This document shows, one piece after another, positions 1 through 64,000 of a stretch of DNA of 64,000 nucleotides. The notes under the pieces are model-generated. The model was not told where the DNA came from and searched no databases. It saw only the letters and a list, made by a program, of their open reading frames with translations. Position numbers and translations under genes: made by a program. Numbering within the stretch: position 1 is the stretch's first letter; the number at the start of each line of letters is the position of its first letter. The DNA lies in the IMG/VR virus record IMGVR_UViG_3300032269_000703, positions 1-64,000 of that record, one strand, 5' to 3'. This DNA comes from a virus (Duplodnaviria; Caudoviricetes).

Positions 1-1
1 G

Positions 2-556
2 CTATACGGAAGGTTTGTTTGTACCGCTTGTGACTTTTCCCTATTTGATCTAGGACCTATTGAATGTCCTGCATGTGGTAAGCCGACTATGGAGTATCGT
101 GAAGTAACTCTTGTGGATAATGATCTACGTATTGCTGGTCATACAGATGGTTGGATTAAAGGTATTGGAGACGATACTCTAATTGAGATTAAGTCTATTG
201 GTCCAGGCACTATTCGTTCAGAAGCACCACAGCTAATGTCAGAAGCAGATGGTGACTTTATGAAGGCATGGAACGCTATTCGTCGTCCATTCCCTAGCCA
301 TATTCTTCAGGGTCAGGTTTACCTGGAATTAATGAAGCGCATGGGTCATGAAGTAAACGAGATTGTATTTTTATATGAACTTAAGGCAGACCAGTCATAC
401 AAAGAGTTCAAGGTAAAGGCTGACTACGAAATTGTAGAGCACGTATTTGAAGGCGCTGAAAAGGTAGTAAAAGCTGTTGAAGCTGGTATTGTTCCAGATT
501 GTAACAACAACCCTGGCGGTACCTGCAAGCAATGCGACCCTTATAAGGAGGACTAA
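2..556 (+). CDS. Cas4-like / PD-(D/E)XK exonuclease, 5'-truncated by the window edge
   Basis: The frame is open from base 2 (LYGRFVCTAC...ECPACGKPTMEY). It has GHTDG...IEIKS nuclease motifs, a QxxxY motif (QGQVY) and a C-terminal Cys cluster (C...CKQC). Confidence 0.75.
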   Translation, partial: LYGRFVCTACDFSLFDLGPIECPACGKPTMEYREVTLVDNDLRIAGHTDGWIKGIGDDTLIEIKSIGPGTIRSEAPQLMSEADGDFMKAWNAIRRPFPSHILQGQVYLELMKRMGHEVNEIVFLYELKADQSYKEFKVKADYEIVEHVFEGAEKVVKAVEAGIVPDCNNNPGGTCKQCDPYKED

Positions 557-1002
557 TGTCTGCACTAGACAAGTTTAAAGACTGGAATCTTACATTTAAT
601 AAACCAGGTATTGATCAGGTTCACTTACCAGACGATATCACTGCAATTGACTCAGAAAATCTAGGTAAGCTGTTTACAGAACTAACTGCATGGACAGACT
701 ACATTGAGTCTCAAACTGCTATGGCAATTCTAGAAGAACGTGCTGCTTTAAAAGCTAAAGACTATCAAGAAAATCTTATGATGATCAAGCGCATGGGCAC
801 CACTGTAAAAGGTGAGCGCATTACTATTATTAAAGCTGAAATTGCGACACACCCGGACATTGTAGCACTTGACAATACGTACGAAGAGAAGTATGCTTAT
901 CGTAAGCTAGTTGAAATGCTACTGACAAACCACGAGCGTGACCTATCCCTGGTTAGCCGTGAAATTACACGTCGTACCAACGACTACAGGAGGAACATTT
1001 AA
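556..1002 (+). CDS. Helical protein, possibly UvsY-like recombination mediator
   Basis: 148 aa, coiled-coil character, coupled (TAATG) to the exonuclease. Resemblance to UvsY is weak. Confidence 0.35.
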   Translation: MSALDKFKDWNLTFNKPGIDQVHLPDDITAIDSENLGKLFTELTAWTDYIESQTAMAILEERAALKAKDYQENLMMIKRMGTTVKGERITIIKAEIATHPDIVALDNTYEEKYAYRKLVEMLLTNHERDLSLVSREITRRTNDYRRNI

Positions 1003-1394
1003 TGGGGTACATGAAGGAACTATACACAGAAATGCACACAGAAACAGAGGATAACATGCCAAAATTTGAAGATCTACCAGAACATCTAAAAGAAGAAATT
1101 CGTAAAAATGGTTTAAACACAGAGTTTCAAGAAGCTGTTCAGCAAAAATTCCAGCACGCTAAGCACGTACTTTTAAGCAAGCACAAGGACTATGGACCAA
1201 CCAACATTAGCCTAAGTCCAGGTGGACCACTAAATGGTTTGCGTGTACGTATGCACGATAAAATGGCTCGCATTAATCATCTGATTGATACAGGAGCTAC
1301 GCCAGAACATGAATCACTAAAAGACTCTTTCCTAGATTTGGCAAACTATGCTATTATTGCTATGCTCGTTCTAGATGACGAGTGGGATAAGTAA
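1002..1394 (+). CDS. DUF1599 / nucleotide-modification-associated domain protein
   Basis: KHKDYG...RMHDKMARI...ESLKDSFLDLANYAII pattern is typical of this dNTP pyrophosphatase-like helical family. Confidence 0.7.
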   Translation: MGYMKELYTEMHTETEDNMPKFEDLPEHLKEEIRKNGLNTEFQEAVQQKFQHAKHVLLSKHKDYGPTNISLSPGGPLNGLRVRMHDKMARINHLIDTGATPEHESLKDSFLDLANYAIIAMLVLDDEWDK

Positions 1395-1416
1395 GAAATA
1401 AACTAAGGAAGGTAAA

Positions 1417-1641
1417 ATGTCATTTGATTATGACCGTTGGTTAGAAAGCCCTTACACTGATGCAGGCGAGCCTTGTGAGCATGTCTGTCCAGAATGTGAA
1501 GGTGAAGGAACAGCTTGGGACGAAGAAAACCAAGTAGCAATAGAAGACGAGCCTTGTCCAGCCTGTAAAGGTGAAGGATCCTGTGATGGTGGATGTGAAC
1601 CAGATGAACCAGACTACAGTTGGGAACCAGAGGACTACTAA
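1417..1641 (+). CDS. Small acidic protein with DnaJ-type CxxCxGxG zinc finger
   Basis: CPECEGEG and CPACKGEG motifs; AGGAAGG RBS upstream. Confidence 0.55.
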   Translation: MSFDYDRWLESPYTDAGEPCEHVCPECEGEGTAWDEENQVAIEDEPCPACKGEGSCDGGCEPDEPDYSWEPEDY

Positions 1642-1737
1642 TGACTGAAGCACAAACAGAGCGTATTATACAGCTACTAGGGATTATTGCACGCGGATCA
1701 AATCCTGACTGGGGCAATATCATCAAAAAGATTGTAG

Positions 1738-1965
1738 ATGATCATGAGTAGTGAGCTAAAAATGGTGCTCATTACTTTTATAGCAATTACTGTAGGTATC
1801 TTGGCTTTTATTTGGGGTAACAACCTTCCTGAATGCCACGAAGTTAAGTACCAAGACTTGTCAGGAACACATAGCAAGACTGAATGTCATACAAAAGATT
1901 ACATAAACTGTTGGGATAACTACACAACAGAACACGAAGCAATAAAAGCCTGTGAAGGAAAATAG
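1738..1965 (+). CDS. Small membrane-anchored hypothetical protein
   Basis: N-terminal hydrophobic helix followed by four Cys. Confidence 0.45.
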   Translation: MIMSSELKMVLITFIAITVGILAFIWGNNLPECHEVKYQDLSGTHSKTECHTKDYINCWDNYTTEHEAIKACEGK

Positions 1966-2066
1966 ATGGAACAAATAGCATGGATACTAGGCGGATTTGC
2001 CATAGGGTACTTTATAATGAAAGCCGCCTCAGCATTTATTAACTGGGTAGAAAAACATGAAAAGAA

Positions 2067-2651
2067 ATGACCGAAAAAGTATTTGGCACTGAAATAAACG
2101 GATCGATGACTGTATCTATAGGAATAGACCAGTCATTGACCGGTTTTGCCGTAACTATTTTAGATGTAGATAACCCCACTAATTACCGAACTTGGGTGTA
2201 TAAATCCCCTTATCGAGGCGTGAAAAGACTTGTAGATATCTCCTCCTGGTTAGTTAAGAAACTAGAATTAGTTGAAGAGAGATATGTAGTAGATGTTGCC
2301 ATGGAAGGCACAGTCTTAGCTAGCCATTCTGCACTAGTTTTAGGTGAACTAGCAGCTGTGGTTAAAATTGTTTTCTGGTCATTTTTTGAAGACTGGGACC
2401 ACCAAGACCACCTAAGAGTCCCCCTGCAGATTCCGCCAATGACCCTAAAAAAGTATGCTGCTGGTAAAGGTAACGCTAAAAAGCAAGAGATGCTCATGCA
2501 GATATACAAGCGATATGGGGTAGAGTTCAACGACGACAATGCTGCTGATAGCTATGGATTGGCTAGAATGGCAGGAAAACTGCATATAAATGATGTAGAA
2601 GCTCAAATAATTGAACAAATAAAAGATCCTAAATACCGAGATTCTTTGTGA
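2067..2651 (+). CDS. ruvC: RuvC-like Holliday junction resolvase
   Basis: IGIDQSLTGFAV, AMEG, PMTLKKYAAGKGNAKKQEM and DDNAADSYGLA match the RuvC catalytic motifs. Confidence 0.85.
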   Translation: MTEKVFGTEINGSMTVSIGIDQSLTGFAVTILDVDNPTNYRTWVYKSPYRGVKRLVDISSWLVKKLELVEERYVVDVAMEGTVLASHSALVLGELAAVVKIVFWSFFEDWDHQDHLRVPLQIPPMTLKKYAAGKGNAKKQEMLMQIYKRYGVEFNDDNAADSYGLARMAGKLHINDVEAQIIEQIKDPKYRDSL

Positions 2652-2709
2652 GTTTTCTGTCATCCTATATAGGAGGATGGCGCACTATACCGAAAACTAA
2701 GGATCACAA

Positions 2710-3003
2710 ATGAGTGAAGAAATCGACATCCCATCCACAGAAGAACCTTTTCTTAGGGTTTCAAATGGATCTAATCCACAATCTGTAGCATCAGCAATCG
2801 CACACGCTATTTATGAAAATAGACAAGTAAAACTACGAGCAGTAGGTGCAGGTGCAGTAAACCAGGCAGTTAAAGCAATAGCAATTGCCAGAGGTTACGT
2901 AGCTCCACGCGGGTTTGACCTGACATGCAAGCCAGGATTTACTACTATTGAATCACGAGATGGCGAAATTTCCGCAATGACTTTTGCGGTAATGGCAAGT
3001 TAA
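2710..3003 (+). CDS. spoVS: SpoVS family (Alba-like fold) protein
   Basis: LRVSNGSNPQSVASAIAHAI...LRAVGAGAVNQAVKAIAIARGYVAPRGFDL.CKPGF is the SpoVS signature. Confidence 0.9.
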   Translation: MSEEIDIPSTEEPFLRVSNGSNPQSVASAIAHAIYENRQVKLRAVGAGAVNQAVKAIAIARGYVAPRGFDLTCKPGFTTIESRDGEISAMTFAVMAS

Positions 3004-3013
3004 GGAGCCACTA

Positions 3014-3463
3014 ATGGCAAGAGCAAGTAAGCTAGGTCACGCCATGCGTCGTCGTATGGGTGTTCCATCAAGTTATTCACAGACAGCAGGTAAAAACATG
3101 AGCAGAATGCACAAAACGTCAGATGAACACTATGCAGACCAGTCAGCTGCAGGTAGTGCAAGAATTCCAATGGGTTCAGACATTTACAATGTAGATGCAG
3201 TTGCCCCAGAAATGGGTACACTAATACCTAAGAAGAACGTGCAAGCTGGTGACCCTGTAAATCCAGGTAGTAAATCTGGTGGTCGTCCACAAGTATTAAA
3301 TGCTGGTGGAGAGCGTCTAGGTGCTGCATTTGTACCTAAAGCTACATACACAGTAATTGACCCAGCAGCTGGTCTAACCATGCGCAATGCAAGAGTTATC
3401 CCATCAGTTGCAGGTCGTGCAACCCCTAACTTTGGTATGGGAATTCAAACTTCTCAACAATAA
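3014..3463 (+). CDS. Hypothetical Gly/Pro-rich protein
   Basis: 149-aa ORF with AAGGAG RBS. Confidence 0.55.
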   Translation: MARASKLGHAMRRRMGVPSSYSQTAGKNMSRMHKTSDEHYADQSAAGSARIPMGSDIYNVDAVAPEMGTLIPKKNVQAGDPVNPGSKSGGRPQVLNAGGERLGAAFVPKATYTVIDPAAGLTMRNARVIPSVAGRATPNFGMGIQTSQQ

Positions 3464-3474
3464 AAAGGCAGTAA

Positions 3475-3741
3475 ATGCTAAAAGAGTTAAAAGAGATTAC
3501 TCCACCACCGGCAGCTGAAGGTATGCCTAACGTTGACGTACCCGATAACTTTGCGCAAGCAACAATCCACTCAGCCCAAACTAACACCACTCAAGGTCAA
3601 ACGACCTCATGGTTATCTAGAGCACAGCATGGAACCCCTAAAGGTCTGAGTAAGTTTAATAGAAAAACTTATATGGACTGGGGCGATGAAAATACTGCTC
3701 AAATGCCTCAATCTCTACGAGCACAACCGATGGGTATGTAA
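3475..3741 (+). CDS. Hypothetical protein
   Basis: 88-aa ORF in a tightly packed operon. Confidence 0.5.
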   Translation: MLKELKEITPPPAAEGMPNVDVPDNFAQATIHSAQTNTTQGQTTSWLSRAQHGTPKGLSKFNRKTYMDWGDENTAQMPQSLRAQPMGM

Positions 3742-4274
3742 TGGCTGGATCAGTTAATAACTATAGCCCAAGTCAAAACTGGCAATCGCTAGGTGCTAAT
3801 GGGTTAATGGGTTATAACAACCAAGGTGGTCAGGGTCTTCCTGTAGCTCGTGGTGAACTTGATGCTATCCGTATTGGTACAGGTAGAGTTCCTAGCGCAG
3901 AATACCCTGATGGTTATTTAGGAACGATCCGTTCTAGACGTGATGATCGCCTACTAGACTCAATCAAAAATCGTATTGGTCAAAAGGCATACCAGCGTGG
4001 TGTTCACAGAGGTGAGCGTGTCGAAGCATCTGCCTACTTCTGGGATAGAGAATTTAATGACCAGATGGGCATCAAGCGTCAGAGCCGTGCCAAGTATGTT
4101 AACAATAATGGTGCGATGATGTACATGACTCCTAAAGGTGCTCCAGACATCAGACTAACCCCTGCTCCACACCTAGTAAATGACGGTAAATCAAATATGC
4201 GCTCAGATCAACCAGGCGTGCTAAATGTCCAACGTGCACAAGCGTTGACCTACTTAAAACCAGTTTGGAAGTAA
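3741..4274 (+). CDS. Hypothetical protein (possible virion component)
   Basis: 177 aa, Gly/Asn/Arg-rich, TAATG-coupled. Confidence 0.55.
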   Translation: MAGSVNNYSPSQNWQSLGANGLMGYNNQGGQGLPVARGELDAIRIGTGRVPSAEYPDGYLGTIRSRRDDRLLDSIKNRIGQKAYQRGVHRGERVEASAYFWDREFNDQMGIKRQSRAKYVNNNGAMMYMTPKGAPDIRLTPAPHLVNDGKSNMRSDQPGVLNVQRAQALTYLKPVWK

Positions 4275-4275
4275 A

Positions 4276-4536
4276 ATGCCCCTTTTTAATCATAGAAACA
4301 AAGCAGGTACTGGTCAAGGTAAAGTTGTAAAACTACCTTCTAATAACTTGTTTGATTACGACAACCCAGCACATACAACAGCACCAGCAGCAAGCCCTGC
4401 CGTAAAAGCAGAAGCCGCAAAAATGTTAGCAATGACACCAGAACAAAGAAAAGCACATCTTGCTGCAAACCCAAGACCTGATAAGTCTAAGCCAGACGAA
4501 AGACTTGCAGAAATGAATAGACAGACGTTTTTTTAG
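4276..4536 (+). CDS. Hypothetical protein
   Basis: 86-aa ORF in operon. Confidence 0.5.
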   Translation: MPLFNHRNKAGTGQGKVVKLPSNNLFDYDNPAHTTAPAASPAVKAEAAKMLAMTPEQRKAHLAANPRPDKSKPDERLAEMNRQTFF

Positions 4537-4542
4537 AAAATA

Positions 4543-4938
4543 ATGCCATCACAAATAGCTGATAAAGGGTTTGGTTACGGTACCAATGAGGTAGACGGTC
4601 GTTATGACTACACCAAGCCATGGGTTACCAATACCCCAAGTGGTATGGGACCTAAATGGGGTTACCTAGGACCTTGGGCGTCAAATATGGAGCGCCTAAC
4701 TCAGCAAGCATTGATGGTAGCAACTATTCCTGGTGTACAAATTCAGGATATGGTAAGACCGCCTCTACCACAAATTCAACTTTTTCCAGATAGATATGGA
4801 TATGGAGACCGCACTCAACCTACAATTGAGGATGTAGTTTCTGTAGACCGTGTTTACATGGAGCCACGAGTATCCTGGTATTCTGGTAGCCCAGCTGGCT
4901 ATTCAGGTACTAGCCGAAACGCAACGGAGAGTAACTAA
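4543..4938 (+). CDS. Hypothetical Pro/Gly/Tyr-rich protein
   Basis: 131-aa ORF in operon. Confidence 0.5.
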   Translation: MPSQIADKGFGYGTNEVDGRYDYTKPWVTNTPSGMGPKWGYLGPWASNMERLTQQALMVATIPGVQIQDMVRPPLPQIQLFPDRYGYGDRTQPTIEDVVSVDRVYMEPRVSWYSGSPAGYSGTSRNATESN

Positions 4939-5192
4939 TGAGTAATGTACCAGATAGGTCTAATGACCCAAAAAGAAAAGTTCCATTTTCTGCAGAACAA
5001 GTTGCCCAAGCTAAACAAGATGCTCAACAGTTTGGCACTGCATGTAGTGGCACAAATGAGTCCCAATGTGATCCTAGTGTAGGAGTTATCTGTGATAAGC
5101 ATTGGAACGATGTTACTAAAAGCTATACCGCTCTTCTCAAATCAAAAGGTTTGAACAGAGCCGGTAACAGAAAAGGCAGAAAGAGACGCTAA
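4938..5192 (+). CDS. Hypothetical protein with VPDRxNxPxRK leader
   Basis: N-terminus MSNVPDRSNDPKRK is shared with the 5402 ORF; contains Cys/His cluster. Confidence 0.5.
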   Translation: MSNVPDRSNDPKRKVPFSAEQVAQAKQDAQQFGTACSGTNESQCDPSVGVICDKHWNDVTKSYTALLKSKGLNRAGNRKGRKRR

Positions 5193-5392
5193 TGGATGAT
5201 GGTGATGGCGCATACACGCTAGAATTACAGGCAGGTCAAATTGCCAGAAATGCAATGATTTATAAAGGATCAGCTCCTTGTCCACAATGTGGTGTAGTAG
5301 TAAACCCAGTAGAATACATGTACAATAATGGTCTATGTTCACCCTGCAAAGAACGCAGAATGCAGGCTAGAATTAAGAATAGAATGGTTTAA
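5192..5392 (+). CDS. Small zinc-ribbon protein
   Basis: CPQC...CSPC. Confidence 0.55.
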   Translation: MDDGDGAYTLELQAGQIARNAMIYKGSAPCPQCGVVVNPVEYMYNNGLCSPCKERRMQARIKNRMV

Positions 5393-5401
5393 GGAGCCAA
5401 G

Positions 5402-5824
5402 ATGTCAGTACCAGATCGCGGTAATCACCCAAACCGCAAAGCAACTTTCCAGTGCTTTGAATGCGGCAAAAATGCCCCTATCCATGAAGCTGGCGTAGAC
5501 GGCGTTTGTAATGCCTGTTTTGACGACCGTTATGCACTTGATGGTGGTTACTATGAGTGCACACACGTTAAAGCAGATGATAGTGGTATGTGTGACTACT
5601 GGGCTCAAGGCAACAACAAAGCTCAACGTCGCAATGACCTAGACCGTCACTTTGCCGAAGATCCAGAACACAATGAAGACCCTAACAGCAGGTATACTGA
5701 TGAGGATGAAGCGTCTAATTTCCATTCAAGTTTTGCGCCTTCTGATAGAGAAGAAGATGAGTTCCACGCAAACAAAGATCGCGATCGTGAAGAACCAAAA
5801 AGACCTTACGGAAAGAGTGAATAA
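5402..5824 (+). CDS. Zinc-finger protein with VPDRxNxPxRK leader and acidic tail
   Basis: MSVPDRGNHPNRK, CFEC...CNAC, a second C/C/H/H cluster; AAGGAG RBS. Confidence 0.55.
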   Translation: MSVPDRGNHPNRKATFQCFECGKNAPIHEAGVDGVCNACFDDRYALDGGYYECTHVKADDSGMCDYWAQGNNKAQRRNDLDRHFAEDPEHNEDPNSRYTDEDEASNFHSSFAPSDREEDEFHANKDRDREEPKRPYGKSE

Positions 5825-6036
5825 TGGCAGTTAACAGCAGTCGTTCAATGAACGCAAGCCTAGGCGAAGGATCAACTGACGGAAAATACCGTAAAATTCG
5901 CCCAGACACCGAAGTATCTGATATACTAGGTAATGAAAAGACTCTAGACAACAGACAGACCCTACACCCATTTTATGGGTATGGATTTGTTACCACTGAA
6001 TACCCAGACGCAGAGAAAGTAAATCCAGGTAAATAA
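5824..6036 (+). CDS. Hypothetical protein
   Basis: 70-aa coupled ORF. Confidence 0.5.
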   Translation: MAVNSSRSMNASLGEGSTDGKYRKIRPDTEVSDILGNEKTLDNRQTLHPFYGYGFVTTEYPDAEKVNPGK

Positions 6037-6038
6037 TT

Positions 6039-6317
6039 ATGCCAAAAGCAAAGCTAACTAAAGGTTTGGTTCGTAAAGCAACTAAACTAAACAAAGAAAT
6101 CTCAAAAAGCGAACTAAGAAAAGCAGGTGCTAACCAGGGTACCGTTAATGCAGGTCTTGGCGGTCGAAACGTTGCAAAAACAAAGCCTATTCGCGACAAG
6201 GTAGCATATGGAGTTGCAAAAGCAACTTCCGGAGCAACAGCAGCCGGAATTTCACCTAAAAAATCTGCAAAAATTGTTAAGTCAGCCTCTAACTACGCAT
6301 TTAAAAAATCCCAGTAA
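6039..6317 (+). CDS. Small Lys/Ala-rich basic protein
   Basis: Highly basic 92 aa, similar in composition to the 61288 and 62177 ORFs. Confidence 0.55.
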   Translation: MPKAKLTKGLVRKATKLNKEISKSELRKAGANQGTVNAGLGGRNVAKTKPIRDKVAYGVAKATSGATAAGISPKKSAKIVKSASNYAFKKSQ

Positions 6318-6356
6318 TATTACCAGATCTACTTAATCATTAATAAGGAATAATAA

Positions 6357-6920
6357 ATGGCAGAAGCACCACTAATTGGATCACGCGACTTACAACATAA
6401 AGGTCCTTTAATTCGCCTACTTCGTTGTATGGTGTGTAATAGCTGGGAAGAGCTACCAGACTGGGATGGCGCAGTAGAAGAAGATTTTCTACTAGAAGTC
6501 ACTATAGAAAAACACAAGTTCCCTTCAGGCGAACCACACAAAGGTAAGCTATTTAAGATTCCTATGTCATACTGGGCTGATCGTGAAAAGCGCAAAGCTG
6601 TACTAGACCAACTAGGTGGCGGTGGTTCACTAGGTCTAGACGCATTTGACCCAGATAAGTCATTCTACGACAGCAAGATGCAATTCTCAGAAGATGCAAT
6701 GACATGCTGGAAATCCAAGCTAAAGCCTACAGATGGTTGTGCCGAATATGGTTCAGCCGAAAAGCGTATTCTACCTAAGACAGCAGTAGAACGTAAAGAA
6801 CTAGGATTACCTAGCCCAGCAGATGCTCCAGGTCCAAAGATTTATATCTGTAATTTTTGCCCTATGCACTCAGTTATCACAACCAAGAATCGTCAGAAAC
6901 AAGGAATGTACGATAAGTAA
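6357..6920 (+). CDS. Hypothetical Cys/His-containing (zinc-binding) protein
   Basis: CMVC, H..H and CNFCPMH motifs; AAGGA RBS. Confidence 0.55.
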   Translation: MAEAPLIGSRDLQHKGPLIRLLRCMVCNSWEELPDWDGAVEEDFLLEVTIEKHKFPSGEPHKGKLFKIPMSYWADREKRKAVLDQLGGGGSLGLDAFDPDKSFYDSKMQFSEDAMTCWKSKLKPTDGCAEYGSAEKRILPKTAVERKELGLPSPADAPGPKIYICNFCPMHSVITTKNRQKQGMYDK

Positions 6921-7051
6921 TGGCAAAAGGCAAATCAGCACCAGCACCAGTTGTAAAAAGTGGTAGCGGTCGTAACAATGGTAAGGCGTCTAAAAAGCGC
7001 CCTAAAGTATTCGACGCAGTAAAGCGTCGTTTAGTAAACAAGGAGAAATAA
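6920..7051 (+). CDS. Small basic protein (43 aa, not in ORF track)
   Basis: MAKGKSAPAPVVKSGSGRNNGKASKKRPKVFDAVKRRLVNKEK fills the gap between coupled genes. Confidence 0.55.
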   Translation: MAKGKSAPAPVVKSGSGRNNGKASKKRPKVFDAVKRRLVNKEK

Positions 7052-7336
7052 ATGGATACCTATTTCGTAGTAACAATCAACTCAGATGGTACTTTTGAGA
7101 TGCACTCAGAACTACCAGAAAACCTAGAAAAAAGCCACGAGATCACTATTTCTGAGATCTACACTGTAGTCAAGCAGATTGTACAGAACGTAGAAGCACA
7201 GATGGTAGCAGATCGCGTTACAAATGCAGTTTTGTCCGCTCTAGCACCGCAGGTTGAGCAGACTGTACCCGACAAGGTAAAAGAAAAGCTAAAAGAACGC
7301 GGAATTAAGACCGATTCTAGCGAGGAGACAGCGTAG
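7052..7336 (+). CDS. Hypothetical protein
   Basis: 94 aa, AAGGAG RBS. Confidence 0.55.
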   Translation: MDTYFVVTINSDGTFEMHSELPENLEKSHEITISEIYTVVKQIVQNVEAQMVADRVTNAVLSALAPQVEQTVPDKVKEKLKERGIKTDSSEETA

Positions 7337-7345
7337 AATAGTCTT

Positions 7346-8233
7346 ATGACTATTAACGCTAGACCTACCTCGTATTTCAGCGTGCCCAGTCCTACCCTGG
7401 ATCCTAAACTATTTCAGGGTAGGACTTTGCATTCTGGCGTTAGATCAGAAATTACTGCTATTTTAGATAAGTATCTAAATACTAAGTACAACCATCCTGA
7501 AATCTGGTCACATGCATGGTTAGCAGGGTCAGGTGTTTCATTCCAATGGCAAGCCAATAGGCAGCCAGGTGATTTGGATTGTTTAGTAGGCGTAGACTTC
7601 CCACAGTTTAGACGTGCCAACCCATCATACCAAGGTCTGTCAGATTCAGAGATCAGTTCTGAAATCAATGAAGGATTTAAGTCAGAACTAGACCTACAGA
7701 CCAACAACTGGAATGGGTACGAGCTAACATTTTATGTTAACCCATCAGCTACAGATATTAAAACTATTCGTCCTTATGCAGCGTATGACCTAAAGTATGA
7801 CGAGTGGACAGTTACACCAGACCCACAAATGCAGCCGCCTCATAATCTGGAATGGGAGAAGGTAGTTGCCGAAGATTCAAATAAAGCCACCCAAATTCAT
7901 ACACGCGTTACAGCTGCAATTAACGAAATCCAGATGTCAACTAATCCAGCAGTAAAAAGAAATGCTGAGCTAAAGGCAGTTAGTGCAGGACAGCAAGGAT
8001 TAGCACTATTTAATGAGATCCACTCTAATCGTAGCCAAGCGTTTAGCCCAAGTGGTAAGGGGTATGCAGATTTCAATAATTACCGCTGGCAAGCAGGTAA
8101 ACGCGAAGGCACAGTACAAAAACTAAAAGGTATCAGCAAATACCTATCAGGACTATCATCAACAAGTTATGGTGTAGAGCTGCCAGATGCAGCCACCCTA
8201 ATTCGTAGATCCGCAGTATATAGGAGTCAATAA
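7346..8233 (+). CDS. Pol-beta superfamily nucleotidyltransferase-like protein
   Basis: LAGSGVS...GDLDCLVGVD (hG[GS]x9-13DhDh) with a later acidic residue in YELTFY. Confidence 0.65.
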   Translation: MTINARPTSYFSVPSPTLDPKLFQGRTLHSGVRSEITAILDKYLNTKYNHPEIWSHAWLAGSGVSFQWQANRQPGDLDCLVGVDFPQFRRANPSYQGLSDSEISSEINEGFKSELDLQTNNWNGYELTFYVNPSATDIKTIRPYAAYDLKYDEWTVTPDPQMQPPHNLEWEKVVAEDSNKATQIHTRVTAAINEIQMSTNPAVKRNAELKAVSAGQQGLALFNEIHSNRSQAFSPSGKGYADFNNYRWQAGKREGTVQKLKGISKYLSGLSSTSYGVELPDAATLIRRSAVYRSQ

Positions 8234-8664
8234 TGTCTGATGAAAACATTGGAAAACAATTTAAAGGAATTGCAGGAAACTTACTGCTTTCTGATGCGTC
8301 AGATAGCCTAGAACAAATGAAAAATATTGTAAGACCGTACTCTGACAAAGTATTTGCAGACAATATGATGTCAGACAAAGATCAACTTCGTCATCCAGCT
8401 ATTTATGCCCATAATGAGTTGTACTTTGCTGGACTGTCATTAGCATCAGCAACTAATCATCACAATTACAATGATTGGGTAGATGCAGTTCCTGAACTAA
8501 TGAAATCTAGTGCAAGAGTGATCAACGCAGCCACAGGTCTAATAGGAGATGCAGGCAAACTACCATTAGATAGCGATCATCAAGCAGAGTTTAAAAACCA
8601 TTTTGATAATTTCCACTCAAAATTAAATGATTACGTTAACTTATATGGAGATTTAGAAAGATAG
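8233..8664 (+). CDS. Helical His-rich hypothetical protein with NIGKQF leader
   Basis: N-terminus MSDENIGKQF. Confidence 0.55.
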   Translation: MSDENIGKQFKGIAGNLLLSDASDSLEQMKNIVRPYSDKVFADNMMSDKDQLRHPAIYAHNELYFAGLSLASATNHHNYNDWVDAVPELMKSSARVINAATGLIGDAGKLPLDSDHQAEFKNHFDNFHSKLNDYVNLYGDLER

Positions 8665-8763
8665 CCGTGTCATTAAAAGATACATGCCACAAATGTAGTC
8701 ATGAATTACTAGCAGGAATGTGCACAGAAGATTATTGTAAGTGTGATTGTTTAGGAGACGATT

Positions 8764-9267
8764 ATGAATAATAAACCAGAAGAACAACCAGAAGAAAACC
8801 CTAATATAGGCAAGCAGTTTGAGGAAATCATGGGTCAAAATATTTCTCCTAAAGAGGAACAAGACATGAAAATAAGAGCCCACGTAGATAATATATGGGA
8901 AATTCTAGGTGGTACAAATGATCCAGAAGAACAGCATGATCGGGACTACAAGCTACGTCGTCAAAGAATGGTAAACTTTCCCGACAATATGGTAAAAGAA
9001 GATGAAGATGGGCTACCACAAGTCGTTTACCACACCAAAGATAAATTAGGAAGAGAATGGAAGCATACCTGGAACGGATTTGCTTACATTGATCACCACC
9101 ATCCAAAGTATGGTCCAATTGAAGTAAGTAATTTGCATGACTATTCATTAAATTGGGGCGAGCAACCATACGAAAAAGGTCTATTTACTCCTCATGAGTT
9201 TTTACAGCACGTTAATTCGTTTACTGAAACAGCCCATGAAAATTATAAGGATGAAGATCTAAGATAA
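8764..9267 (+). CDS. Hypothetical protein with NIGKQF leader
   Basis: N-terminal ENPNIGKQF; AGGAG RBS. Confidence 0.55.
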   Translation: MNNKPEEQPEENPNIGKQFEEIMGQNISPKEEQDMKIRAHVDNIWEILGGTNDPEEQHDRDYKLRRQRMVNFPDNMVKEDEDGLPQVVYHTKDKLGREWKHTWNGFAYIDHHHPKYGPIEVSNLHDYSLNWGEQPYEKGLFTPHEFLQHVNSFTETAHENYKDEDLR

Positions 9268-9270
9268 CCA

Positions 9271-9756
9271 ATGAGAATATTAGTAGAAATAGATGGTGTA
9301 CTAAAAGATAGGAAAGACGGTGTTATTGCCACCGGATTTTTAATGTATGGACCATTAACAGCATATAATCAAGTTGTTTTAATGACAGAAATGACGCAAG
9401 CTGAAGCTGAGCGTTGGCTGAATGTAAATAAGATTGTAGACTATGATCTGCTAATTGACAAGTCAGTTCATCTAGAAACAGAAAATTTACAAGAACGTCA
9501 GATACAAGTAGCCCGTTCTCGTGGTAATATAGACTTATTCATAACTAGTAACCCTAAGTTATGGGTGTACGCATTTGATCAAGGTATTCCTAGCGTAATG
9601 TTTGGAGTACCTCAGTATTTACGTGCTGATTTTAGACCTGATGCACCAAAAAAGATTAGATCCTGGGATCAAATACAAGAAGCAGTAGAAAAACAGAACA
9701 TTTTAAAGACAAAAGACGCAAGATTACAACGGACTGAAGGACTAAACTTTGAGTAA
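9271..9756 (+). CDS. HAD-like fold protein, probably catalytically atypical
   Basis: MRILVEIDGVL resembles HAD motif I (DxDGxL) with the first Asp replaced by Glu. Confidence 0.5.
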   Translation: MRILVEIDGVLKDRKDGVIATGFLMYGPLTAYNQVVLMTEMTQAEAERWLNVNKIVDYDLLIDKSVHLETENLQERQIQVARSRGNIDLFITSNPKLWVYAFDQGIPSVMFGVPQYLRADFRPDAPKKIRSWDQIQEAVEKQNILKTKDARLQRTEGLNFE

Positions 9757-10096
9757 ATTACCTGTCACAATTAAAGTGGGTACTCAAGACTGGACTATTG
9801 TAGAGCACACGTCTAAAGAAGACGGTATGTTGTACGAAGATAACTATGGGTACACCCTAGAGCGCCGTAATATGATTGTCATAGATAAAGATGCGTCAGA
9901 TAGTCGTAAAAAGCAAGTCCTAATACACGAGATCTTGCACGCCATCAGGTTTACTTTTTTTACAGGTAATAAAATGGCACCAAAGCTAAGTTTTGAAGAC
10001 ACAGAACACTATTTCATTGGTATGTACGAAGAGACATTACTGATGGTTTTACAAGACAATCCACCACTCGTAGAATACTTATTGGATAAAAAATGA
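9749..10096 (+). CDS. HExxH zinc metallopeptidase-like protein
   Basis: YGYT...IVID...VLIHEILHAI...EHY. Confidence 0.65.
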   Translation: MSKLPVTIKVGTQDWTIVEHTSKEDGMLYEDNYGYTLERRNMIVIDKDASDSRKKQVLIHEILHAIRFTFFTGNKMAPKLSFEDTEHYFIGMYEETLLMVLQDNPPLVEYLLDKK

Positions 10097-11592
10097 TCAT
10101 ATTTGGTGGTGTAGAAATACCCTCAAATCGTACCCTTCTAGAACGTTCTGGTGTTACAAACGTAATGCTGAATTATTGGGGGCTACGCAAGCGTGGGCTA
10201 CCTAAAAACAAGACCTATTTAATAGGCGAGCATTTCCTACCTGAAACAAAAGTATGGGTAGATTCTGGAGCTGTCCAAGCAGATAAAGCCAATCTTTCAC
10301 GTCAAGAACTAGAGCAATACGCAGCTGATTATGAAGAGTTTATTGCTAACAACTATGATCGTATTGAAGGATTTACAGAATTTGACAGCCAAGTTCTGGG
10401 ATTGCCTACAATCATTAAGAATAGAGCCGTTTACCAAGGCGATCCTAAACTATGGGTAGTATGGCACGAAACCTATAAAACCTTTGTTTTAGAAGAATGG
10501 GCAAAAGAGCATTCTAACATAGCCATTCCTGGTACCGAAATCGAGGCTGTAACGTCGCTAGCCGCCATTACAAGAAGATTACAGCAAATGTATCAGGTTT
10601 CATTCCACGCCCTTGCTACGGTCAAACCAGACAATTTACGGCAGATACCATTTGTCACAGCTAGCACACTATCCTGGTTAACTCCAATGAGAAGAGGCGA
10701 GACAATCGTTTGGGATGGTAGTAAACTAGTTAGATATCCTAAAAATATGAAGAGCCAAGCCAGAATACGATACAAAAACGTCGTAGAAAAGGCAGGTTTA
10801 GATTTTAAAAAGTTTGTAGAAGATGACACATTAGAAGCCACCAAAGTCGCAATTTGGTCGTATTTACAGTTAGAGAAAACAATGGACAAAGAAAAACCCG
10901 ATCTAAAAGTTATTAAAGGTGGACAACAAGACCCGCTACTATCTGATAACAGTGATGATACTCTATACACCGGTTTGATGCAAATGGGTGGGTATGGTTC
11001 TAATAACAGTGATGAAATAGATCTCAAAAAAGAGCGTACTGAAGTGGTACAAAGAGACCCTTCTGAGGTAGTTTCTATGCCTGTTTTTGGGTATGAGTAC
11101 AAGACTGTAATAGAGACTGAAAACGGCATAGATGTACTAAAAGATGTGCCAGTTGTTAAGTCAAATAGTAGCAGTTTAAGACAGTGCAACACCTGTTTTG
11201 TTGCTGCAAATTGCCCTGCATTTAAGCCCGATAACACCTGTGCATTTAACCTGCCAGTAGAGGTAAAAACCAAGGATCAACTGAAATCATTACTTACCGC
11301 AGTTATTGAAATGCAGGGTCAGAGAGTAGCATTTATGCGGTTTGCAGAGGAATTAAACGGTGGTTATGCAGATCCAAACGTGTCACAAGAAGTAGACCGT
11401 TTAATGAAGTTGGTTAAGTCTATGAAGGAACTTGACGAGAATAAAGAGTTTGTCAGGATTACTGCTGAACGCTCCTCTAGTGGGGGTGTATTGTCAGCTA
11501 TTTTTGGTGACCGCGCACAGGCACTTAGAGAGATGTCAAACCCTCTAAATCCAGATCAAACTAACAAGATTATACGGGATTCAATAGAATAA
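10093..11592 (+). CDS. TGT/DpdA-like TIM-barrel domain fused to a C-terminal Cys-cluster/helical domain
   Basis: VWVDSGA motif, VVWH, FHAL and TLSWL elements as in phage TGT-like proteins; C-terminal CNTCFVAANCPAFKPDNTC. Confidence 0.5.
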   Translation: MIIFGGVEIPSNRTLLERSGVTNVMLNYWGLRKRGLPKNKTYLIGEHFLPETKVWVDSGAVQADKANLSRQELEQYAADYEEFIANNYDRIEGFTEFDSQVLGLPTIIKNRAVYQGDPKLWVVWHETYKTFVLEEWAKEHSNIAIPGTEIEAVTSLAAITRRLQQMYQVSFHALATVKPDNLRQIPFVTASTLSWLTPMRRGETIVWDGSKLVRYPKNMKSQARIRYKNVVEKAGLDFKKFVEDDTLEATKVAIWSYLQLEKTMDKEKPDLKVIKGGQQDPLLSDNSDDTLYTGLMQMGGYGSNNSDEIDLKKERTEVVQRDPSEVVSMPVFGYEYKTVIETENGIDVLKDVPVVKSNSSSLRQCNTCFVAANCPAFKPDNTCAFNLPVEVKTKDQLKSLLTAVIEMQGQRVAFMRFAEELNGGYADPNVSQEVDRLMKLVKSMKELDENKEFVRITAERSSSGGVLSAIFGDRAQALREMSNPLNPDQTNKIIRDSIE

Positions 11593-11609
11593 CTGTTATC
11601 TGATAACAG
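11593..11609. promoter_or_regulatory. Perfect inverted repeat CTGTTATC-T-GATAACAG, operator-like, upstream of RNR
   Basis: 8-bp arms with a 1-nt centre in the intergenic region. Confidence 0.35.
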
Positions 11610-11765
11610 GGGTTTATATACCCTGAAACAAGGTCCGCACTATTTTTAAGTTAATACGTGCAAAAAAATAGTTTTATGCGCGATTGGACAAAGCGTAGTT
11701 TATAGGGTAAAATCGTATTCTGCCTAAATCGCAAATACCCCCTTTTACATTAATGGAGAGTCTAT

Positions 11766-13781
11766 ATGACTAATTTTTCTTTTAAATTATCCGAAGAGTT
11801 TGTAGCAAGCTATAACAGCAAGAAAGCACCTTTTGGCTACGCAGATGTTGCAGGAAACTCAGTAGGTGAAATTACCTTCCTACGTACCTATTCACGCAAG
11901 AAGCCAGATGGTACCAAGGAAACCTGGGTTGAAGTATGTGAACGTGTAATTAACGGTATGTACTCACTACAGAAAGATCACGCTAAGCAAAACCGCCTAC
12001 CTTGGTCAGATGCCAAGGCTGCTGCTAGTGCCAAGGAAGCGTTTGATCGTCTATTCAACCTAAAGTGGACACCACCAGGTCGCGGACTATGGGTTATGGG
12101 AACTTCACTAGTAAATGAACAGCGTAACTCTGCTGCGCTACAGAACTGTGCCTTTGTATCTACTAACGAAATGACTAAGGCTAACCCTGCCAAGCCGTTT
12201 GCATTCCTTATGGAAGCGTCAATGCTGGGTGTGGGTGTTGGTTTTGATGACAAGGGCGCTGATAAAGGATTTGAAATCTATGAGCCTAAATCAGATCTAG
12301 AATATATGATTCCAGATACTCGTGAAGGCTGGGCAGACAGCGCAGTTGCACTTATCAACTCTTATTTAAAGCCAGACCAGCCAAATTGGGTATTTGAATA
12401 CAAAGAAATTCGTCCATATGGAGCTGCGATTGCTACTTTTGGAGGAACAGCCTCTGGTCCAGAGCCACTAATTAAACTACACGATCAGATTAGGGTATTA
12501 TTTGCAGGTCGTGCTGGGCAGATGTTGACTCGTAAAGATATTGCTGATATCGGTAATATGATCGGTGTTTGTGTAGTATCAGGAAACGTTCGTCGTTCTG
12601 CAGAGCTACTAATTGGTCAGATTGACGATCAGGAGTTCCTAAACCTAAAGAACCCTGAACTAAACCCTGAGCGTATGGCTAACTGGGGTTGGATGTCTAA
12701 CAACTCAGTAGAAGTATCTGTGGGTACAGACTTCACTCCAATCGTAGATGGTATTGCACGTAATGGTGAGCCAGGTGTTATCTGGATGGACACATCACGT
12801 AAGTATGGTCGTTTGGCAGACAAGCCTAACAACAAGGACTGGCGTATTTCTGGGTACAACCCTTGTGCAGAACAAAGCCTAGAAAGTTTTGAGATGTGTA
12901 CTTTGGTTGAGACTTACCTAAACCGCCACGATAGCCTAGAAGATTATAAGCGCACTCTTAAGTTTGCTTATCTCTATGCTAAGACCGTGACCCTACTTCC
13001 TACTCACTGGGAAGAAACTAACGCTATTATGCAACGTAATCGCCGTATTGGTACTTCAATGTCTGGTGTAGCTAACTTTGCAGATAACAAGGGTCTACCT
13101 GTACTACGTCAATGGATGGATGAAGGCTACCAGGTTGTAACTGAGTATGACAAGACTTACTCTGAGTGGCTGGGTATTCGTGAATCTATCAAAATGACTA
13201 CAATCAAGCCATCAGGTACTGTGTCTCTTCTTGCAGGCGAGTCTGCTGGTGTGCACTGGGACGTTGCTGGTCGCTACCAAATGCGCTTGATTACATTTGC
13301 AGATAACGATCCAATGTTGCCACTATTCAAGATGGCTAACTATCGTGTAGAAGAAAGCGTATACACTAAGGGGTCATCAGTAGTGTACTTCCCTATCAAA
13401 TCTAACTCTGTTCGTTCTGCTAAAGACGTGTCTATTTATGAAAAGATCGCTCTAGCTGCAACAGCACAGCGTTACTGGTCAGACAACTCTGTATCAGTCA
13501 CAGTTTCTTTTGATGCTGAAAAAGAATCAGAAGATGTCGGTCGTGTATTGCATATGTACGATGGACAATTAAAGACCGTATCTTTCTTGCCTAGTGGCAA
13601 TAAGGTCTACGATCAAATGCCTTACCAGGAAATCACAGAAGACGAGTATAACGGGTACGCTATGCAACTCTTCCCGATTGACTTTAAGGGTGTCTATGCT
13701 GGTATGGCATCAGATGCTATTGGTGAGGCTTACTGCACCACAGACGCTTGCGAGATCAAACTCGTCAAGGACAACCAATAA
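11766..13781 (+). CDS. nrdJ: Class II (adenosylcobalamin-dependent, RTPR-type) ribonucleotide reductase
   Basis: RTYSR, PPGRGLW, LQNCAF, GNVRRSAE, NPCAEQ, TTIKPSGTVS and a C-terminal YCTTDAC redox pair. Confidence 0.95.
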   Translation: MTNFSFKLSEEFVASYNSKKAPFGYADVAGNSVGEITFLRTYSRKKPDGTKETWVEVCERVINGMYSLQKDHAKQNRLPWSDAKAAASAKEAFDRLFNLKWTPPGRGLWVMGTSLVNEQRNSAALQNCAFVSTNEMTKANPAKPFAFLMEASMLGVGVGFDDKGADKGFEIYEPKSDLEYMIPDTREGWADSAVALINSYLKPDQPNWVFEYKEIRPYGAAIATFGGTASGPEPLIKLHDQIRVLFAGRAGQMLTRKDIADIGNMIGVCVVSGNVRRSAELLIGQIDDQEFLNLKNPELNPERMANWGWMSNNSVEVSVGTDFTPIVDGIARNGEPGVIWMDTSRKYGRLADKPNNKDWRISGYNPCAEQSLESFEMCTLVETYLNRHDSLEDYKRTLKFAYLYAKTVTLLPTHWEETNAIMQRNRRIGTSMSGVANFADNKGLPVLRQWMDEGYQVVTEYDKTYSEWLGIRESIKMTTIKPSGTVSLLAGESAGVHWDVAGRYQMRLITFADNDPMLPLFKMANYRVEESVYTKGSSVVYFPIKSNSVRSAKDVSIYEKIALAATAQRYWSDNSVSVTVSFDAEKESEDVGRVLHMYDGQLKTVSFLPSGNKVYDQMPYQEITEDEYNGYAMQLFPIDFKGVYAGMASDAIGEAYCTTDACEIKLVKDNQ

Positions 13782-13795
13782 AATAAGGAGAACAT

Positions 13796-13954
13796 ATGTT
13801 CGGAAAACTAAAGAAACTAATTGCTGATCTAGAAGTTGTGTACAACTTGATTCAATCACACGCTGCTGAACTAGAGCAGTTGAAGGCTGATGTTGAAGCT
13901 TTGAAGCCAAAGAAGAAGGTCACCAAGCCAGTTGTAAAGAAGACTACCAAGTAA
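13796..13954 (+). CDS. Small coiled-coil protein with basic tail (52 aa)
   Basis: AAGGAG RBS; MFGKLKKLIADLEVVYNLIQSHAAELEQLKADVEALKPKKKVTKPVVKKTTK. Confidence 0.6.
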   Translation: MFGKLKKLIADLEVVYNLIQSHAAELEQLKADVEALKPKKKVTKPVVKKTTK

Positions 13955-13963
13955 CCTAAATAG

Positions 13964-13999
13964 AAAAAGCCCCTGGTTTTTGCCAGGGGCTTTCTCTTT
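13964..13999. terminator. Bidirectional intrinsic terminator between convergent gene blocks
   Basis: AAAAAGCCCCTGG-TTTTTG-CCAGGGGCTTTCTCTTT. Confidence 0.85.
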
Positions 14000-14005
14000 A
14001 TCTTG

Positions 14006-14548
14006 CTATATTGTAGGGATAACCCTTATAAACCTTATTTGACCAGATGAGTAATCTGTCAAAGGTTGGATTATCGTAGATTGTGCTCCACGATGCGCGT
14101 TGATTATCTTGCCATTACCAATATAAATAGCAGAATGGTAGAAGCTGGTAGATCCTTTATAAGCAAATACTACAATGTCTCCTAGTTTAGGTGTGTGAAC
14201 ACGCTTACCTATGTGACCTTGCTTGTTTGCGGAGTGTGGTAATTCCATACCAAATTTTTGGTATGTCCAGCGGACTAATCCTGAGCAATCCCATCCACGA
14301 GGACTTGCTCCAGAAAACACATAAGTAGTTCTTCCTACCCTGGTTTTCAAATAGTTTATTACTTTTTTCATTTGAGCAGTATTACGCTGTAGTTTTGCAA
14401 ATCTTATTAAATCTGCTTTTACATCATTTGTTGATACTACTTGTTCTTTTGCTACAGCATTAGGAATACCAAAAGCTGTTGCAGTTGAAGCAGAACATCC
14501 AGCAAGACTTAGAATTATGCCGGCTATTACTATCTTCTTGTTCATCAT
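14006..14548 (-). CDS. NlpC/P60 (C40) cell-wall peptidase with signal peptide
   Basis: YVFSGASPRGWDCSGLVRW, GDIVVF, HSAIYIGNGKIINAH; N-terminal signal with LAGC lipobox-like motif; GGAGG RBS. Confidence 0.9.
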   Translation of the reverse strand: MMNKKIVIAGIILSLAGCSASTATAFGIPNAVAKEQVVSTNDVKADLIRFAKLQRNTAQMKKVINYLKTRVGRTTYVFSGASPRGWDCSGLVRWTYQKFGMELPHSANKQGHIGKRVHTPKLGDIVVFAYKGSTSFYHSAIYIGNGKIINAHRGAQSTIIQPLTDYSSGQIRFIRVIPTI

Positions 14549-14637
14549 AGAACCTCCTATCCAAGACTACTTACACAGAAAGGGTATCTGCACAGCCAGC
14601 CTTTAATTTGTCAATGGTGTGGTTTTTTGATGCTCTT

Positions 14638-14868
14638 CTAGTTTAAACGATCTTTGCGCCTAGGGTTCTTTTTAACTAGAACTAATCCATAACGGCGTAG
14701 ATCACTCTGTATGTTGGCAAAAGCACGCTTATCTGATGGTGTAGCTGACGTAATGACCATCTTGCCATTAGGTGAGAGCCACTTGTAATGCCCCCCATTA
14801 GACTTTTCTACACGCCATCCCTGATCTTCTGCTACTTTGATCAGTTCTTGTATTTCTTTTGATTTCAT
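14638..14868 (-). CDS. HicA-like (dsRBD fold) protein, no adjacent HicB
   Basis: LIKVAEDQGWRVEKSNGGHYKWLSPNGKMVITSATPSD. Confidence 0.7.
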   Translation of the reverse strand: MKSKEIQELIKVAEDQGWRVEKSNGGHYKWLSPNGKMVITSATPSDKRAFANIQSDLRRYGLVLVKKNPRRKDRLN

Positions 14869-14869
14869 T

Positions 14870-15004
14870 TTAGTTTTCCTTGTTATTGTCGTTGCATTTA
14901 CTACATAAGTAAATAGTAGTTGCTGTTCCTAATAATTCAAAATCGTATTCTAGGACATCATCACCTACTGCTTCACATACATCACAGGGTTCATTCACGG
15001 GCAT
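14870..15004 (-). CDS. Small zinc-ribbon protein (44 aa)
   Basis: MPVNEPCDVCEAVG...YLCSKCND. Confidence 0.45.
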   Translation of the reverse strand: MPVNEPCDVCEAVGDDVLEYDFELLGTATTIYLCSKCNDNNKEN

Positions 15005-15170
15005 AACCCACCTCGTTTAACCATTCATCTAACTTATTTATCGCATTTTCTAAATCCTTAGTTGAACCATAATCATCAAGCCCATTAGGGTTATTCTTTA
15101 AATCAATCAAATTGTCTATTAAAATGCTCATTACTAACGTTGCTTCTTCTTCTGTAAGTACTGCGTGCAT
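14991..15170 (-). CDS. Small hypothetical protein (59 aa)
   Basis: MHAVLTEEEATLVMSILIDNL...; TAATG-coupled, GGAAGGA RBS. Confidence 0.5.
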   Translation of the reverse strand: MHAVLTEEEATLVMSILIDNLIDLKNNPNGLDDYGSTKDLENAINKLDEWLNEVGYARE

Positions 15171-15559
15171 TAGTTCCTTCCAAATCCAAGATCGTCAAAG
15201 CAATCTTCACATAAATAAGTTGATTCTATGTTGTTCCACCCATAACTAATGTGGTTAACAACTTGTCCTAAGCCACATTTCTCGCAAGGATCGTAGTCTT
15301 CATCCATAGGATCTAATGGACTTTCACTAATAATTTTAATAGCTAATACTTGGTTAAAATCAATACCATCATCGTAAAGTGGTTCATCCCAAATATCATT
15401 ATCTTCATCTTCTTCAATAGTGTCTATTGCCAGTAATGTTAACTTATGAGCGTCCTGTGGTAAAGACATACCTGGTTTTGCAATTACAGATATAAAAACA
15501 GAGTCATCCAATTCTGCCAATACTACTTCAACTTCATACTTTGTTAGGTTTAGTTCCAT
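15170..15559 (-). CDS. Acidic protein with C-terminal zinc ribbon
   Basis: CEKC...LCEDC; AAGGAG RBS. Confidence 0.55.
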   Translation of the reverse strand: MELNLTKYEVEVVLAELDDSVFISVIAKPGMSLPQDAHKLTLLAIDTIEEDEDNDIWDEPLYDDGIDFNQVLAIKIISESPLDPMDEDYDPCEKCGLGQVVNHISYGWNNIESTYLCEDCFDDLGFGRN

Positions 15560-15714
15560 TAGTTGTCTCCTTCAAATTCAACGTTGTAGAATGTTCCTTC
15601 TTCTTTACAAGCGCTACAGATGTATACCATAGTGCCGTCAATACCATTTGCTCCGTAGTCTGCATCCATTTCAAAGCAGTTGTCGCATAGGTAAATATCT
15701 TTTGGTGTTATCAT
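15559..15714 (-). CDS. Small zinc-ribbon protein (51 aa)
   Basis: MITPKDIYLCDNC...YICSACKE; coupled. Confidence 0.5.
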   Translation of the reverse strand: MITPKDIYLCDNCFEMDADYGANGIDGTMVYICSACKEEGTFYNVEFEGDN

Positions 15715-15869
15715 TAGTTATCCTTATCCTTTGGCATAGACCAAACTTTCTTTATTTCATTTAGCCTGCCCCTAAGAACGGCTAAAGCTGTTTCTTGTGC
15801 GCCTTCTGCATAACCGATGTCCTGTTTAAGATCAGCGATTACTAACTCATACGCTTTTGTTAGTTCCAT
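15714..15869 (-). CDS. Small hypothetical protein (51 aa)
   Basis: MELTKAYELVIADLKQDIG...; coupled. Confidence 0.5.
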   Translation of the reverse strand: MELTKAYELVIADLKQDIGYAEGAQETALAVLRGRLNEIKKVWSMPKDKDN

Positions 15870-16363
15870 TAGTTATTTTCCTTATTTTCGATTACCCATA
15901 AGTATTCATAGGTAGGTGGTTGTGAGCCTGTATCTTCTGCCCATTGAAACTGACTATACCATTCATAGTATTTTGATAGTAATGCTGTCCGGTGTGTCGT
16001 AGCAACTTCTTCAACAATACAAGGTGGATAGACAAGTTTATTCGAGACCCTGCCTTTCATTACTGCTGTTGTAAAAGTAGTGCGAGCTTTGTCGTCAATA
16101 GTCGTGTTGTAGCCCCTGGAACGCCATTCATCACACATAGCAATAATGTAATGAAGTAGTGCTGTTTCATAGCCACGCCACATCTTTACCGCAGGATGGT
16201 TTGCCCAGCCTTTAGGAATGCGATCATTGCCCAAAGGATCTAGTTCGGTAAGCGTCATAAGGATCTGCCACCCTTCTAACGCTTGTTTGTTTAGGCGCTT
16301 GTTGTCTAGCGTTTTAGCGATCTCACTAAAGTTAGTTGTCGCTATTGGTATAAATGTCTGCAT
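15869..16363 (-). CDS. Pyrimidine-dimer DNA glycosylase / MSMEG_6728 family
   Basis: MQTFIP...LDNKRLNKQALEGWQIL...WANHPAVKMWRGYE...HRTALLSK...YLW. Confidence 0.8.
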   Translation of the reverse strand: MQTFIPIATTNFSEIAKTLDNKRLNKQALEGWQILMTLTELDPLGNDRIPKGWANHPAVKMWRGYETALLHYIIAMCDEWRSRGYNTTIDDKARTTFTTAVMKGRVSNKLVYPPCIVEEVATTHRTALLSKYYEWYSQFQWAEDTGSQPPTYEYLWVIENKENN

Positions 16364-16500
16364 TAGTTTTCCACTATCCAAGAGTCTATCTCAATAAACT
16401 CAACATCAGGAGAGTTTGATTCTAATTTGAACATTGCTTCATCTTCATTTGAAGCTTCAACAACAAACTTTTCTCCAACTAGAATTGTGTATTTTGGCAT
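16363..16500 (-). CDS. Small acidic protein (45 aa)
   Basis: MPKYTILVGEKFVVEASNEDEA...; coupled. Confidence 0.5.
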   Translation of the reverse strand: MPKYTILVGEKFVVEASNEDEAMFKLESNSPDVEFIEIDSWIVEN

Positions 16501-16736
16501 CAGTTATCCCCATTCTCGTCAATAAAGTCGATCAAAGCGTTCCTAGTGCTGTGTGTAAAATCATCTGCAATAGCGTTGTGTGATGACTGCTCGTAATACT
16601 CAACAAAGTCGTTCCAAGTTTCATAGGTAAAATCTTCTTGGTCGCCCAAATCATTAGCGCTTACTATCTGCCAAATCAATTGCTCACCATCAGCATAATT
16701 ATCTTCAATAAACTCGATTAGTTCTTGCTTGGTCAT
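16500..16736 (-). CDS. Small acidic hypothetical protein
   Basis: 78 aa, coupled. Confidence 0.55.
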   Translation of the reverse strand: MTKQELIEFIEDNYADGEQLIWQIVSANDLGDQEDFTYETWNDFVEYYEQSSHNAIADDFTHSTRNALIDFIDENGDN

Positions 16737-16951
16737 TAGTTATCTTCCTTTGTGGTATCCTTTGTGGTCTTGCTTGTGGTCTTGCTTGCTATTTCTGCTA
16801 AGACTTCGTGTAGTGCTTTTGCTACTGCCATTTCGTCTTTTACTACTGCTTCGTTGAACTTTTCTGTGATCATAATAAAGATCTCGCCACGCTCAATGGC
16901 TTTGCCCATTTCGCTTGACTTGTCTATTAGATTTTCTATTTCTTTCTGCAT
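16736..16951 (-). CDS. Hypothetical protein
   Basis: 71 aa, coupled. Confidence 0.5.
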   Translation of the reverse strand: MQKEIENLIDKSSEMGKAIERGEIFIMITEKFNEAVVKDEMAVAKALHEVLAEIASKTTSKTTKDTTKEDN

Positions 16952-16952
16952 T

Positions 16953-17150
16953 TTATTTCTTTCTCTTTATTGGTTTGGCTTCTGCTTGTGCTTCGGCTTC
17001 TGGTCTTGCTTCTGGTATTGCTTCTGCTTTGGCTTCTGCTTTGGCTTCTGCTTTACACTCACATTCACAAATCGCTATGGTTTGTCCTGTGTTGATTTTT
17101 ATCCTACACCCTTCGTGGTGTCTTGTGATACACCAGCCACATTTCAACAT
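16953..17150 (-). CDS. Small Cys/His protein with AEAK-repeat tail
   Basis: CGWC...HHEGC...CECEC; AAGGA RBS. Confidence 0.5.
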   Translation of the reverse strand: MLKCGWCITRHHEGCRIKINTGQTIAICECECKAEAKAEAKAEAIPEARPEAEAQAEAKPIKRKK

Positions 17151-17172
17151 AAGTGTTATCCTTTTGTTATCT

Positions 17173-17316
17173 TTCTGGTATTGCTTTGGCTTTTGGTCTT
17201 GCTTCTGGTATTGCTTCTGGTTTGGCTTCTGGTATTGCTTTGGCTTTTGGTCTTGCTTCTGGTATTGCTTCTGGTTTGGCTTCTGGTATTGCTTTGGCTT
17301 TTGGTCTTGCTTCTGG
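17173..17316. repeat. 54-bp tandem repeat, about 2.7 copies
   Basis: Unit TTCTGGTATTGCTTTGGCTTTTGGTCTTGCTTCTGGTATTGCTTCTGGTTTGGC starts at 17173, 17227 and 17281. Confidence 0.9.
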
Positions 17317-17409
17317 CTTTGCTTTGCTTTTTTATCTTCGCTTTGGCTTTGGCTTTTGTTTCCTCGCTAAAAATCATTTCTTTTTCCTCGCTAAAACTGA
17401 TGGCTTTTG

Positions 17410-17664
17410 CTATGGCTTTGCTTTAGCTTTGTCCTGGCTTTGCGCTTCTAGGATCTGTATTGCTTTGCTGATGTCTTGTAGAGCGCTAGTGATTACGGCT
17501 TTGCTGGCAGCGTCAATACTAACTTCAACGGGTTTGCCGTCATCTCCTTTGGCTATGCCTGTCTTTAGTAGTAGCAACTTGCCTAGTGCTGTTTTTAGCA
17601 TTTGGCGTGTCTGCTCACTTTGGATCTGTTTGTTCTGCTTCTGTGTGCCGGTGGATCTGCTCAT
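17410..17664 (-). CDS. Hypothetical protein
   Basis: 84-aa ORF. Confidence 0.45.
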   Translation of the reverse strand: MSRSTGTQKQNKQIQSEQTRQMLKTALGKLLLLKTGIAKGDDGKPVEVSIDAASKAVITSALQDISKAIQILEAQSQDKAKAKP

Positions 17665-17752
17665 TTATGTTCCCGATTATTTTTGCCGATAATAATTATT
17701 ATGTAAAGTTGATTTCAAGTAAAAAAAATAATTAGATCTGGGGGTAGCCGGT

Positions 17753-18103
17753 TTAGGCTACTCCCTGATCTAACTGCTGCCTGGTTTCTTGATCTAGCTC
17801 TTGTGCGATCCTGGCATACTTAGCAACGCTTAGTAAATACTCTGCCAATTCTCGATCATTATTTACTAACTGGATTAGATCCAAAATAGGTCTGCTTCTG
17901 CGCTGGTTTCGCCTAACATACACTCTTACTGGCAGATCTGGGTCTGTTCCACGCTTCTTTCTTTGAGCAACTAGAACTCTTGCCTTTACGCACTCCCGAC
18001 ATCTGCTCGTTCCACCTATAAAATACCTAGAATTAGGCAAGGTTAGATCGTGTCCCCTTTTACATTCTTTCAAGCGTGGCTTATTCATTAGTGGCAACTC
18101 CAT
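17753..18103 (-). CDS. Zinc-finger protein (CKRGH...CREC module seen beside phage HNH domains)
   Basis: ECKRGHDLT...SRCREC; the true start may be 18088 (MNKP). Confidence 0.55.
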   Translation of the reverse strand: MELPLMNKPRLKECKRGHDLTLPNSRYFIGGTSRCRECVKARVLVAQRKKRGTDPDLPVRVYVRRNQRRSRPILDLIQLVNNDRELAEYLLSVAKYARIAQELDQETRQQLDQGVA

Positions 18104-18413
18104 CTCGAAGCAAGGTGAGAATGGCTAGATAACGCTCATTATCGGTATCTCGCAACTTGATTATTGCTTCTGCCATTCGCCGAGCTGTCCTGACCTTGTG
18201 GATCGTTCTCTTGGTTTCTGGGTTGGTTTTCTTGCCTAGCCAAACTCTTACATCTTTGGTTTTATAGACATACCTGCTGCCTATTTTTACTGGATCACTA
18301 GGCGTTGAGATTTTGAGCCAGGAATAGATCGTTGGCAAGGTCTTATCTGCCATTATTGCGATCTGCTTAGGCGTGAGTAGTTGCTCGTCTGTGAAGTTCG
18401 GTTTAGTTTCCAT
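18081..18413 (-). CDS. MerR/excisionase-like HTH DNA-binding protein
   Basis: LLTPKQIAIMADKTLPTIYSWL...PVKIGSRYVYKTKDVRVWL. Confidence 0.7.
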   Translation of the reverse strand: METKPNFTDEQLLTPKQIAIMADKTLPTIYSWLKISTPSDPVKIGSRYVYKTKDVRVWLGKKTNPETKRTIHKVRTARRMAEAIIKLRDTDNERYLAILTLLRDGVATNE

Positions 18414-19155
18414 TGTTCCTTTTCTCTCGATCTAACTCTACTGCGAGAGCTTTATTTTCTGCCTGTAATGCGAACATACTCTCCATAAGGGTTTCAAGTA
18501 GATCTATGCCTACTTGTGCTGATCCTGAAACCTTGACTTCATAAACATTTGGATCATCATTGAAACTAAACCCACTTGCCACGAAGTCCGGATAGTCTAT
18601 TTTGCCAAACTCGACACGAATGTTGGTTGAAATAGTGAGAGCGTCTGGTTCTCCACCACCATACCAATTTGGTCTGCTGTCGTTTCCTTTCCACTCTGCG
18701 AACTTAGCCATAAAGTCCTGTATTGCTTTTTCCTTAGTTTTTAGATTTAGCTGGTGAGTGGTTTCCTGTGTGCGCCTGATCTTGTCTATCTTGCTCTGTA
18801 ATAGGTGGATCTCTTTTTCTATAAGTGCTTGCTTACCCCAAACCTTTTGATAGTCGCTATAAAGCCCTTTGATCCACCTGGTAGGAACTATGGCGTAATG
18901 CTCGTTAGAGCCGTCTAGGTCGGTTATTTTGGCTAATAGCCCTGATCCTGATCCAGCGCCTAGATTTGTTTGTTGTTTTGCTAACGATACTGGATCTAGC
19001 GCATTACCAAACCACCTAATCGGCTGGTATCGGTTGGTATCAACTAGAACTGCTTTCTTTGCCCAGCGTGGATTTGGATCTCCACTATAACTAGCCATAA
19101 CGAACTCGGCTGTTGGATCTGCCGTTGCTGCTTTTTTGATTTTGTTGTATTCCAT
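18403..19155 (-). CDS. Hypothetical protein
   Basis: 250 aa, AAGGA RBS. Confidence 0.6.
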   Translation of the reverse strand: MEYNKIKKAATADPTAEFVMASYSGDPNPRWAKKAVLVDTNRYQPIRWFGNALDPVSLAKQQTNLGAGSGSGLLAKITDLDGSNEHYAIVPTRWIKGLYSDYQKVWGKQALIEKEIHLLQSKIDKIRRTQETTHQLNLKTKEKAIQDFMAKFAEWKGNDSRPNWYGGGEPDALTISTNIRVEFGKIDYPDFVASGFSFNDDPNVYEVKVSGSAQVGIDLLETLMESMFALQAENKALAVELDREKRNNGN

Positions 19156-19166
19156 AGCTCTTTTCC

Positions 19167-21113
19167 TTACTTTGTTAGGTGTTTGGCGATAGCCATTTTG
19201 ACGATAGATTTTGCTAACCCGATCAAGTGGTCGGGGTGCTGAATGTGTGCCGAGATCATACTTTCGTGGCTTGTTTTTGGATCAAGATCATTACCGATAA
19301 GCGCTAGTGCTGTGATAACTCCTGAACTGCCTAATGTCGAAATGATTTGATCTGCGTTATCACTCTCTATTCCCCATTCGCCGTCTGTAATGGTGAATAG
19401 GATTTTTACATTCCTGCGTGAGTTGGCGAATACGCTCTGCGAATAGAGCAACGCTTCTACTGGATCAGTTCCCCCGTCTGCGCCAGCATCTCGAAGCTCA
19501 CTCTTTACCCTGTCTTGTGGTTCGTAAAGCATTTCGGCATAAGTGTTGTAAGTGATAACGGAACAATTAGCGCCGATAGCCTGTAAGCCCTGCTTGATCG
19601 CAAACATAGACTTATAGGCGCTTACTGCCTTAGATCCAGACATAGACCCGGAGTTGTCTAACAAGATTACGGCTTCGAGATCCGTTGCTTCATCTTGTCC
19701 GTCATACCATTCGTCAAATGTGGTTTCTATGTCCTTTTCGGTTAGGTATCTGCTGGCGTTGATTTTTCCACTATCTAGGCGTGTTCGCCAGTTAGGTTCG
19801 AGATCAGTTCTAATGCGTTCTAGTTCAATTCCAAACTGCTTACCTGCCGCAAGTGTTCGGGTATCTACTTGCCTAGTGGTGTATCTAGCTCGTTTTGGTC
19901 TATCAACCTTTATGTCCTGTAAAGATAGATCATTCTTGAAGTCCCGAATGTCCTTAGTGATTTCGGTTTTTACTTTTTCGAGATCTTTCTGCCATTGGTC
20001 AAGAATGGTGTCTTTCAACATTGGATCTAAATACTTTGGATCGTGTTTTGAAGCGCCATTTGTATCATCTTTATTTGGATCTGGATCTCCCTTGTCCTGA
20101 TCCTTTTTGTTGCTCTTTTGTGAGTTTGGGGTTTGTCCCTGTTTCTGTCCCTGCCCTTGTTCCTGCTCTGGTGTAGGTGTAGGCGAAGTTGGCATAGGGA
20201 ACTTACAACCTGTTTGGTTTTGTGGTTCTGGTTCTGGCTGATCGCCTGGCTTCGGTGGTGCGCTCTGGTTAGTTCCCTTAGTGTTTGTTTCATTACGCTT
20301 GGTTGCGCCGTTTTTAGCGTGTTCCTGATCCTTTATTGGTAGTGGTCGGCTGGCACTAGGTTCTAGTTCATCACTAGGTCTAGTTTCGTGTCCGTTAGGT
20401 GTTGGGATTTTGCCGCAACCTGTTCCAGTTTTCATTTCGCCTAATAGCTCTTGAAGTCTGCGAAGTATGTCTAATGCTCGAAGTATGGTTTGATCGTCAT
20501 TCCATACCATTACTCGGTATTCGTCTAGTAGTGCCTGGATCTCGTCTATGTGTTGTGGTTGAGCATAAACATCTTGAAGCGCCTGTCTAACTGCTACTGG
20601 TAGATACTTGCGACCTGCGACCACCGGAAATTGTGTTGATAGATCGAGATCAGGTGTGAGCAAGTGTCTAAACACGCTGGCATTGAGCCACGCTGTAATG
20701 TTTGTGCCGAACCTGCCGATCAGTAGTGTTTCAATTCGGCTATCTTCTGCTATCGAATACGCTTCCGTAAGGTTTTCTTTGTTGATAATTCTCTTGAATG
20801 ATGATCCATTCCTAGCGCTAAATAGAATGTGGCAGATTTCGTGAAGTGTAAGTCCTTTGAGCGCCATAGCTTTTTTAGGATCAGTAATGTCTGTTAGGTG
20901 ATTAGCTGAATACACGATAGTTCTGCTTGTTGCGACTACTGGGGCAACGCCGAATGGCACGACTAGGCAATTTACGCTTCTAAGCGTGATTACGCTGGCG
21001 TATTTGCTGAATACCTGACTAACTCTCTCTATGCGATCTAACGCTTTCTGCTGTTCTGTTCTGGCGTGGATAGTCCATTTCACGCTGTCTTGATCATCTG
21101 GCAATAACATCAT
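19167..21113 (-). CDS. CobT-like protein: HExxH domain, low-complexity linker, C-terminal vWA domain
   Basis: LHEICH and AEDSRIE; MIDAS motif LLDNSGSM...GGT...ITDGE. Confidence 0.85.
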   Translation of the reverse strand: MMLLPDDQDSVKWTIHARTEQQKALDRIERVSQVFSKYASVITLRSVNCLVVPFGVAPVVATSRTIVYSANHLTDITDPKKAMALKGLTLHEICHILFSARNGSSFKRIINKENLTEAYSIAEDSRIETLLIGRFGTNITAWLNASVFRHLLTPDLDLSTQFPVVAGRKYLPVAVRQALQDVYAQPQHIDEIQALLDEYRVMVWNDDQTILRALDILRRLQELLGEMKTGTGCGKIPTPNGHETRPSDELEPSASRPLPIKDQEHAKNGATKRNETNTKGTNQSAPPKPGDQPEPEPQNQTGCKFPMPTSPTPTPEQEQGQGQKQGQTPNSQKSNKKDQDKGDPDPNKDDTNGASKHDPKYLDPMLKDTILDQWQKDLEKVKTEITKDIRDFKNDLSLQDIKVDRPKRARYTTRQVDTRTLAAGKQFGIELERIRTDLEPNWRTRLDSGKINASRYLTEKDIETTFDEWYDGQDEATDLEAVILLDNSGSMSGSKAVSAYKSMFAIKQGLQAIGANCSVITYNTYAEMLYEPQDRVKSELRDAGADGGTDPVEALLYSQSVFANSRRNVKILFTITDGEWGIESDNADQIISTLGSSGVITALALIGNDLDPKTSHESMISAHIQHPDHLIGLAKSIVKMAIAKHLTK

Positions 21114-21171
21114 TTTTGTTTTCCTGTTCTATGACTTGTTTTGGTTGTAAATAAATTGGATCAGGGCAAGT

Positions 21172-21197
21172 AAAGGGGAATGTTGCCATTCCCCTTT
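21172..21197 (-). terminator. Hairpin / putative terminator between AAA and vWA genes
   Basis: AAAGGGGAATG-TTGC-CATTCCCCTTT. Confidence 0.55.
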
Positions 21198-21228
21198 TCC
21201 TGCTCTCTCTGCTCGGTGTTGGGCAGAA

Positions 21229-22119
21229 TTAGACTTCGTAATCGCCTAGTTCGATTTCTAGTTCATCACTAATGCGCTGTGAGTAAGTCGCAAGCAACAT
21301 AGATACGCTCTGGCGTTCATCTGTCGGGAAGTTTTGAACGAAGTTATAGACGGCGAACCTGAAACTTAGTCCCTTAGCCGTCTGGACAAACTCCTTGATC
21401 AAGCGTGTTGAAATTGGTGTGCTGAACTTGTTTTCGTTGCGAGCAAGCTCTCTCATAGCCTTAGCCAGTTCAAGCAAACTATCACTTGGAATAAAGTTGC
21501 GCTCTAAGATCTCGTCATACTCGAACTCGACCTTTATTGCGTATCTGTCCATAAACGCTTGATCAGGCTTGATTACGCCACGATAATCAAGGTTGGCATC
21601 AGCAATAATCAGGCAGTTTTTATGAACCTTGATTTTCTCGTTTAGGTGTGTGTCCAGCGTGAGTTCTCTCTCTTGGAGAATACGCAGGAATAGAGCATTA
21701 GCCTTAGCGCTCATTCGGGTTGCTTCGTTCAATAGAACTACGCTCTCCTGACCTAGTGCTGTTGCGAGTTCGCTGTTGTGCCAGGCTAGTTGATCACCTT
21801 GTCCAGTTGGCACGAAACCACCTTGAACAATACGAGAGTTCATCTCGGCATTACATTCGACAATAGCTAGTGGTAGTCCCCTAGTTGCTGAATACCACTC
21901 TGCCGTGCTGCTTTTTCCTGTTCCTGCTTCACCAGTAATCATTACGGCTTTTTGATTAGCCCTTGCGTAATCAAGAATGACCCCGATCTGCTGACCTTCG
22001 ATTTCTCTTGGAAAATGTCCTGCCACTTCCGGATCTGTCGGCTGTGGTCGGCGTAGAGTTGCCCATTCCTTACCTGTAAAGGTCGGTGTAAGTGGCTCTA
22101 ACTGGATTTGAATTGCCAT
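21229..22119 (-). CDS. MoxR/CobS/NorQ-type AAA+ ATPase
   Basis: Walker A GEAGTGKS, Walker B VLLNE, and DQAFMDRY and ISTR motifs; partner of the vWA gene. Confidence 0.85.
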   Translation of the reverse strand: MAIQIQLEPLTPTFTGKEWATLRRPQPTDPEVAGHFPREIEGQQIGVILDYARANQKAVMITGEAGTGKSSTAEWYSATRGLPLAIVECNAEMNSRIVQGGFVPTGQGDQLAWHNSELATALGQESVVLLNEATRMSAKANALFLRILQERELTLDTHLNEKIKVHKNCLIIADANLDYRGVIKPDQAFMDRYAIKVEFEYDEILERNFIPSDSLLELAKAMRELARNENKFSTPISTRLIKEFVQTAKGLSFRFAVYNFVQNFPTDERQSVSMLLATYSQRISDELEIELGDYEV

Positions 22120-22163
22120 TGGCGTTATTCCTTAGTTCTAATTGGATAACTAACTTTTGTTAG

Positions 22164-22213
22164 TCGTGAGTAGTCGGGAATTGAACCCGAATAACTGCCC
22201 CCAGGCACTACCC
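22164..22213 (-). ncRNA. Miniature tRNA-like RNA (acceptor stem plus T-arm, no anticodon arm)
   Basis: GGGTAGT/ACTACTC acceptor stem; TCGGG-TTCAATT-CCCGA T-arm; small GCC-TGGG-GGC hairpin; 3' ACGA. Confidence 0.6.
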
Positions 22214-22223
22214 TTTTTTGGAT

Positions 22224-22952
22224 CTAGCAACACTCACATTCGGCGCAAGTGTCGCAATAGGCGTGTGGTGGATAGCTACATTCATCAGGATCATCACAAG
22301 GTTCATCAAGATCATCTAAATCGTAATGAACATAATTACATTGGCAACTATCACCACAACAAGCCGAGCAACTATCGCAAACACATTCGAGCTGATCTCT
22401 AAACGAATTGGCAAGCGATTTGATCTGCTGGCTATCTCTCATTAGGTCGGCGAGAAATTGTTGCTGTTCGTTTAGTGCCGATCTGTCGAACTGCCGCATT
22501 TGAACCCACTCCAACGCCTTTACTGGAACATAGTGAGCGCAAGAAAACACTTTGGCATAGAGTTCTGGCAATTGGATCAGGTAGCGCACAAAATTATTGA
22601 AACCCCACGCCCACTTCTCTACCACTTCAAGTTCGATCAGGCTGTTTCGATTAGCACTTGGCGCATAAGTAATAATTGCGCCTATCTGGTCGTAGTGTTC
22701 CTTGATCCCAACTAACGCAAATGCGAAATACCTATTACTCAATAAATAGGTATTCTCTGGCGCTTCACTTTTAGCTAACTGGATCAGGTATTCGGTCTGG
22801 CTCTGTAAGTGATCTAATGTTCTCGCAGTTAGAGAATTGACCATTTCAGCGCCATTCGATAACCCTGCCTGATAGAAATACTTGCTCTGTTGTTCAGTAA
22901 GAAGTTCGGTGTTTTCTCGAACATACGCTAGATCATCATCAGCCATACCCAT
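22224..22952 (-). CDS. Hypothetical protein with Cys-rich, acidic C-terminus
   Basis: About 14 Cys in the last 55 aa; GGGAG RBS. Confidence 0.55.
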   Translation of the reverse strand: MGMADDDLAYVRENTELLTEQQSKYFYQAGLSNGAEMVNSLTARTLDHLQSQTEYLIQLAKSEAPENTYLLSNRYFAFALVGIKEHYDQIGAIITYAPSANRNSLIELEVVEKWAWGFNNFVRYLIQLPELYAKVFSCAHYVPVKALEWVQMRQFDRSALNEQQQFLADLMRDSQQIKSLANSFRDQLECVCDSCSACCGDSCQCNYVHYDLDDLDEPCDDPDECSYPPHAYCDTCAECECC

Positions 22953-22971
22953 TTTTTACTCCCTGCTGCTT

Positions 22972-23364
22972 TTAGTGGTCGTGATCGCAGTTATCATCAT
23001 CATCATCATCACAAGATCCGTCTTGTTTGGCTAGATCGTGAAGTTCGCCGAGCTTAGATTTGATCCCTAACAGAACATCTTGTTTCTGCTTCCAATCTTT
23101 CAACTCGTTTGGATCTTTCTCCATTAGTAATGCCATAGCGCACATCTGGAATAACATTCGATTTGCCGAATTGAGAGCGTGAAGTTCCTCGTGAGATAGC
23201 GACATAGGGAACTCTCTAAGGTTGCCAGCGCCGTCTTTTTCCATACCTGCTTCTCTCGCTTCTTTTTCCTGTCGTTCCTGTTCCTGTTGGATCAGTTTGG
23301 CAAGTTCAGCGTTTAGGAATTGTAGATCGCCGTCTGTCTGCTTCTGTTCTGGTTGCTCGTTCAT
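22972..23364 (-). CDS. Hypothetical acidic protein
   Basis: Likely start MNEQP at 23364, coupled to the upstream stop. Confidence 0.5.
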   Translation of the reverse strand: MNEQPEQKQTDGDLQFLNAELAKLIQQEQERQEKEAREAGMEKDGAGNLREFPMSLSHEELHALNSANRMLFQMCAMALLMEKDPNELKDWKQKQDVLLGIKSKLGELHDLAKQDGSCDDDDDDNCDHDH

Positions 23365-23870
23365 TACTCCCACTCCCCAGCCCACTCGTCATTACGGATC
23401 ATTTGCTCGTTGATCTGTGTTGGCATAGGCATTGAACCGGAGATAGCCCAGTTCTCGTTCAGTTGGTCGTAATCGTGATCAGCAAGGTTATCCAGATCAG
23501 CAAGGGGACAGAACTCACTCTCGCACTCGTGATCTAACGCTTGGTTTCTGTGGCGCTCAATAGCTCGAAACTCCACAACTACCCTTGCCAGGATCATCTC
23601 TGCTGTCTTGCGAATGGTGTCTGTGCCTAGCTCTGCCAGAATGTCGTTGCCAGCAAGGTTTTCCATTCGATCCAGAATGTCGGCGATCCTGTAAGCGGCT
23701 AATTCTTGAACTTCTCTTGCTTCGTGGCAGGTTGGTTCGCCGAACTCTGCTGTTTGCTCATTCAGGTAATCAGTTTTTAGATCGCACATTAGCAATAAGT
23801 TCCCTGAACTGGTCGGGTATTCATTATCCAAATACTCGGTTATTGTTTCGTAGCCCTGTCGGTCTATCAT
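23364..23870 (-). CDS. Hypothetical acidic protein
   Basis: 168 aa, AGGAG RBS. Confidence 0.55.
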   Translation of the reverse strand: MIDRQGYETITEYLDNEYPTSSGNLLLMCDLKTDYLNEQTAEFGEPTCHEAREVQELAAYRIADILDRMENLAGNDILAELGTDTIRKTAEMILARVVVEFRAIERHRNQALDHECESEFCPLADLDNLADHDYDQLNENWAISGSMPMPTQINEQMIRNDEWAGEWE

Positions 23871-24086
23871 TTTCTATCACTCCTAATCGGGTTGAGTTCT
23901 CGGCAGGTTTGCCGATTAGTAAGACACTAAAACACGCTAGGGACATTTAGGCAGGGTTTCTCTGGATCTGGCAGGTGTTTATTTATAGTTTCTATCTCTG
24001 CGCTTCTACAAGCCAATAAATAGCGTTTTAGCCCTGATCTGGATCTAAGTGCTGCGAAGCTCTGGCAGATCACCAACTCCGGGTAT

Positions 24087-24132
24087 AAAAAAGCCCCTTG
24101 CCTACTAATTAGGGGAATAGGCAAGGGGACTT
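24087..24132 (-). terminator. Intrinsic terminator (minus strand)
   Basis: CCCCTTGCCTA/TAGGCAAGGGG stem with an A6 run on the left (U-tract on the minus strand). Confidence 0.75.
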
Positions 24133-24206
24133 CAAGTAGTAGTCGAATGTGTCGTTATCTGCTCATAGGCACTCGTTTCTGTTGATGGACAAGGATCAGT
24201 ATAGGA

Positions 24207-24554
24207 CTAACTGCCGAGATCAGGAATAAGGTCGAGATCCTGCTCGTCTAGCAAATGGACAAAATGATCTAGCCAGCGTATAGCGTGGATCGGGTTATCG
24301 GCGAACACTACTAACGCTTTACCTAGTAGATCCAACTCCAAATACCCTAAGTTCTCTGGTGGAACATAGTCATAAGGTAGAAGCCCTTGTTGATCGTGAT
24401 AGTTGATCAGGTAGATAAAGCCGTGTAATGGACTAGCGCTGTTCGGCGTAGCTGTGTGGTGTTCGTATAGGCGAGCAAGTGGCGCAAGCGCTAGTGGCGT
24501 TTCAGTTAGGAAATCATCTAAATCGTCAAATTGAGCAAACATCTTTATTTCCAC
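24207..24554 (-). CDS. Hypothetical protein
   Basis: 115 aa. Confidence 0.5.
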   Translation of the reverse strand: MEIKMFAQFDDLDDFLTETPLALAPLARLYEHHTATPNSASPLHGFIYLINYHDQQGLLPYDYVPPENLGYLELDLLGKALVVFADNPIHAIRWLDHFVHLLDEQDLDLIPDLGS

Positions 24555-24769
24555 TTCTTACCGAGAGCAACCAACATAACATTCGGCGAAACTCGCAAAA
24601 TACGGCATAGATCAGCAAGCGTGTCTGCTGGTATCTCTCGTTGCTGGTGGAAATACCTAGACAAACTCGACTTCTGGAAGCCTGTGTATAGGCAGAACTG
24701 ATTTAGGGACTTGAAGCCCTGTTTCTGGTAGCGATCTACGAACCAAGCGTAAGTTTGATCAGGTTTCAT
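24545..24769 (-). CDS. XRE-family HTH protein
   Basis: SLNQFCLYTGFQKSSLSRYF...EIPADTLADLCRILRVSP; probable start MKPDQ. Confidence 0.7.
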   Translation of the reverse strand: MKPDQTYAWFVDRYQKQGFKSLNQFCLYTGFQKSSLSRYFHQQREIPADTLADLCRILRVSPNVMLVALGKKWK

Positions 24770-25116
24770 CTCTGGCAACCACACTCTCGGCTCTTGAAGG
24801 TATCGAGAAGCGCCCATTCGTTCAGGCGAAGCGTGAATAGGAACTGGCGATCAGTATCTAGGTTTCGCACCTGGAAGCAACTCCAAATGAGCTGTTCGCC
24901 TTGCTGGAATGACCAGACAACACTCACGATCTCTAATGTTGCGCCGTTCTTCATTACGCTATCGCCAACAACTAGGTTGTGCGCTTGTCTTGCTATGTAT
25001 CGGGAATGAGCGTGATCCCCGACATTTGGATCTAATAGTTTCACTTGAAACTCCTTGATTAGTTGGAATACCTGCCAAGTGGCAAGTGGATAAATACTAA
25101 CTCCAAATAGGCACAA
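24766..25116 (-). CDS. Hypothetical protein (start uncertain)
   Basis: ORF; AAGGAG before VKLLDP suggests an internal GTG start. Confidence 0.4.
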   Translation of the reverse strand: MCLFGVSIYPLATWQVFQLIKEFQVKLLDPNVGDHAHSRYIARQAHNLVVGDSVMKNGATLEIVSVVWSFQQGEQLIWSCFQVRNLDTDRQFLFTLRLNEWALLDTFKSRECGCQR

Positions 25117-25203
25117 AACACCACAATTCGCAGCAACACTCCAAGCTCACACCAGCAACAGAATAAAAATAAAACGCCAAGTATGAAGTCCCCTAGACAT
25201 AGA

Positions 25204-25733
25204 GATCCAGATAGAGAGAGAGAGATAACACTCAATAGATCCAGATCCAGATCTAAACCAAACTCCGGGCATTAGATCACACCAACACCGGAGATCCTGG
25301 CACTAAACCTGATCCAACTGAGAGCTGATCTAAATAGCCTGGAACACCGGAGATCGGCAGCAATAGTTCGAGATCCACTCGCCCAGGCACTAGCTATGGA
25401 TCTAATACCTGATAACGGCAACCCTGATCTAACGCTGACCTGATCACACTAGCCGTCAAGCCCTAGTGATCATTCGGCAGTAGCCTAAACGGCTCGTAGA
25501 AGCCCTTATTTGCCTAACCCTAACTATCTATCCATTCCCCTATTCAAGCCCTACACGACCCCGTAGAAGCCGTATTTGACCATAGAGCAGATAAACGGCG
25601 TGTCTAACCCCTAAATAGCCGTAGATCCGTATAATCCACGATCTCGGCGTGTCGCAATTTGACTATTTAGATCCATAGAGCTAAACTACGCCATCACCAG
25701 ATCTAAGCGTTATCAAATAGTTATGTAGAGATC
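25204..25733. repeat. Noncoding block with a dense GATC cluster
   Basis: 19 GATC counted in about 530 bp (14 within 25204-25471); AACACCGGAGATC occurs twice. Confidence 0.8.
25645..25687 (+). promoter_or_regulatory. Sigma70/SigA-type promoter 1 with upstream CGGCGTGTCG box
   Basis: TTGACT (25659) - 17 bp - TAAACT (25682). Confidence 0.6.
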
Positions 25734-25773
25734 GGCGTGTCGATTTGACTAATGCCACCGGTTATGGTAAGGT
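25733..25773 (+). promoter_or_regulatory. Sigma70/SigA-type promoter 2 with upstream CGGCGTGTCG box
   Basis: TTGACT (25745) - 17 bp - TAAGGT (25768), with a TGn extended -10. Confidence 0.6.
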
Positions 25774-25845
25774 GCGAGCAGGTCTGCCCAGGAGAAATCC
25801 ACGCTTGGTACCCATAAAGTTAGGCAGTAGCCTATAATGAGCTTT

Positions 25846-26349
25846 ATGAGCAAAAATGCAAATTTTAAACATGGGTCGCAAACGCTTGTTACACCTACAG
25901 AGCTAAAAAAGCTCGCTAAGTCGTTGCTAGATCCTGAGCACGAAGAGTTTGGTGAGCCAGGCAGTAAGTATCAGGACAGTAACCACCTATACTGGCAGAA
26001 TAGCACTAGGTGGGGTGCTGCCGGTGAGTGTGAGAACACCTCTAGATGGATACACCCGTATCTACCACAGGGCTCTCAGATAGTCAATATGGACAACTCT
26101 AAAGAAGATTCTTGGGTTGATGAGGACGGACAGAGAAGAACTGCCTCAATAGGCAACCACTACGTAACTGTTGTTCCTACTACAGAAGGTCCACACGTAG
26201 TAGACTTTACTCATAGACAGTTTCATAGCACCGCAGAATTTCCTATAGTACAACATATTAACGATTTTATGAAGAGAGCGTCTATGAAAGGCTACATTTT
26301 AGACCAAGAGCAGCTTTCTCCTACACTTAAAGAGAACTTAGGCGAATAA
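25846..26349 (+). CDS. Papain/transglutaminase-like Cys-His-Asp enzyme
   Basis: AAGECENTS...GNHYVTVV...VVDFTHRQF; leader MSKNANF. Confidence 0.6.
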   Translation: MSKNANFKHGSQTLVTPTELKKLAKSLLDPEHEEFGEPGSKYQDSNHLYWQNSTRWGAAGECENTSRWIHPYLPQGSQIVNMDNSKEDSWVDEDGQRRTASIGNHYVTVVPTTEGPHVVDFTHRQFHSTAEFPIVQHINDFMKRASMKGYILDQEQLSPTLKENLGE

Positions 26350-26759
26350 TGGATATACCTAGACAGTTTCAACACCTATTTTTTCATGTAAGCCCTAGAA
26401 GTAACCGCGAAAGCATAGAATCTAAGGGTCTACAGGCTAATGACGCCTATAATGACCAAACAGATACTTCTAATGGTATTGGCGTGTTTGTTTCTCATGA
26501 ACCTGATACATCTTTTGGCGATGACATTTATGGCATTGAAAACCCTCCTACAGGTAGAAAAGCCACAATTTCATTCATGGGAAGAACTCGTGAGTATGAT
26601 GAAGGCAAACATGACCTAGAAGATGCTCTTGATACTGAGGGTGTGTTTATACCCCATGATGTTCCTACCAGTGATTTTAAGCGAATAGGTCACGTATTCA
26701 TGAATAATGGACACCCAGAGATCCACTGGCATAAAGAAGAAGAGTGTCCTAATGGGTAG
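26349..26759 (+). CDS. ADP-ribosyltransferase-like protein (His-type)
   Basis: FFHVSPRSNRESIESKGL...GVFVS...FGDDIY; leader MDIPRQF. Confidence 0.6.
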   Translation: MDIPRQFQHLFFHVSPRSNRESIESKGLQANDAYNDQTDTSNGIGVFVSHEPDTSFGDDIYGIENPPTGRKATISFMGRTREYDEGKHDLEDALDTEGVFIPHDVPTSDFKRIGHVFMNNGHPEIHWHKEEECPNG

Positions 26760-27159
26760 AACTAATGGAGAGTTTCAAAATGGAACTGGAAAAGTCATGG
26801 TTGGATACCATGTGTCGTCTAATAGTAATAGAGATAGTATAGAAAAAACCGGATTGGTATCTAGCTGGGTAGGCAATGATCGTAGGGCTAAAGCTACTAA
26901 AGGTGTATTTTTTAGTACAGATAAAGAGTACTTGGATGATTTTGGCGGGGTTAAAAGTGACATTTGGAAAGTAACAGTTCCTATTGCCGGAATAGAAGAA
27001 GATTCTCATAAAGAAAATGCCTTTTACTCTAAAGATGATATACCACGTAGAAATGTTGAACGGGTAGGTCATTTTACAAAAGCTCCTGAATCAGACAATA
27101 AATTTGCTCCTTATTTAGAAATACATTGGCATAAAGAGGAGGACTGCCCTAATGAGTAA
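26752..27159 (+). CDS. ADP-ribosyltransferase-like protein, paralog of 26349
   Basis: GYHVSSNSNRDSIEKTGL...GVFFS...DIWKV; shared C-terminus GH...EIHWHKEE.CPN; leader MGRTNGEF. Confidence 0.6.
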   Translation: MGRTNGEFQNGTGKVMVGYHVSSNSNRDSIEKTGLVSSWVGNDRRAKATKGVFFSTDKEYLDDFGGVKSDIWKVTVPIAGIEEDSHKENAFYSKDDIPRRNVERVGHFTKAPESDNKFAPYLEIHWHKEEDCPNE

Positions 27160-27616
27160 TGAAGAAGACGAGTTTGACTATAGTTCAGCTATTACAAACC
27201 CTGAATACTATAAGCATGAAGATGATGGACCACAGGTACCAATGACAGGTCGTGTGGCTAGATTGCATAACATAACCTATGTACCTATGTCTGACGATGA
27301 GATTATAAATCATGAAAATGAAAATTTTAGTGAGCTAGACCCTGAAACCTGGGAATATCCTAATGAAAAAGAAAAGTTATTAGATAGAAATACGCCTTTG
27401 TTTAGCAAACAATCACATTTTGGCACACAGGGCATTAGGCACTATATAGACAATCCGGATGTACTTGCTGATCGTTACACTGATTATCCTACACCAGTAG
27501 TGTACACAGGTAAAGATGGTAAGATGTGGATACACAATGGGCATCACAGGATTATATCTTCTCGCCTACGTGGAGAACAATCTATCAAAGTAATTGACCG
27601 TGGAGTAAGAGCCTAA
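27152..27616 (+). CDS. ParB/Sulfiredoxin-like domain protein
   Basis: PVVYTGKDGKMWIHNGHHRIISSRLRGEQSIKV. Confidence 0.7.
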   Translation: MSNEEDEFDYSSAITNPEYYKHEDDGPQVPMTGRVARLHNITYVPMSDDEIINHENENFSELDPETWEYPNEKEKLLDRNTPLFSKQSHFGTQGIRHYIDNPDVLADRYTDYPTPVVYTGKDGKMWIHNGHHRIISSRLRGEQSIKVIDRGVRA

Positions 27617-28335
27617 TGGAGCTAGGTAGACAATTTAAACAACCACACCAGATGTCGCCTGATGAGTTTGCGGCACATCCTGCTGCTATCTTTCACGGCA
27701 CTTATTTGCCTGATGAAGATGTTATGGACGTGACTAATAGGCGTGGGTACCCTTCTTCTGGAGATAATTACTATGAGAACGGCAAGCCTATAGATGTAGT
27801 GCCAAAAATGCATTTAGGTACTTTTCAAGCTGCATTAGATGCTGTAATTCAAAATAGGAATAGTTATAGCGATAAAGCGACTATTCACACATATTGGCAA
27901 ACTCCTAAAGTGTCAGGTGCTACAGGTAATCTGCGTCTATCTAACTTTTTTAATGTAGATAAAGGTCCTTCTGAAGAAGACGTCAATAACCCAGAGAATG
28001 TGGCGCACTTTGTTCCAGGTGCACATTACTACGAGAATCAAAATGAAGGCGAAATAGGTGATCCTTCTTTTGCAACTGACACTCCTCACAAGTATTTGAC
28101 ATCACAAGCAGATTATGTTAAAGCAGCCTTAGATCGTGGTGTACCTGAATCTGAGATACACCCAAGAACATTAAAGCTATATAAAGCGGGTACTCTAGGA
28201 AAAATGACTATGCCAGCAAGAGTAGCTGACTACATGACTAAATATCACAATAAGCTAGGACCTTACACTAATGCAGGTCCTACATGGGATTACCTAAACT
28301 CTGAAGAAGAAGCGCCTAAAAGATCTGAAGAATAG
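27616..28335 (+). CDS. ADP-ribosyltransferase-like protein (polyvalent-protein type)
   Basis: IFHGT...MHLGTFQAA...YENQNEG; leader MELGRQF. Confidence 0.55.
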   Translation: MELGRQFKQPHQMSPDEFAAHPAAIFHGTYLPDEDVMDVTNRRGYPSSGDNYYENGKPIDVVPKMHLGTFQAALDAVIQNRNSYSDKATIHTYWQTPKVSGATGNLRLSNFFNVDKGPSEEDVNNPENVAHFVPGAHYYENQNEGEIGDPSFATDTPHKYLTSQADYVKAALDRGVPESEIHPRTLKLYKAGTLGKMTMPARVADYMTKYHNKLGPYTNAGPTWDYLNSEEEAPKRSEE

Positions 28336-28388
28336 ACATAAAACGCCAACGTAGGTAAGTATACTAGTACTTAGACGTAAGGATGTAC

Positions 28389-28895
28389 ATGACAGAATTA
28401 GGCGGGCAATTTAACTGCCCAGATTGTGGAAAGCCACAATATTCAGAAAATGGTTTTGAACCACACGACCACAGTGATACTTGCCCTACTTGTGGCGACT
28501 CTAAGGCAGATGGTCATTGGCACACCGGAATGAAGATTACTCTAGATCCTAGCGACCTTGATTTTTACAAAAAAGTAAATGAGATGGGTAAACTCCAGGG
28601 TCAACTAGATAATATCGATGCCACTAGAGAAGTAGACCTAACTAACAAAGCAGACCTTATAGACCACTTAGGATCTGACAATGGGCACGGTTTTTCTCCT
28701 TACGCAGACTGGTGCCACACATATGATGGCGAAGGTCTACGTACTACTTCTAAATGTAACGAAGAGATGGATCATGAGATGACCCTTACTCAGCTACAGA
28801 GTGTTCACCAGGAGCTTCATGAAAAGTATGGTGAAGATTATCCACACGAAAACACTGGTGACTGGCGTTCCGGCACTCACAGGCACTTGGAGTAA
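28389..28895 (+). CDS. Zinc-ribbon / His-rich protein
   Basis: Leader MTELGGQF then CPDC...H..CPTC...H. Confidence 0.55.
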   Translation: MTELGGQFNCPDCGKPQYSENGFEPHDHSDTCPTCGDSKADGHWHTGMKITLDPSDLDFYKKVNEMGKLQGQLDNIDATREVDLTNKADLIDHLGSDNGHGFSPYADWCHTYDGEGLRTTSKCNEEMDHEMTLTQLQSVHQELHEKYGEDYPHENTGDWRSGTHRHLE

Positions 28896-28898
28896 CCA

Positions 28899-29261
28899 AT
28901 GGGAAGAAGTAAAGCAAGCTTTAACGCTGCTGTTCCTTTGCATGATTTGACACAAGGATTTGGTCCAGATGTGTACGATAATCTAGATAAGCACGTTGTA
29001 AGTTCTGTTCTTAAAGATATTATTATTAGATCTAGAAATAAGCCGTCTAAACTTTCAAGGCTGCATATACTCGTCCCAACTGGTAGCCGCGGGGTGAACC
29101 AAGGAGACATAGGATTTTTAGATCGTGAAGATGCTGCACGAGAAGGAAGAGCTACTATGCCAGATGGTTTTAGACTAACAACTAGGAACCTACCTGCTAA
29201 ATATCTGTTTACGACTGGCGATCTTAGCAGATGGACTTGGAACCCAGGAAAGACTGAATAA
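28899..29261 (+). CDS. Degenerate ART-like domain protein
   Basis: LVP...GVNQGDI...LPAKYLFTTGDLSRW resembles an ART-fold module of polyvalent proteins; leader MGRSKASF. Confidence 0.4.
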   Translation: MGRSKASFNAAVPLHDLTQGFGPDVYDNLDKHVVSSVLKDIIIRSRNKPSKLSRLHILVPTGSRGVNQGDIGFLDREDAAREGRATMPDGFRLTTRNLPAKYLFTTGDLSRWTWNPGKTE

Positions 29262-29716
29262 TGACTGAACAAGGATCCCAATTTACATGTCCACAATGTG
29301 GTACGCCGCAGTTTACTGCAGAGTTTGGTTTTGAACGCCATTATCATGAACCTAATGATGTAAAAGACCCATGTGTTTTTTGTGGTGAAAGTACTGCACC
29401 TGCTAAAGGAGCTAATTTAGGTAATTTAGACCTAGGTGAACTTTTTAAAACAAATTCCTTAATAAATTCTAAGTTTGTAAATAGACTTCCGGGAACTTGG
29501 CAAGATCCAAATGACCCAAAGAAAACAATAGAAGGTTATGCGTGTGCTGACTGTATGAGTTCTGATTGTAAAACATGTGGTAAGCCAGTTCGTTTAGATG
29601 AAGAAGTTGTAGATAAAAATGGAGAGTGGCACCACCATGGATGTTTAAACCCAAAAGACGCAGATGAATATTATCAAGACTGTGAATGCGATGATTGTGA
29701 AAAGTGGCGTAAATGA
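29261..29716 (+). CDS. Multi-zinc-finger protein, N-terminus paralogous to 28389
   Basis: Leader MTEQGSQF then CPQC, CVFC, CADC, CKTC...HHGC. Confidence 0.55.
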   Translation: MTEQGSQFTCPQCGTPQFTAEFGFERHYHEPNDVKDPCVFCGESTAPAKGANLGNLDLGELFKTNSLINSKFVNRLPGTWQDPNDPKKTIEGYACADCMSSDCKTCGKPVRLDEEVVDKNGEWHHHGCLNPKDADEYYQDCECDDCEKWRK

Positions 29717-30327
29717 CAAGCTTAAGCCCAATGTTTGATGATGATTATTTAAAGAATCCAGATGACTACGTAACACTCTACCGTGGTCGTGAGCACTATT
29801 GGAGCTGGGAGCTGCCTAAGACACAAGAAGACCTAAAAGGTCTAGGAATGCATTGGACAACAGACCCACGTATTGCTGCTCATTTTGGTTCTGGTTGGAA
29901 CGATATGGATAACGATGAGCCTAACTCTAAAGGAAAAACAACAAGAACTGCTGGTGGTCACGTTGTTACAGCTAGAGTACACAAAAGCGGCATTATTGAG
30001 CGCGGAACTCCTGAATGGAATTCTTTTGCCAAACGTCACGCTATTGCAGGATTTGGAGATGAAGACCCTACAACTGAATCAAGTAATTTTGAAAAAGAAG
30101 TAACTATACGTCCAGGAACTCCACTTTATGTAACTAATGTTGTGCCTGTTAGAGAACTTGGATTAGAAGCTTCTCCTGCTTTAAGACAAGTAACTGGAGC
30201 AAAACGCAATACGCCTGTGTATGGTATTAAAGGTAAACTTAAAGGTAAAAAATGGGGACCAACATTAGTAGACAAGGCAGCTGTGGATAAAGGCGGATAT
30301 GTCAAAAAAGGTAAGGGAACTGCATAA
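29713..30327 (+). CDS. ADP-ribosyltransferase (R-S/T-ExE type, Alt/Mod-like chemistry)
   Basis: VTLYRG...LGMHWTTDPRIAAHF...FEKEVTI; leader MTSLSPMF. Confidence 0.65.
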   Translation: MTSLSPMFDDDYLKNPDDYVTLYRGREHYWSWELPKTQEDLKGLGMHWTTDPRIAAHFGSGWNDMDNDEPNSKGKTTRTAGGHVVTARVHKSGIIERGTPEWNSFAKRHAIAGFGDEDPTTESSNFEKEVTIRPGTPLYVTNVVPVRELGLEASPALRQVTGAKRNTPVYGIKGKLKGKKWGPTLVDKAAVDKGGYVKKGKGTA

Positions 30328-30405
30328 TGCCAAAATTAGGCGCAATTAGCAGCCGAAAACGATATTAGATAGATATAATAACCTTATTAAACAAAAGGAT
30401 TGACT

Positions 30406-30627
30406 ATGAAGAATAAACCTGGAAATGGAAAGCAAGTACTTAAAACTGCTTTAACAGGAATGGGCACAGGTGCTATCATTGGAAGCACTATACACCCAGA
30501 CAATCTTCTCTATGTAGCAGGTAGCTCTCTTCTTGGCGGTATGGCTGCTACTGGTGTTGCAGGTCTAAAAGGCGAAGGTAAGCGTAATAAGAGTTTCAAT
30601 GAAGGCAAAGACAACTCTAGACGATAA
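30406..30627 (+). CDS. Small glycine-zipper membrane protein
   Basis: GxxxG-rich hydrophobic helices; C-terminal KRNKSF. Confidence 0.45.
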   Translation: MKNKPGNGKQVLKTALTGMGTGAIIGSTIHPDNLLYVAGSSLLGGMAATGVAGLKGEGKRNKSFNEGKDNSRR

Positions 30628-31151
30628 TGAGCCTACACCACATTGAAGCATTAGCTACTTTAGCTAATATGCACTATATTGCTAGCCAAATACACGCGCG
30701 CACGCCTGTGAACGACGAAACAGGTAAAAGCATTGTTGATTACATGGATGATGCCACTAAGCACCTTAATCAGTCTCTACTTCATTCAAACACCGGTAAT
30801 GCACAGAGTTCTTTATTTTCTTTAAGACAAACATACCAGCACACACAGGGTGTTATGAATATGCTTTTGGAAGCAGGAGAGCACCAGATCAACGAAGCTG
30901 AAAACGGCAGAATGCTTGGAAGCGATCTTATTAAGAATATGACTGATATGAACGCATTTGTTGACCACCATGCCGCATTTTTAGACAAAGGCAAAGCGAT
31001 TGTTGCTGATCAGCAAGAAAAAGGTTTAGCCCAAAAAGATTTACAAAACAACGCTAAAGATGTCATTGAGGGTATTGCAGATGACAACAACCTTTTTCTT
31101 CCAGGCAGCTGGGTAAACCGTGGCAATAACAAAGCCCCGAATGGAGAGTAA
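30627..31151 (+). CDS. Helical His-rich hypothetical protein
   Basis: 174 aa, coupled. Confidence 0.5.
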   Translation: MSLHHIEALATLANMHYIASQIHARTPVNDETGKSIVDYMDDATKHLNQSLLHSNTGNAQSSLFSLRQTYQHTQGVMNMLLEAGEHQINEAENGRMLGSDLIKNMTDMNAFVDHHAAFLDKGKAIVADQQEKGLAQKDLQNNAKDVIEGIADDNNLFLPGSWVNRGNNKAPNGE

Positions 31152-31588
31152 TGTCACACAGTGATAATCCTTATGGCTGGGAGTCTAATGATGACTATAG
31201 CCAGCCACAGAATATAGAGCCTGTATATCAGCAACTTTTGGGTCATCTAGCTAATGCACATAAAATTGCTGTTCAATATCCTAAATGGAGATCGCTTGGT
31301 AGACATATTCCTCGTATTGAAGCAGCTAGAGAACTTGTTAAAGAAGCGGCTATACACTCCGCATCTTTTTTGACAGGTAGAGCCGTAGGATCTTTACATG
31401 AAGCTATGGATGCAGTAACCCCTGTAATTAGCGATTCTTATAAAGATACAATGCCTCATGACTATGACGGTGCTGTAGATCCTAGAGACCCTGCTATTAA
31501 ATTCCATAATCACATGTCTGATTTCTTTTTTAAAGCACACAAAGAAACTGGTGGTTCATTACCTGGAGAAGAAGGTTGGGATAACTAA
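31151..31588 (+). CDS. Helical His-rich hypothetical protein
   Basis: 145 aa, coupled. Confidence 0.5.
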   Translation: MSHSDNPYGWESNDDYSQPQNIEPVYQQLLGHLANAHKIAVQYPKWRSLGRHIPRIEAARELVKEAAIHSASFLTGRAVGSLHEAMDAVTPVISDSYKDTMPHDYDGAVDPRDPAIKFHNHMSDFFFKAHKETGGSLPGEEGWDN

Positions 31589-32301
31589 TGGCTTTTAAAC
31601 CTATTAAGATTTGGGCTGGTAGAAACAGCGTTCCTATGAGAGAAGATCTAGAAGCTTCTAATAGTGATGCCGTAGAAGCTATACGTTCCGATATTAAACA
31701 AAAGTATGGCGAAACATCTCTAAATTGGGGTTTAAAGATTCCTGAAGCTGATGCAGAGTTTCGTGCTCGTTATAATGAGCTTCCAAGTACTTATGACGCC
31801 GCTAACTTTAAACTGTTTCATAATTCTGAGCACAAGTTTGAGCCTGGTGATATTGTAAAGCCAACTATGTCAATATACCATGCTGCTGGTGAACAAGGTA
31901 TGGATGATGAAGAACGCAAAGGTATGAGCAAAAAATACCATGCTTGGGCTGCAGCAACTCCTGATTACCAAAAAACACGTGGTAGATACACTTATGAGGT
32001 AGAGCCTATTACAAAACACAGTTGGGTTCAAGAAGATCCAGTAGGTTTTGAAAATGGCGAATTTGCTGCTCCAGAGGGTTACAGGGTCAAACAAGTAGTT
32101 TGGGATAAAGAAAAAGATTCTTGCCCTACTTGTGAAGGTAATGGAGTGCATCTTAGGGTATACCAAAACGCGTATCCATATCATCCAGAATGCACTGATT
32201 GTTTTGGAACAGGGTTGTCTACATCAAAAATTGTTGGATTACAAAAAGCCGGTCATAAGCTAGATGAAATAAAAGCATTTAAAGCTCCGATAGATTATTA
32301 A
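31588..32301 (+). CDS. Arr-like ADP-ribosyltransferase with DnaJ-type zinc finger
   Basis: LFHNSEHKFEPGDIVKP...AWAAA...YTYEVEP...DP...EF; CPTCEGNG and CTDCFGTG. Confidence 0.55.
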   Translation: MAFKPIKIWAGRNSVPMREDLEASNSDAVEAIRSDIKQKYGETSLNWGLKIPEADAEFRARYNELPSTYDAANFKLFHNSEHKFEPGDIVKPTMSIYHAAGEQGMDDEERKGMSKKYHAWAAATPDYQKTRGRYTYEVEPITKHSWVQEDPVGFENGEFAAPEGYRVKQVVWDKEKDSCPTCEGNGVHLRVYQNAYPYHPECTDCFGTGLSTSKIVGLQKAGHKLDEIKAFKAPIDY

Positions 32302-32304
32302 ATT

Positions 32305-32604
32305 ATGGGTAAAAGAAAAAAGCCAGTACAAAGTGAAGCAGCTGAATTAGCTGAACTACAAGAAGCTGCTAGCCAAGAGCACAATAGAAGATGTTCAGAT
32401 ATCTTTAATGAGTACCCTGAAGATGAACACGATACTCTTCGCAATGATTTAATGGATCAAGCTGCTCATGATATTAATGAAGAATTTATTAAGCAGTATC
32501 CTGTATGGGCTAAAGCTTATGGACCTAAACCTCCTAAATCAATACAGTTTAAAAAAATCCAAGGAAATATTGGATTAGATATTGGAGCTAAAAAGTATGA
32601 CTAA
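32305..32604 (+). CDS. Hypothetical protein
   Basis: 99 aa. Confidence 0.5.
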   Translation: MGKRKKPVQSEAAELAELQEAASQEHNRRCSDIFNEYPEDEHDTLRNDLMDQAAHDINEEFIKQYPVWAKAYGPKPPKSIQFKKIQGNIGLDIGAKKYD

Positions 32605-32947
32605 TCCAGAAGAATTTGATTTTAGTCATATTAATGAGACTAACGCTCCTAGAACAATGGGAGAGCTACACGAATTAACTGAAGGTAGACCTCTTAGTAG
32701 AGCACAATGGAATAACATTATGGAGTTAGGTCTTAAACGCACCGCTAATGAAGAAGCAAATCCACCTAAGCCTGTTCCTGAAGGAATGGCTAATCCTAAT
32801 CTAGGTGATCTAGAGTCTGAAGTTGGTGCTCAAAAAGTTGGCTGCAATAACTGTGGCGAACTAATGTCTCGTGATCAGCATAAAGAAGAAGGCGGATTAT
32901 GCTTTGATTGCTGGAAAACTCAACAGGAAGAGGATAGACATGAGTAA
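32597..32947 (+). CDS. Hypothetical protein with C-terminal zinc ribbon
   Basis: Start MTNPEEFDFS; CNNC...CFDC. Confidence 0.5.
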   Translation: MTNPEEFDFSHINETNAPRTMGELHELTEGRPLSRAQWNNIMELGLKRTANEEANPPKPVPEGMANPNLGDLESEVGAQKVGCNNCGELMSRDQHKEEGGLCFDCWKTQQEEDRHE

Positions 32948-33245
32948 ATCACCTGCATGGCAAAGAGCAGAAGGAAAGAACCCTAAAGGCGGTCTTAATG
33001 CCAAGGGTAGAGCTTCTGCTAAAAAAGAGGGGCATAACCTCAAAGCACCTGTAAAAAAGGGCGACAATCCTCGTAGAGCCTCTTTCTTGGCTAGAATGGC
33101 TGGCAACCCAGGTCCAGAGCGTAAACCCAATGGTGAGCCTACTAGACTGCTTTTAAGCCTAGAAGCATGGGGTGCCTCATCTAAAGCTGACGCTAGACAA
33201 AAAGCTGCTGCTATTCGTAAGCGTAATGAAGGAAAGAAGAAGTAA
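32940..33245 (+). CDS. Conserved basic phage protein (DUF6321-like)
   Basis: MSKSPAWQRAEGKNPKGGLNAKGRAS...RRASFLARM. Confidence 0.65.
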   Translation: MSKSPAWQRAEGKNPKGGLNAKGRASAKKEGHNLKAPVKKGDNPRRASFLARMAGNPGPERKPNGEPTRLLLSLEAWGASSKADARQKAAAIRKRNEGKKK

Positions 33246-33406
33246 TGGCTACTAAAAAAGTTTGGGAAAAACCAGATCCTACTAAAAAAGACAAGCCTCT
33301 AAGCAAAAAGCAAAAATCATCGGCTAAAGCTCGTGCCAAAGCTGCTGGTCGTCCATACCCTAACCTAGTAGATAACATGGCGGCTTCTAGAAAGAAAAAG
33401 AAGTAA
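33245..33406 (+). CDS. Small basic protein (53 aa)
   Basis: MATKKVWEKP...AKARAKAAGRPYPNLVDNM; coupled at both ends. Confidence 0.6.
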   Translation: MATKKVWEKPDPTKKDKPLSKKQKSSAKARAKAAGRPYPNLVDNMAASRKKKK

Positions 33407-33762
33407 TGGATGAACAAAATCTAAACGATCAGCAGTTTGGTCCTTGGAAAATGACTCCTACCATGAAGGCTGTTCATGAGTATATGAAAACTAGACATGT
33501 TGGTGTAGAAAACAGAGGCGGTATGTGGGACATTGCAGCAGCTACTGTTACAAACCATAAAAAACAGTATTTAACTAATGCTAAACATGAAGCCCACTTT
33601 GAGGCATTAAATCGTCTAATTGATAATGGAATTGTAAAAAAGAACTCTGGAGACTACCATAATGGAGATGATATCGATACTGCGTGGATTCCTGTAGAAG
33701 GTGAAAAAACTGTAAAAGAACTGTACATGGAAGAACTTGAACATAAATTTGGCAGTCAGTAA
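33406..33762 (+). CDS. Possible winged-helix protein
   Basis: MWDIAAA...EALNRLIDNGIVKK; leader NLNDQQF. Confidence 0.45.
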   Translation: MDEQNLNDQQFGPWKMTPTMKAVHEYMKTRHVGVENRGGMWDIAAATVTNHKKQYLTNAKHEAHFEALNRLIDNGIVKKNSGDYHNGDDIDTAWIPVEGEKTVKELYMEELEHKFGSQ

Positions 33763-34172
33763 TGGGTAGAAATACTGCAGCATTTCAAGGTGGTCAAGGA
33801 CTATCTATTGTTCATGATAAAGGACAAAAAGTATCTTTACACAAAGTTGGAGAAGGTGAGGTATCTAGTATAGATTACCATTTACCAGAACCAAATAGGG
33901 TATACATTTCTATGATGAATACTCCATGGGAGTATGAAGGTAATGGGTATTCTTCTTACCTAGTAAACCATCTGTATAACTATTACCCAAACCACACAAT
34001 AGATTTTGGCGATATTGTCCACCCAGCGGCAGAACACATTATGGAAAAGATGATGTCACAACATGGCAGAACAGTATACAGCACTTCGTCTAAAGACTGG
34101 ACTTGCAAAGAGTGCGGAGAAGAAAATTTTTCTAGAGATATGTTACGTGAGCATGAAGAAGAGAATCACTAA
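33762..34172 (+). CDS. GNAT-fold acetyltransferase-like protein with C2H2 finger
   Basis: ISMMNTPWEYEGNGYSSYLV (motif A-like); CKEC...H...H; leader MGRNTAAF. Confidence 0.6.
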   Translation: MGRNTAAFQGGQGLSIVHDKGQKVSLHKVGEGEVSSIDYHLPEPNRVYISMMNTPWEYEGNGYSSYLVNHLYNYYPNHTIDFGDIVHPAAEHIMEKMMSQHGRTVYSTSSKDWTCKECGEENFSRDMLREHEEENH

Positions 34173-34531
34173 TGGGTAGAAATAATGCAGACTTCCATGG
34201 TTACACTCTAGAGTTTGAGCACGCTGATACTTCTCCTGTAGAAGACTGTGATCACCACAGAGTAGATGCTTTTGATAAAGATGATGAGCATGTAGGCAGT
34301 TTAATATGGTTCACGCATGACGCGGGCGCGCGTACCCCAGGCGCAATAGACGTAGATGTAGACCCTGAACACCAGCGTAAAGGTATAGCTACTGCTATGT
34401 ACAAGTTTGCTTTACAAAAAGCTGCTGAACATAACATTATTAAGCCAGATCTACTTAGGTCTTCGTATGGACCTGAAGGGTATAGATGGGCTAGATCTTT
34501 AGGATTACCTAAGAAGTTTGGTGAAAGATAG
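34172..34531 (+). CDS. GNAT acetyltransferase
   Basis: VDVDPEHQRKGIATAMY acetyl-CoA binding motif; leader MGRNNADF. Confidence 0.8.
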   Translation: MGRNNADFHGYTLEFEHADTSPVEDCDHHRVDAFDKDDEHVGSLIWFTHDAGARTPGAIDVDVDPEHQRKGIATAMYKFALQKAAEHNIIKPDLLRSSYGPEGYRWARSLGLPKKFGER

Positions 34532-34540
34532 CATAATCTG

Positions 34541-34645
34541 TGCTATAATCTATGTAGGCACGCCAATTGGGTGCCATAAACAATAGTCTGCCTTATGGGG
34601 ACTTTGCCGTATGGCAGACGCTTATCTACGTCTAAGGAGTAGAAA
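34541..34645 (+). promoter_or_regulatory. Extended -10 promoter and structured 5' UTR of hsp20
   Basis: TGcTATAAT; hairpins GGCACgCC/GGGTGCC and GTCTGCC/GGCAGAC; AAGGAG flanked by TCTAC/GTAGA. Confidence 0.55.
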
Positions 34646-35167
34646 ATGCACATTAACGTACCAGATCCATGGGATAAACACAAAAACCCATATATTAACC
34701 CACATGATCCGTGGGATAAGAAAAAAGAGTGGGAAAAACCTGCTCCACCAAAGATTATTACAATTAATGATCTATTTCCTCGTTTAGACCGCCTTTCTAT
34801 TGGTTGGTCTCCACTTCTTGATCAACTCAAGGAGATTACTAACAACAAGCCAAGTTACCCTCCATATGACATTGTTCAGATGGATGAAGAGACAAACCTA
34901 CTCAACGTAGCTGTTGCTGGGTTTACTAAGAAGGAAGTTACTGTTACTGTAAAAGATTCAGCAATTACCATCGAAGGTAAGCAGAAAGAAAAGCAACGTG
35001 GCGAAGTTGTTTACCAGGGCATTGCTACACGGGACTTTAAGTTGTCGCTAGCAATTGCTGAATACTGGGAAGTTACTAATGCTCTAATGGAAAACGGTAT
35101 GTTGACTATTCAATTCAACAAGATCCTTCCTGAAGAGCTGAAGCCAAAGGTAATTGACATTAACTAG
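34646..35167 (+). CDS. Small heat-shock protein (Hsp20/IbpA family)
   Basis: SYPPYDIV...VAVAGF...YQGIATRDF...MENGMLTI...PEELKPKVIDI. Confidence 0.93.
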   Translation: MHINVPDPWDKHKNPYINPHDPWDKKKEWEKPAPPKIITINDLFPRLDRLSIGWSPLLDQLKEITNNKPSYPPYDIVQMDEETNLLNVAVAGFTKKEVTVTVKDSAITIEGKQKEKQRGEVVYQGIATRDFKLSLAIAEYWEVTNALMENGMLTIQFNKILPEELKPKVIDIN

Positions 35168-35182
35168 TTTTTAATGTAGACT
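35154..35182 (+). promoter_or_regulatory. Sigma70/SigA promoter driving the ncRNA cluster
   Basis: TTGACA (35154) - 17 bp - TAGACT (35177). Confidence 0.7.
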
Positions 35183-35189
35183 AGGTATA

Positions 35190-35219
35190 CCACCTGAGCA
35201 CGTGGACGTAAAACTGCTC
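35190..35219 (+). ncRNA. Compact H-type pseudoknot at the predicted transcript 5' end
   Basis: CCAC/GTGG stem; loop GAGCA pairs with downstream TGCTC across an AAAA linker. Confidence 0.45.
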
Positions 35220-35222
35220 TTA

Positions 35223-35305
35223 GGGCTAGAAATGGTGTCGATTGCAGAACAAAGCCGCATGTCGGAGTCTGTAAGACCGCAGTTCAATTCTGCGCTGGTC
35301 CACGC
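35223..35305 (+). ncRNA. tmRNA tRNA-like domain only (mini-tmRNA, no mRNA-like domain)
   Basis: Acceptor GGGCTAG/CTGGTCC with G3.U wobble and discriminator A; unpaired D-loop AAATGGTGTCGA; stem TTGCAGA/TCTGTAA; GAC linker; T-arm CGCAG-TTCAATT-CTGCG. Confidence 0.7.
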
Positions 35306-35361
35306 TTGTAGACAAAGGAGCGTTTTAGCGGTCTACCCGTCCTAGGCAACGGAATCTCCAA

Positions 35362-35435
35362 GGACTGGCGTAGCCATGGGCTACGAGTCGATTCGGTAGG
35401 TAGTAGTCGGTAGTGCAAATCTACACAGTCCACGC
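35362..35435 (+). ncRNA. Atypical tRNA-like RNA
   Basis: GGACTG/CAGTCC acceptor; CGTAGCC/GGCTACG arm; CGATT/AGTCG arm with 11-nt loop; GTAG-TGCAAAT-CTAC T-arm; 3' ACGC. Confidence 0.5.
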
Positions 35436-35448
35436 ATGGAAGGAAAAT

Positions 35449-35622
35449 ATGCCAACGTATCAATACACGTGTAAAGAGTGTGACTCTACAATTAGTCACC
35501 TCATACCTATTAATGAACCATTAATAACTCCTAAATGCCTGTCCTGTCAACAGGAAATGGAAAGGATATTTGCCGTTCCTAGTATTACATTTCGTGGTGG
35601 TGGTTGGGGCAGTAGCCGTTGA
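35449..35622 (+). CDS. FmdB-family zinc-ribbon protein
   Basis: MPTYQYTCKEC...CLSC..EMERIF..PSITFRGGGW. Confidence 0.85.
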   Translation: MPTYQYTCKECDSTISHLIPINEPLITPKCLSCQQEMERIFAVPSITFRGGGWGSSR

Positions 35623-36062
35623 AGACATGCACTTTATGCGGTATTGAGAAATCTTACGATCAATACACTAAAAAAAGCCGTAATAGGGATGGGTACATGG
35701 CTATGTGCCGTGAATGCTCTCTACCTAGGCGTCGTAAACAATATGAAGAAAATCCGGACTATCAAAGGAACGCAGTGAAGGTTCGTAAAGAAAATAATCG
35801 TGATCGCATAACACAGTACAAGATAGATAACCCTTGTGCTGATTGTGGTAAATTTTATCCTTCTTATGTGATGGATCTAGATCACGTACGTGGAGATAAG
35901 TTTAAAGGAGTATCTCAGCTAGTTTCACATAGCTGGGACGTAATAGAAACAGAAATTGCTAAGTGTGACTTAGTATGCGCTAATTGCCATCGTGAACGTA
36001 CTTTTAAACGTTTAGGCACAACACAACTCGACTACTACCATGAGGACTACCAACTTGATTAA
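35619..36062 (+). CDS. HNH endonuclease
   Basis: CTLC...CREC; CADCG...DLDHV...EIAKCDLVCANCHRERT. Confidence 0.85.
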   Translation: MKTCTLCGIEKSYDQYTKKSRNRDGYMAMCRECSLPRRRKQYEENPDYQRNAVKVRKENNRDRITQYKIDNPCADCGKFYPSYVMDLDHVRGDKFKGVSQLVSHSWDVIETEIAKCDLVCANCHRERTFKRLGTTQLDYYHEDYQLD

Positions 36063-36576
36063 GAACCCTATTGAAGTAACCCTAACTGAAGAAGAAGTAG
36101 CTGAAGGACTAGACTTTGTCCGTAAAGTACGTGAGAACAAAGAAAAGCATGGCGTACGTGACATGATGTTTGATCTTAAAAACACTTCTGAAGGAATCAA
36201 CATTATTGGTCATTTAGGAGAAGTAGCTGCTTCTAACTACCTTGGATTAAAAGTAAACCGTGATATTTACGTACATGGCGATGGTGGGCTAGATTTAGAG
36301 CTAGATGGCACCACAATCCAGGTAAAAACAAGTAAACTACCTAAGATGATATTTAACCATCATCTAGGGTTTTCTACTGATATCGCAGTACTAGCCCAGT
36401 ATATTGGTGAAGATAACCGTCATGCTGAAAAAGATCCTAGGTTCCTTATTTGGGGTTGGATCAATAAAGAGCAGTTTATGGAAAAGTACTACCCTTATGA
36501 TTTTGGCTACGGAACACGTCTTGTAGTTGAGTCTATTCAATTAAACCCTATGGATAAGTTGGTCAAAGTAAAATGA
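36040..36576 (+). CDS. PD-(D/E)XK nuclease-like protein
   Basis: GHLGEVA...GDGGLDL...IQVKTS...WGWI. Confidence 0.55.
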   Translation: MRTTNLIKNPIEVTLTEEEVAEGLDFVRKVRENKEKHGVRDMMFDLKNTSEGINIIGHLGEVAASNYLGLKVNRDIYVHGDGGLDLELDGTTIQVKTSKLPKMIFNHHLGFSTDIAVLAQYIGEDNRHAEKDPRFLIWGWINKEQFMEKYYPYDFGYGTRLVVESIQLNPMDKLVKVK

Positions 36577-36709
36577 TGTTTTTATGGTTAATACTGTCTG
36601 GAATAGGCATTACAAGTATTATTATTATAGGTTTGTTCTCTTTAATTATTTTTATTGAGGCACTTGCAAACCATTCTGATTTAGATTCGGATTTTTGGAA
36701 AGAGTAGCT

Positions 36710-36895
36710 ATGGGTTACATTAATGAGCTTCGTACTGGACTTGCTGGCGGTCGTGGCAATCTAAGCCTAAAAATCTCTACTCGCTATGATGGTCTTGGCA
36801 TTAACGCGCAAAAGTTTGGCGGAAAGCAGTTTACTGTAGGTGAAACAAACTACGCTAGCAGTAACAAAGGAATTGCTAAACCAGGCAGCTTTTAA
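36710..36895 (+). CDS. Small Gly-rich hypothetical protein
   Basis: Start MGYINELR; coupled to the next gene. Confidence 0.45.
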   Translation: MGYINELRTGLAGGRGNLSLKISTRYDGLGINAQKFGGKQFTVGETNYASSNKGIAKPGSF

Positions 36896-37029
36896 TGCTT
36901 AGCACACAGTTTTCTAGAGCTACCGGCATGTATGGCGGTCCTAGAGGTACTTACGGTACTTATCTTGTAGGTCAAAATGTAGATCTAGCAAGTTTTAAAA
37001 CCGATAGAGAAAGACAGTCAGGCGAATGA
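36895..37029 (+). CDS. Small protein with LSxQF leader (44 aa, not in ORF track)
   Basis: MLSTQFSRATGMYGGPRG...; TAATG-coupled. Confidence 0.5.
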   Translation: MLSTQFSRATGMYGGPRGTYGTYLVGQNVDLASFKTDRERQSGE

Positions 37030-37105
37030 TCCCAGAAGAAGAAGAATTTGATTTTGACTTTGTTATTTTTGATGAAGACGAAGAGGATGAGGATGAGGAT
37101 GAACA

Positions 37106-37360
37106 ATGAGTTCCTCTACTCTAGGTGTTCAATTTCAGGGCATTAGTGGTCTTTCTAATTACTGGACTAATATTCCATCTATGATTATGGGCATTAATGG
37201 CGGTGCTGCATTAAGCACTACAACTGGAGTTCCACTTGGCACACCTTCTGAAGAAATTTTTGCTAAAGTAGGTGGAGGAGTTAAGAAAGCTGATGATGTC
37301 AGTGATCAACTACCAGCATCTACATCAGGTATGTTACAGGGCGGCACAGCCGCTAGTTAG
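37106..37360 (+). CDS. Small protein with LGxQF leader
   Basis: MSSSTLGVQFQG. Confidence 0.5.
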   Translation: MSSSTLGVQFQGISGLSNYWTNIPSMIMGINGGAALSTTTGVPLGTPSEEIFAKVGGGVKKADDVSDQLPASTSGMLQGGTAAS

Positions 37361-37368
37361 GAAACACT

Positions 37369-37563
37369 ATGTTTGCAGCGTTACTTCCACTAGTTGCACG
37401 AGTTGGTGCAGGACTTGGTGCTAGAGCAGCAGTAGGTATGGGTGCCGCTGAAGGCGGTATTGGTGCTCGTGTTGGAGCAAACCTAGGTGAACGAGCCGCA
37501 GTATCTGCTGCTAGACACCTTAGCGGTCAATTTAACAATGAACGCAATAATCAATATAATTAA
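37369..37563 (+). CDS. Small Gly/Ala-rich protein with C-terminal LSGQF
   Basis: 64 aa, AGGA RBS. Confidence 0.5.
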   Translation: MFAALLPLVARVGAGLGARAAVGMGAAEGGIGARVGANLGERAAVSAARHLSGQFNNERNNQYN

Positions 37564-37624
37564 TTTTTATAATTCCGCACTTATCTAGACCACAATATGT
37601 ACCCTTTTTTAGATAAGGTAAATA

Positions 37625-37891
37625 ATGAAACTTTTTGGAAATGTCCTTCTTAGAATTTTGGCGACATTCGTTGCGTCCGCTCTTGGCGTTATTGGTGCTG
37701 GGTCCCTTGGCGGTGTTGCTCCTGCTACTGCCGCCTTTGTTGGTGGTATCCTGGCTGTTGCAAAAGTTATAGAACGCCTATCTCTTGCCTTCCTAGAAGA
37801 TGGCAAGTTGTCTAATGCTGAGATTAACGCAGCGTTCCAGCAGTCTGTTCAACTAAAGAATGTCAAAGAACCAAAGGCTCCTAAGAACTAA
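37625..37891 (+). CDS. Holin-like membrane protein
   Basis: Two hydrophobic helices and a charged C-terminus; lies near the M23 peptidase. Confidence 0.55.
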   Translation: MKLFGNVLLRILATFVASALGVIGAGSLGGVAPATAAFVGGILAVAKVIERLSLAFLEDGKLSNAEINAAFQQSVQLKNVKEPKAPKN

Positions 37892-39441
37892 TGAGATTGT
37901 TGCGTAAACTCGCAACGCTACTCGTCACACTACCTCTTGCTCTTACACCTTTACTACTTCCAGCAATAGCGTCTGCAGACACAGTATCCGGATTGAATGT
38001 CGAAGTTTATACTTATGACCCCTCAAGCACGCCTGACCGTAAACCTTATCAACTTTGTGAAGGTGCTTGGACTCACGCTGACAACATTGACTCTGATTTT
38101 GATGCTTTAGGTTCTGTTGCGGGATGTAGACCTGATTGGGTTTTAGTCCATTACACAGGCTTTGTAACTTTTCCAAAGTCTGGTACTTTTGCGTTTATGG
38201 CTCCTGCTGATGATGGGTTCTGGCTATCTCTTGATGGAACTTCAATCATTACTAATGACTGGGTTCTTAAAGGTCGATGGGGGCAAGTTTATCCTGACGT
38301 GCAGATTGAGGGCGGGCATACTTACGCTCTAGATGCTTGGTTCTACGAGTATGGTGGCGGTGCTAGTGCTACTTTAATGTACTCTCCTGATAATGGAAAT
38401 AACTGGAATGTTGTACCTTCTGAATACTATACAACTGATGGTTCTGCACCGGTAATTGTTGCCCCGCCTTCTTTGAGCCAGCCAGTTGGTTTGAACGGCA
38501 CTGCTGATGGAACTAACGTTGATCTAGTTTGGGGAGCAGTAGTCGAAGACACTCCTATTGAGCATTATGCAGTTATGTGGACTTATGCTGGAGCAGATGG
38601 CTGGGGCATAAGCGCTGCTGACCAAAGCATTACTATTGGCGGTTTGCCGGAAGATACAGACGTGACATTCTGGGTCCGTTCTGATAATGACACACTTCAC
38701 GTTTACTCCCAGTATTCTGACCCAATTATTGTACATACTGGCTTTGACCCAATAGTTATTCCTGTACCACAGCCTACAGAGCCACCTGTTGTAGTACCTC
38801 CTGTAATTCCAGAGCCGCCAGTTGACCCTAAGCCACCAGTTATTCCAGACCCACCTGTAGTGCCTGATCCTCCTATAGTTGTGCCTCCAGTTATTCCTGA
38901 TCCACCAGTGGTTGTTCCGCCTGTGGTAGTCCCAGAACCTCCAGTTGTAGTGCCAGACCCACCAGTTGTTCCAGAGCCTAAGCCAGAACCACAGCCAAAG
39001 CCACAAGGTTCTCCAGAGATTCCTGCCGTTATTGAAAACCTAATGCAGGTAGACCTACAGGCAGTAGACCCAACTGAACTTACTCCAGAACAAGCTACCC
39101 AACTTGTAGAAGCGGCTTTGGTGGTATTTGAAACAGCCACAGAAGGCTCTCCAGAATACCAGCAAGCGTTGGACGCGCTTTACTTGGCAGCCGAGCAAGA
39201 TGACATTGTGGTTGACCCAGGCATTGCTAATATTCCTGGTGTTGGTCAAGCCGCTGTTGCTATTGCTAATGTATTGAATGCCATTGGTAACGTAGGTGCG
39301 GACATCTCACCTAAAGCCCGTAAAAAGGCTCAGACGCTTGTTGTAACCACTCTTGTTGTTGGGCAAATTGCTCAGACAGCAGCCCTAGCTACCGCATCTT
39401 CAGGCGGTTCATCTAACCGAACACTTAGGAGAAAACAATGA
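37891..39441 (+). CDS. Secreted/membrane protein: PA14 domain, FN3 domain, Pro-Val repeat linker
   Basis: Signal peptide; ADDGFWLSLDG...WFYEYGGGA (PA14); P..L...VDLVW...ITIGGLPEDT..FWVRS (FN3); (P[DE]PPVVV)n. Confidence 0.75.
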   Translation: MRLLRKLATLLVTLPLALTPLLLPAIASADTVSGLNVEVYTYDPSSTPDRKPYQLCEGAWTHADNIDSDFDALGSVAGCRPDWVLVHYTGFVTFPKSGTFAFMAPADDGFWLSLDGTSIITNDWVLKGRWGQVYPDVQIEGGHTYALDAWFYEYGGGASATLMYSPDNGNNWNVVPSEYYTTDGSAPVIVAPPSLSQPVGLNGTADGTNVDLVWGAVVEDTPIEHYAVMWTYAGADGWGISAADQSITIGGLPEDTDVTFWVRSDNDTLHVYSQYSDPIIVHTGFDPIVIPVPQPTEPPVVVPPVIPEPPVDPKPPVIPDPPVVPDPPIVVPPVIPDPPVVVPPVVVPEPPVVVPDPPVVPEPKPEPQPKPQGSPEIPAVIENLMQVDLQAVDPTELTPEQATQLVEAALVVFETATEGSPEYQQALDALYLAAEQDDIVVDPGIANIPGVGQAAVAIANVLNAIGNVGADISPKARKKAQTLVVTTLVVGQIAQTAALATASSGGSSNRTLRRKQ

Positions 39442-39626
39442 AGAAAGTAAAGAAATTCCTAGTAGCCTTACTTAGAGACCTACTTGACCAGGCTTGGACC
39501 CTTTTAGGTCTTGCTCTTGGTTGGGTTCTGCTTGAAGGATCTGCTAGAGATATTGTAGGTAAGTTGATTGGTGTTACCCTACTTATTTGGATTCTTACGT
39601 TTCCACTGCGTAATCGTGACGAATAG
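39438..39626 (+). CDS. Small two-TM membrane protein
   Basis: Two hydrophobic segments. Confidence 0.55.
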   Translation: MKKVKKFLVALLRDLLDQAWTLLGLALGWVLLEGSARDIVGKLIGVTLLIWILTFPLRNRDE

Positions 39627-39660
39627 TAGATAATAGTAATATCAACCCGAAAGGACAATA

Positions 39661-40119
39661 ATGTCTGAAATTGTATACCATGAACCATTTGATAAAAAGC
39701 TTAGAGGCGATGAGCTTGGTAATCTAGCTCCATACCGTAATGGTCGACCACACCGTGGACAAGACTGGCACCCAAAGGAAAAGTCACCAATTCACGCTAT
39801 TTGTGATGGAACTGTTGGTCTAGTTGCTTGGACTGATGTTTTAGGACACATTATTGTTCACTCTTCAAAAGATGCTAAGCACTGGGTTCTTTACGCTCAC
39901 CTTGCTGAAAAACCTACCCTTAAAAAAGGCGACAAGGTTGAAGGTGGAAAGACTGTTCTAGGACTAGTTGGTGGCGGTAAGAACACACCATCAGGGTCTG
40001 CATCTACTGGTGCTCACCTACACATGACCGTTGCTACTATGGGCAAAGACTTCTCAGGTGTAGAAGCACACATGCTTCCATTTGAGCGTCTAGTTGACCC
40101 ACTAACTCTATTTAAGTAA
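39661..40119 (+). CDS. M23 family peptidase (endolysin candidate)
   Basis: HRGQDW (HxxxD), YAHL and STGAHLH (HxH). Confidence 0.88.
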   Translation: MSEIVYHEPFDKKLRGDELGNLAPYRNGRPHRGQDWHPKEKSPIHAICDGTVGLVAWTDVLGHIIVHSSKDAKHWVLYAHLAEKPTLKKGDKVEGGKTVLGLVGGGKNTPSGSASTGAHLHMTVATMGKDFSGVEAHMLPFERLVDPLTLFK

Positions 40120-40313
40120 ATGATACAGAGAAAAGCCCTAACTGTTAATAACGGTGCTGCTCTTAAGCGCACTAAGCTATTTAACCAGTCTAGGGCTTTA
40201 TCTGTACCTAAGCAACAAAAACAAGAGACATCTGTGTTCGTACACGCGCGCGCAGGAAGACAAAACTCAGAGGGTTTTGGTGGCGGAAATAGAGTAGGAA
40301 AAAGGTAGTATAC

Positions 40314-40658
40314 ATGGATCAAGTTGTACTATATTGGGCTGCTGGTATAATTACAGTAGGAACTGCACTTAGTATGTTAGCTGTGGCTCTAAAACGCCTC
40401 TACAAGCGCGTACAGGGCTTTATGGAGAATTGGGATCAATTTCACAGAGATTGGTCTGGAGAGCCTGCAATGCCCGGTAGAAGTGCTGTACCTGGTGTTA
40501 TGGAGCGACTCAACCGGATTGATGGGGAATTAAAGCGTAATGGTGGTTCTTCTATGAAAGATGCAATAAATAGAGTTGAAAAGAAATTAGAGCAAATCGA
40601 TGCTAGACTTGATCAAGGTAACCAACGATTTGACGAAATCGAAATGAGAATTAAATGA
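40314..40658 (+). CDS. Membrane protein with coiled coil (lysis-associated, actinophage type)
   Basis: N-terminal TM; ELKRNGGSSMKDAINR motif. Confidence 0.6.
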   Translation: MDQVVLYWAAGIITVGTALSMLAVALKRLYKRVQGFMENWDQFHRDWSGEPAMPGRSAVPGVMERLNRIDGELKRNGGSSMKDAINRVEKKLEQIDARLDQGNQRFDEIEMRIK

Positions 40659-41164
40659 CTATTATGCCAAATAAAAAAGGCGGTAGAGTACCACAGCCGG
40701 GTGTAAATAACCCTATTGGTAGTGCAGGTGACTTTAAAATTGCTGTAAATAGCGGTGCTACTGGTTCTATTTTAGGTGCACTAGGTACTAGACTAAATGC
40801 ACGAGGAATGAGCTGGAATGCTGCTCGTGCTGCATTAGAGGTTGCTAAAGTTGAAGCTCAAAGAGATATGACTGTAAGATCTATGGAGCTACAGGCAGCA
40901 GCTGAGGCTCAGCAAAGAAAACATGAAGCAGACATTAAAACTACTCGTATGAACAATACACACGAGCTTAAAAAGATTACTCTTACAGCAGAACAAGCGC
41001 GTCTAAACCAGCTACAGTCTACAAATAATGTTCATGGTGTTCTAGACAGACTAAGAGATGACTTCCCTGGTGCCAACCTTGAGTTTGAAACTGAACGTGG
41101 TGAAAGGGTTAACATAACTCGTCCAAAGGGGGCGTCCTCTGAAGATTCAGAGGATGGGAGTTAA
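40655..41164 (+). CDS. Hypothetical coiled-coil protein
   Basis: 169 aa. Confidence 0.5.
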   Translation: MTIMPNKKGGRVPQPGVNNPIGSAGDFKIAVNSGATGSILGALGTRLNARGMSWNAARAALEVAKVEAQRDMTVRSMELQAAAEAQQRKHEADIKTTRMNNTHELKKITLTAEQARLNQLQSTNNVHGVLDRLRDDFPGANLEFETERGERVNITRPKGASSEDSEDGS

Positions 41165-42101
41165 ACCTAAATCTAGTAGAAATGCTGCGTTTAGTCAGGG
41201 TTCTGGTGGTGGAAGAACTACACGCGTAGTTGAAGCACCAAGTTATGATGAGCCTGAAGAAGATGCTGATGAGTATGAAGATGAAGATGAACATGAAGAT
41301 GAACAAGAGTCATCAACACCTCAAACATCAACACCTACTGTAACTACTACACCTGCTACTACAGCTATCCCTACTTCTACTCGTACTGCAACACCTGTGT
41401 CTTCTGTAGAAAAGTCTGAGAAAGAAGCAAAGGAAGCTAAAGATCGAGATGACAGAGTAGCTCAATCTATTATTGAAAATGAACCAGATAAACTAGACTT
41501 CTTTAAAAATAGAATTGGAAGTTCTTGTAAATCTTGTGGAGAAAAAATCCAAAGTTTACATGACAGTTATAGAAAACATGATATTGAGTCTAATGGTCTT
41601 TGTAGCCATGCTTTTGATGCAATTGAAGCGTGGGATGGTAGTGACGTCTCTTCTATTACTAAAAAAACACTAGGCATTTCTTTTGATAAAAATAGTGGTG
41701 GCAATGAACAAAACGTGAGTGCTGATGACCCTACTACATGGACGCCTGAAATGAAAAAGGCTCACAAAGCCCATTACGAAGAGTTTGCACCACATTTTAA
41801 AGATTTAGATACAGAAAGAAACATTACTCATGGGTTTGCACCTAAAGACATAGAGAATTGGTCTTCTGCTGAAACTAAATGGGGGCAAGCTGAATTTAAA
41901 GGGGCTCCTCCTGGTGCTGATAAACTAAGGTATGCTAATACAGAAAAAGAAGTAAAGTATTCTTTAAATAGAGTTGGCAAACCATGCTCCTTCTGTGGAG
42001 AGGACATTCCTTCAGTAGAAGAGTTGGATGAACATCTAATAAATAAAAATGGTTGGTGTGGCACCGCAAGCTCAGCTATGAGATTTGCAAGTGATAATTA
42101 G
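41154..42101 (+). CDS. Hypothetical protein with acidic/Thr-rich linker and duplicated zinc module
   Basis: RNAAF near the N-terminus; two NRxG..CxxCGE.I...H...NG.C modules. Confidence 0.55.
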   Translation: MGVKPKSSRNAAFSQGSGGGRTTRVVEAPSYDEPEEDADEYEDEDEHEDEQESSTPQTSTPTVTTTPATTAIPTSTRTATPVSSVEKSEKEAKEAKDRDDRVAQSIIENEPDKLDFFKNRIGSSCKSCGEKIQSLHDSYRKHDIESNGLCSHAFDAIEAWDGSDVSSITKKTLGISFDKNSGGNEQNVSADDPTTWTPEMKKAHKAHYEEFAPHFKDLDTERNITHGFAPKDIENWSSAETKWGQAEFKGAPPGADKLRYANTEKEVKYSLNRVGKPCSFCGEDIPSVEELDEHLINKNGWCGTASSAMRFASDN

Positions 42102-42116
42102 TATTGTAGGTAAGTG

Positions 42117-44261
42117 ATGGCATCCTCTAAAAATAAACCTTCTCCTAGAGAAGAACAATTACAACGAGTAGCGGCAAGATTAAAGTTAAGCCGTTTTATG
42201 GATTCTAATAAGCCCGTAACTTGGAGCGATGAAGTTGTAGCTGGGCATTCTAAAGCTGTAAAAGAACTAAGAGATGCTATCCCAGAAGACTCAAGCATAC
42301 TCAATGAGTTTACTCCAGAAGCTGTACAGAAAATAAGACAGGAAAAACAGGCTATTCCAGTTAGTCTTAAAACTGTTGGGGTAAAACCAGTAGAAAATCC
42401 AGAAAGACTGGTATCTTCTGAAATAACTTCTTCTAATCCTGGTATTGATCCTTCTAAATACTTAGAAACAAATGAAGATGCTATTAGATCTAGATTTGTT
42501 TTATCTACGGATGCTAGAGGATTTACAACTGCATCCTATCAAGATCCAAACCCTATTTCTACAGCACAAGTATCTATTGGTCCTCGTATTGAATATAAAG
42601 AGGATGGTGTACCAGTATATCTGGGTCATAAAGGAACCTTTTCAGTAAAAACTAATAACAGCAGTAGAACCGATATGAACCAAAGCCTGAATGGATGCGG
42701 TCCTAATTGTGATCAGACATACGAGTATAGAGTTGCTAATAGCACTGACTGGGGTCCCTCTCTTGTAGCTCATCAAGACCAAGAAGCCCACCTTTCTAGA
42801 GTTATAGACGATGCTGTTAAGCATATTGCTCTTTATCACAGAGGACTACTTGGAGAAAAGAACACCTATGGGTTTGATTCTGGCGAGTACTATAGAGGAA
42901 GAGCTAAAAAAGCTCAAGAACAGCAAGCTAGCTCTGGAGCTACTGCAGAGTTTACTACTTTTCAAGATAAATATGAAAAAACAGTTGCTGGAATAGACTC
43001 ATCTGGTAAACCTAATGGTATTGAAGATGAAGATTGGAAATCTTTAGATGCTAATCAAAAAGCAATTGTAGCTAAGTTTGCACAACATCACGATGATTAC
43101 GTGGGTTCTACAGTAGATGATGCTGGTTTGGTACATTTAACTCACGCTCAGTATGAGCTTAGTAATAAAATGGGTGAAAGACTCCATAAGCTTGAGCACT
43201 CATTTGGTTGGCAGGATAGTGGGTATGAATGGCACCATGACGACCTAGAACCAAACGATCATGATACTAACCCTTATCATAGAGTTGTTTTGAAACAGAA
43301 TTTGCCTATTATTAATAGAATGTCTACTTTATTAAAAAATTATAAGTTTGCAGATCTATTAAGTAAAGATAATTACAATCCTTCTTTAGAAAGCTCTCAA
43401 TTACGAGAAGGAACTCCTTTATCTTTACCTAGTTCTTCTGAACAACCTCAATCTGCTCTTACTGTACAAGAACAAAATCAAGCAGAAACTGAAGCCGGAA
43501 CTAACGTATCTGCTCAAATGACTGAAGCTGGGGTTGCTCCTGCATTACCTTCTCAACCAACAGCAACTTATCAAAGTGGTGGAAGTTTAAGTTGGAAAGA
43601 TTCTCTTGATAAGTTTAACGAATGGCGTGCAGCTAAAAAAGTAACGTATAAAGACAACGGTCCTGCTATACGAAAAATAGCAAAAGAAATTCGTGCAAAA
43701 TCTCCAGGGGTTGTAGGGCACTTACTTGATCTTGATGATAAATTTTCTTCATTAACTAACAATCAAAGACTATCTGAAGATGACCCTAGAAAAGAACTTG
43801 TTAATAGTTTAAGATCAGCTGCGCAGTCTATCCACAGCCATATATCAGACAAAGCATCAAACAGCCCTGATGAACTTGCCACTGAACTACCACAAAGCCT
43901 TAGAGCAGATCATTTATTAAATGAAACTCCTACTATTGCTAAAGAAGCTGATGTTGGTCAGCCAGATAAAATAGACCCTAATTTATGGGTAACATTATCT
44001 CCAGATCAAAAAAATCATGTTAAAAACTATGTACGACTTCATGATAAAGTTCAAAGTTTTCAGCTTCCTAATGGTCAAATTGCTGGTTCAGACGAAAGTT
44101 TAAGTGCCTATAATGAAATGCACAATTATAGAAGGAAACTAGAAACCTCATTTGGGGCTACTGGAGCTTCAAAAGTAGGTAACGAAAAGTATGACGTTGC
44201 GTCTAAAAAAGTGTTTGATTTACTAAAAGAGTACCCCCTTGGTATTGCACGGGTTTTTTAA
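42117..44261 (+). CDS. Large hypothetical protein with internal repeat
   Basis: About 714 aa; G.P..I....W..L...QK..V..[FY]...HD occurs twice. Confidence 0.6.
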   Translation: MASSKNKPSPREEQLQRVAARLKLSRFMDSNKPVTWSDEVVAGHSKAVKELRDAIPEDSSILNEFTPEAVQKIRQEKQAIPVSLKTVGVKPVENPERLVSSEITSSNPGIDPSKYLETNEDAIRSRFVLSTDARGFTTASYQDPNPISTAQVSIGPRIEYKEDGVPVYLGHKGTFSVKTNNSSRTDMNQSLNGCGPNCDQTYEYRVANSTDWGPSLVAHQDQEAHLSRVIDDAVKHIALYHRGLLGEKNTYGFDSGEYYRGRAKKAQEQQASSGATAEFTTFQDKYEKTVAGIDSSGKPNGIEDEDWKSLDANQKAIVAKFAQHHDDYVGSTVDDAGLVHLTHAQYELSNKMGERLHKLEHSFGWQDSGYEWHHDDLEPNDHDTNPYHRVVLKQNLPIINRMSTLLKNYKFADLLSKDNYNPSLESSQLREGTPLSLPSSSEQPQSALTVQEQNQAETEAGTNVSAQMTEAGVAPALPSQPTATYQSGGSLSWKDSLDKFNEWRAAKKVTYKDNGPAIRKIAKEIRAKSPGVVGHLLDLDDKFSSLTNNQRLSEDDPRKELVNSLRSAAQSIHSHISDKASNSPDELATELPQSLRADHLLNETPTIAKEADVGQPDKIDPNLWVTLSPDQKNHVKNYVRLHDKVQSFQLPNGQIAGSDESLSAYNEMHNYRRKLETSFGATGASKVGNEKYDVASKKVFDLLKEYPLGIARVF

Positions 44262-44326
44262 ATAAACCACTTTAAACAGTACAAACCTACTAAAATATGT
44301 AATCCTTATATTATTAAGGAGTAATC

Positions 44327-44578
44327 ATGGCTACTTGCGCTAACTGTTCTAATGACGCTTTTTTTGTTTATCAGGTAACTGATTCATATGGAATTGACTT
44401 TTGTTCTTCACACGTGCCTAATTTTCTGCGTCGTGAAAAATACGCATCAAGCCTTATTACACTAGATTTACCTGTTGTTGAAGAAACAGCTACGGCATCT
44501 AAGAAAAAGAAGTCTGTTGAAGAAGTAGTTGAGGAAACTCCTGCTGAAGATCCAGAATCAGAAGATGCCTCTAATTAG
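44327..44578 (+). CDS. Small zinc-binding protein
   Basis: CANC...FCSSH; AAGGAG RBS. Confidence 0.55.
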   Translation: MATCANCSNDAFFVYQVTDSYGIDFCSSHVPNFLRREKYASSLITLDLPVVEETATASKKKKSVEEVVEETPAEDPESEDASN

Positions 44579-44801
44579 AAAATTTGCCATTCAAGGTCAC
44601 CCTGTACCTAATGGCTACACTAGACCTCGTGGACCATTTCCACCAGAAGTCCTAGCGCAGGCTGGGGTGGTTCATGAAGAATACGACACGGACTCTTTAC
44701 ACGAAGCCCTAGACAACGTTCGCATGTTCCGATGCAAGGAATGCGAAGATATACTCTACGAGGACGAACTTATCAATCATGATTGCGAAAGCGAGTATTA
44801 A
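44565..44801 (+). CDS. Small zinc-finger protein
   Basis: Start MPLIRKF; CKEC...HDC. Confidence 0.5.
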   Translation: MPLIRKFAIQGHPVPNGYTRPRGPFPPEVLAQAGVVHEEYDTDSLHEALDNVRMFRCKECEDILYEDELINHDCESEY

Positions 44802-44803
44802 AA

Positions 44804-45544
44804 ATGGCAACAAATAATAATGGAAACCTGCTAGATTCAGCAGGTAACATCGTCGTTGACTTTGTATGGGGTAACTTCCCTCTACAGCCAAACGATGTAC
44901 GTCCAGACACCGCAACAGGTCGCCTAGACTTTGCTCTAGACAACCACGTAATTGCACAGGTTGGCTGGAATGGCTACCCTCTTTATGTACCAAACACGGA
45001 CGGTTCAGCCGTAGACAGCGACAGCCCAGCAGATGGTATTCAAGCAGATGAAATTTTCTTGAATATTGCCTTAAACTCCGCTGTAAGTGGAACTGTAGCA
45101 CTAGTTGTTGGTCAGACAACTGCTTTAGCTGTTGACTCCCTAAAGGATAACGGCTTCCTAGCAGCAAATATTACAACCGCATCTGGAGCAGCCAACGCTG
45201 CTAAGAGCATTACCCGTGTTAACGTAACTTCTACTACTGCAGCCAACGTATACACCACCACTGCAAGCACTGCTTATCCAGTTGGAACTAAGGTAGTTAT
45301 TGCTGCTGGAACCGGTATCCCTGCAGGTGTTGTAGGTACTTGGACCGTAACTAACGCTACTAGCACTTACATCACCATTGCTGGTACTGGATTTACTGTA
45401 GCGGATTCAGGTACAATTTCTCCTGCCGCTACATTAACGGGTCTTGCTGGAACAGTGAAGTCTATTGCGTTTGGTTCAGGTACAATTGCCAACCAGACAA
45501 CTGCTTCAACTGTAACTGTAACCCCGTTTGCTACTGCTAGCTAA
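44804..45544 (+). CDS. Probable virion structural protein (Thr/Ala/Gly-rich, PASTA-like elements)
   Basis: MATNNNGNLLDSAGN; VVGQTTALAVDSLKDNGF...TVKS. Confidence 0.55.
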   Translation: MATNNNGNLLDSAGNIVVDFVWGNFPLQPNDVRPDTATGRLDFALDNHVIAQVGWNGYPLYVPNTDGSAVDSDSPADGIQADEIFLNIALNSAVSGTVALVVGQTTALAVDSLKDNGFLAANITTASGAANAAKSITRVNVTSTTAANVYTTTASTAYPVGTKVVIAAGTGIPAGVVGTWTVTNATSTYITIAGTGFTVADSGTISPAATLTGLAGTVKSIAFGSGTIANQTTASTVTVTPFATAS

Positions 45545-45559
45545 AACTAAATAACTAAT

Positions 45560-46435
45560 ATGGCTCGGTCCTGGGATCCTTCTAATCAACCTGATCAGCA
45601 ACTTCGTTTAGAAGCTGCTCAAAGGTTGGATCCTAGGGCTGAGCTTTATCAAATAGACCCTGACGTTGCTGTTGAGCTTTTAAGACTCCAGCAAGGAACT
45701 GGTGGAAATTACACCAGCATTGAAAGTGCTTTTCAAGCATTGCCCACTGCATCATCTGTTGGTGAATTTGCTAAAACAGGTCAATTTGCAGAAGCTAGAT
45801 CTCTTTATTTTGATGATGCCGTTCGTGCATCGCAACTTGGGTATGACATAACTACAGGAAAGTACTACACCACCAGTACTGCTTATGATTCTAATACAAA
45901 AAGTAGGTTTACACGAGGCGGTATTGAATACGAAAACTTGTCCTCAGATGCAAGAGATTACGAAGATGCTCCAGCACCTATTACCGTAAAACCTACTTCT
46001 ACAATAAACCCTAGAAAGCCTAGAACTGTTGCTGCTGGTTATAGAGCAGGAACAAATGAAGATGGGTCTGCTGGTACTCTTACCGTAATTTTTAGAGACG
46101 GCAGTTACTACAACTACTATGAAGTAGAGCCTTATCTATGGCAACAGTTTAAACAAGTAAAATCTAAAGGTAGATTTATTGCTAAATATTTAGATCAAAA
46201 GCCTAGAGGATACGCTAGCGTTGCGTACATCACTGCAATAGCTCAAAAAACAGAATACTATATTTCTCGTACTAACCAGGTTATGTCTAGAGGTAAGCAA
46301 GGACTGCGCTCCAAGAGACAGCCTAACTTGGAAAGAAGATTGCTGCAAGCCGAGCGCGCAACAAGAAGAGCTGCTAGAATTGCTAAAGCAGCAGGAACAA
46401 ATCCTGCTAAAGGTAGAGGAAAAAGGCGCGCATAG
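45560..46435 (+). CDS. KTSC domain-containing protein
   Basis: GY...TLTVIFRDGSYYNYYEVEPYLWQQFKQVKSKGRFI. Confidence 0.75.
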   Translation: MARSWDPSNQPDQQLRLEAAQRLDPRAELYQIDPDVAVELLRLQQGTGGNYTSIESAFQALPTASSVGEFAKTGQFAEARSLYFDDAVRASQLGYDITTGKYYTTSTAYDSNTKSRFTRGGIEYENLSSDARDYEDAPAPITVKPTSTINPRKPRTVAAGYRAGTNEDGSAGTLTVIFRDGSYYNYYEVEPYLWQQFKQVKSKGRFIAKYLDQKPRGYASVAYITAIAQKTEYYISRTNQVMSRGKQGLRSKRQPNLERRLLQAERATRRAARIAKAAGTNPAKGRGKRRA

Positions 46436-46439
46436 ATTA

Positions 46440-46757
46440 ATGCCAAAAATACACAATATCGGAAAACAACACTTTGTACAGTTTTTTAGGTTTCCTGTTA
46501 AATGGGGTGCTAGAATAGCTGTAATAGGTCATACACAAGAGATCGAGCCACCTTACAGAACCTCTAAACCTCTTATGATTAGGCTGCCATTTTACCATGT
46601 TTTAGTCATTGGTAAATGGAGTGGAGAACTAGAAGAAGAAACAGCGCTAACAACTGCGCTAGAAATGCGAGTACTAACTGATGAAGATTTTCAAGAAGGA
46701 TGGACCCCAGCAGCCTACGAAGTTGGAGAAGAGGGTAGCCTCTATATCGACTCCTGA
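46440..46757 (+). CDS. Hypothetical protein
   Basis: Start MPKIHNIG. Confidence 0.5.
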   Translation: MPKIHNIGKQHFVQFFRFPVKWGARIAVIGHTQEIEPPYRTSKPLMIRLPFYHVLVIGKWSGELEEETALTTALEMRVLTDEDFQEGWTPAAYEVGEEGSLYIDS

Positions 46758-46917
46758 GCTAGTAACTTGGGTAGAAACTCACCTTTACATTATTGGTAAA
46801 GAGACCACTGCTTGGTTAAAAACAAAAGAAGCCTTTTTTTTAGAAGACGCTGAATCAGCAGCTGAGGTGTTAGTTGTTATCATGAAAGAGCTAAAAAAGA
46901 GGTCAAATGAGCTTTGA
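46681..46917 (+). CDS. Hypothetical protein upstream of TerL
   Basis: 78 aa, overlaps its neighbours. Confidence 0.45.
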   Translation: MKIFKKDGPQQPTKLEKRVASISTPELVTWVETHLYIIGKETTAWLKTKEAFFLEDAESAAEVLVVIMKELKKRSNEL

Positions 46918-48487
46918 GGAAGAAAAATTTGAGGAAATAAATCCCGATTTTTATAAAGAAGACCATGAGGCTGTAGAAGAAGATTTTGAAGAGCCAGAAG
47001 ATGAACTATCTAAAGACTTTGTTAATAAACTTATAGACAAAATTATGGAGTTTATGGGTGTCCTTGTTGGGCATCAACTTCACCCCTATCAACAGCCGTT
47101 AGCTAAAAGAATTATTGAGTCAGTAATTATTGGTGATGGTGAAGAGATTACCGCCCTTGCTGCTCGTCAGTCAGGTAAGTCCGAAACTATTGCAAATACT
47201 GTGTCTACGCTTATGCTATTGATGCCTAGACTTGCAAAGATCTATCCTGATCTTCTTGGCAAATTTAAGGACGGCATTTGGGTCGGTCTATTCGCTCCTA
47301 CTGAATCTCAGGCAGAAACTTTGTTTAGCCGAACTGTAACTCGATTAAGCTCTGAGCGTGCGCAAGAAATTCTTAGTGACCCTGAAATTGACGATGTAGC
47401 TGCTAAAGCTGGTGGTGTTACTAAAATGATTCGACTTAAGAAGTCTGGATCTACCTTAACAATGATGACTGCTAACCCTCGTGCAAAGATTGAATCTAAG
47501 TCGTTCCACCTTGTTGTTATTGATGAGTGTCAAGAAGCTGATGACTTTATTGTTACTAAGTCTATTTCTCCTATGATGGCGTATTATGCGGGTACTATGG
47601 TTAAGACCGGAACACCTACTACTCATAAAAACAATTTCTATAAGTCTATCCAATTAAACAGACGTAGACAAACTGGTAGAAATGCTAGACAAAACCATTT
47701 TCAATGGGACTACAGGGATGTAGCAAAGATTAACCCAGATTATAATAAGTTTATAAAGAAAGAAATTATTCGTATTGGAGAGGAGTCAGATGAATTTCAG
47801 ATGTCGTACAACTGCAAGTGGCTACTTGAACGCGGAATGTTTGTCTCTTCTACCCTCTTGGATGAGCTTGGTGACACTAGCCAAAAAATCGTCAAAACCT
47901 GGCATCAGACACCCGTTGTTGTCGGAGTCGATCCTGCTAGAAAAATGGACTCAACCGTTGTTACTGTTGTCTGGGTCGACTGGGATAGACCTGATGAGTT
48001 TGGGTATTACGATCATAGAATCCTCAACTGGTTGGAAATACAAGGCGATGACTGGGAAGAACAGTACTTCCAAATAGTAAACTTTTTAAGCAACTATGAT
48101 GTATTGGCAATTGGTATCGATGCTAACGGTGTTGGTGACGCGGTAGCACAGCGTCTAAAAATTCTTATGCCTAGAGCTGAGGTCGTAGCCCTCACATCTA
48201 GCCAATCGGAGCAATCTAAACGGTTTAAACACTTACAGGAGCTTCTACAAAGAAGATCTTTAGCTTACCCTTCTCATGCAGAATCTAGGCGTCTTCGTAT
48301 ATGGAAACGTTTTTACCAGCAGATGACAGATGTAGAAATTAAGTATAAAGGTCCTAACTTTACAGTAGCAGCGCCTGATGAGACATACGCGCACGATGAC
48401 TATGTGGATAGTTTAGCTATGGCTTGCTCTCTTACCAGAGAATTAGTAATGCCAGAGGTAAATGTGTCTTCTAGTCCTTTTTTCTAA
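46907..48487 (+). CDS. terL: Terminase large subunit
   Basis: Walker A ARQSGKS, Walker B VVIDECQ, GTP coupling motif, nuclease VGVDPA...IDANGVG...HDDYVDS. Confidence 0.93.
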   Translation: MSFEEEKFEEINPDFYKEDHEAVEEDFEEPEDELSKDFVNKLIDKIMEFMGVLVGHQLHPYQQPLAKRIIESVIIGDGEEITALAARQSGKSETIANTVSTLMLLMPRLAKIYPDLLGKFKDGIWVGLFAPTESQAETLFSRTVTRLSSERAQEILSDPEIDDVAAKAGGVTKMIRLKKSGSTLTMMTANPRAKIESKSFHLVVIDECQEADDFIVTKSISPMMAYYAGTMVKTGTPTTHKNNFYKSIQLNRRRQTGRNARQNHFQWDYRDVAKINPDYNKFIKKEIIRIGEESDEFQMSYNCKWLLERGMFVSSTLLDELGDTSQKIVKTWHQTPVVVGVDPARKMDSTVVTVVWVDWDRPDEFGYYDHRILNWLEIQGDDWEEQYFQIVNFLSNYDVLAIGIDANGVGDAVAQRLKILMPRAEVVALTSSQSEQSKRFKHLQELLQRRSLAYPSHAESRRLRIWKRFYQQMTDVEIKYKGPNFTVAAPDETYAHDDYVDSLAMACSLTRELVMPEVNVSSSPFF

Positions 48488-48578
48488 AAATTATTAATTA
48501 AGCCTTTATTTATGTTGATTATAAGTCAAACTAAGTATTGGAATACTGCAGTTCCATTTCTAACTAAAAGGAGTTTCC

Positions 48579-48974
48579 ATGGGCATTTCTCCAAATCCTA
48601 TGTTTCCAGAGCGTGCGCCGCAGGCGTACGAACTAAAAGCCGCAGGTAACGTCGAGCGTAGAGGTCCACTTCGTTTTGAAGAGGGTGTTGCTACTGACAC
48701 TGACGTTCCTAACGACTTCCAGAAGGGTATCATGAGCGGCTTTGCTGCAGCTCCTGGTCGCCCAAACCGCAACGCACCAGTATGGCAGAAGCCAGCTGCT
48801 GAGACCCTAGCAGAACGTTCACACGTAGGTTCTGCTGCATGGATCGAAGCACCTACTTTCCTAGGTGAGTTTGCACACGGTTCATTCACTAACTATGCTG
48901 AGCAGACTGTTGAGACCAAGTTGGTTTCTGGTGGTAAAACAGCACGTTTGAACCCAACAGTAGTTCAAGACTAA
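48579..48974 (+). CDS. Hypothetical (probably virion) protein
   Basis: 131 aa, AAGGAG RBS, between TerL and portal. Confidence 0.6.
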   Translation: MGISPNPMFPERAPQAYELKAAGNVERRGPLRFEEGVATDTDVPNDFQKGIMSGFAAAPGRPNRNAPVWQKPAAETLAERSHVGSAAWIEAPTFLGEFAHGSFTNYAEQTVETKLVSGGKTARLNPTVVQD

Positions 48975-48984
48975 TAACAAACAC

Positions 48985-49032
48985 CTTACTCTTGCCCCCG
49001 CCCCTTATAAGGGGGCGTGGGGGCGAGGTAAG
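48985..49032 (+). other. Long GC-rich hairpin
   Basis: CTTACTCTTGCCCCCGCCCCTT-AT-AAGGGGGCGTGGGGGCGAGGTAAG; no clear U-tract. Confidence 0.55.
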
Positions 49033-49056
49033 CTCTACGTTTGAGGAGACGGCATA

Positions 49057-49338
49057 ATGGCACAAGTACCTGCCAATGAAAAGCTTTGGACTTTGATTGT
49101 TACACAAGCAAAAGCCAAGTACACTAACTACCCTAACCCAGGCGCTAGCCACTGGGTTCATCAGCAGTACCTGAAGCACGGTGGTCGGTTTATTGAGACT
49201 AGCGAAGAGACTCGTCGCAAGAAGATCGCACAAAAGATGCTAGAAGAAAAGTTGCGTAAGAAGGCTGCTCACAAAGGTCTTAAAAAAGACGAAAAGAATT
49301 CAAAGCCTGTTCCAAAGAAAAAGTCTAAGGATAAATAA
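49057..49338 (+). CDS. Small basic protein
   Basis: 93 aa, Lys-rich C-terminus; GAGGAG RBS. Confidence 0.55.
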   Translation: MAQVPANEKLWTLIVTQAKAKYTNYPNPGASHWVHQQYLKHGGRFIETSEETRRKKIAQKMLEEKLRKKAAHKGLKKDEKNSKPVPKKKSKDK

Positions 49339-49342
49339 ATAA

Positions 49343-51073
49343 ATGTCTTTTGCGGACTTTTCACCACCCAGTTATAGGGCGGCTTCTTCTGACCTAACAA
49401 TCTCTATTTCTCCATTAGGTCTTGTAGAACTTGCTGACGAAGAGTTTGAGGTCCACGGTCCTCGTCTAAACCGTTACAGCCTTAACTGGGCTATGTACCT
49501 TGGTCACCACTGGGGCTATCGCCGTGAACAAGGCGAAATGCAAATTTCGATTAATTATTACCGTGCTTTTCTAGATTACATTTCTAGATTTACTTTTGGT
49601 AAGGGTGTCCACTTTAAATCCCCTAAAGCTACTGAGGCTATTATTCCTCAGCTTCTTGAGCGTGTATGGGAAGTAGACAACAACAAGATGCAGATCTTGT
49701 TTGAAATGGCTCAAACTGGTGCTGTATCAGGTGACTGTTTTGTTAAGATTGCTTATGAAGAAGCATGGGAAGATAGCGTAGGTCGCTTTCACCCAGGACG
49801 TGTTCGTATTCTTCCTCTAAACCCTGCGTTTTGTTTTCCAGAGTTCCACCCACACGATAGAACTCGTTTACTTAGATTTAAGCAGAAGTACCGTTTCTGG
49901 GGCACAAGCCTAGAAGGTACTCGTCAGGTATTTACTTACACTGAAATCCTTACCGATGACATTATCGAAGAATACATCAATGACGAGTTGATTGACTCAA
50001 GACCAAACCCACTAGGTCAGATCCCAGTTGTTCACATTCCTAATATTCCGGTTTCTGGTTCTCCATGGGGTCTAGCAGACGCTCATGACATCATCACTAT
50101 TAACCGTTCATATAACGAAATCTCTACAGATATTGCAGACATCATCAACTACCACGCTGCGCCTGTAACAGTTATTGTTGGTGCTAAAGCTTCTAACCTT
50201 GAAAAGGGTGCAAAGAAAGTTTGGGGTGGTCTTCCTAAAGACTCTCAGGTATTTAATCTTGAAGGTGGAGGCGCTGGTCTTGCTGGTGCAATGGAGTACC
50301 TGTCTTCACTAAAGACTGCTATGCACGAAATGATGAACGTACCAGAGACTGCTCTTGGTCAAGTTCAACCTATTTCAAACACCTCTGGTGTTGCTCTGTC
50401 TATTCAGTACCAGCCTTTGATGAACCGCTGGGCACAAAAGACCGCTCAATACGGTAAGGGTCTTGAACGTATTAACGAGATTGTTATTTTAAATCTTGTT
50501 GTTAAAGAACCACAGGTTCTTACCTATGACCCAAGCACTAATGCGCCATTAAAAGAAGGTCAGTTAGATGTCTTAGACCCTAATGATCCTCTTACTTATA
50601 GATCATTTGCACATTTTCCTCAACCTCTTCCTTTAGACAAGCTAATCTTGATGAGCGAACTTCAGCAAAAGATGGCACTAGGACTAGAGTCTAAAGAAGG
50701 TGCTTTGCGTGCTCTTGGTGAAGAATTCCCAGATGAGAAGCTTGAAGAAATTCGTAAGGAAATGATTGAAGATGCTAAGGCTGATGGTGCCTTGACACTC
50801 ATTAAGGTACAGATCCAGAAAGAAATTATGGATATGACCGGTATGATGCCAGGACCTGAAGGTAGCTCCGCAACTCCTATTGACCCTATGATGATGGGTG
50901 ATGGAGATGTTATGGGTGATGGTATTGAAGGTCCACCTGAAGAGGGTGCTGACAATCCTGAGCTAAACTCTAACATGGAAGAAGAGCAGGGCGAAGCTAG
51001 CATGAGAGAAACTTTGGTACAACAGGCATACGGTGCCAACATACCAACAAGAGATCCTATAGATAGACAATAA
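49343..51073 (+). CDS. Portal protein (SPP1 gp6-like)
   Basis: 576 aa between TerL and scaffold; NPLGQIPVVHIPN, SGVALSIQYQPL, acidic tail. Confidence 0.88.
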   Translation: MSFADFSPPSYRAASSDLTISISPLGLVELADEEFEVHGPRLNRYSLNWAMYLGHHWGYRREQGEMQISINYYRAFLDYISRFTFGKGVHFKSPKATEAIIPQLLERVWEVDNNKMQILFEMAQTGAVSGDCFVKIAYEEAWEDSVGRFHPGRVRILPLNPAFCFPEFHPHDRTRLLRFKQKYRFWGTSLEGTRQVFTYTEILTDDIIEEYINDELIDSRPNPLGQIPVVHIPNIPVSGSPWGLADAHDIITINRSYNEISTDIADIINYHAAPVTVIVGAKASNLEKGAKKVWGGLPKDSQVFNLEGGGAGLAGAMEYLSSLKTAMHEMMNVPETALGQVQPISNTSGVALSIQYQPLMNRWAQKTAQYGKGLERINEIVILNLVVKEPQVLTYDPSTNAPLKEGQLDVLDPNDPLTYRSFAHFPQPLPLDKLILMSELQQKMALGLESKEGALRALGEEFPDEKLEEIRKEMIEDAKADGALTLIKVQIQKEIMDMTGMMPGPEGSSATPIDPMMMGDGDVMGDGIEGPPEEGADNPELNSNMEEEQGEASMRETLVQQAYGANIPTRDPIDRQ

Positions 51074-51192
51074 ATAATTTTAGTTTGCTAAGAAACTAAT
51101 TACTAATTTCCTTATTCTTATAGTATACCCACTGACAAGGTCACGTGCTCACACATCGGAAAACGACCCACGAGAATGAAAAGAGATAAATA

Positions 51193-51954
51193 ATGGATGA
51201 AAACCTAGAGGTAGAAAGTACTACCGAACAAGTTGCACCTGAAGCTGTTGTTGAGGAGACACTCTTGCCAAACACTGACAAGGTTGCTGAAGCAATTCAG
51301 AAAGCCCGTGCTCAGGAAAAGGCAAAGCTTTACCCTCAAGTAGAAAAGCTACAGGAAGAACTAGCTATGCTTCGTAAGGAGCGTGAAGAGCGTCAAGCTC
51401 TAGAGGCTGAGCGTGCAGCAAAGCGTCAGGCTCGTGAGTCTGAGCGTCAAGCTGAACGTAAGAAGCAGGAAGAATCAGAACTTGAGGTTCGCGATCTTCT
51501 TGCTAAAAAAGAACAGGAATGGGCAAGTAAATTTGAAGCTGAGCGTGTAGAACGCGAAAAAGCTTTTGCTCTTCTTGATCGGGAGCGTGAATTCCAGGAG
51601 CTGCAGCAATATCGTTCGCAGCGTCTAGAACAAGAGCGCGAAAACATTATTCCAGAACTAGTAGACCTAATTTCTGGAAATTCTAAGGATGAAATTGAGC
51701 AGAGCATCCTTGGTCTTAAAGAACGTTCTGCAAAAATCTTCGATTCTGTTACGCAAGTCGCACAGCAGAGCCGCAAGGAGATGACTGGTACACGCATCAC
51801 CGTACCAGCAAACGGACCCCTCGACAATGATTCGGACTCAGCTACGTTAACCCCCGACAGTATTTCAAATATGTCAATGGCAGAATATGCAAAGAATCGC
51901 TCAAAGCTTTTGGGCGGTAATAACAACCGTGGACAGGGATTGTTCGGTAATTAA
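51193..51954 (+). CDS. Capsid scaffolding protein
   Basis: Glu/Arg/Lys coiled coil directly upstream of MCP; C-terminal MSMAEYAKNR. Confidence 0.8.
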   Translation: MDENLEVESTTEQVAPEAVVEETLLPNTDKVAEAIQKARAQEKAKLYPQVEKLQEELAMLRKEREERQALEAERAAKRQARESERQAERKKQEESELEVRDLLAKKEQEWASKFEAERVEREKAFALLDREREFQELQQYRSQRLEQERENIIPELVDLISGNSKDEIEQSILGLKERSAKIFDSVTQVAQQSRKEMTGTRITVPANGPLDNDSDSATLTPDSISNMSMAEYAKNRSKLLGGNNNRGQGLFGN

Positions 51955-51990
51955 CCACCTAACTAACAACCGCTTCTGAAAGGAGCAAAA

Positions 51991-53121
51991 ATGGCAGGTT
52001 CTGCTATTACAGGTTCGTCCCAGCTCGCTGGTGCACCTACCGCTTATTCAGGCTCAAACTCACAGTTGAGCCAATCTATCCAAACCATTTGGTCGAAGGA
52101 AATCCTATTCCAGGCTATGCCAATTCTACGCTTTGAGCAGTTCGCTGTTAAGAAGACTGAACTAGGTGTTGCTCCTGGTCTACGTGTTAACTTCCTACGT
52201 TACAAGAACTTCGCAGTGGACCCAACTCCACTATCAGAAGGTGTACGTATGACCACCAACGCTCTAACCGCAGAGCAGATTGCTATCACCGTTGCCGAGC
52301 ACGGATACGCAGTTGCAGTCTCAGAGCTGTTGCTAAACGCATCTTTCGACGACATCATGGCTTCTGCTTCACGTTTGCTTGGTCGCCACATGGCTCAGTA
52401 CCTAGACGTACAGGCTCGTAACACTCTATCAGCAGCTACTTCAGCTGTTTATGGTTACGACCGTTCAGGTTTCTCATCTTCAACTACTTTCAACACATAT
52501 GCTGAAGGTACCGTTGGAACTAAGCTATCTGATCTAACTGGTAACTTCAAGCTAACAACCGGTGCTATCAAGGACGCTGCGCTAACTCTTGCGTCTAAGA
52601 ACATCCCAAGGCTTGGAGAGACCTACGTACAGTTCATTCACCCTAAGCAGTCTCGTGACCTTCGCTCAAACCCAGAGTTTATCGAAGTAACCAAGTACGC
52701 TGCTCCAGGTAACTTCATGCTAGGTGAAATCGGTCGTCTATACGACGTCGTATTCATCGAGACCACCCAGATTAAGCTTCTTGCTTCTGGTACTGCAGTT
52801 GACTACACTTCACTTGTTGGCGCACCTGCTGACCAGGTTGTAGTTCCTGTAAAGGCTAACACTAACCCAGGTTCTGGTGGTAACCCTAACGGTTCTACTT
52901 CACCAAACCCTGCTGGTGGTGCAGATGGTACTCCAGGTGCTTCTGTTTACGAATCAGTAATGATTGGTGACAATGCATTTGGTCACGCTATCTCTCTTCC
53001 AGTTGAGCTTCGTGATGGTGGTGTTCTAGACTTCGGTCGTGAGCACGCACTAGCATGGTACGCTATCTGGGGTCTAGGTGTTATTACTGACCAGGCTATC
53101 GTTAAGGTTTACACCAACTAA
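51991..53121 (+). CDS. Major capsid protein (N4-gp56 family, HK97 fold)
   Basis: PLSEGV, EHGYAVAVS, FIHPKQSRDL, GEIGRLYDVVFIET; strong RBS and highly biased codons. Confidence 0.92.
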   Translation: MAGSAITGSSQLAGAPTAYSGSNSQLSQSIQTIWSKEILFQAMPILRFEQFAVKKTELGVAPGLRVNFLRYKNFAVDPTPLSEGVRMTTNALTAEQIAITVAEHGYAVAVSELLLNASFDDIMASASRLLGRHMAQYLDVQARNTLSAATSAVYGYDRSGFSSSTTFNTYAEGTVGTKLSDLTGNFKLTTGAIKDAALTLASKNIPRLGETYVQFIHPKQSRDLRSNPEFIEVTKYAAPGNFMLGEIGRLYDVVFIETTQIKLLASGTAVDYTSLVGAPADQVVVPVKANTNPGSGGNPNGSTSPNPAGGADGTPGASVYESVMIGDNAFGHAISLPVELRDGGVLDFGREHALAWYAIWGLGVITDQAIVKVYTN

Positions 53122-53145
53122 TAGCCAAACCCTCTCGTGAGGTAC

Positions 53146-53174
53146 GGGGGGCTGGTTCGCCAGCCCCCCACTTT
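53146..53174 (+). terminator. Hairpin/terminator after MCP
   Basis: GGGGGGCTGG-TTCG-CCAGCCCCCC-ACTTT. Confidence 0.75.
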
Positions 53175-53206
53175 AAATAAACAAACAAACATAGGAGAAA
53201 AATATC

Positions 53207-53578
53207 GTGGCAAACACACCAACAAGTCCATTGGACGCAACCGGCAAAGCTGCTGAAGACGCCGCAAAAAAGAACGCAGCAGAAATTAAGAAGCGCCAAG
53301 AAGAGATTGCTATCTCTCGTGCTGCTGAGGAAGAGCTACTAGAAACCGCTGTCTTTGATCCAAAGAAGCCAGACGCTCCAATCCTAATTGATGAAATCGA
53401 AGAAGTTGGTGTATCGATTAACAACGAAAAGGTTGTTATCCGTACTATCACTGATATCGAAGACATGACTTACGGAGTAGGAAACAGTTACACTTTTAAG
53501 CAGGGTGTTAGGTATTCAGTGCCAAAGGATTTGGCAGATTACCTTGAAAGCCTTGGCTACATTTGGCGTGCTAACTAA
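53207..53578 (+). CDS. Capsid-associated hypothetical protein
   Basis: GTG start with AGGAG RBS, directly after MCP. Confidence 0.6.
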   Translation: MANTPTSPLDATGKAAEDAAKKNAAEIKKRQEEIAISRAAEEELLETAVFDPKKPDAPILIDEIEEVGVSINNEKVVIRTITDIEDMTYGVGNSYTFKQGVRYSVPKDLADYLESLGYIWRAN

Positions 53579-53594
53579 GCACGTCTAATAAGCT

Positions 53595-53640
53595 GCCCAC
53601 CCTGTTAGTACCGCCTTCCTCCTAACAGGGTGGGCTTTTT
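53595..53640 (+). terminator. Intrinsic terminator
   Basis: 14-bp stem GCCCACCCTGTTAG/CTAACAGGGTGGGC followed by TTTTT. Confidence 0.85.
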
Positions 53641-53703
53641 ATGTTTGGGCAGATTTTATTACCAAAATGCGAGAACATAAGTATATAGACTTACGGAGGA
53701 TCT

Positions 53704-55002
53704 GTGGCAACACTATCTAATCTTGCTGAAAGAGTTCGTGTAGAACTTGGTGACCTTGGCAAATCTTTTGTAACTAACTTTGTTGCTGATGGTACTACCA
53801 ACCGATTTAGACTTCACTACGCCCCACTAGACGGAAATGGCGTAAAAGTCTTTAAAAATGGGGTAGACATCTCGAATTTAGCATCTGTTGAAGAACAAAC
53901 AGGCGTTCTAGTTACTGACACTGTTCCTGCTGATGGCGACGAACTGCTCGTCAGTGGTACCTATTATCGTTATTTTACTGCTACTGAAGTTAACCACATT
54001 GTTGAAGAAGCCCTACTAACTCACACCCATGGACACACTGATGTTGTTGGGCGACAAATTACTATGGATAATTTGCCTCTTATTGAAGAGTATCCTGTAA
54101 TCATTCACGCTGTTACTCTAGCTTTATACACTTTAGCTACAGATGCATCTTTTGATATTGACATTCAAGCACCAGATGGTGTAAGTATCCCTAGATCTGA
54201 ACGATACCGTCAGTTGATGGATATGGTTCAGGCAAGACAGAGTCAGTACCGTGAACTTTGTACTTTACTTGGTGTTGGTCTATACAAGATTGATGTATTT
54301 AATCTTAATAGGATTTCTAAGTCTACAGGAAGACTTGTCCCTATGTACTTGCCGCAAGAAGTTGACGATCGTTCATACCCAGAAAGAACACACATTGCTA
54401 CACCTACTTTGGGTGCAATTGCTCAACCTTGGGAAACTGAAGCTGGCGAAATAACCGCTTACCAGGGTCGTTCATTCAGCACTTCACTTGATGTTACAGC
54501 TAACCTTGCTGGAAAGTCATTTACTGTAAAAATTCTTAACCAACGTAATTCTCCACTTGCCGTACGAAACTTTGCTCTTTCTGTAGATGCTCCTGGTATT
54601 GATACTATTACTGGGGTTTCTAGAACTTCAGGAAGTACAACTATTACAATTACTACTAGTGCTGCTCATGGATTAAGCACAGGAAACTCTGTAGTTATTA
54701 CAAATGTTAATAGTACTGTAAATGGTGTTTACACAATTTTGAGTGGTAACCCATCAAACACGACCTTTACAGTTACTGGTACAGCTACTGCTGCTTTATC
54801 TCTTACAGGGTTATCTGGTCAAGTTGAGACTAATGTTTCCAAAGATTACACCTTTACATTCTCATTAACTAAAGAAGAGACACAAATGCTAGCTGAAAGA
54901 ACTTACTGGTCACTTTCTGCTATTGATGATTTTACTGGTGATATTACAGAGATTAAGGGCGGCAAGTTCTTTACTGTTAGAGGAACTACGATCGTAATAT
55001 GA
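53704..55002 (+). CDS. Head-tail adaptor / neck protein with beta-rich C-terminal domain
   Basis: MATLSNLAERVRVELGD N-terminus typical of head-completion proteins; position after MCP. Confidence 0.6.
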   Translation: MATLSNLAERVRVELGDLGKSFVTNFVADGTTNRFRLHYAPLDGNGVKVFKNGVDISNLASVEEQTGVLVTDTVPADGDELLVSGTYYRYFTATEVNHIVEEALLTHTHGHTDVVGRQITMDNLPLIEEYPVIIHAVTLALYTLATDASFDIDIQAPDGVSIPRSERYRQLMDMVQARQSQYRELCTLLGVGLYKIDVFNLNRISKSTGRLVPMYLPQEVDDRSYPERTHIATPTLGAIAQPWETEAGEITAYQGRSFSTSLDVTANLAGKSFTVKILNQRNSPLAVRNFALSVDAPGIDTITGVSRTSGSTTITITTSAAHGLSTGNSVVITNVNSTVNGVYTILSGNPSNTTFTVTGTATAALSLTGLSGQVETNVSKDYTFTFSLTKEETQMLAERTYWSLSAIDDFTGDITEIKGGKFFTVRGTTIVI

Positions 55003-55424
55003 GTCCTATAAACCCAAACGCACCAATTTTTCCAGAGCAAGATGTTGCTCTAATTCCGGTATATGATGAACCATACAACCCAAATGACTATCCAACTGCT
55101 GGTACCCCACCACAAGAAGTAGATTCTGATATTGACTGGCAAGAAGTTGATATCAATCTTCTTCCTGGTGTTCCAGCACAACGTGGGGCTACTGGTCCAC
55201 AAGGACCTGCTGGACCTCAAGGTGCTTCAGGCGGCTTTTTAACTTTTACGCAAAATGCGGTTTCTACTACATGGACTATAACTCACGCTCTTGGGTATTA
55301 CCCATCAATTACAACAACCGATTCAGCAGGAACAGTAATAGAAGGAACAATCTCTTACCCATCCATCACTTCGGTAGTAGTTACTTTTGGAATTGCTACC
55401 AGCGGATTTGCTTATCTATCTTAG
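54999..55424 (+). CDS. Short collagen-like virion protein
   Basis: (GXY)n GATGPQGPAGPQGASG; WTITHALGYYP. Confidence 0.65.
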   Translation: MSPINPNAPIFPEQDVALIPVYDEPYNPNDYPTAGTPPQEVDSDIDWQEVDINLLPGVPAQRGATGPQGPAGPQGASGGFLTFTQNAVSTTWTITHALGYYPSITTTDSAGTVIEGTISYPSITSVVVTFGIATSGFAYLS

Positions 55425-55432
55425 GAAAATAA

Positions 55433-56851
55433 ATGGCTAGAAAATTTTTAACCCCAATTGATCTCAATAAACTTGAGCTTCAAAATGTGGCTTTGCAAAA
55501 CCTTAGCTCAGACCCAGGTACGCCAGCTACTGGTCAAATCTACTTTAACACCGGTGGAACCGTTAAGGTATACAACGGCAGCGCTTGGCTATCTCTTAGC
55601 ACTACAAGCGGAACTGTAACCTCTGTAACGGGTACTTCTCCAGTTGTTTCTAGCGGTGGAACTACTCCAGCTATTTCTTTAGCTTCTGGCTACGGTGATA
55701 CCCTAAACCCATATGCCACTAAAACTAATAACTATGTTTTGGCTGGTGCCGCTTCTGGTGGCTCAACTGCGCCTACATTCCGTGCGTTAGATAAAGCCGA
55801 TATCCCTAGCACTCTTAATGCCACTACTTTTGGTGGAAATATCTCTTTGGGAAGCACTACCGGAAGCAACGGTTATAACATTACTGGGCTTAATAACCCA
55901 ATCAACGCTTATGATGCGGTAAATAAATCTTATGTAGACCAAGTTGCTACCGGTATCAATGCTCACGAAGCAGTGGCTTACGCATCAACTACTAATATTT
56001 CTGGAACTTACAACAACGGCACCGCCGGTGTAGGAGCAACTCTTACAGGTACTGGCTCAATCGTAATTGACGGATATACCGTTGTTTCGGGTGATGCCGG
56101 TACAAACGTTTCTATAAGCAACTCTACTGGATTACGCCTTCTGTTGAAGGACCAGACTCTTACTGATCAAAACGGTATTTATGCTGTAACTGCTTGCGTA
56201 TCTGGAACTAGCTGGACACTTACCCGTGCGTATGACTATGACGCTTTGGGAGAGGTAGCTGCTGGTGACTTTACTTATATCCTTAATGGAAATGCTAACG
56301 GTAAGTTTACTTGGATTCAAGTTAGTAAGCCTGCTGCTATTAGCGGTGTTGGTACTTTAGCTAACGCTATTAGCTTCTCAATTCTTTCTAACGGTAACAT
56401 TAGCGGTACTGTAGCAGTTAACCAAGGTGGTACTGGAGCAACAACTCTTACTGGGGTTCTTAAAGGTAATGGTACTTCTGCATTTACTGCGGCTGTTGCT
56501 GGAACTGACTATATTGCTCCATACGGCAGCACTACTGCAAATACTTTCCTTGCTGCTCCAAATGGTACGGCTGGAACACCTACATTCCGTGCGGTTGTTT
56601 ATGCTGACCTACCTACTAACGTAGGCGTTGTTGCACGTAAAGTATCTCTTGTGGGTACCGGTACAGGACAGACTATCGCTTTGACTCACGGTCTTGGAAC
56701 TAACCTAGTTACTGCTCAGGTTTACGATACTTCAACATCAACTGCTACTTTAGTAGATACAGACATCACTGTAACTAGCACAGTCGCTACTGCTACTTTT
56801 GCATCTGCCTCAACTACACTAAGCAACTATACACTCGTTGTAATTGGATAA
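55433..56851 (+). CDS. Fibre/whisker-type virion protein
   Basis: DAVNKSYVD, LLKDQT...QNGIY...LTRA, V..GGTGATTLTG and PTFRA motifs. Confidence 0.7.
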   Translation: MARKFLTPIDLNKLELQNVALQNLSSDPGTPATGQIYFNTGGTVKVYNGSAWLSLSTTSGTVTSVTGTSPVVSSGGTTPAISLASGYGDTLNPYATKTNNYVLAGAASGGSTAPTFRALDKADIPSTLNATTFGGNISLGSTTGSNGYNITGLNNPINAYDAVNKSYVDQVATGINAHEAVAYASTTNISGTYNNGTAGVGATLTGTGSIVIDGYTVVSGDAGTNVSISNSTGLRLLLKDQTLTDQNGIYAVTACVSGTSWTLTRAYDYDALGEVAAGDFTYILNGNANGKFTWIQVSKPAAISGVGTLANAISFSILSNGNISGTVAVNQGGTGATTLTGVLKGNGTSAFTAAVAGTDYIAPYGSTTANTFLAAPNGTAGTPTFRAVVYADLPTNVGVVARKVSLVGTGTGQTIALTHGLGTNLVTAQVYDTSTSTATLVDTDITVTSTVATATFASASTTLSNYTLVVIG

Positions 56852-56854
56852 TAA

Positions 56855-58642
56855 ATGACTAAAAAAATATTAACTGACCTAGATGCTACTGGTCGTACAA
56901 TAACTGCTGGTATTTTTTCTGGAGTTGCTAATAATGACACAATAAATACTATTACCGGTGCAACATCAACAGCATCATTTTGGTCAGATGTTACTACTGG
57001 AACAATCGGCGTTGGAACAGGCGTAACTACTGGAACAATTAGCATTGGAACTGGGCTTACAACTGGAAGAGTAGACATTGCAGTAGGTTCTGGTTCTACG
57101 CCAACTAGCACTGTAAATATTAATACTGGTAAATCTGGTAGTCAAAATGTAATTACAAATATTGGCAGTGGTACTTTGGGTGGGACAATAAATCTTTATA
57201 CAGGTGCTTCTGGAGTTATTTTAAATGGAACCGCCTTAATTAAAACCCCAACTGCTATTACTTCTGGTTCCTCAATAGGGTTATCTATTACAACTGGTTC
57301 AGGTGCTTTAGGTGCTAACAGCGGGTCTGTAACTATTGACGCTGGTCAGATACCAACAGGTGCTGGAACTGCTGGAACTGTTCTTATTGGGAATAACTAT
57401 GCAACAAGTTTAACAATTGGTAGAAGTAATATTACTACTACAATAAATGGAACATTGGCAACTACTAGCCCATCAATTACTACTTCTTTAACAACCCCCT
57501 CAACCTCGTTTGATTTATTAAATACTACTGCAACGACAATAAACGCTTTTGGTGCCGCAACAACACTTACTATTGGTGCAGCAACCGCAAGTACTGTATC
57601 AATAGGTTCAGCGGCTACCTCTGTTACTTTAGGGCAAGGTTCAAGTAACTTAAATGCTAATAAATCTGTAAATATTGCTGGGTCAACAGGATCAAACGCA
57701 GTATCAACAGGAGTTACTTCAAGTCTTACTTTAAACAATTATTATTCAATTATTGGTACTTCTACTACGTATATTGGTGGAGGGTATTCACTCACTGGAA
57801 CATCAACAATTAACATTGGTACTTTTTCTGGTTCTGTTAGTGGTACAAACAATATTACTATTGGGTCTTCACCAGGAACTACTACAATAAATGGAACTCT
57901 TGTAGCGTCTGCTCCTGCTGGTTCTCTCACAGGTACGTCTTTACCCGCTGCAATTACGTCTGCTTCTGGGTTAGCAACCGTTGGAACTATTACTTCGGGT
58001 ACTTGGAATGGTACTGCTATTACCTCTCAATATGGAGGTACTGGTCAATCTGGCTCAAGCCCATTTACGCAGTATGGTGTTACTTACGCTTCTACTGCAA
58101 CCGCTTTAGCACAAACTGCTGCTGGTACTGCTGGTCAAGTATTAACTTCTAACGCTACTTCTGCACCTACTTGGTCAGACAAAGGGTATACCCTAATTTC
58201 AGCTGTTGCATTTTCTGGTTCTGCACCATCTTTTACATCGATACCGCAAACATATAAAAAACTTGTAGTACAAATTAAATTTGATTCAATAGGTACTTTT
58301 TCTGCAAGTTGTTATCTTACTGTAAATAATAATGCAGTTATTTATGCCACACTTTATTCAGTAGGTTCAACAACAGCAACTACCTCTGCCACTGGTACCG
58401 ATACAGTTATTAGGTTAACTGCTCAATCTGTAACACCAATTGCAGGTGATTTAATGACAGTTGAAATACCAAATTATACAGGGTCAAGACCAACTATATG
58501 GATATCTGGTGGATATAGTGCTTCTTCACAAACAAGATGGGGTGTTGCTTCTACCGCAGCAGCAATTACTCAAGTTAGTTTTGGAGCATCTGCTTCTTGG
58601 GGTACTGGTGCTGGAACTGCTTATTTATACGGGGTGAACTAA
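56855..58642 (+). CDS. Tail fibre / receptor-binding protein
   Basis: Thr/Gly/Ser-rich beta repeats (TINIG); C-terminal SIPQTYKKL...AITQV...LYGV. Confidence 0.7.
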   Translation: MTKKILTDLDATGRTITAGIFSGVANNDTINTITGATSTASFWSDVTTGTIGVGTGVTTGTISIGTGLTTGRVDIAVGSGSTPTSTVNINTGKSGSQNVITNIGSGTLGGTINLYTGASGVILNGTALIKTPTAITSGSSIGLSITTGSGALGANSGSVTIDAGQIPTGAGTAGTVLIGNNYATSLTIGRSNITTTINGTLATTSPSITTSLTTPSTSFDLLNTTATTINAFGAATTLTIGAATASTVSIGSAATSVTLGQGSSNLNANKSVNIAGSTGSNAVSTGVTSSLTLNNYYSIIGTSTTYIGGGYSLTGTSTINIGTFSGSVSGTNNITIGSSPGTTTINGTLVASAPAGSLTGTSLPAAITSASGLATVGTITSGTWNGTAITSQYGGTGQSGSSPFTQYGVTYASTATALAQTAAGTAGQVLTSNATSAPTWSDKGYTLISAVAFSGSAPSFTSIPQTYKKLVVQIKFDSIGTFSASCYLTVNNNAVIYATLYSVGSTTATTSATGTDTVIRLTAQSVTPIAGDLMTVEIPNYTGSRPTIWISGGYSASSQTRWGVASTAAAITQVSFGASASWGTGAGTAYLYGVN

Positions 58643-58833
58643 TGAATAAAGTTATAGAAGTAAATTGCGAAACTGGAGAAGTAACGGAAAGAGATGAAAC
58701 TCCAGAAGAAATTGCGGCAAGAGAGCAAGCCGCTCAACAAGAAGCAAAGGCATTAGCCACTAAAGAGTCTGCTCTAGCAAAACTTCAAGCCCTAGGACTA
58801 ACAGAAGAAGAAGTTAAGGTTCTACTGGGCTAA
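58642..58833 (+). CDS. Small fibre-associated (chaperone-like) protein
   Basis: MNKVIEVNCETGEVTERDETPEE...KLQALGLTEEEV. Confidence 0.65.
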   Translation: MNKVIEVNCETGEVTERDETPEEIAAREQAAQQEAKALATKESALAKLQALGLTEEEVKVLLG

Positions 58834-58873
58834 ATAAACCTTTACAATAAAAAAGAATACTTTAGGAGAAGCA

Positions 58874-59476
58874 ATGAGAAGCTCAGACATTCAAGGTCGA
58901 TTTAGTATGGACTATGAAGCTAAGTCTTTATATGAAGGTATTGCCGAAGATCTTGGCGGCACTGTAGGTACTGAAGTAAGCTGGTATAGATGGCAAGACT
59001 ACTACCTAGAAGAAAACTACAACGACATTGTGGATGACATCTATGATGTTTCTAGCTCTGTTCCTACTAAAGGTCGTAGATGGATGCTTCCTTTTAATTT
59101 TCCGGTAGTTATGGCTCAGCTCATTAGATCAACTAACGTAATGAATGAGCGCGGTTTCTATGTTACTGATACCCTTAGACTAGTCATAAATGTGGGAGAT
59201 GTACAAAGACTATTGCCTAGTATTTTAAGCAGCCCTAGCACCCACATTAAAGATAGAATTATATATAGAGACGAAGTTTTTACTCCTTCTCGTGTATTGC
59301 CTAGAGGTGCTTTTGGTTCTCGCTATTCTGTAGTGACTATTGATTGTAACCAGGTAAACAGCGAAGAGCTAGTAAACGACCCACAGTTTCAAAAGTATGC
59401 GTCTGCTACTAAAGCAGATCTTCGAACAATTGGCTATGGTAGCGGTAACTATGGCTCTGATCCTTATGGAGAGTAA
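58874..59476 (+). CDS. Probable head-closure / neck protein
   Basis: 200 aa in the morphogenesis block; [10 protein letters not shown]. Confidence 0.5.
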
Positions 59477-59478
59477 AT

Positions 59479-60495
59479 ATGCCACTAGTTAAACCTACAA
59501 TTGGACAAACGTCCTGGGGTACTACCCTAAACGCTGCCCTAGATTACCTAGACACTAAAAACCAGTCAGGTTTCTACGGCTTTGATTATGAAATTCACGT
59601 TAGCCAAGTAGACGGAAATGACACTACGGGTAATGGTGACATTCTAAACCCAGTTGCTTCTATTACTAAAGCGTTGACTTTAGTAGGTTCACAACGTAAA
59701 ACAATTATTGTTCATCCAGGAACTTACGCTGAAAACCCATCAATAACAGTTCAGTACACAACCATAACTGGTCCTGGGCTTATTGGTGGAAACATCGTAA
59801 TCTCTGGAACTGTAAGCACAAACAAGGGTTGCACTATTGCAGGTATAAAGATGACCAACCTGACTGTGACCGCACCTAGCGGGACAGGAAATGTAAACAT
59901 CCTTAACTGTGAAGTTTCTGGAACTTTTACAAAAAGTAACAATGCTGACTACACCGTTCTTCGTTTGTGTGACCTTGCTGCCGCAAGCATCACTGGGTCT
60001 GGTCTAGTTGCCATCTTTGGTGGTAATCCAAACTTCATAACCGTCAACAACGCTAGTGCCAATGTAATTGTAAAAAGTGCTGTCACCGTTGCCCCTGTTC
60101 TAACTGCTGGAACTCTAAGCCTTGTAGATTCTGTAGTCGTTGCTGCTGTGACCAATGCCGTGACATCTGCTACCTCAAGCATTATCACATTAGCGAACTG
60201 TCAGTTTTTGACGTCAGCACTAAATGGTGTTGCCCCAGTTGTACTAAATGGTTTTTACTCAATATTTAACTGCGTGTTCGATAAGCCAAACTCAACTCTA
60301 GTAGCACTATCAGGAACTGGTGGTTCTACAGGGTCTGTTGACTACTTCCAATATGTAAACGCAGATAGACTTCTCATGCAAAATGGAACAGCACCTTCTG
60401 CCAACCTAACAGGCGGAGGCATTTTGTATGTAGAGGCTGGTGCTCTCAAGTACAGAGGCTCATCTGGAACTGTAACCACGCTAGGAGTGGCATAA
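59479..60495 (+). CDS. Beta-helix (pectate-lyase-like) virion protein
   Basis: [25 protein letters not shown]...IIVHPGTY. Confidence 0.65.
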
Positions 60496-62392
60496 TGAAT
60501 AAAGTAAAAACTCATAAAGTAAAAAAGACCGTGAATGGTAAAGGAAGTAAGCCAGTCAAAGATTACCACAAAGGCACTCTTTCTAAAGGCGAGCACGATG
60601 TAGCTTCTAAAAACGTTCACAAAAAGTACGGCATTACTGGTGATGGTCCTAAAAAACAGACAAGAGTCAGAGTAAAACACTAATGCCTTTTAAGTCTAAA
60701 GCTCAGCGTAGGTGGATGTATGCTAACGATCCTAAGATGGCTCAGGAATGGTCCAAAGAGACGCCAGGAGGCTCAAGGCTGCCCGAAAAGGTTAAGAGCC
60801 ATAAAAAGACCCATAGGAAGAAGAAGTAGCTTCTATGCCCCATTTAACAAAGATTAACCCTAGATTGCCAGAGTTCCTAGAAACTGGTGGAGGAGTACAA
60901 AAGATTATGAGTCATCTAGACGAATTACACGGAAAAGAAATAGCTGCAATGGCAGCCAGGCATGAGTATGAACTGCACTCTTTAAAGAAAAAGCACGCTG
61001 ATCAAAAGTCTGCTTCAATGGCTAAGCTTGCAAAACCTACCAAAGCTAAAGTAAGGACTAGTAAAAGTGCGCGTTAGAACTAAAGATGGCGAAGGTCATG
61101 TTATTACTAAGAAAAAGTCTGATAAAGGTATTGGTAAAAAAGGCGATGTTATAGTTGACCATACTGCTAAGAAAACAGGCAAGTATGATAAAATGAACCT
61201 AACTAAAGTTGCTGGATCTAAAACTGTAAAAGAGGGTGCCAAAGCAACTCGTAAATGGCATAAAGAAAACCCTAGAAAGAAGAAGTAATGGCATCTGGAA
61301 ATGAAAAACTAGAAGCGTTTTTTGCTGCTACTGAGGCAAAAAGTAATGCTGCTCGTGATAAGAGTGTAGCAAGACACCAGAAGAAACTAGACAGAAAGTT
61401 TGCTGGAAGAATCAGAAGAACTGCTCTTCCTGTGGCTGCAGGTACTGAAGGTATTGCTAAAGGAGCTGCTAAGGTATTTGAAGGCACTAGAAAAGAAGCA
61501 GTTATCCACAAGAGCCAGGGTGATGCAGCTAAGGCTGCCATTAATACTAAGTCAGTACAGGCTAAGTCTGCTAATGGTCCTGTAGGTCGTATGCTTGCTA
61601 GAAGAGTTGTTAAAAAGAACGTTAAGCGTGGAATGAAAGAAGGCGGTGAAGTTGCAAGACAAATGCTTGGAGCTGCCGCTAAGGATAATGCAAGGAGAAA
61701 TAGATAATGCCAGAATGTAAGTGCGAAAACTGTAAGTGTGGAAAGAAAGACGAAAATGGCGAGTAAGAAGCCTGCCCCAAAAAAGTCAACTAAAAAGGTA
61801 TCAGATCCAACACCGATCTATACCCAGGTAGTTAAAGCTAGGGGATTTGATCCTCTAAAAAACAAGCCGGAAAATACGGCTATGAAATCAATCCCCGCAA
61901 ATATGACGCGTAAATCAAACGCATCTAGACAGAAAAAAGGTAAGTAATGGCAACAACAAAGAAGTGCAGCTGTGGCAAGTGTGCTAGTTGTAAGAAGTCT
62001 TGGACAGACTCAAAGGCTGACAAGAAGCAAGACAAGAAGCTCGAAAAGGGCATGACAGCTGCTCAGAAGAAGAAGTTTGAAGCTGCTGACAAGAAGATGG
62101 ACGCTAAAAAGCCTTCTAAAAAGGCAGATGAGCGTATGGACAAGGCTTTAGCCAAGAAGATTAAAGGTAAGAAGTAATGGCAAATAGAGCAGGTAAAAAG
62201 CTAATTAAAAACGTTGCTAAGACAATGTCTACTCAGGCAACTTCAAAAGGTACTTATACTGGAGATCAGCTAAAAAGTGTTGTAAAGACTGGAACTAGCA
62301 TGGGTGTCTCTAAGAAGTCTATGCAAAAAGCAGTCACAAAAGGCTCTAAGCAAAGCATCAAGGATTTCAATAAAAAAATAAAATCCAAGTAA
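60495..62392 (+). other. Cluster of about nine small Lys-rich ORFs (starts 60495, 60683, 60835, 61067, 61288, 61707, 61756, 61947, 62177)
   Basis: Short, mostly TAATG-coupled, very basic ORFs, e.g. MPFKSKAQRRWMYANDPKMAQEW at 60683-60829. Confidence 0.65.
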
Positions 62393-62410
62393 CAAACACA
62401 AATAAAGTTT

Positions 62411-62437
62411 AGCCTGCCAAGTGCAGGCTTTTCTTTT
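62411..62437 (+). terminator. Intrinsic terminator after the basic-protein cluster
   Basis: AGCCTGC-CAAGT-GCAGGCT-TTTCTTTT. Confidence 0.75.
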
Positions 62438-62512
62438 ATCCTTAAATAGTAGTAATTCGTGCGAACTACTACCTATTAATTTAGAGCCTGCGCCTCGATT
62501 GGGGATTTGCAA

Positions 62513-62707
62513 ATGTCTGCGAAAAACGTTAAACCTTGGTGGGATAGAGTCAATGACTACTACCTATTTGATGAGCGTAAACAGTTCATCCGAGGTGCTG
62601 TTGGGTTTAAACCTAACAACCGTCAAGATGCTATGATGGCTCAAATAATTGCCGGGTACGTTAATTCAGAGTTTGCACAACCTAAATCGCTAGGCAAAAA
62701 GAGATGA
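62513..62707 (+). CDS. Hypothetical protein
   Basis: Start MSAKNVKPWW. Confidence 0.45.
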   Translation: MSAKNVKPWWDRVNDYYLFDERKQFIRGAVGFKPNNRQDAMMAQIIAGYVNSEFAQPKSLGKKR

Positions 62708-63015
62708 AGCACGTTCTAAAACACTTCCCACAGGCTGCAGCAGAGGCTGCTCGCTCTATGACGTATGATCTACGTAATAGCGCTATTGAGCACGGCTGGC
62801 ACCCTGATATTGCTAATAGCATTCACATTACTCACAATGGGTCTGAGTTTAAAGTACACGTTCCTAAAAAGCACAAACAAACTGTCCATGAATTAGAATA
62901 TGGTACAGAAACCCAAAGACCAACTGCAGTTTTGCGAAAGTTCAATAATAGACCTGAGTACATGGAAAAGGCTTTTTTAAAAAGCCTATCTAGGTTAACG
63001 AAAGGTAAACTATGA
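62704..63015 (+). CDS. Neck / tail-completion protein (HK97 gp10-like)
   Basis: VHELEYGTETQRP...LR motif. Confidence 0.6.
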   Translation: MKHVLKHFPQAAAEAARSMTYDLRNSAIEHGWHPDIANSIHITHNGSEFKVHVPKKHKQTVHELEYGTETQRPTAVLRKFNNRPEYMEKAFLKSLSRLTKGKL

Positions 63016-63716
63016 CTTTTTTACTTTCTGAAGATAAAGCACTTAGAGAATTGCTACAAGGAATTGTTGTTCATGACCAAAAAGCAGATGGTGCTGATAC
63101 ACCTCGTCAAGTAGGTGTTTGGTTTGGACAACCAGACCAGGAATTACGTTCACAGGTTTATCCTTACATCACTATTGATATGATTGACGTTGTTAGAGAA
63201 ACAGATCGTGAACAACGTGGATTATCTTCTCCAGAATACCTAACACCTGTTGGATTTGATGAAGAGACTATGAGCTATGTAATCCCTAAACCTATTCCGG
63301 TAAGCATCGATTACCAGATAACTACTTATGCTCGTCATCCTCGTCATGACAGAGAACTTATGACTCAACTTTTGTTTAGTAAATTACCACTTAGATTTGG
63401 CTGGCTAGAAATCACAGAGAAGACAGAAACTGTTGGAGATGTAACTACCAACACCAACACTCTGAGACGTCTAGACGTCATTAACGTTTCTAAAAGAGAC
63501 GTGACCGAACAAGCAAAACGCTTGTTTGTAAATGCAATAACTGTGCGTGTTTCAAGTGAAATCGCTCAGGAAACCGCTTCCACACTGTATAAAGTTAACT
63601 CAGGAGTTAACGTCTATGGTCCTACCACAACTACTGGTAGATCTGATAATCCTGATTACCTGTCATTTGGCTCGATCACCATTACGCCCCCAAACAATAT
63701 CACAAATAACAATTAA
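63012..63716 (+). CDS. Tail terminator / sheath-stabiliser-like protein
   Basis: YPYITIDMID...PVSIDYQITTY; directly upstream of the sheath gene. Confidence 0.65.
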   Translation: MTFLLSEDKALRELLQGIVVHDQKADGADTPRQVGVWFGQPDQELRSQVYPYITIDMIDVVRETDREQRGLSSPEYLTPVGFDEETMSYVIPKPIPVSIDYQITTYARHPRHDRELMTQLLFSKLPLRFGWLEITEKTETVGDVTTNTNTLRRLDVINVSKRDVTEQAKRLFVNAITVRVSSEIAQETASTLYKVNSGVNVYGPTTTTGRSDNPDYLSFGSITITPPNNITNNN

Positions 63717-63732
63717 TCTATAGGAGATAATT

Positions 63733-64000
63733 ATGGCGTTTTCACGTCCTGGCGTTTACGTAAGTGAGCGCGATCTACCAACACCAGTAACCAGTGTTGG
63801 AACCGCAAATGCTGCGGGTGCATGTATTGGCTACTTTTCAAAGGGTCCAGAGCTTATTACTAGAGTTGCATCATACTATGAGTTTGCTAGTATTTTTGGA
63901 GATCTTAATCCTCTTTATCCAGCTACTTATGGTGTAAGTCAGTTTTTCCAAAATGGTGGAGGCGAACTCTATGTTCGTCGTGTAACTAATGGTGCTGCTC
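63733..64000 (+). CDS. Contractile tail sheath protein (N-terminal part, truncated by the window)
   Basis: AGGAG RBS; MAFSRPGVYVSERD...IGYFSKGP...YEFASIFG...QFFQNGGGELYVRRV. Confidence 0.9.
   Translation, partial: MAFSRPGVYVSERDLPTPVTSVGTANAAGACIGYFSKGPELITRVASYYEFASIFGDLNPLYPATYGVSQFFQNGGGELYVRRVTNGAA

What the first reader, a model, noticed from the sequence alone, without database searches (positions are those of the whole stretch)
8233..37563. Shared (L/I)(G/S)xQF leader on unrelated proteins: candidate capsid-packaging or delivery tag
Seen near the N-terminus of otherwise unrelated ORFs: MSDENIGKQF (8233), ENPNIGKQF (8764), MDIPRQF (26349), MELGRQF (27616), MTELGGQF (28389), MTEQGSQF (29261), MTSLSPMF (29713), NLNDQQF (33406), MLSTQF (36895) and MSSSTLGVQF (37106). 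It is also C-terminal in HLSGQF (37369). The motif joins different payloads (ARTs, zinc ribbons, wHTH, helical proteins) at three separate loci. Established: T4 internal proteins share a short N-terminal capsid-targeting sequence. Inference: this is an analogous sorting tag that loads cargo into the head for co-injection. No prohead protease gene is visible between portal, scaffold and MCP, so it may be a binding motif rather than a cleavage site.
Basis: partly seen in the sequence, partly recalled or inferred. Interest (0 to 1): 0.88.

Follow-up and report, generated by a model that had tools for sequence, protein, structure and literature searches.

The report
Shared N-terminal tags on phage effectors
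A family of about 93-kb freshwater phages that probably infect actinobacteria puts one of two interchangeable short N-terminal peptides (…L-G-x-Q-F or M-G-R-N-N-A-D-F) on dozens of unrelated small enzymes; the tag is real and under selection, and it looks like an address label, possibly for loading proteins into the phage head, but that function is untested.

Summary
The window is the first 64 kb of a complete 93-kb myovirus genome that encodes WhiB, so the host is probably actinobacterial.

**Enrichment.**
- QF is the most enriched non-Met dipeptide in the first 15 residues: 11 seen, 2.5 expected.
- Eight consecutive genes (25846-29716) have Phe at residue 7 or 8.
- Codons at the motif vary, so selection acts on the peptide, not the DNA.

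**A second tag.**
- MGR(N/S/T)xxxF sits on neighbouring genes and replaces the QF tag on homologous bodies.
- A degenerate DNA pattern for MGRNNADF found 25 IMG/VR contigs.
- Every such contig long enough to judge carries the same head module.
- In those contigs, which were not chosen for QF, N-terminal QF is again enriched (28 vs 7.1).
- Control phage loci show no enrichment.
- No gene starts with MGRNNADF among species representatives of 185,579 bacteria and archaea.

**Bodies.**
- 112 tagged proteins fall into 56 unrelated body clusters, including ART-fold, Arr-like, GNAT, ParB-N and PNKP-phosphatase domains.
- AlphaFold leaves the first 4-7 tag residues unstructured.

**Function.**
- No head protease family was found.
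- Head loading for co-injection, as with the T4 CTS, is the best single guess (about 0.3) and is unproven.
- This scan has noted analogous but different tags in other phages.

The parts
8233..8664 (+). QF-tagged gene, 143 aa, starts MSDENIGKQFKGIAG; body unknown
   Evidence: strong RBS upstream
8764..9267 (+). QF motif at residues 14-19 (NIGKQFEEIMG), 167 aa; body homologue in L094 starts MNPEDSKQFDEIMG
25846..26349 (+). First gene of the run with Phe at residue 7 (MSKNANF); possible weak tag; NFKHGSQ is kept in the L002 orthologue
26349..26759 (+). QF-tagged (MDIPRQF), 136 aa, diphtheria-toxin-like F-H-x-S...S-I-E-S-K-G-L motif (my reading of the sequence); paralogue of the next gene
26752..27159 (+). 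GRN-tagged (MGRTNGEF) paralogue of 26349: the same body carries the other tag
   Evidence: (E 2.5e-13)
27616..28335 (+). QF-tagged (MELGRQF), 239 aa, ADP-ribosyltransferase fold
   Evidence: 24 homologues; one carries MTRNNADFQG instead; pLDDT 92, residues 1-4 below 50; top structural matches are nearly all ART-fold proteins, best Z 6.5
28389..28895 (+). QF-tagged (MTELGGQF) followed at once by a CxxC zinc ribbon, 168 aa
28899..29261 (+). GRN-class tag (MGRSKASF), 120 aa, weak match to a ParB C-terminal PHROG
29261..29716 (+). QF-tagged (MTEQGSQF) zinc-ribbon protein, 151 aa; tag identical in two relatives despite synonymous changes
29713..30327 (+). MF variant (MTSLSPMF), 204 aa; an alternative start at 29731 cannot be excluded
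33406..33762 (+). Weak QF candidate (MDEQNLNDQQF), 118 aa
33762..34172 (+). GRN-tagged (MGRNTAAFQGG), 136 aa
34172..34531 (+). GRN-tagged (MGRNNADFHG) GNAT acetyltransferase, 119 aa; the most widespread tagged body
   Evidence: PF00583, E 5e-8; first 10 residues nearly invariant at 30-44% overall identity; residues 1-7 pLDDT below 50
34646..35167 (+). Untagged Hsp20/alpha-crystallin gene next to the tagged array; the commonest untagged neighbour of the tagged genes (12 of 26 sources)
36895..37029 (+). QF-tagged (MLSTQF) 44-aa Gly-rich peptide, conserved in L002
37106..37360 (+). QF-tagged (MSSSTLGVQFQGISG) 84-aa protein, conserved in two relatives
37369..37563 (+). 64-aa Gly/Ala-rich protein with conserved AARHLSGQFN(N/T)(E/N)RNN near, not at, the C-terminus; membership doubtful
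41154..42101 (+). 315-aa protein with SRNAAFSQGSGGG at residues 8-20; a GRN-like motif that is not at the N-terminus; doubtful
49343..53121 (+). Portal (49343-51073), putative scaffold (51193-51954), major capsid protein (51991-53121): a head module with no protease gene, candidate receptor of the tag
   Evidence: The scaffold call rests only on position and on the LuckySocke annotation; it had no PHROG hit and was not compared with the LuckySocke scaffold.

Best explanation
**Shown.**
- The QF peptide has the consensus (T/E)-E-L-G-x-Q-F, with Phe mostly at residues 7-10.
- MGRNNADF is a near-invariant octapeptide that follows a start codon directly.
- The two are interchangeable, flexible N-terminal tags. 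One family of about 93-kb freshwater phages attaches them to a changing set of small, unrelated, mostly enzyme-like proteins.
- The bodies include ADP-ribosyltransferase-fold, Arr-like, GNAT, ParB-N and PNKP-type phosphatase domains, zinc ribbons and tiny peptides.

**Inferred.**
- The tag is a short linear docking motif read by one common partner.
- My best single guess is that the partner is the assembling procapsid (scaffold, portal or inner capsid surface). Tagged proteins would then be packed into the head and delivered with the DNA.
- This is how T4's capsid-targeting sequence behaves, except that here no protease would trim the tag.
- In that respect it would resemble the binding-only cargo-loading peptides of encapsulins.
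For: **The tag is real and selected as a peptide.**
- N-terminal enrichment holds in the genome and in an independent set of loci.
- Arg in MGRNNADF is coded by AGA, CGT, CGC and AGG, Gly by all four codons, and upstream DNA is not conserved.
- Orthologues keep the tag through synonymous change.
- 51 of 53 GRN-type motifs in all the DNA held directly follow ATG or GTG.

**The tag is modular.**
- 112 tagged proteins form 56 body clusters, and 5 clusters mix both tags.
- One orthologue of 27616 carries MTRNNADFQG where the others carry MEL(G/N)xxQF.

**The tag is flexible and not part of the fold.**
- pLDDT is below 50 for residues 1-4 of the ART-like model and 1-7 of the GNAT model. Yet the first ten residues are the best-conserved stretch of the GNAT alignment.
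- Pfam domains begin at residue 13-17 or later.

**The tag is phage-specific.**
- The pattern matched 33 sites in 25 IMG/VR contigs. The MGRN-type gene starts my caller found in those loci are listed.
- 596 Gb of cellular genomes gave 13 pattern matches, none of them a gene start.

**The tag travels with one head module.**
- Every tagged contig long enough to judge has a capsid protein 64-93% identical to the window's.

**In favour of head loading in particular.**
- The body types are those of proteins known or predicted to be injected: T4 Alt, and the domains of polyvalent proteins.
- The ART-like model also matches a domain of a cyanophage pre-ejectosome protein (9k3a_B, Z 4.5).
- T4's tag is also about 10 N-terminal residues. 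Its targeting depends on Tyr4 and Phe7, and it heads highly diverse internal proteins.
- The main arrays lie upstream of the head genes on the same strand. G001 keeps this arrangement.
Against: - There are no virion proteomics, no timing data and no partner. A peptide-capsid complex could not be modelled.
- Promoter and terminator scans were uninformative.
- Some tagged genes (8233, 8764, and the tagged genes in the left-arm-type loci of relatives) lie among nucleotide-metabolism genes, which are usually expressed early or in the middle of infection.
- About 15-20 different tagged proteins is many for one 93-kb head.
- One tagged body is a PNKP-type phosphatase, which in T4 is a cytoplasmic early enzyme.
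- No protease and no conserved cleavage motif follows the tag. The T4 mechanism cannot apply as such.
- The link to one head module may only reflect shared ancestry, since all tagged phages found are relatives.
- A relative with the same head (G003) has very few tags.
Confidence: 0.3

Rival explanations
1. The tag docks the effectors on a common partner other than the capsid. One candidate is a host hub such as RNA polymerase, the ribosome or a chaperone. The other is a phage chaperone such as the Hsp20 encoded beside the arrays. Docking would bring modifying enzymes to their targets or keep them in a holding state.
For: - The tag is flexible, conserved and modular.
- The bodies are protein- or nucleic-acid-modifying enzymes.
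- Hsp20 is the commonest untagged neighbour of the tagged genes, found in 12 of 26 sources.
- Some tagged genes lie in regions that look early.
Against: - No cellular gene begins with the GRN tag, so it does not copy a host protein's own N-terminal motif.
- It does not fit the clamp-binding, SSB-tail or small-heat-shock I-x-I motifs as I recall them (my knowledge, not tested).
- Adjacency to Hsp20 may be plain synteny within one phage family.
Confidence: 0.25
2. The tag is the recognition site of one enzyme that modifies or processes many substrates. Examples would be N-terminal acetylation by the tagged GNAT, ADP-ribosylation of the tag's Arg, or removal by a peptidase. This would parallel RiPP systems, where one maturase serves many precursors with a shared leader.
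For: - The GRN tag is strictly N-terminal, with Gly after Met.
- Its eight residues are nearly invariant.
- A GNAT is the most widespread tagged body.
- Some relatives encode a proteasome/HslV-like peptidase in the left-arm region.
- An earlier case in this scan tied a shared phage tag to a radical-SAM enzyme.
Against: - No enzyme family is consistently next to the tagged genes.
- The window's genome has no Prp, S78, S77, ClpP or proteasome-family peptidase.
- The QF tag tolerates 3-16 residues in front of it, which does not suit an N-terminus-reading enzyme.
- The bodies are folded enzymes, not short core peptides.
Confidence: 0.15
3. The tag is a shared degron. Host proteases would then clear host-takeover enzymes at a set time.
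For: - Disordered N-terminal peptides with a key hydrophobic residue are typical protease-adaptor signals (my knowledge).
- Many bodies look potentially toxic, being ART-like.
Against: - The tag does not resemble the N-terminal ClpX motifs I know of (my knowledge).
- A degron would be expected to copy host signals, yet the tag is absent from cellular gene starts.
- Near-invariance of eight residues is more than degrons usually need.
Confidence: 0.1
4. There is no common function. The resemblance is chance, or a remnant of common ancestry of a multigene family, or a DNA/RNA-level element at gene starts such as a recombination linker or a translation signal.
For: - Some individual members are weak (33406, 37369, 41154).
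- Two pairs are true paralogues.
- The tail-to-head gene overlaps show translational coupling.
Against: - Enrichment statistics hold, including in an independent set and against control loci.
- Codon diversity includes both Arg codon families, and the upstream DNA varies.
- The tag is the best-conserved part of otherwise diverged families.
- There are 56 unrelated body clusters.
Confidence: 0.04

Closest known systems
Capsid-targeting sequence (CTS) of phage T4 internal proteins IPI-III (MKTYQEFIAE)
   Same: - It is about 10 residues at the N-terminus and is shared by otherwise diverse, fast-evolving proteins.
- A Phe at residue 7, with Tyr4, carries the targeting.
- The proteins it heads include counter-defence proteins.
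- Here Phe sits at residue 7-8, usually after a polar or acidic residue.
   Different: - The T4 tag binds a T4-type scaffolding core and is cut off by the gp21 protease at an (L/I)-x-E site.
- This phage has a portal-scaffold-capsid module with no protease found, and no cleavage motif follows the tag.
- There is no sequence homology beyond the Phe.
- Two interchangeable tags are used, and the number of tagged proteins is much larger.
- Packaging has not been shown.
Cargo-loading (targeting) peptides of encapsulins
   Same: - A short conserved terminal peptide on unrelated cargo enzymes binds the inside of an HK97-fold shell and is not cleaved (my knowledge).
- The phage capsid protein here belongs to a tailed-phage capsid family.
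   Different: - Encapsulin peptides are mostly C-terminal and have a different consensus.
- Encapsulins are not viruses and do not eject their cargo.
- Binding was not tested here.
Polyvalent proteins and MuF-fused toxins of phages (Iyer et al. 2017, PMC5512222)
   Same: The domain repertoire is the same (ART, GNAT, ParB-like, RNA-repair phosphatase). These domains are predicted to enter the host with the DNA.
   Different: There, the domains are strung together in one giant polypeptide or fused to a head protein. Here, each is a separate small gene with its own short tag.
Other shared N-terminal tags noted earlier in this scan (MNWYK..., MNRYDIALGKKPPP, and a 16-residue tag linked to a radical-SAM enzyme)
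   Same: One short N-terminal peptide heads many unrelated proteins of one phage lineage.
   Different: - The sequences and phage lineages differ; those are huge or T4-like phages.
- One of those tags was tied to a neighbouring enzyme. No such enzyme was found here.
Prp-cleaved N-terminal extension of ribosomal protein L27 and of staphylococcal phage 80-alpha capsid and scaffold proteins (...LNLQFF|A)
   Same: It is an N-terminal leader with L-x-L-Q-F (my knowledge).
   Different: - That motif requires F-F followed by Ala, plus a Prp protease.
- The phage has no Prp.
- The residue after Phe varies here.
- The host is probably actinobacterial. As far as I know, L27 has no such extension there.

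Membership tests
T4-type capsid-targeting sequence system | Short N-terminal peptide shared by otherwise unrelated proteins of one phage | tested here: met
T4-type capsid-targeting sequence system | Tag removed by a prohead protease (gp21, Peptidase S77) at a conserved site after the tag | tested here: not met
   No S77, S78, ClpP, Prp or proteasome family match in the complete genome. The residues after Phe vary.
T4-type capsid-targeting sequence system | Tagged proteins are found inside the head and are ejected | not testable with these tools
   No virion proteome exists for this uncultured family.
T4-type capsid-targeting sequence system | Sequence relationship to MKTYQEFIAE | tested here: inconclusive
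   The only shared features are Phe at residue 7-8 preceded by a polar or acidic residue. The peptides are too short for a homology test.
Encapsulin-like cargo-loading peptide | Uncleaved terminal peptide that binds the inner face of an HK97-fold shell | not testable with these tools
The peptide is disordered in monomer models.
Prp/L27-type cleaved leader | L-x-L-Q-F-F followed by Ala, and a Prp protease in phage or host | tested here: not met
   No PF04327 match in the genome. The position after Phe is K/E/Q/N/T, not F-A.
RiPP-like system: one enzyme, many substrates with a shared leader | A modifying enzyme encoded beside the tagged genes across lineages | tested here: inconclusive
   The commonest untagged neighbour is Hsp20, not an enzyme. 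A GNAT is common but is itself tagged. All loci come from one phage family, so linkage has little power.
Polyvalent proteins | Effector domains such as ART, GNAT and ParB | tested here: met
Polyvalent proteins | Two or more disparate domains in a single polypeptide | tested here: not met
   Each domain is a separate gene of 48-240 aa.

The most novel reading that the evidence does not exclude
A tailed phage family uses protease-independent cargo-loading peptides. Two interchangeable N-terminal tags would bind the scaffold, portal or inner capsid surface, as encapsulin targeting peptides bind their shell. They would load a fast-changing kit of ADP-ribosyltransferases, acetyltransferases, ParB-like and RNA-repair enzymes into the head for delivery with the DNA. 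The injected effectors of abundant, uncultured freshwater actinophages could then be read straight from sequence.
Probability: 0.3. Interest if true: 0.8.

Novelty: new variant of a known kind. Interest (0 to 1): 0.6.

Why it matters
- **If the tag is an address label for the head.** It would be the first such system outside the T4-like and P1 phages. It would work without a protease and link phage internal proteins to encapsulin cargo loading.
- **Prediction from sequence.** It would give a rule for finding injected effectors in phages of very abundant freshwater bacteria that are hard to culture.
- **Practical use.** An 8-residue tag that loads foreign proteins into a capsid would be a useful tool.
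- **If the partner is something else.** A near-invariant disordered octapeptide on more than 50 unrelated protein families still points to one recognition event that the whole accessory gene set depends on. That event can be tested directly with a peptide pull-down.

Tried and rejected
- **DNA- or RNA-level element.** Rejected because codons and upstream sequences vary.
- **Paralogy as the whole explanation.** Rejected: only two paralogous pairs exist in the window genome, and there are 56 body clusters overall.
- **Prp-type cleavage.** Rejected: no Prp, and the context after Phe is wrong.
- **Host-derived signal.** Rejected for the GRN tag: 13 chance pattern matches in 596 Gb of cellular genomes, none a gene start.
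- **Cultured relatives carrying the tag.**
  - BLAST of 27616 and 26349 against 50,697 phage records gave nothing.
  - The window DNA has no near match.
  - Streptomyces phage LuckySocke, whose capsid protein is 61.5% identical, has no MGRN-type start.
- **A general trait of aquatic phages.** The 80 loci sharing the DUF6321-like protein (window 32940-33245) show no enrichment, apart from the two close relatives.
- **Promoter and terminator scan.** It did not rise above shuffled controls.
- **TerL and the 131-aa protein after it.**
  - They start with Phe-containing stretches that look tag-like.
  - The 131-aa protein's stretch is part of a segment that LuckySocke also conserves, behind a longer N-terminus. 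I count it as a false positive.
- **Census of tagged proteins in the 5.8-billion-protein set.** A search restricted to residues 1-40 returned only the GNAT's own orthologues.
- **Tools and literature.**
  - The metagenome scan found only 4 loci.
  - A literature search for MGRNNADF found nothing.

Full report
**What the window is.**
- The window is the first 64 kb of a 93,035-bp virus record with terminal repeats, rated complete.
- It is a myovirus-type genome with terminase, portal, capsid and sheath genes.
- Its capsid protein is 60-62% identical to those of the BRock-like Streptomyces phages.
- GC content is about 42%.
- A WhiB gene lies at 92307-92537. By established usage this points to an actinobacterial host (PMC6802176).
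- My own codon-bias and RBS gene caller gave 149 genes. All N-terminal statistics rest on those calls.

**Checking the observation.**
- Across the genome, QF falls within residues 2-15 eleven times against 2.5 expected from the rest of the proteins (P 5.6e-5). It is the most enriched dipeptide not involving the initiator Met.
- The eight consecutive genes from 25846 to 29716 have Phe at residue 7 or 8. Only 1 of 200,000 permutations of the gene order reached that run length; this test was chosen after the fact.
- The next gene (29713) makes it nine if its first ATG is used.
- Codons at the motif differ between genes, and orthologues in two related contigs keep the peptide through synonymous changes. 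So the conserved thing is a peptide.
- Only two pairs of the tagged proteins are detectable paralogues.
- Weak members:
  - 33406 fits the consensus poorly.
  - 8764 has the motif at residues 14-19.
  - 37369 has GQF nine residues from the C-terminus. C-terminal QF is not enriched.

**A second tag, and its equivalence to the first.**
- The gene list showed MGR(N/S/T)xxxF on 26752, 28899, 33762 and 34172.
- 26349 (MDIPRQF) and 26752 (MGRTNGEF) are paralogues.
- In the 24-member family of 27616, most members start MELGRQF, MELNxxQF or MPELNxSQF. One starts MTRNNADFQG.
- Over all the data, five body clusters contain members with either tag.
- The two tags therefore substitute for each other on the same body.

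**How far it extends.**
- Two IMG/VR contigs syntenic with the window carry the tags on orthologues. They also carry them on extra, non-orthologous genes: MPELNPDQF, MTEFSPQF, MTEIGPQF, MELNENQF, MGRNRADF, MGRNNEEF and MGANLDDF.
- A degenerate DNA pattern for MGRNNADF matched 33 sites in 25 IMG/VR contigs of 42-55% GC.
  - In several contigs, two to five neighbouring genes each start with the octapeptide and continue differently.
- The same pattern matched 13 sites in 596 Gb of cellular genomes, and none is a gene start.
  - Scaled to my rough estimate of the size of IMG/VR, one or two chance matches would be expected there.
- Within the 48 GRN-type starts, Arg uses AGA, CGT, CGC and AGG and Gly uses all four codons. 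The upstream DNA is unrelated.
- Of 53 GRN-type motifs in any frame of all the DNA held, 51 directly follow ATG or GTG.
- In these loci, chosen without regard to QF, N-terminal QF occurs 28 times against 7.1 expected (P 2.6e-9).
  - In 1,204 proteins from other aquatic phage loci it occurs 24 times against 21.4.
- Every tagged contig long enough to judge has a capsid protein 64-93% identical to the window's.
- Streptomyces phage LuckySocke has no MGRN-type start.
- The number of tags varies widely: about 15-20 in the window's genome, about 8 in G001, and very few in G003.

**What the tag is attached to.**
- 112 non-identical tagged proteins form 56 clusters once the tag is removed.
- Bodies identified:
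  - 27616 gives a confident model (pLDDT 92). Its top structural matches are almost all ADP-ribosyltransferase-fold proteins: diphtheria toxin, MbcT, ParT, RES, PARPs. Z reaches only 6.5, which on its own is middling, but the list is uniform.
  - Arr-type ADP-ribosyltransferases (PF12120), a ParB N-terminal domain, GNAT acetyltransferases and a PNKP-type HAD phosphatase also occur.
  - Others are zinc ribbons or peptides of 44-70 residues.
- These are the domain types listed for polyvalent proteins, which are proposed to enter the host with the DNA (PMC5512222).

**The tag's shape.**
- In both AlphaFold models the tag is unstructured. Residues 1-4 are below pLDDT 50 in 27616, and residues 1-7 in the GNAT 34172.
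- In the GNAT alignment the first ten residues are nevertheless nearly invariant, at 30-44% overall identity.
- Conserved but disordered is what a short docking motif looks like.
- The QF logo is (T/E)-E-L-G-x-Q-F-(K/E). Gly is the strongest position before Q-F, and I/V often follows three residues after the Phe.

**What it does.**
- Shown: a phage-family-specific, modular, flexible N-terminal peptide under purifying selection.
- Everything beyond that is inference.
- Points that fit head loading:
  - The form of T4's CTS: ten N-terminal residues, Tyr4 and Phe7 needed for targeting, heading diverse counter-defence proteins.
  - The kinds of bodies.
  - The position of the arrays upstream of the head genes.
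- Points against T4-style processing:
  - No Prp, S78, S77, ClpP or proteasome-family peptidase is encoded.
  - The related annotated phage has portal, scaffold and capsid genes with no protease between them.
- If the tag loads the head, it must therefore act by binding alone.
- Points against head loading itself:
  - There are no virion or timing data.
  - Some tagged genes lie beside nucleotide-metabolism genes.
  - The number of tagged proteins is large.
  - The link to the head module may be mere common descent.
- Prompted by an earlier case in this scan where a shared tag was tied to a neighbouring radical-SAM enzyme, I looked for a constant neighbour.
  - The commonest is an Hsp20 small heat-shock protein (34646-35167), present in 12 of 26 sources.
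  - All loci come from one family, so this may be synteny.
- My odds:

| Reading | Probability |
|---|---|
| Head loading | about 0.3 |
| Another docking partner | about 0.25 |
| Enzyme recognition or processing site | about 0.15 |
| Degron | about 0.1 |
| Chance, ancestry, or nucleic-acid element | about 0.04 |

- The rest is for something not thought of.

**Novelty.**
- No paper in the library contains MGRNNADF.
- The closest known system is the T4 CTS. This one fails its protease criterion, so it is not a member, though it may work like one.
- This scan has already noted comparable but different tags in huge and T4-like phages. The general phenomenon is therefore not unique to this genome.
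- What is new here:
  - the phage family,
  - the two interchangeable tags,
  - the lack of a protease,
  - the breadth, with more than 50 body families.

Noticed in passing
window 4938-5192 and 5402-5824; also L093, L104, L106, L110: A third shared N-terminal leader occurs on small proteins of the left arm: M-(x)-P-(D/E)-D-R-(A/G/S)-N-D-P-x-R-(K/R). Window examples are MSNVPDRSNDPKRKVPF and MSVPDRGNHPNRKATF. Relatives have MSAPDRANDPKRK, MPEDRANDPNRVF and MAKDRARD. In the two window examples it ends in Phe at residue 16-17.
   Followed up: partly
window 34646-35167: An Hsp20/alpha-crystallin gene (PF00011, E 5e-15) with an unusual Pro/Trp/Asp/Lys-rich N-terminal region sits directly after the tagged array. 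It is the commonest untagged neighbour of the tagged genes in relatives.
   Followed up: partly
window 46907-48487 (TerL) and relatives L108, L109, L112: The terminase large subunit of this family starts with a conserved (Q/K)-F-E-E-I-(N/T)-P-(E/D)-F-Y within the first 16-20 residues. This resembles the QF tag of 8764 (IGKQFEEIMG). LuckySocke's terminase lacks it. It could be coincidence or a shared docking site.
   Followed up: partly
window 6920-7051 and relatives: A 38-57-aa very basic peptide family (MAKGK...RNNGKASKKRPK, with NDRPN in relatives) is conserved in 7 sources. In L089, L108, L109 and L112 it lies directly upstream of, or one gene before, the MGRN arrays.
   Followed up: no
window 37369-37563: A Gly/Ala-rich 64-aa protein has a conserved C-terminal AARHLSGQFN(N/T)(E/N)RNN. 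This stretch contains both a GQF and an RNN, like the two tags.
   Followed up: partly
L090:4352-4918 and L110:6058-6609: Relatives encode a proteasome-beta/HslV-like peptidase (PF00227) starting MTT(L/I)(I/V)AVQ in their left-arm regions. In L090 it lies in the stretch where the window has the two QF-tagged genes 8233 and 8764. The window's genome has no such gene.
   Followed up: partly
window 24543-25845: A 1.3-kb stretch without called genes lies between the minus-strand block and the rightward tagged array. Another first-stage note reports GATC enrichment here. It was not examined.
   Followed up: no
window 10093-13781 and 19167-22119: A queuine tRNA-ribosyltransferase-like gene (phrog_887) lies next to a ribonucleotide reductase gene. 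On the minus strand there is an AAA ATPase of the MoxR/CobS type, next to a 648-aa protein that matched only PHROGs of unknown function.
   Followed up: no
model of window 27616-28335: The ART-like model aligns (Z 4.5) with a domain of a cyanophage A4 pre-ejectosome protein (PDB 9k3a chain B), which is a virion-internal ejection protein.
   Followed up: no

Follow-up and report, generated by a model that had tools for sequence, protein, structure and literature searches.

A ~9-kb block of a tailed-phage genome (IMG/VR record IMGVR_UViG_3300032269_000703) is purged of ~36 short words, and this purge acts at the DNA level, is specific to one position, is conserved in close relatives and is under ongoing selection. 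We consider it probable that the block is first-exposed "leader" DNA subject to position-specific restriction avoidance; in this reading, we infer the order of DNA entry, where the genome end lies and which function protects. The window analyzed comprises 64,000 nucleotides (positions 1–64,000 of the record), and whole-genome counts refer to the 93,035-bp genome, the assembly of which is circular with a 123-bp overlap. The block forms the promoter-proximal part of the only minus-strand operon in the genome (14.0–25.4 kb).

Extent and vocabulary of the purge

The segments that delimit the purge are as follows.

16951–25807, unstranded: fully purged segment, with eight of the 16 four-base palindromes at zero
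25808–25870, unstranded: sharp right boundary, with GTAC, TGCA, TTAA and CATG back within 63 bp
14006–16950, minus strand: distal part of the operon, in which the purge fades, as judged by the density of the eight palindromes
13962–13997, unstranded: bidirectional terminator hairpin at the junction of the leftward operon and the rightward RNR gene

Between 16951 and 25807, TTAA, TGCA, ATAT, ACGT, GTAC, CATG, CGCG and GGCC are all absent, where a maximal-order Markov model predicts 15–36 copies per word; GANTC, GGWCC and GAGG are likewise at zero. An earlier note, made from the sequence alone, had described the first six palindromes as missing and GANTC and GGWCC as apparently so; the counts confirmed each of these absences and revealed a stronger purge than had been claimed. 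In 500 shuffles that left the proteins unchanged and exchanged synonymous codons only among those used in the block, the eight palindromes numbered 168.1 ± 10.5 (minimum 140), compared to none observed. Degenerate families wholly missing from the block are ACNGT, GTNAC, TCNGA, GANTC, GGNCC (and with it GGWCC), CGWCG, CASTG, RAATTY and GWGCWC, and asymmetric words are gone in both orientations (GGATG/CATCC, GTCTC/GAGAC, GAGG/CCTC and CTCAG/CTGAG). The block lacks 56 of 64 six-base palindromes, against 20–32 of 64 for windows elsewhere in this genome. As a set, the purged words resemble a catalog of restriction enzymes; we know of no enzyme with ATAT specificity.

The purge extends to the 690 bp of non-coding control region. 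Because both orientations of asymmetric words are missing and non-coding DNA is affected, the purge acts on double-stranded DNA, and the same two observations rule out an RNA-level cause such as endoribonuclease motifs. Across the genome in 2-kb bins, the purged block is unique, with the words near normal frequency outside and at zero inside. Whole-genome word counts do not support genome-wide site avoidance as a general account: such depletion is limited to GGCC (1 observed versus 153 expected), GAGCTC, GCATGC and TTCGAA, and that of all other purged words is confined to the block. The GC content of the block is 45.0%, compared to 40.8% elsewhere.

The limits of 16951 and 25807 given in the earlier note hold on one side only. 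Its flanking sites are all in place (TGCA at 16947; GTAC at 25808, TGCA at 25857, TTAA at 25865 and CATG at 25870) and the right edge is sharp, the first site beyond it being a GGTACC inside a 44-nt stretch that is near-identical among three genomes. The left limit is no real boundary, as only TGCA returns there. Moving leftward, GANTC reappears at 16418, TTAA at 15826, ATAT at 15695 and ACGT at 15581, followed by GTAC at 15158, GAGG at 14299 and CGCG at 14096, such that the purge fades over ~3 kb of the operon's distal end. Combined, the eight palindromes occur at ~3 per kb between 16.0 and 16.95 kb and at ~15 per kb between 14 and 16 kb, compared to ~27 per kb outside. The IMG/VR relatives G001–G003 display the same profile, with a sharp promoter end and a graded distal end.

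The block is enriched in GATC, which the leader-DNA model does not predict. Neither HIP1-like (GCGATCGC) nor other fixed contexts were found for GATC; its flanks vary, and the block lacks both GGATCC and CGATCG. In each of the five genomes, TCGA is 4–10 times denser in the block than in the remaining sequence; a reciprocal restriction pattern was considered for this word, but the rarity elsewhere of the codons TCG and CGA would be a simpler account.

Relatives and selection against new sites

A megablast search of the block and its right neighbor against 50,697 phage records returned zero matches, and searching with the von Willebrand A (vWA) protein alone found no relatives, whereas the neighboring RNR gene succeeded as a query. 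The phage itself is present in the JGI samples 3300033061, 3300038862 and 3300043373, in ENA ERZ28593806 and in runs ERR4869779 and ERR2848485. Relatives with an RNR 90–93% identical are also purged, but with differing word lists. The comparison with related genomes suggested in the earlier note showed the block to be syntenic and purged in the close relatives G001–G003 and L092/L093. Among relatives with ~85% identical flanks, AATT is additionally purged in G002 and GCGC in G001 and G003, while ACTGG, GAATG, GAGCG and TTGAA are purged in relatives and not in the present genome. These differences in vocabulary between sister lineages arise through synonymous changes, and the block proteins diverge faster than the flanks. 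The purge vocabulary therefore turns over quickly, in the manner of an arms race. In the distant complete relatives G005–G007, the architecture is kept with little block-specific purge, so the architecture alone does not force it.

Across the block, 279 substitutions separate 96%-identical relatives. Counting the eight palindromes, these changes are predicted to create 33 ± 5.6 new words, of which 3 exist. As new sites are ~10-fold fewer than neutral change predicts, selection is active and the purge is no leftover of gene transfer. The view in the earlier note of a DNA-level restriction-avoidance signature limited to one segment is thus supported. Its further proposals, a first-injected or terminal-repeat segment, a physical end near 25.8 kb and later protection of the rest by early products or co-injected proteins, stand as hypotheses.

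Operon, control region and candidate genome end

The operon and its upstream region contain the following features.

14006–14548, minus strand: NlpC/P60 peptidase with a lipoprotein signal, encoded at the end of the operon
15869–16381, minus strand: pyrimidine-dimer DNA glycosylase (DenV-like), where the purge is partial
16746–17443, minus strand: tandem-repeat zone with 12-, 30- and 54-nt periods, coding, where the complete purge ends
16953–17150, minus strand: Cys-rich protein with an EAKA/EAKP repeat tail, within the tandem-repeat zone
17156–17377, minus strand: very basic S/T/K/R repeat protein, within the tandem-repeat zone
17753–18103, minus strand: HNH endonuclease-like protein
18081–18413, minus strand: excisionase/MerR-like helix-turn-helix protein
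19167–21113, minus strand: vWA domain protein, partner of the ATPase (CobT-like annotation in Gordonia phages)
21229–22119, minus strand: MoxR-type AAA+ ATPase (AAA_5)
22224–22952, minus strand: acidic 242-aa protein (pI 4.3), the C-terminal part containing 14 invariant Cys
22972–24554, minus strand: three acidic proteins (137 aa, pI 4.5; 168 aa, pI 4.2; 115 aa, pI 4.3) with no family match
23927–24124, minus strand: basic 65-aa open reading frame (pI 9.0)
24545–24817, minus strand: Cro/C1-type helix-turn-helix regulator
25117–25836, unstranded: divergent non-coding control region, purged; candidate genome-end site by synteny with phage BRock

No recognizable anti-restriction gene (Ocr, ArdA or T5 A1/A2) is present. 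Pfam and PHROG gave no match to an Ocr/ArdA-type DNA mimic; four acidic proteins (pI 4.2–4.5) are present, the models obtained being of low confidence. For the 242-aa protein, which is fast-evolving and for which only four homologs were found, the AlphaFold model had a mean pLDDT of 54.7 and did not resolve the fold; for two acidic proteins, the ESM Atlas provided low-confidence models with no usable feature matches. The three acidic proteins at 22972–24554 could be candidate DNA-mimic or anti-defense proteins. The tandem-repeat zone is 80–86% conserved in relatives, above the rest of the block, and may be an analog of an injection-stop region. Elsewhere, the genome encodes a large terminase subunit, a portal and a major capsid protein, a DpdA-like protein of the queuine tRNA-ribosyltransferase family (10093–11592) and a WhiB protein, the last of which identifies the host as an actinobacterium.

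Within the control region, a GATC-rich leader (25150–25470) lies next to a conserved portion (25497–25849) that carries three CGGCGTGTC boxes and rightward promoter-like sites of the form TTGACT-17-TAnnnT, and GGCAGTAGCC-TATAAT stands directly ahead of the first plus-strand gene. Near the right boundary, the clear promoter-like sites point rightward and a strong inward-facing sigma-70 promoter was not detected; the sole leftward match (25606–25579) is weak.

The closest cultured relative is Streptomyces phage BRock (Borockvirus), with major capsid protein, portal and large terminase subunit 60%, 55% and 52% identical, respectively, and a whole genome collinear with the present one. BRock also has one opposite-strand block adjoining a genome end, although that block contains unrelated genes and no palindrome purge. 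In its linear record, a 222-bp terminal repeat lies exactly between the opposite-strand block and the main transcription unit. By this synteny, the physical end of the present genome probably lies in the control region at 25.4–25.8 kb. No sequence similarity was detected between the BRock terminal-repeat junction and 25.0–26.0 kb. The contig ends of relatives were rejected as proof of a terminus: L092 ends at 25737 and L093 at 25465, and the breaks at 25.46–25.74 kb and ~17.2 kb all fall in repeated sequence. The ends of the G004 contig were likewise dismissed as termini, as they share no repeat and the tail stops within coding sequence.

Candidate explanations and implications

In T5-like phages, restriction–modification acts only through sites in the first-step-transfer DNA, and the rest of the T5 and BF23 genomes carries sites yet is insensitive (PMC10644984; bioRxiv 10.1101/866236). 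Among T7-like phages, the sensitivity of Murciavirus is set by motifs in the DNA injected first, and the rest of the genome is shielded by early anti-restriction products (PMC12455610). The block may best be read as a non-homologous, much more extreme analog of T5 first-step-transfer DNA. Like that of T5 and BF23 (Tequintavirus), it is ~9 kb long, carries early genes, would lie beside a genome end and lacks restriction sites carried by the rest, with an effect far stronger than in T5. Both have a repeat-rich zone at the inner border, here coding, well conserved and located where the complete purge ends, and one enriched four-base palindrome, GCGC in T5 (5.8 versus 0.8 per kb) and GATC here. 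In contrast, the T5 segment shows no four-base purge and lacks 37 of 64 six-base palindromes (17–26 in other T5 windows), compared to 56 of 64, plus eight of 16 four-base palindromes, in the present block. When eight first-step-transfer proteins were searched against the genome by tblastn, no homologs of A1, A2, dmp and others were found (best E = 0.39). The host of the present phage is an actinobacterium, and the long terminal repeat and two-step injection of T5 are here no more than candidate features.

T7-like phages (Autographiviridae, including Murciavirus) offer a second parallel, as restriction motifs matter only in their first-injected region, a short terminal repeat is likely here by analogy to BRock, and progressive entry would be consistent with a purge that weakens gradually away from the end. 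Their motifs are, however, single Type I motifs instead of dozens of Type II-like words; the present genome has no Ocr homolog or clear inward-facing promoters, and this 93-kb BRock-like phage is no podovirus (BRock has a tail sheath gene). Leading regions of conjugative plasmids are not consistently depleted of 4–8-bp palindromes (PMC13478746), whereas the present block is almost completely purged and the entry mechanism differs; the terminase, portal and capsid genes and the synteny with a tailed phage also set the genome apart from such plasmids.

Under the leader-DNA explanation, the promoter-proximal 9 kb of the leftward early operon, beside a presumably fixed genome end, would have to survive and be expressed at a time when the restriction enzymes of the host are at full strength. 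Each site there would be lethal and would be removed by selection, while the remaining chromosome would tolerate sites by being exposed only once a protective state exists. The delay could come from entry that is staged (in two steps, as in T5) or slow (coupled to transcription, as in T7), after which anti-restriction functions would act, either encoded in the block or brought in with the DNA. To our knowledge, staged genome entry has so far been shown only in T5- and T7-like coliphages.

As a special case of this explanation, with the block at both ends, the block could be a long T5-like direct terminal repeat (~8.6 kb, ~17.2–25.8 kb) collapsed in assembly. Its size fits the 8–10 kb of T5 first-step-transfer DNA, the repeat-rich zone at its inner border recalls the T5 injection stop signal and two independent 93-kb assemblies of the phage break at ~17.2 kb. 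However, the 54-nt tandem array explains these breaks, the weakened purge continues left of 17 kb and BRock, the closest phage with a linear record, has only its 222-bp repeat, which makes the long repeat the less likely version and, in our judgment, a rather unlikely one. Less credible still is that the whole genome enters together, with the DNA outside the block protected by base modification or a bound protein and the block, which may have to remain usable as a template for host transcription, relying on site avoidance. In its favor, the present genome and BRock both encode a DpdA-like protein, and GGCC, the sole four-base word purged genome-wide, contains neither A nor T. Yet TTAA and ATAT, which lack G and so cannot be protected by 7-deazaguanine, occur at normal frequency elsewhere in the genome and never in the block. 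The DpdA-like protein has no Pfam match, the neighboring genes have no preQ0-synthesis Pfam domains and the genome has no Dam, N4/N6 or C5 methyltransferase domain. We also know of no mechanism that would exempt one 9-kb region from replicative or post-replicative modification.

A much weaker candidate is that the block avoids words at which nucleases made early by the phage, such as its HNH-like protein, cut host DNA, as Davison proposed for T5 A1 (bioRxiv 10.1101/866236). Some 36 unrelated words are more than one or two phage enzymes could recognize, the phage DNA beyond the block contains these words and would suffer cleavage, and the word lists change among sister phages with a conserved HNH region. 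Least of all do we credit a recently acquired foreign module with donor composition, the alternative named in the earlier note. The GC content of the block is 4–7 points above the rest in all five genomes and its genes have no BRock counterparts, but its synteny and purge in close relatives, the far-below-neutral rate of new sites and the synonymous origin of the sister-lineage vocabularies led us to reject it.

T5 and T7-like phages have already established, for single enzymes, that only sites in first-entering DNA count; none of the papers found describes a purge of comparable scale. Averages of site avoidance over whole genomes can overlook the strongest signal. If the leader-DNA reading is right, the purge provides a sequence-only marker of the first-entering end and early genes of uncultured phages, makes the restriction repertoire of uncultured actinobacterial hosts inferable from phage sequence and points to the acidic, fast-evolving block proteins as candidates for unrecognized anti-restriction genes. 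More tentatively, and as a proposal we would not yet call probable, this may be a freshwater actinophage lineage with a ~9-kb "stealth leader" that is continuously rewritten against all restriction specificities of its host population and has a vocabulary that changes at only ~15% divergence. If so, the purged words would directly reveal which restriction specificities uncultured hosts possess, including ones for which we know of no enzyme (ATAT), GATC would be actively accumulated in a protective or recognition role, and staged genome entry would be widespread in actinophages.

The purged block and its boundaries

Direct counts bore out the earlier note's observation that GTAC, CATG, TGCA, ACGT, TTAA, ATAT, GANTC and GGWCC are missing between 16951 and 25807 (the block): every word occurs zero times, as do CGCG, GGCC and GAGG. 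Eight four-base palindromes (TTAA, TGCA, ATAT, ACGT, GTAC, CATG, CGCG and GGCC) together gave 0 sites versus 168.1 ± 10.5 expected (minimum 140) in 500 codon shuffles, in which the block proteins were held fixed and synonymous codons were permuted within the block's own codon pool. A first-order Markov screen (expected ≥7, observed ≤8% of expected) returned 36 purged words or word pairs. The degenerate families ACNGT, GTNAC, TCNGA, GANTC, GGNCC, CGWCG, CASTG, RAATTY and GWGCWC are all at 0, and the asymmetric words GGATG/CATCC, GTCTC/GAGAC and CTCAG/CTGAG are purged in both orientations; CCTC occurs three times, against none for GAGG. Absent six-base palindromes number 56 of 64, whereas windows of 8.9 kb elsewhere in the genome lack 20–32 of them. 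The purge extends to the non-coding 690 bp at the block's right end. Symmetry between the strands and the purge of untranscribed DNA indicate that selection acts on the DNA duplex and not at the RNA or protein level. The block is at once GC-rich (45.0% versus 40.8%) and word-depleted.

The purged words resemble a list of Type II and IIS sites, namely those of MseI, HpyCH4V, HpyCH4IV, RsaI, NlaIII, BstUI, HaeIII, HinfI, AvaII, HpyCH4III, MaeIII, Hpy188I, Hpy99I, MnlI, AciI, FokI, BsmAI and MboII; we know of no enzyme for ATAT. Ribosome-binding sites in the block read AGGAA or GGAAA, because GAGG is banned.

The full genome (G000; 93,035 bp), of which the window is the first 64 kb, is a circular assembly, as its record ends overlap by 123 bp. 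PHROG matches include the large terminase subunit, portal, major capsid protein, ribonucleotide reductase (RNR) and a DpdA-like protein, for which no Pfam hit was obtained at E ≤ 0.001, and a WhiB gene points to an actinobacterial host. By capsid protein, Streptomyces phage BRock and related phages are the nearest cultured relatives (60% identity), followed by Bacillus phage BCD7 (41%); BRock is collinear over nearly the whole genome by tblastn, and its gp36 is a homologue of the DpdA-like protein. Nearly all genes lie on the plus strand, the sole exception being a leftward operon from ~25.4 kb down to 14006.

Features of G000 around the leftward operon and elsewhere
10093–11592, DpdA-like queuine-tRNA-ribosyltransferase-family protein (PHROG 887, E = 1e-63)
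11766–13781, plus strand, RNR (PHROG match)
13962–13997, bidirectional terminator closing the leftward operon against the RNR gene
16746–17443, tandem-repeat zone (12-, 30- and 54-nt periods), where the complete purge ends
25117/25421–25836, non-coding region (415–720 bp) between the leftward operon and the rightward genes
92307–92537, WhiB gene

The right boundary is as sharp as had been described, with GTAC (25808), TGCA (25857), TTAA (25865) and CATG (25870) reappearing at once. The left limit of 16951 did not hold as a boundary; it is merely the first TGCA, and other words reappear singly down to 14.1 kb. From right to left, the density of the eight palindromes is 0 at 16.95–25.8 kb, ~3 per kb at 16.0–16.95 kb and ~15 per kb at 14–16 kb, compared to ~27 per kb outside. 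A sharp right edge and a graded left one identify the purged unit as the leftward operon together with its control region; the purge is total in the 9 kb nearest the promoter and weakens across the 3 kb farthest from it.

Beyond the operon, strong avoidance is limited to GGCC, GAGCTC, GCATGC and TTCGAA (GGCC 1 versus 153 expected, GAGCTC and GCATGC 0 and TTCGAA 1 in the whole 93 kb). Avoidance therefore has two tiers, a few words banned everywhere and several dozen in the block only. Gaps in CATG extend beyond the block, one of 16.6 kb (9235–25870) leftward through the DpdA-like and RNR genes and others of 5.1 kb (55270–60375) and 3.7 kb (G000:C1:79114–82778), which suggests a patchy second avoidance tier for this word. 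TCGA behaves oppositely to the other palindromes, being 4–10 times denser in the block (2.7–4.9 versus 0.3–0.8 per kb outside) in five of five genomes (14006–25807 and the relatives G001–G004), probably as a codon-usage effect.

Conservation and maintenance in relatives

A search with the RNR gene yielded 65 related IMG/VR loci. In G001–G003 (RNR 90–93% identical), the homologous block is purged as completely, sharply on the right and gradually on the left, and shares the MoxR ATPase and vWA genes. The first site past the boundary is a conserved GGTACC within 44 nt that hardly differ among three genomes. Word lists vary: AATT is an additional ban in G002 (0 in the block versus 8.6 per kb outside), GCGC is one in G001 and G003, and ACTGG, GAATG, GAGCG and TTGAA are banned in the relatives and allowed in G000. 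G004 (RNR 81%) bans AATT, ACGT, ATAT, CATG, CGCG, GTAC and TTAA and retains TGCA, GGCC and GANTC. The more distant, complete genomes G005–G007 keep the opposite-strand block with little block-specific purge and instead ban one or two words genome-wide (GATC; CCGG and GATC; CGCG). No purge was found in the opposite-strand block of BRock.

Nucleotide identity with G001–G003 is 81–86% in the flanks and 67–80% in the block interior, and a 242-amino-acid block protein (22224–22952) has only four detectable homologues (93% and 43–45% identity); the block thus evolves fast. This protein carries 14 invariant cysteines in its C-terminal part. Cysteine makes up 1.85% of the block proteins (16951–25421), threefold the 0.62% in the rest of the proteome, and Q, R and L are also commoner there.

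Two contigs from other samples, L092 and L093, are ~96% identical across the block. When their 279–280 substitutions were randomly placed on the G000 block with the same substitution spectrum, 33.3 ± 5.6 of the eight palindromes were expected (minimum 19, 500 trials); the contigs carry 3. For the extended word set, 8 were found versus 69 expected. This deficit of new sites shows that strong purifying selection maintains the purge now, and recent horizontal acquisition, which the earlier note had named as the competing explanation, is rejected on the same count.

GATC follows the opposite course. The block holds 128 sites (14.5 per kb versus 3.4 outside, ~4-fold), enriched over 17400–25800 and densest at 25150–25470. 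The coding part has 116 versus 68.5 ± 5.2 expected from codon shuffling. The excess is present in each of the three frames as well as in the non-coding leader; flanking bases vary, and neither GGATCC nor CGATCG occurs. The 96%-identical relatives share the enrichment and G001–G003 do not (block GATC 1.5 per kb); where the encoded amino acid is unchanged, GATC in G000 mostly stands in place of GACC or GACT in these three. In many more distant relatives, GATC is wholly absent genome-wide. Between G000 and L092/L093, losses were fewer (8 versus 15.3 ± 3.5) and gains slightly more numerous (6 versus 3.4 ± 1.8) than neutrally expected. GATC thus appears to be positively maintained in the G000 sub-lineage.

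Putative genome end and proposed staged exposure

The linear BRock record has an identical 222-bp repeat at its start and end, placed exactly between the opposite-strand block (gp1–27, whose transcription runs inward from the end) and the point where the main transcription unit begins. By this equivalence, the physical end of G000 would, on balance, lie in the divergent control region at 25.4–25.8 kb. L092 ends at G000 position 25737 and L093 at 25465, within repeated motifs comprising CGGCGTGTC boxes and GATC-rich repeats. In each of two independent assemblies (93 kb) of the phage, the break falls at ~17.2 kb, within tandem repeats of 54 nt, and a third close-relative contig and G000 itself run continuously through both places; contig ends as signs of termini are suggestive, not proof. 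Given how short the BRock repeat is, a long terminal repeat as in T5, coextensive with the block, is a possible but less probable arrangement. The CGGCGTGTC boxes, at 25596, 25645 and 25733, flank TTGAC(C/T) elements. Three copies of the motif GGCAGTAGCC with TAnnnT or TAAAC after it are present (25476, 25823 and 35608), on the plus strand only; the copy at 25823 places TATAAT ~10 nt upstream of the ATG at 25846 and looks like the promoter of a leaderless mRNA.

For a purge to be limited to one segment, exposure or protection must be limited to it as well. In T5 and BF23, restriction–modification acts only through sites in first-step-transfer DNA (PMC10644984; bioRxiv 10.1101/866236), and Murciavirus sensitivity is set by motifs in the first-injected region (PMC12455610). 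Staged exposure of this type is the simplest model: the block end would enter first and be expressed, and the remaining genome would enter or become accessible only once a protective function is in place. Candidates for this function may be four proteins of acidic pI (4.2–4.5) encoded close to the promoter end, or the MoxR AAA+/vWA pair. The alternative that base modification protects DNA outside the block is weakened, as TTAA and ATAT lack G and still are tolerated there, the genome yielded no methyltransferase domain and the DpdA-like gene has no recognizable preQ0-synthesis genes next to it.

For staged exposure, the graded distal edge would be compatible either with gradual entry as in T7 or with a stop, as in T5, near the repeat zone at ~17 kb. 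This zone lies 8.5–8.8 kb from the putative end, about the size of T5 first-step-transfer DNA, and is the best-conserved stretch of the block (80–86% identity). Its products are a basic, protamine-like protein of S/T/K/R repeats and a second protein, rich in Cys, whose tail is an EAKA/EAKP repeat. The earlier reading of a first-injected or terminal-repeat segment ending near 25.8 kb is supported in kind, as position-specific restriction avoidance in first-exposed early DNA, but not in detail (the exact terminus, a terminal repeat and the protecting agent).

T5 first-step-transfer DNA (1–9200) has none of its four-base palindromes purged, whereas the block has eight; 37 of 64 six-base palindromes are absent from it, versus 17–26 in other T5 windows. 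Eight tested T5 first-step-transfer proteins have no homologue in G000. The block would therefore act like first-step-transfer DNA while lying outside that family, and its avoidance is far more extreme. In T5 (L073), GCGC, the core of the nick-site consensus stated in the T5 record, reaches 5.8 per kb in 1–9200 versus 0.8 in the next 30 kb, and CGCG 2.9 versus 0.5; this GCGC enrichment parallels that of GATC, also a single palindrome, in the G000 block. The literature searched did not describe a comparable multi-word, segment-specific phage purge, although one may exist. The principle, position-specific restriction avoidance, is known; new here is an extreme variant of it, with GATC enrichment on top.

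Follow-up and report, generated by a model that had tools for sequence, protein, structure and literature searches.

An 8.4-kb stretch of an uncultured phage genome (17.4-25.8 kb) was found to carry 128 copies of GATC (15.2/kb), compared with 292 copies (3.5/kb) in the other 84.6 kb, and this stretch coincides exactly with a minus-strand operon and its upstream spacer. It lies inside a block from which most other short palindromes have been eliminated. The substitutions that created the sites point to natural selection as the builder of the excess. As the best single reading, which is held tentatively, we propose that this selected, block-wide excess lies in the DNA first exposed to the host and reflects a protective self mark on GATC. 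By this reading GATC probably helps the phage here rather than exposing it.

The window analyzed, 64,000 nucleotides in length, covers positions 1 to 64,000 of a 93,035-bp IMG/VR virus record which is rated complete. Nearly all genes of this ~93-kb phage run rightward, the exception being a minus-strand module at 14.0-25.1 kb, and genes for terminase, portal, major head protein, ribonucleotide reductase and a DpdA-like transglycosylase were recognized. No close phages were found in GenBank. The 123-bp terminal repeat of the record has the appearance of an overlap from circular assembly, and the contigs of relatives end at differing places. The phage encodes a WhiB gene, which suggests an actinobacterial host, and its genome matches, only ~40% identical, were in metagenome-assembled genomes of Acidimicrobiia and other Actinomycetota; the host is therefore probably an actinobacterium (Actinomycetota). 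The original prediction had proposed a search of the rest of the genome for a Dam-like methyltransferase, and none was found in the phage with the four Pfam families PF02086, PF05869, PF01555 and PF00145 (D12, Dam, N6/N4 and C5).

The recognized functions in the block were limited to a Cro/C1-type HTH regulator, an AAA_5 ATPase, a VWA protein and a small HNH-like ORF, and the remaining genes were orphans for which nothing was found at relaxed thresholds in Pfam, NCBIfam and PDB. The VWA gene gave tblastn matches to CobT-like genes of Gordonia phages. The ATPase gene was the most conserved gene of the block and contained six GATC, compared with one in relatives. Palindrome avoidance fades toward the distal end of the minus-strand module, which encodes a pyrimidine-dimer DNA glycosylase (15869-16381, PF03013) and an NlpC/P60 peptidase (14006-14548). 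The coordinates of the features are collected in Table 1.

Table 1. Features in and around the GATC-rich block (positions in the window)
Feature	Position	Strand	Basis or content
DpdA-like guanine transglycosylase gene	10093..11592	+	phrog_887 at 1e-63; outside the block
Restriction-purged block	16947..25808	.	eight 4-bp palindromes, five XYNY'X' words and most 6-bp palindromes absent
Minus-strand operon	17400..25116	-	13 genes, 105-109 GATC, every gene enriched
Small HNH-like ORF	17753..18103	-	7 GATC in 351 bp; phrog_826 at 8e-7, residues 9-56
VWA (CobT-like) protein gene	19167..21113	-	28 GATC; PF13519 at 8e-9
MoxR/CobS-like AAA_5 ATPase	21229..22119	-	PF07728 at 1.5e-13, phrog_249 at 7e-28
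Cro/C1-type HTH regulator	24545..24817	-	PF13443 at 1e-4, phrog_2967 at 5e-6
Densest GATC array	25204..25471	.	14 sites in 268 bp, non-coding
Candidate leftward sigma-70-type promoter	25579..25606	-	TAGACA, 16-nt spacer, TATGGT; consensus match only
Five GATC among rightward-operon promoter elements	25624..25733	.	alignment with L003, L004 and L002
Promoter-like site	25659-25687	+	consensus scan

The GATC array was first noticed as 19 sites in about 530 noncoding bp, 14 of them in about 270 bp, and the exact counts were 19 in 25204-25733 (530 bp) and 14 in 25204-25471 (268 bp). For the whole ORF-free spacer (25117-25836, 720 bp), 2.6 GATC were expected from base composition and 3.7 ± 1.9 from an order-1 Markov model, with a maximum of 11 in 2000 runs. 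The 14-site array has the first gene of the leftward operon on one side and the divergent promoters on the other, and its sites are spaced by 6-34 bp. There is no tandem repeat in the array: only AGATCC, present three times at 25238-25253, is repeated, and the other sites stand in unrelated contexts. No longer motif or flank preference was found around the 4-mer, and no helical phasing of 10-11 bp was detected, the only periodicity being the 3-nt coding period. The region 25204-25733 is the non-coding peak of the larger 8.4-kb feature, in which no reading frame limits the density of sites.

The excess extended through the coding DNA as had been claimed for 17.4-25.1 kb. All 13 genes at 17410-25116 were enriched (6.7-20 GATC/kb per gene), and together they contained 105 GATC compared with 62.8 ± 5.0 (z = 8.4) in synonymous-codon shuffles, which preserve each protein and its codon usage. 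When the shuffles were barred from creating 12 purged words, 66.5 ± 5.3 GATC were expected (z = 7.3), and with 30 forbidden words 65.3 ± 3.6 (z = 11), so that avoidance of other words adds only ~3 GATC. The whole window contained 323 GATC compared with 165 ± 12 in dinucleotide shuffles. The sites of the operon fell in all three codon frames (63/10/32), which together with the lack of flank preference indicated that the relevant unit is the 4-mer alone, as DNA. The gaps between sites were slightly more even than random (CV 0.83 vs 0.98, P ~0.02), and the longest gap was 238 bp vs 350 bp by chance.

Several simple causes could be set aside on these controls. Neither local composition nor a repeat expansion accounts for the GATC frequency (z = 7-11), and copies of one unit do not explain the count. 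Codon usage and amino-acid content were ruled out by the synonymous shuffles and by the non-coding DNA being densest. A by-product of purging other words was ruled out by the constrained shuffles and by relatives which share the purge and have few GATC. Protection of overlapping TaqI-type sites was rejected, since only 5 of 32 TCGA overlap a GATC. TCGA itself occurs at expectation inside the block, its apparent excess reflecting avoidance by the bulk genome, and GCGC is mildly enriched (z ~3). A minor second cluster of 10-11 GATC in ~1 kb lies outside the window at 66000-67100, inside ordinary coding DNA and without palindrome avoidance.

The elimination of other palindromes, likewise part of the original prediction, was complete for many words. 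ACGT, ATAT, CATG, CGCG, GGCC, TGCA and TTAA are each at zero in the purged stretch and GTAC first appears at 25808; seven of these eight 4-mers, all absent from the 8.4 kb, have 60-542 copies elsewhere, and the eighth, GGCC, occurs once genome-wide. The interrupted words ACNGT, GANTC, GGNCC, GTNAC and TCNGA are also at zero, as are most 6-bp palindromes, and CCTC/GAGG and CCGC/GCGG are nearly absent. The right edge of the purge is sharp, at 25808 just before the first rightward gene, and the GATC excess ends at the same edge near 25.8 kb; the left edge fades from 17.4 to 16 kb. The purge is confined to 9% of the genome. GATC and TCGA, the two GA-containing 4-bp palindromes, are both retained. 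Among hexamers that contain GATC, AGATCT (7) and TGATCA (9) are present, and GGATCC is at zero, compared with ~7 expected from the 34 GGATC and 27 GATCC among the 128 sites. As a separate observation, the single GGCC in 93 kb compares with ~132 expected. The bulk genome is depleted in TCGA, CGCG and CpG generally and the block is not (CpG odds ratio 0.64 in the bulk vs 0.89 in the block), by which the two compartments avoid different word sets.

Six syntenic relatives were recovered with the AAA_5 ATPase (83-84% identity), one further end fragment through a conserved promoter word, and 20 more distant relatives (L013-L032), many from ~90-kb genomes, through a profile search. The relatives L002-L005, L007, L010 and L011 showed the same purge with the same sharp edge. 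The GATC excess is absent from them: the block of the close relatives contains 1.4-1.7 GATC/kb vs 2.0-3.7/kb in their flanks and is depleted relative to synonymous shuffles (z = -4 and -5), and 16 of the 20 distant loci have no GATC in 12-21 kb. The excess is a reversal confined to one lineage. Of the two parts of the original refuting condition, the lack of conservation in relatives thus holds, and an origin in composition or repeats does not. By these counts GATC is one of the main targets of restriction among these phages, and GATC-specific enzymes, hence methyltransferases, should be common in the hosts. In the ATPase gene of the relatives (L002-L005, L010) a lone GATC stands at the same Met-Asp-Arg codon pair in all five, and is lost in the phage of the window; the residual GATCs of depleted blocks may themselves be conserved.

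The flanking proteins of the relatives are mostly 80-98% identical (DpdA-like 88-95%, RNR 88-93%), whereas the block proteins are only 23-60% identical to those of the loci recovered with the ATPase, the ATPase (84%) being the exception. By these identities the block appears to be a hypervariable early module between conserved flanks. The GATC-rich lineage was met elsewhere in JGI, ENA and Logan data, as VWA homologues at least 90% identical on contigs of 87.5, 29.6, 23.2, 10.3 and 6.7 kb; the nearest other lineages are at 94% identity for the ATPase (P0001) and at 70-76% for the VWA protein (P0036-38).

The distant loci (L013-L032) display extreme and lineage-specific palindrome avoidance across their whole length. 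For instance, L032 has no AATT, AGCT, ATAT, CGCG, GATC or GGCC and almost no CCGG, GTAC or TTAA, and L030 has no ACGT, AGCT, ATAT, CCGG, CGCG, GATC, GCGC or TTAA. In the purged block of L026 (~1500-10000), CTAG was enriched (54 vs 31 expected, z = +6), and 7-9 CTAG lie in the homologous 537-bp divergent spacer upstream of that block (L026:1368-1904). A weaker CTAG excess was observed in L018 and L031. Enrichment of TCGA in L020 and L015 was accounted for by GC-rich codon usage.

The direction of change was read from alignments. In the codon alignment of the ATPase, the window has six GATC and the one of the relatives is at a different position; two of the six arose by synonymous GAC>GAT changes and four through the replacements S>Q, E>D, V/N>I and L>I. 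P0001 (94% identical) and eight other cluster members retain S, E and V, the ancestral residues, and the derived ones are shared only by the 87.5-kb sister contig. Four of the 18 amino-acid differences from P0001 fall in the 12 codons that overlap a GATC (odds ratio 9.6, P = 0.0035). The promoter spacer is 82% identical to L003, and there 2-3 base changes per site made GATC with the CGGCGTGTCG-TTGACT elements left intact. Substitutions so varied, multi-step and protein-altering argue for selection rather than a single mutational bias, and the claim that one palindrome is under positive selection inside a restriction-avoiding block, which is unusual, agrees with them and with the compositional controls.

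It is doubtful, at rather long odds, that the excess is non-adaptive, that is, that selection was relaxed after a host shift and biased repair or recombination, or hitch-hiking, then accumulated GATC without function. Such an origin would fit a trait that is limited to one lineage and switches among relatives, a block that appears hypervariable and in which recombination is probably frequent, and the inflation of methylated words by repair of the VSP type. However, relaxation would restore ~32 GATC by base composition or ~63-66 by codon usage, not 105-128. Against it also stand the many substitution types, often with two or three changes per site, the amino-acid replacements in a conserved ATPase, the bulk genome, which is not enriched (observed/expected 1.1), and the end of the excess at the purge edge inside sequence 82% identical to relatives.

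The spacer was examined for regulatory elements. The rightward promoter elements consist of CGGCGTGTCG boxes followed by TTGACT, conserved in L003, L004 and L002, with CGGCGTGTCG copies at 25644 and 25732 in the window. Between the conserved elements, GATC in the window replaces AAGT, AGGC, GCTA and ATAC of the relatives. Three copies of CGGCGTGTC(G/T) were also observed at 25595-25775. Two of them directly precede TTGACT hexamers that resemble a -35 box and are retained in relatives, and the copies probably serve the rightward early promoters as an operator or UP-like element. The first rightward ATG is closely preceded by a conserved TAGCCTATAAT, which suggests that the transcript is short or leaderless. 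On the other side, the candidate leftward promoter sits in a stretch which aligns well among relatives, and its position would place the 14-site array in a ~450-nt 5' leader, so that the array is probably part of the leader of the leftward operon. The leader RNA is not unusually stable (fold z = -1.2) and has no Rfam match. The relatives have no more than 2-3 GATC in the stretch homologous to the array, which in them contains CTAG and words of the CACCACAG type.

This setting recalls a local cis-acting element, in which the 14-site array would serve as a replication origin, as a pac site or as a regulatory region under methylation control, after the model of oriC/SeqA or P1 pac, with the coding excess unrelated. 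The density of 14 sites in 268 bp resembles that of oriC or P1 pac, and the surrounding region has divergent promoters and short, iteron-like repeats. We regard this reading as improbable. The excess continues through 7.7 kb of coding DNA, the sites lack phasing, the terminase gene is 21 kb away, the promoters are kept in relatives and the GATCs are not, and the leader is unremarkable in structure. Actinobacteria generally have neither Dam nor SeqA, and no Dam was found in this phage, whose WhiB gene points to an actinobacterial host. An origin or packaging site, as originally suggested, therefore fits poorly with the 8.4-kb extent, the lack of phasing, a terminase at 46.9 kb and the missing array in relatives.

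Known clusters read in connection with Dam methylation (E. coli oriC/SeqA, P1 pac and Dam-regulated promoters) share with the array a dense non-coding set of GATC near promoters. They differ in that the excess here covers 8.4 kb of mostly coding DNA and that the array is not conserved in relatives. Unlike oriC/SeqA, the phage has no detected Dam, a host that is probably an actinobacterium and no phasing. P1 pac consists of two clusters of TGATCA/G hexamers flanking the cut site near packaging genes, in a phage that has Dam, whereas here no flank preference exists, the terminase gene is at 46907-48487 and no Dam was found.

The DpdA-like gene raises another possibility, namely that its enzyme replaces G at GA steps with a 7-deazaguanine and shields GATC and TCGA on both strands, GATC being favored for raising the density of modification. 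The protein (499 aa, no Pfam match) is a possible 7-deazaguanine DNA modifier, and the retention of precisely the two GA-containing 4-bp palindromes would suit such a role. DpdA of the phages CAjan and iggy targets GA (PMC7544227, PMC10484667), and BamHI still cleaves dPreQ0 DNA, in keeping with the avoidance of GGATCC. Yet GANTC and GAGG, which contain GA as well, are purged, the fraction of G in a GA context is barely raised (0.29 vs 0.27), and TCGA is not above expectation. No preQ0-synthesis genes adjoin the DpdA-like gene, the FolE, QueD, QueE and QueC domains being absent from its six upstream neighbors by Pfam. The gene is also a core gene of the whole phage group (65-95% identity): all 13 records of relatives tested carry it at 65-76% identity with or without GATC, most of them having zero GATC, and the closest relatives, with 88-95% identical DpdA, deplete GATC. 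Its presence was thus rejected as a discriminator of GATC tolerance, it does not explain the GATC switch, and the explanation is weak and as improbable as the local element above.

A more serious competitor, still unlikely but ahead of the three readings above, is a binding or handling array, in which a protein that recognizes GATC as its core site would coat, condense, nick or help to draw in the block. Such a protein could be encoded by the phage (the HNH-like ORF or a co-injected protein) or be a host factor; SeqA, MutH and Dam are examples of proteins which read the bare GATC 4-mer. The excess suits an array of this kind in being region-wide, even and independent of flanks, with no gap above 238 bp. 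The HNH-like ORF is the only block gene without a counterpart in any relative locus, and among 5.8 billion proteins its homologues occurred only on contigs of the same lineage, so it is limited to the GATC-rich lineage. Against the array, the sites show no helical phasing, the remainder of the genome contains another 292 copies of the 4-bp site, and the match of the ORF to phrog_826 is both short and weak and is backed by neither Pfam nor PDB. Sporadic HNH genes are, moreover, common in phages.

A binding array and a protective mark are both viable and are the two leading readings, of which the mark is favored. Purging 9% of the genome would help only if the rest is protected later, and on this logic, which is that of T5, we infer that the 16.9-25.8 kb block is the DNA exposed in the cell before the anti-defence genes of the phage act. 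First-exposed status would explain why restriction words are purged only in the block. GATC in this lineage is evidently not cut by the current host. Under classical restriction-modification logic a protected site is neutral, and the excess of one palindrome needs a benefit that grows with the number of sites, either from a protective mark, whose benefit depends on a mark-reading defence, or from a GATC-reading protein. The virion DNA would most likely carry a protective self mark on GATC, which may be host methylation or phosphorothioation of GATC or, with less likelihood, 7-deazaguanine at the GA step introduced by the phage. More GATC in the exposed stretch would give more marks and better protection from defences that look for marks and not for a lack of bare sites, so that site avoidance would be mirrored. 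In favor of the mark count the match in extent between excess and purge, the slightly even spacing of the sites and the GATC-specific enzymes expected in the hosts; against it counts that no methyltransferase of the four Pfam families was found in the phage. GGATCC is still avoided in the block, and any mark on GATC would therefore fall short of a general shield. The CTAG enrichment of L026 parallels that of GATC with another word and fits host-specific marks.

The block can be compared with the first-step-transfer (FST) region of T5 and BF23 and the leading region of T7-like phages. The EcoRI sites of T5 are cut only in the FST region (10.1101/866236), and in Autographiviridae the leading region, which is hypervariable, alone decides Type I sensitivity (PMC12455610). 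Like these, the block is one bounded, site-free stretch with a sharp boundary, and the rest of the genome keeps its sites; its genes are probably early ones, and it appears hypervariable between relatives. It differs in the far broader purge (8 tetranucleotides, 5 interrupted words and most hexamers), and no homology to A1, A2 or dmp of T5 was seen in the phage. An over-represented palindrome in such a region is not described in 10.1101/866236 or PMC12455610, although it was not specifically searched for. The GATC excess would be a reversed-sign variant of leading-region restriction avoidance.

Palindrome avoidance in phages is the same selective arena: PMC6286503 reports too few GATC in every one of 46 phages with a host that encodes the matching enzymes, and relatives of the present phage go down to zero GATC, whereas here the sign is reversed to a four-fold excess. 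Dnd phosphorothioation (GpsATC, DndFGH) offers a pure analogy for the phage, GATC being a known motif of which more sites would give more marks; marking of GATC by Dnd systems can be merely partial, and against DndFGH the PT mark can be replaced by G6mATC (PMC6435447).

Word statistics of phages are usually read one way, with missing sites taken as restriction pressure. The present phage raises the prospect, which we put forward as a speculative extension of the self-mark reading, that enrichment is an anti-defence strategy by which a phage multiplies a host-modified motif in its first-entering DNA to pass as self. Such a strategy would use different words by lineage, GATC here and CTAG in relatives of the L026 type, and if it is true the switch from total avoidance to four-fold excess would track the defence repertoires of the hosts, and host modification motifs would be readable from phage genomes. 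If the excess stems from a protective mark or a protein-binding coat, it would represent a counter-defence of a new kind, at the level of sequence. The evolution of leading regions could be studied unusually clearly in this natural system, a group of ~90-kb freshwater actinophages.
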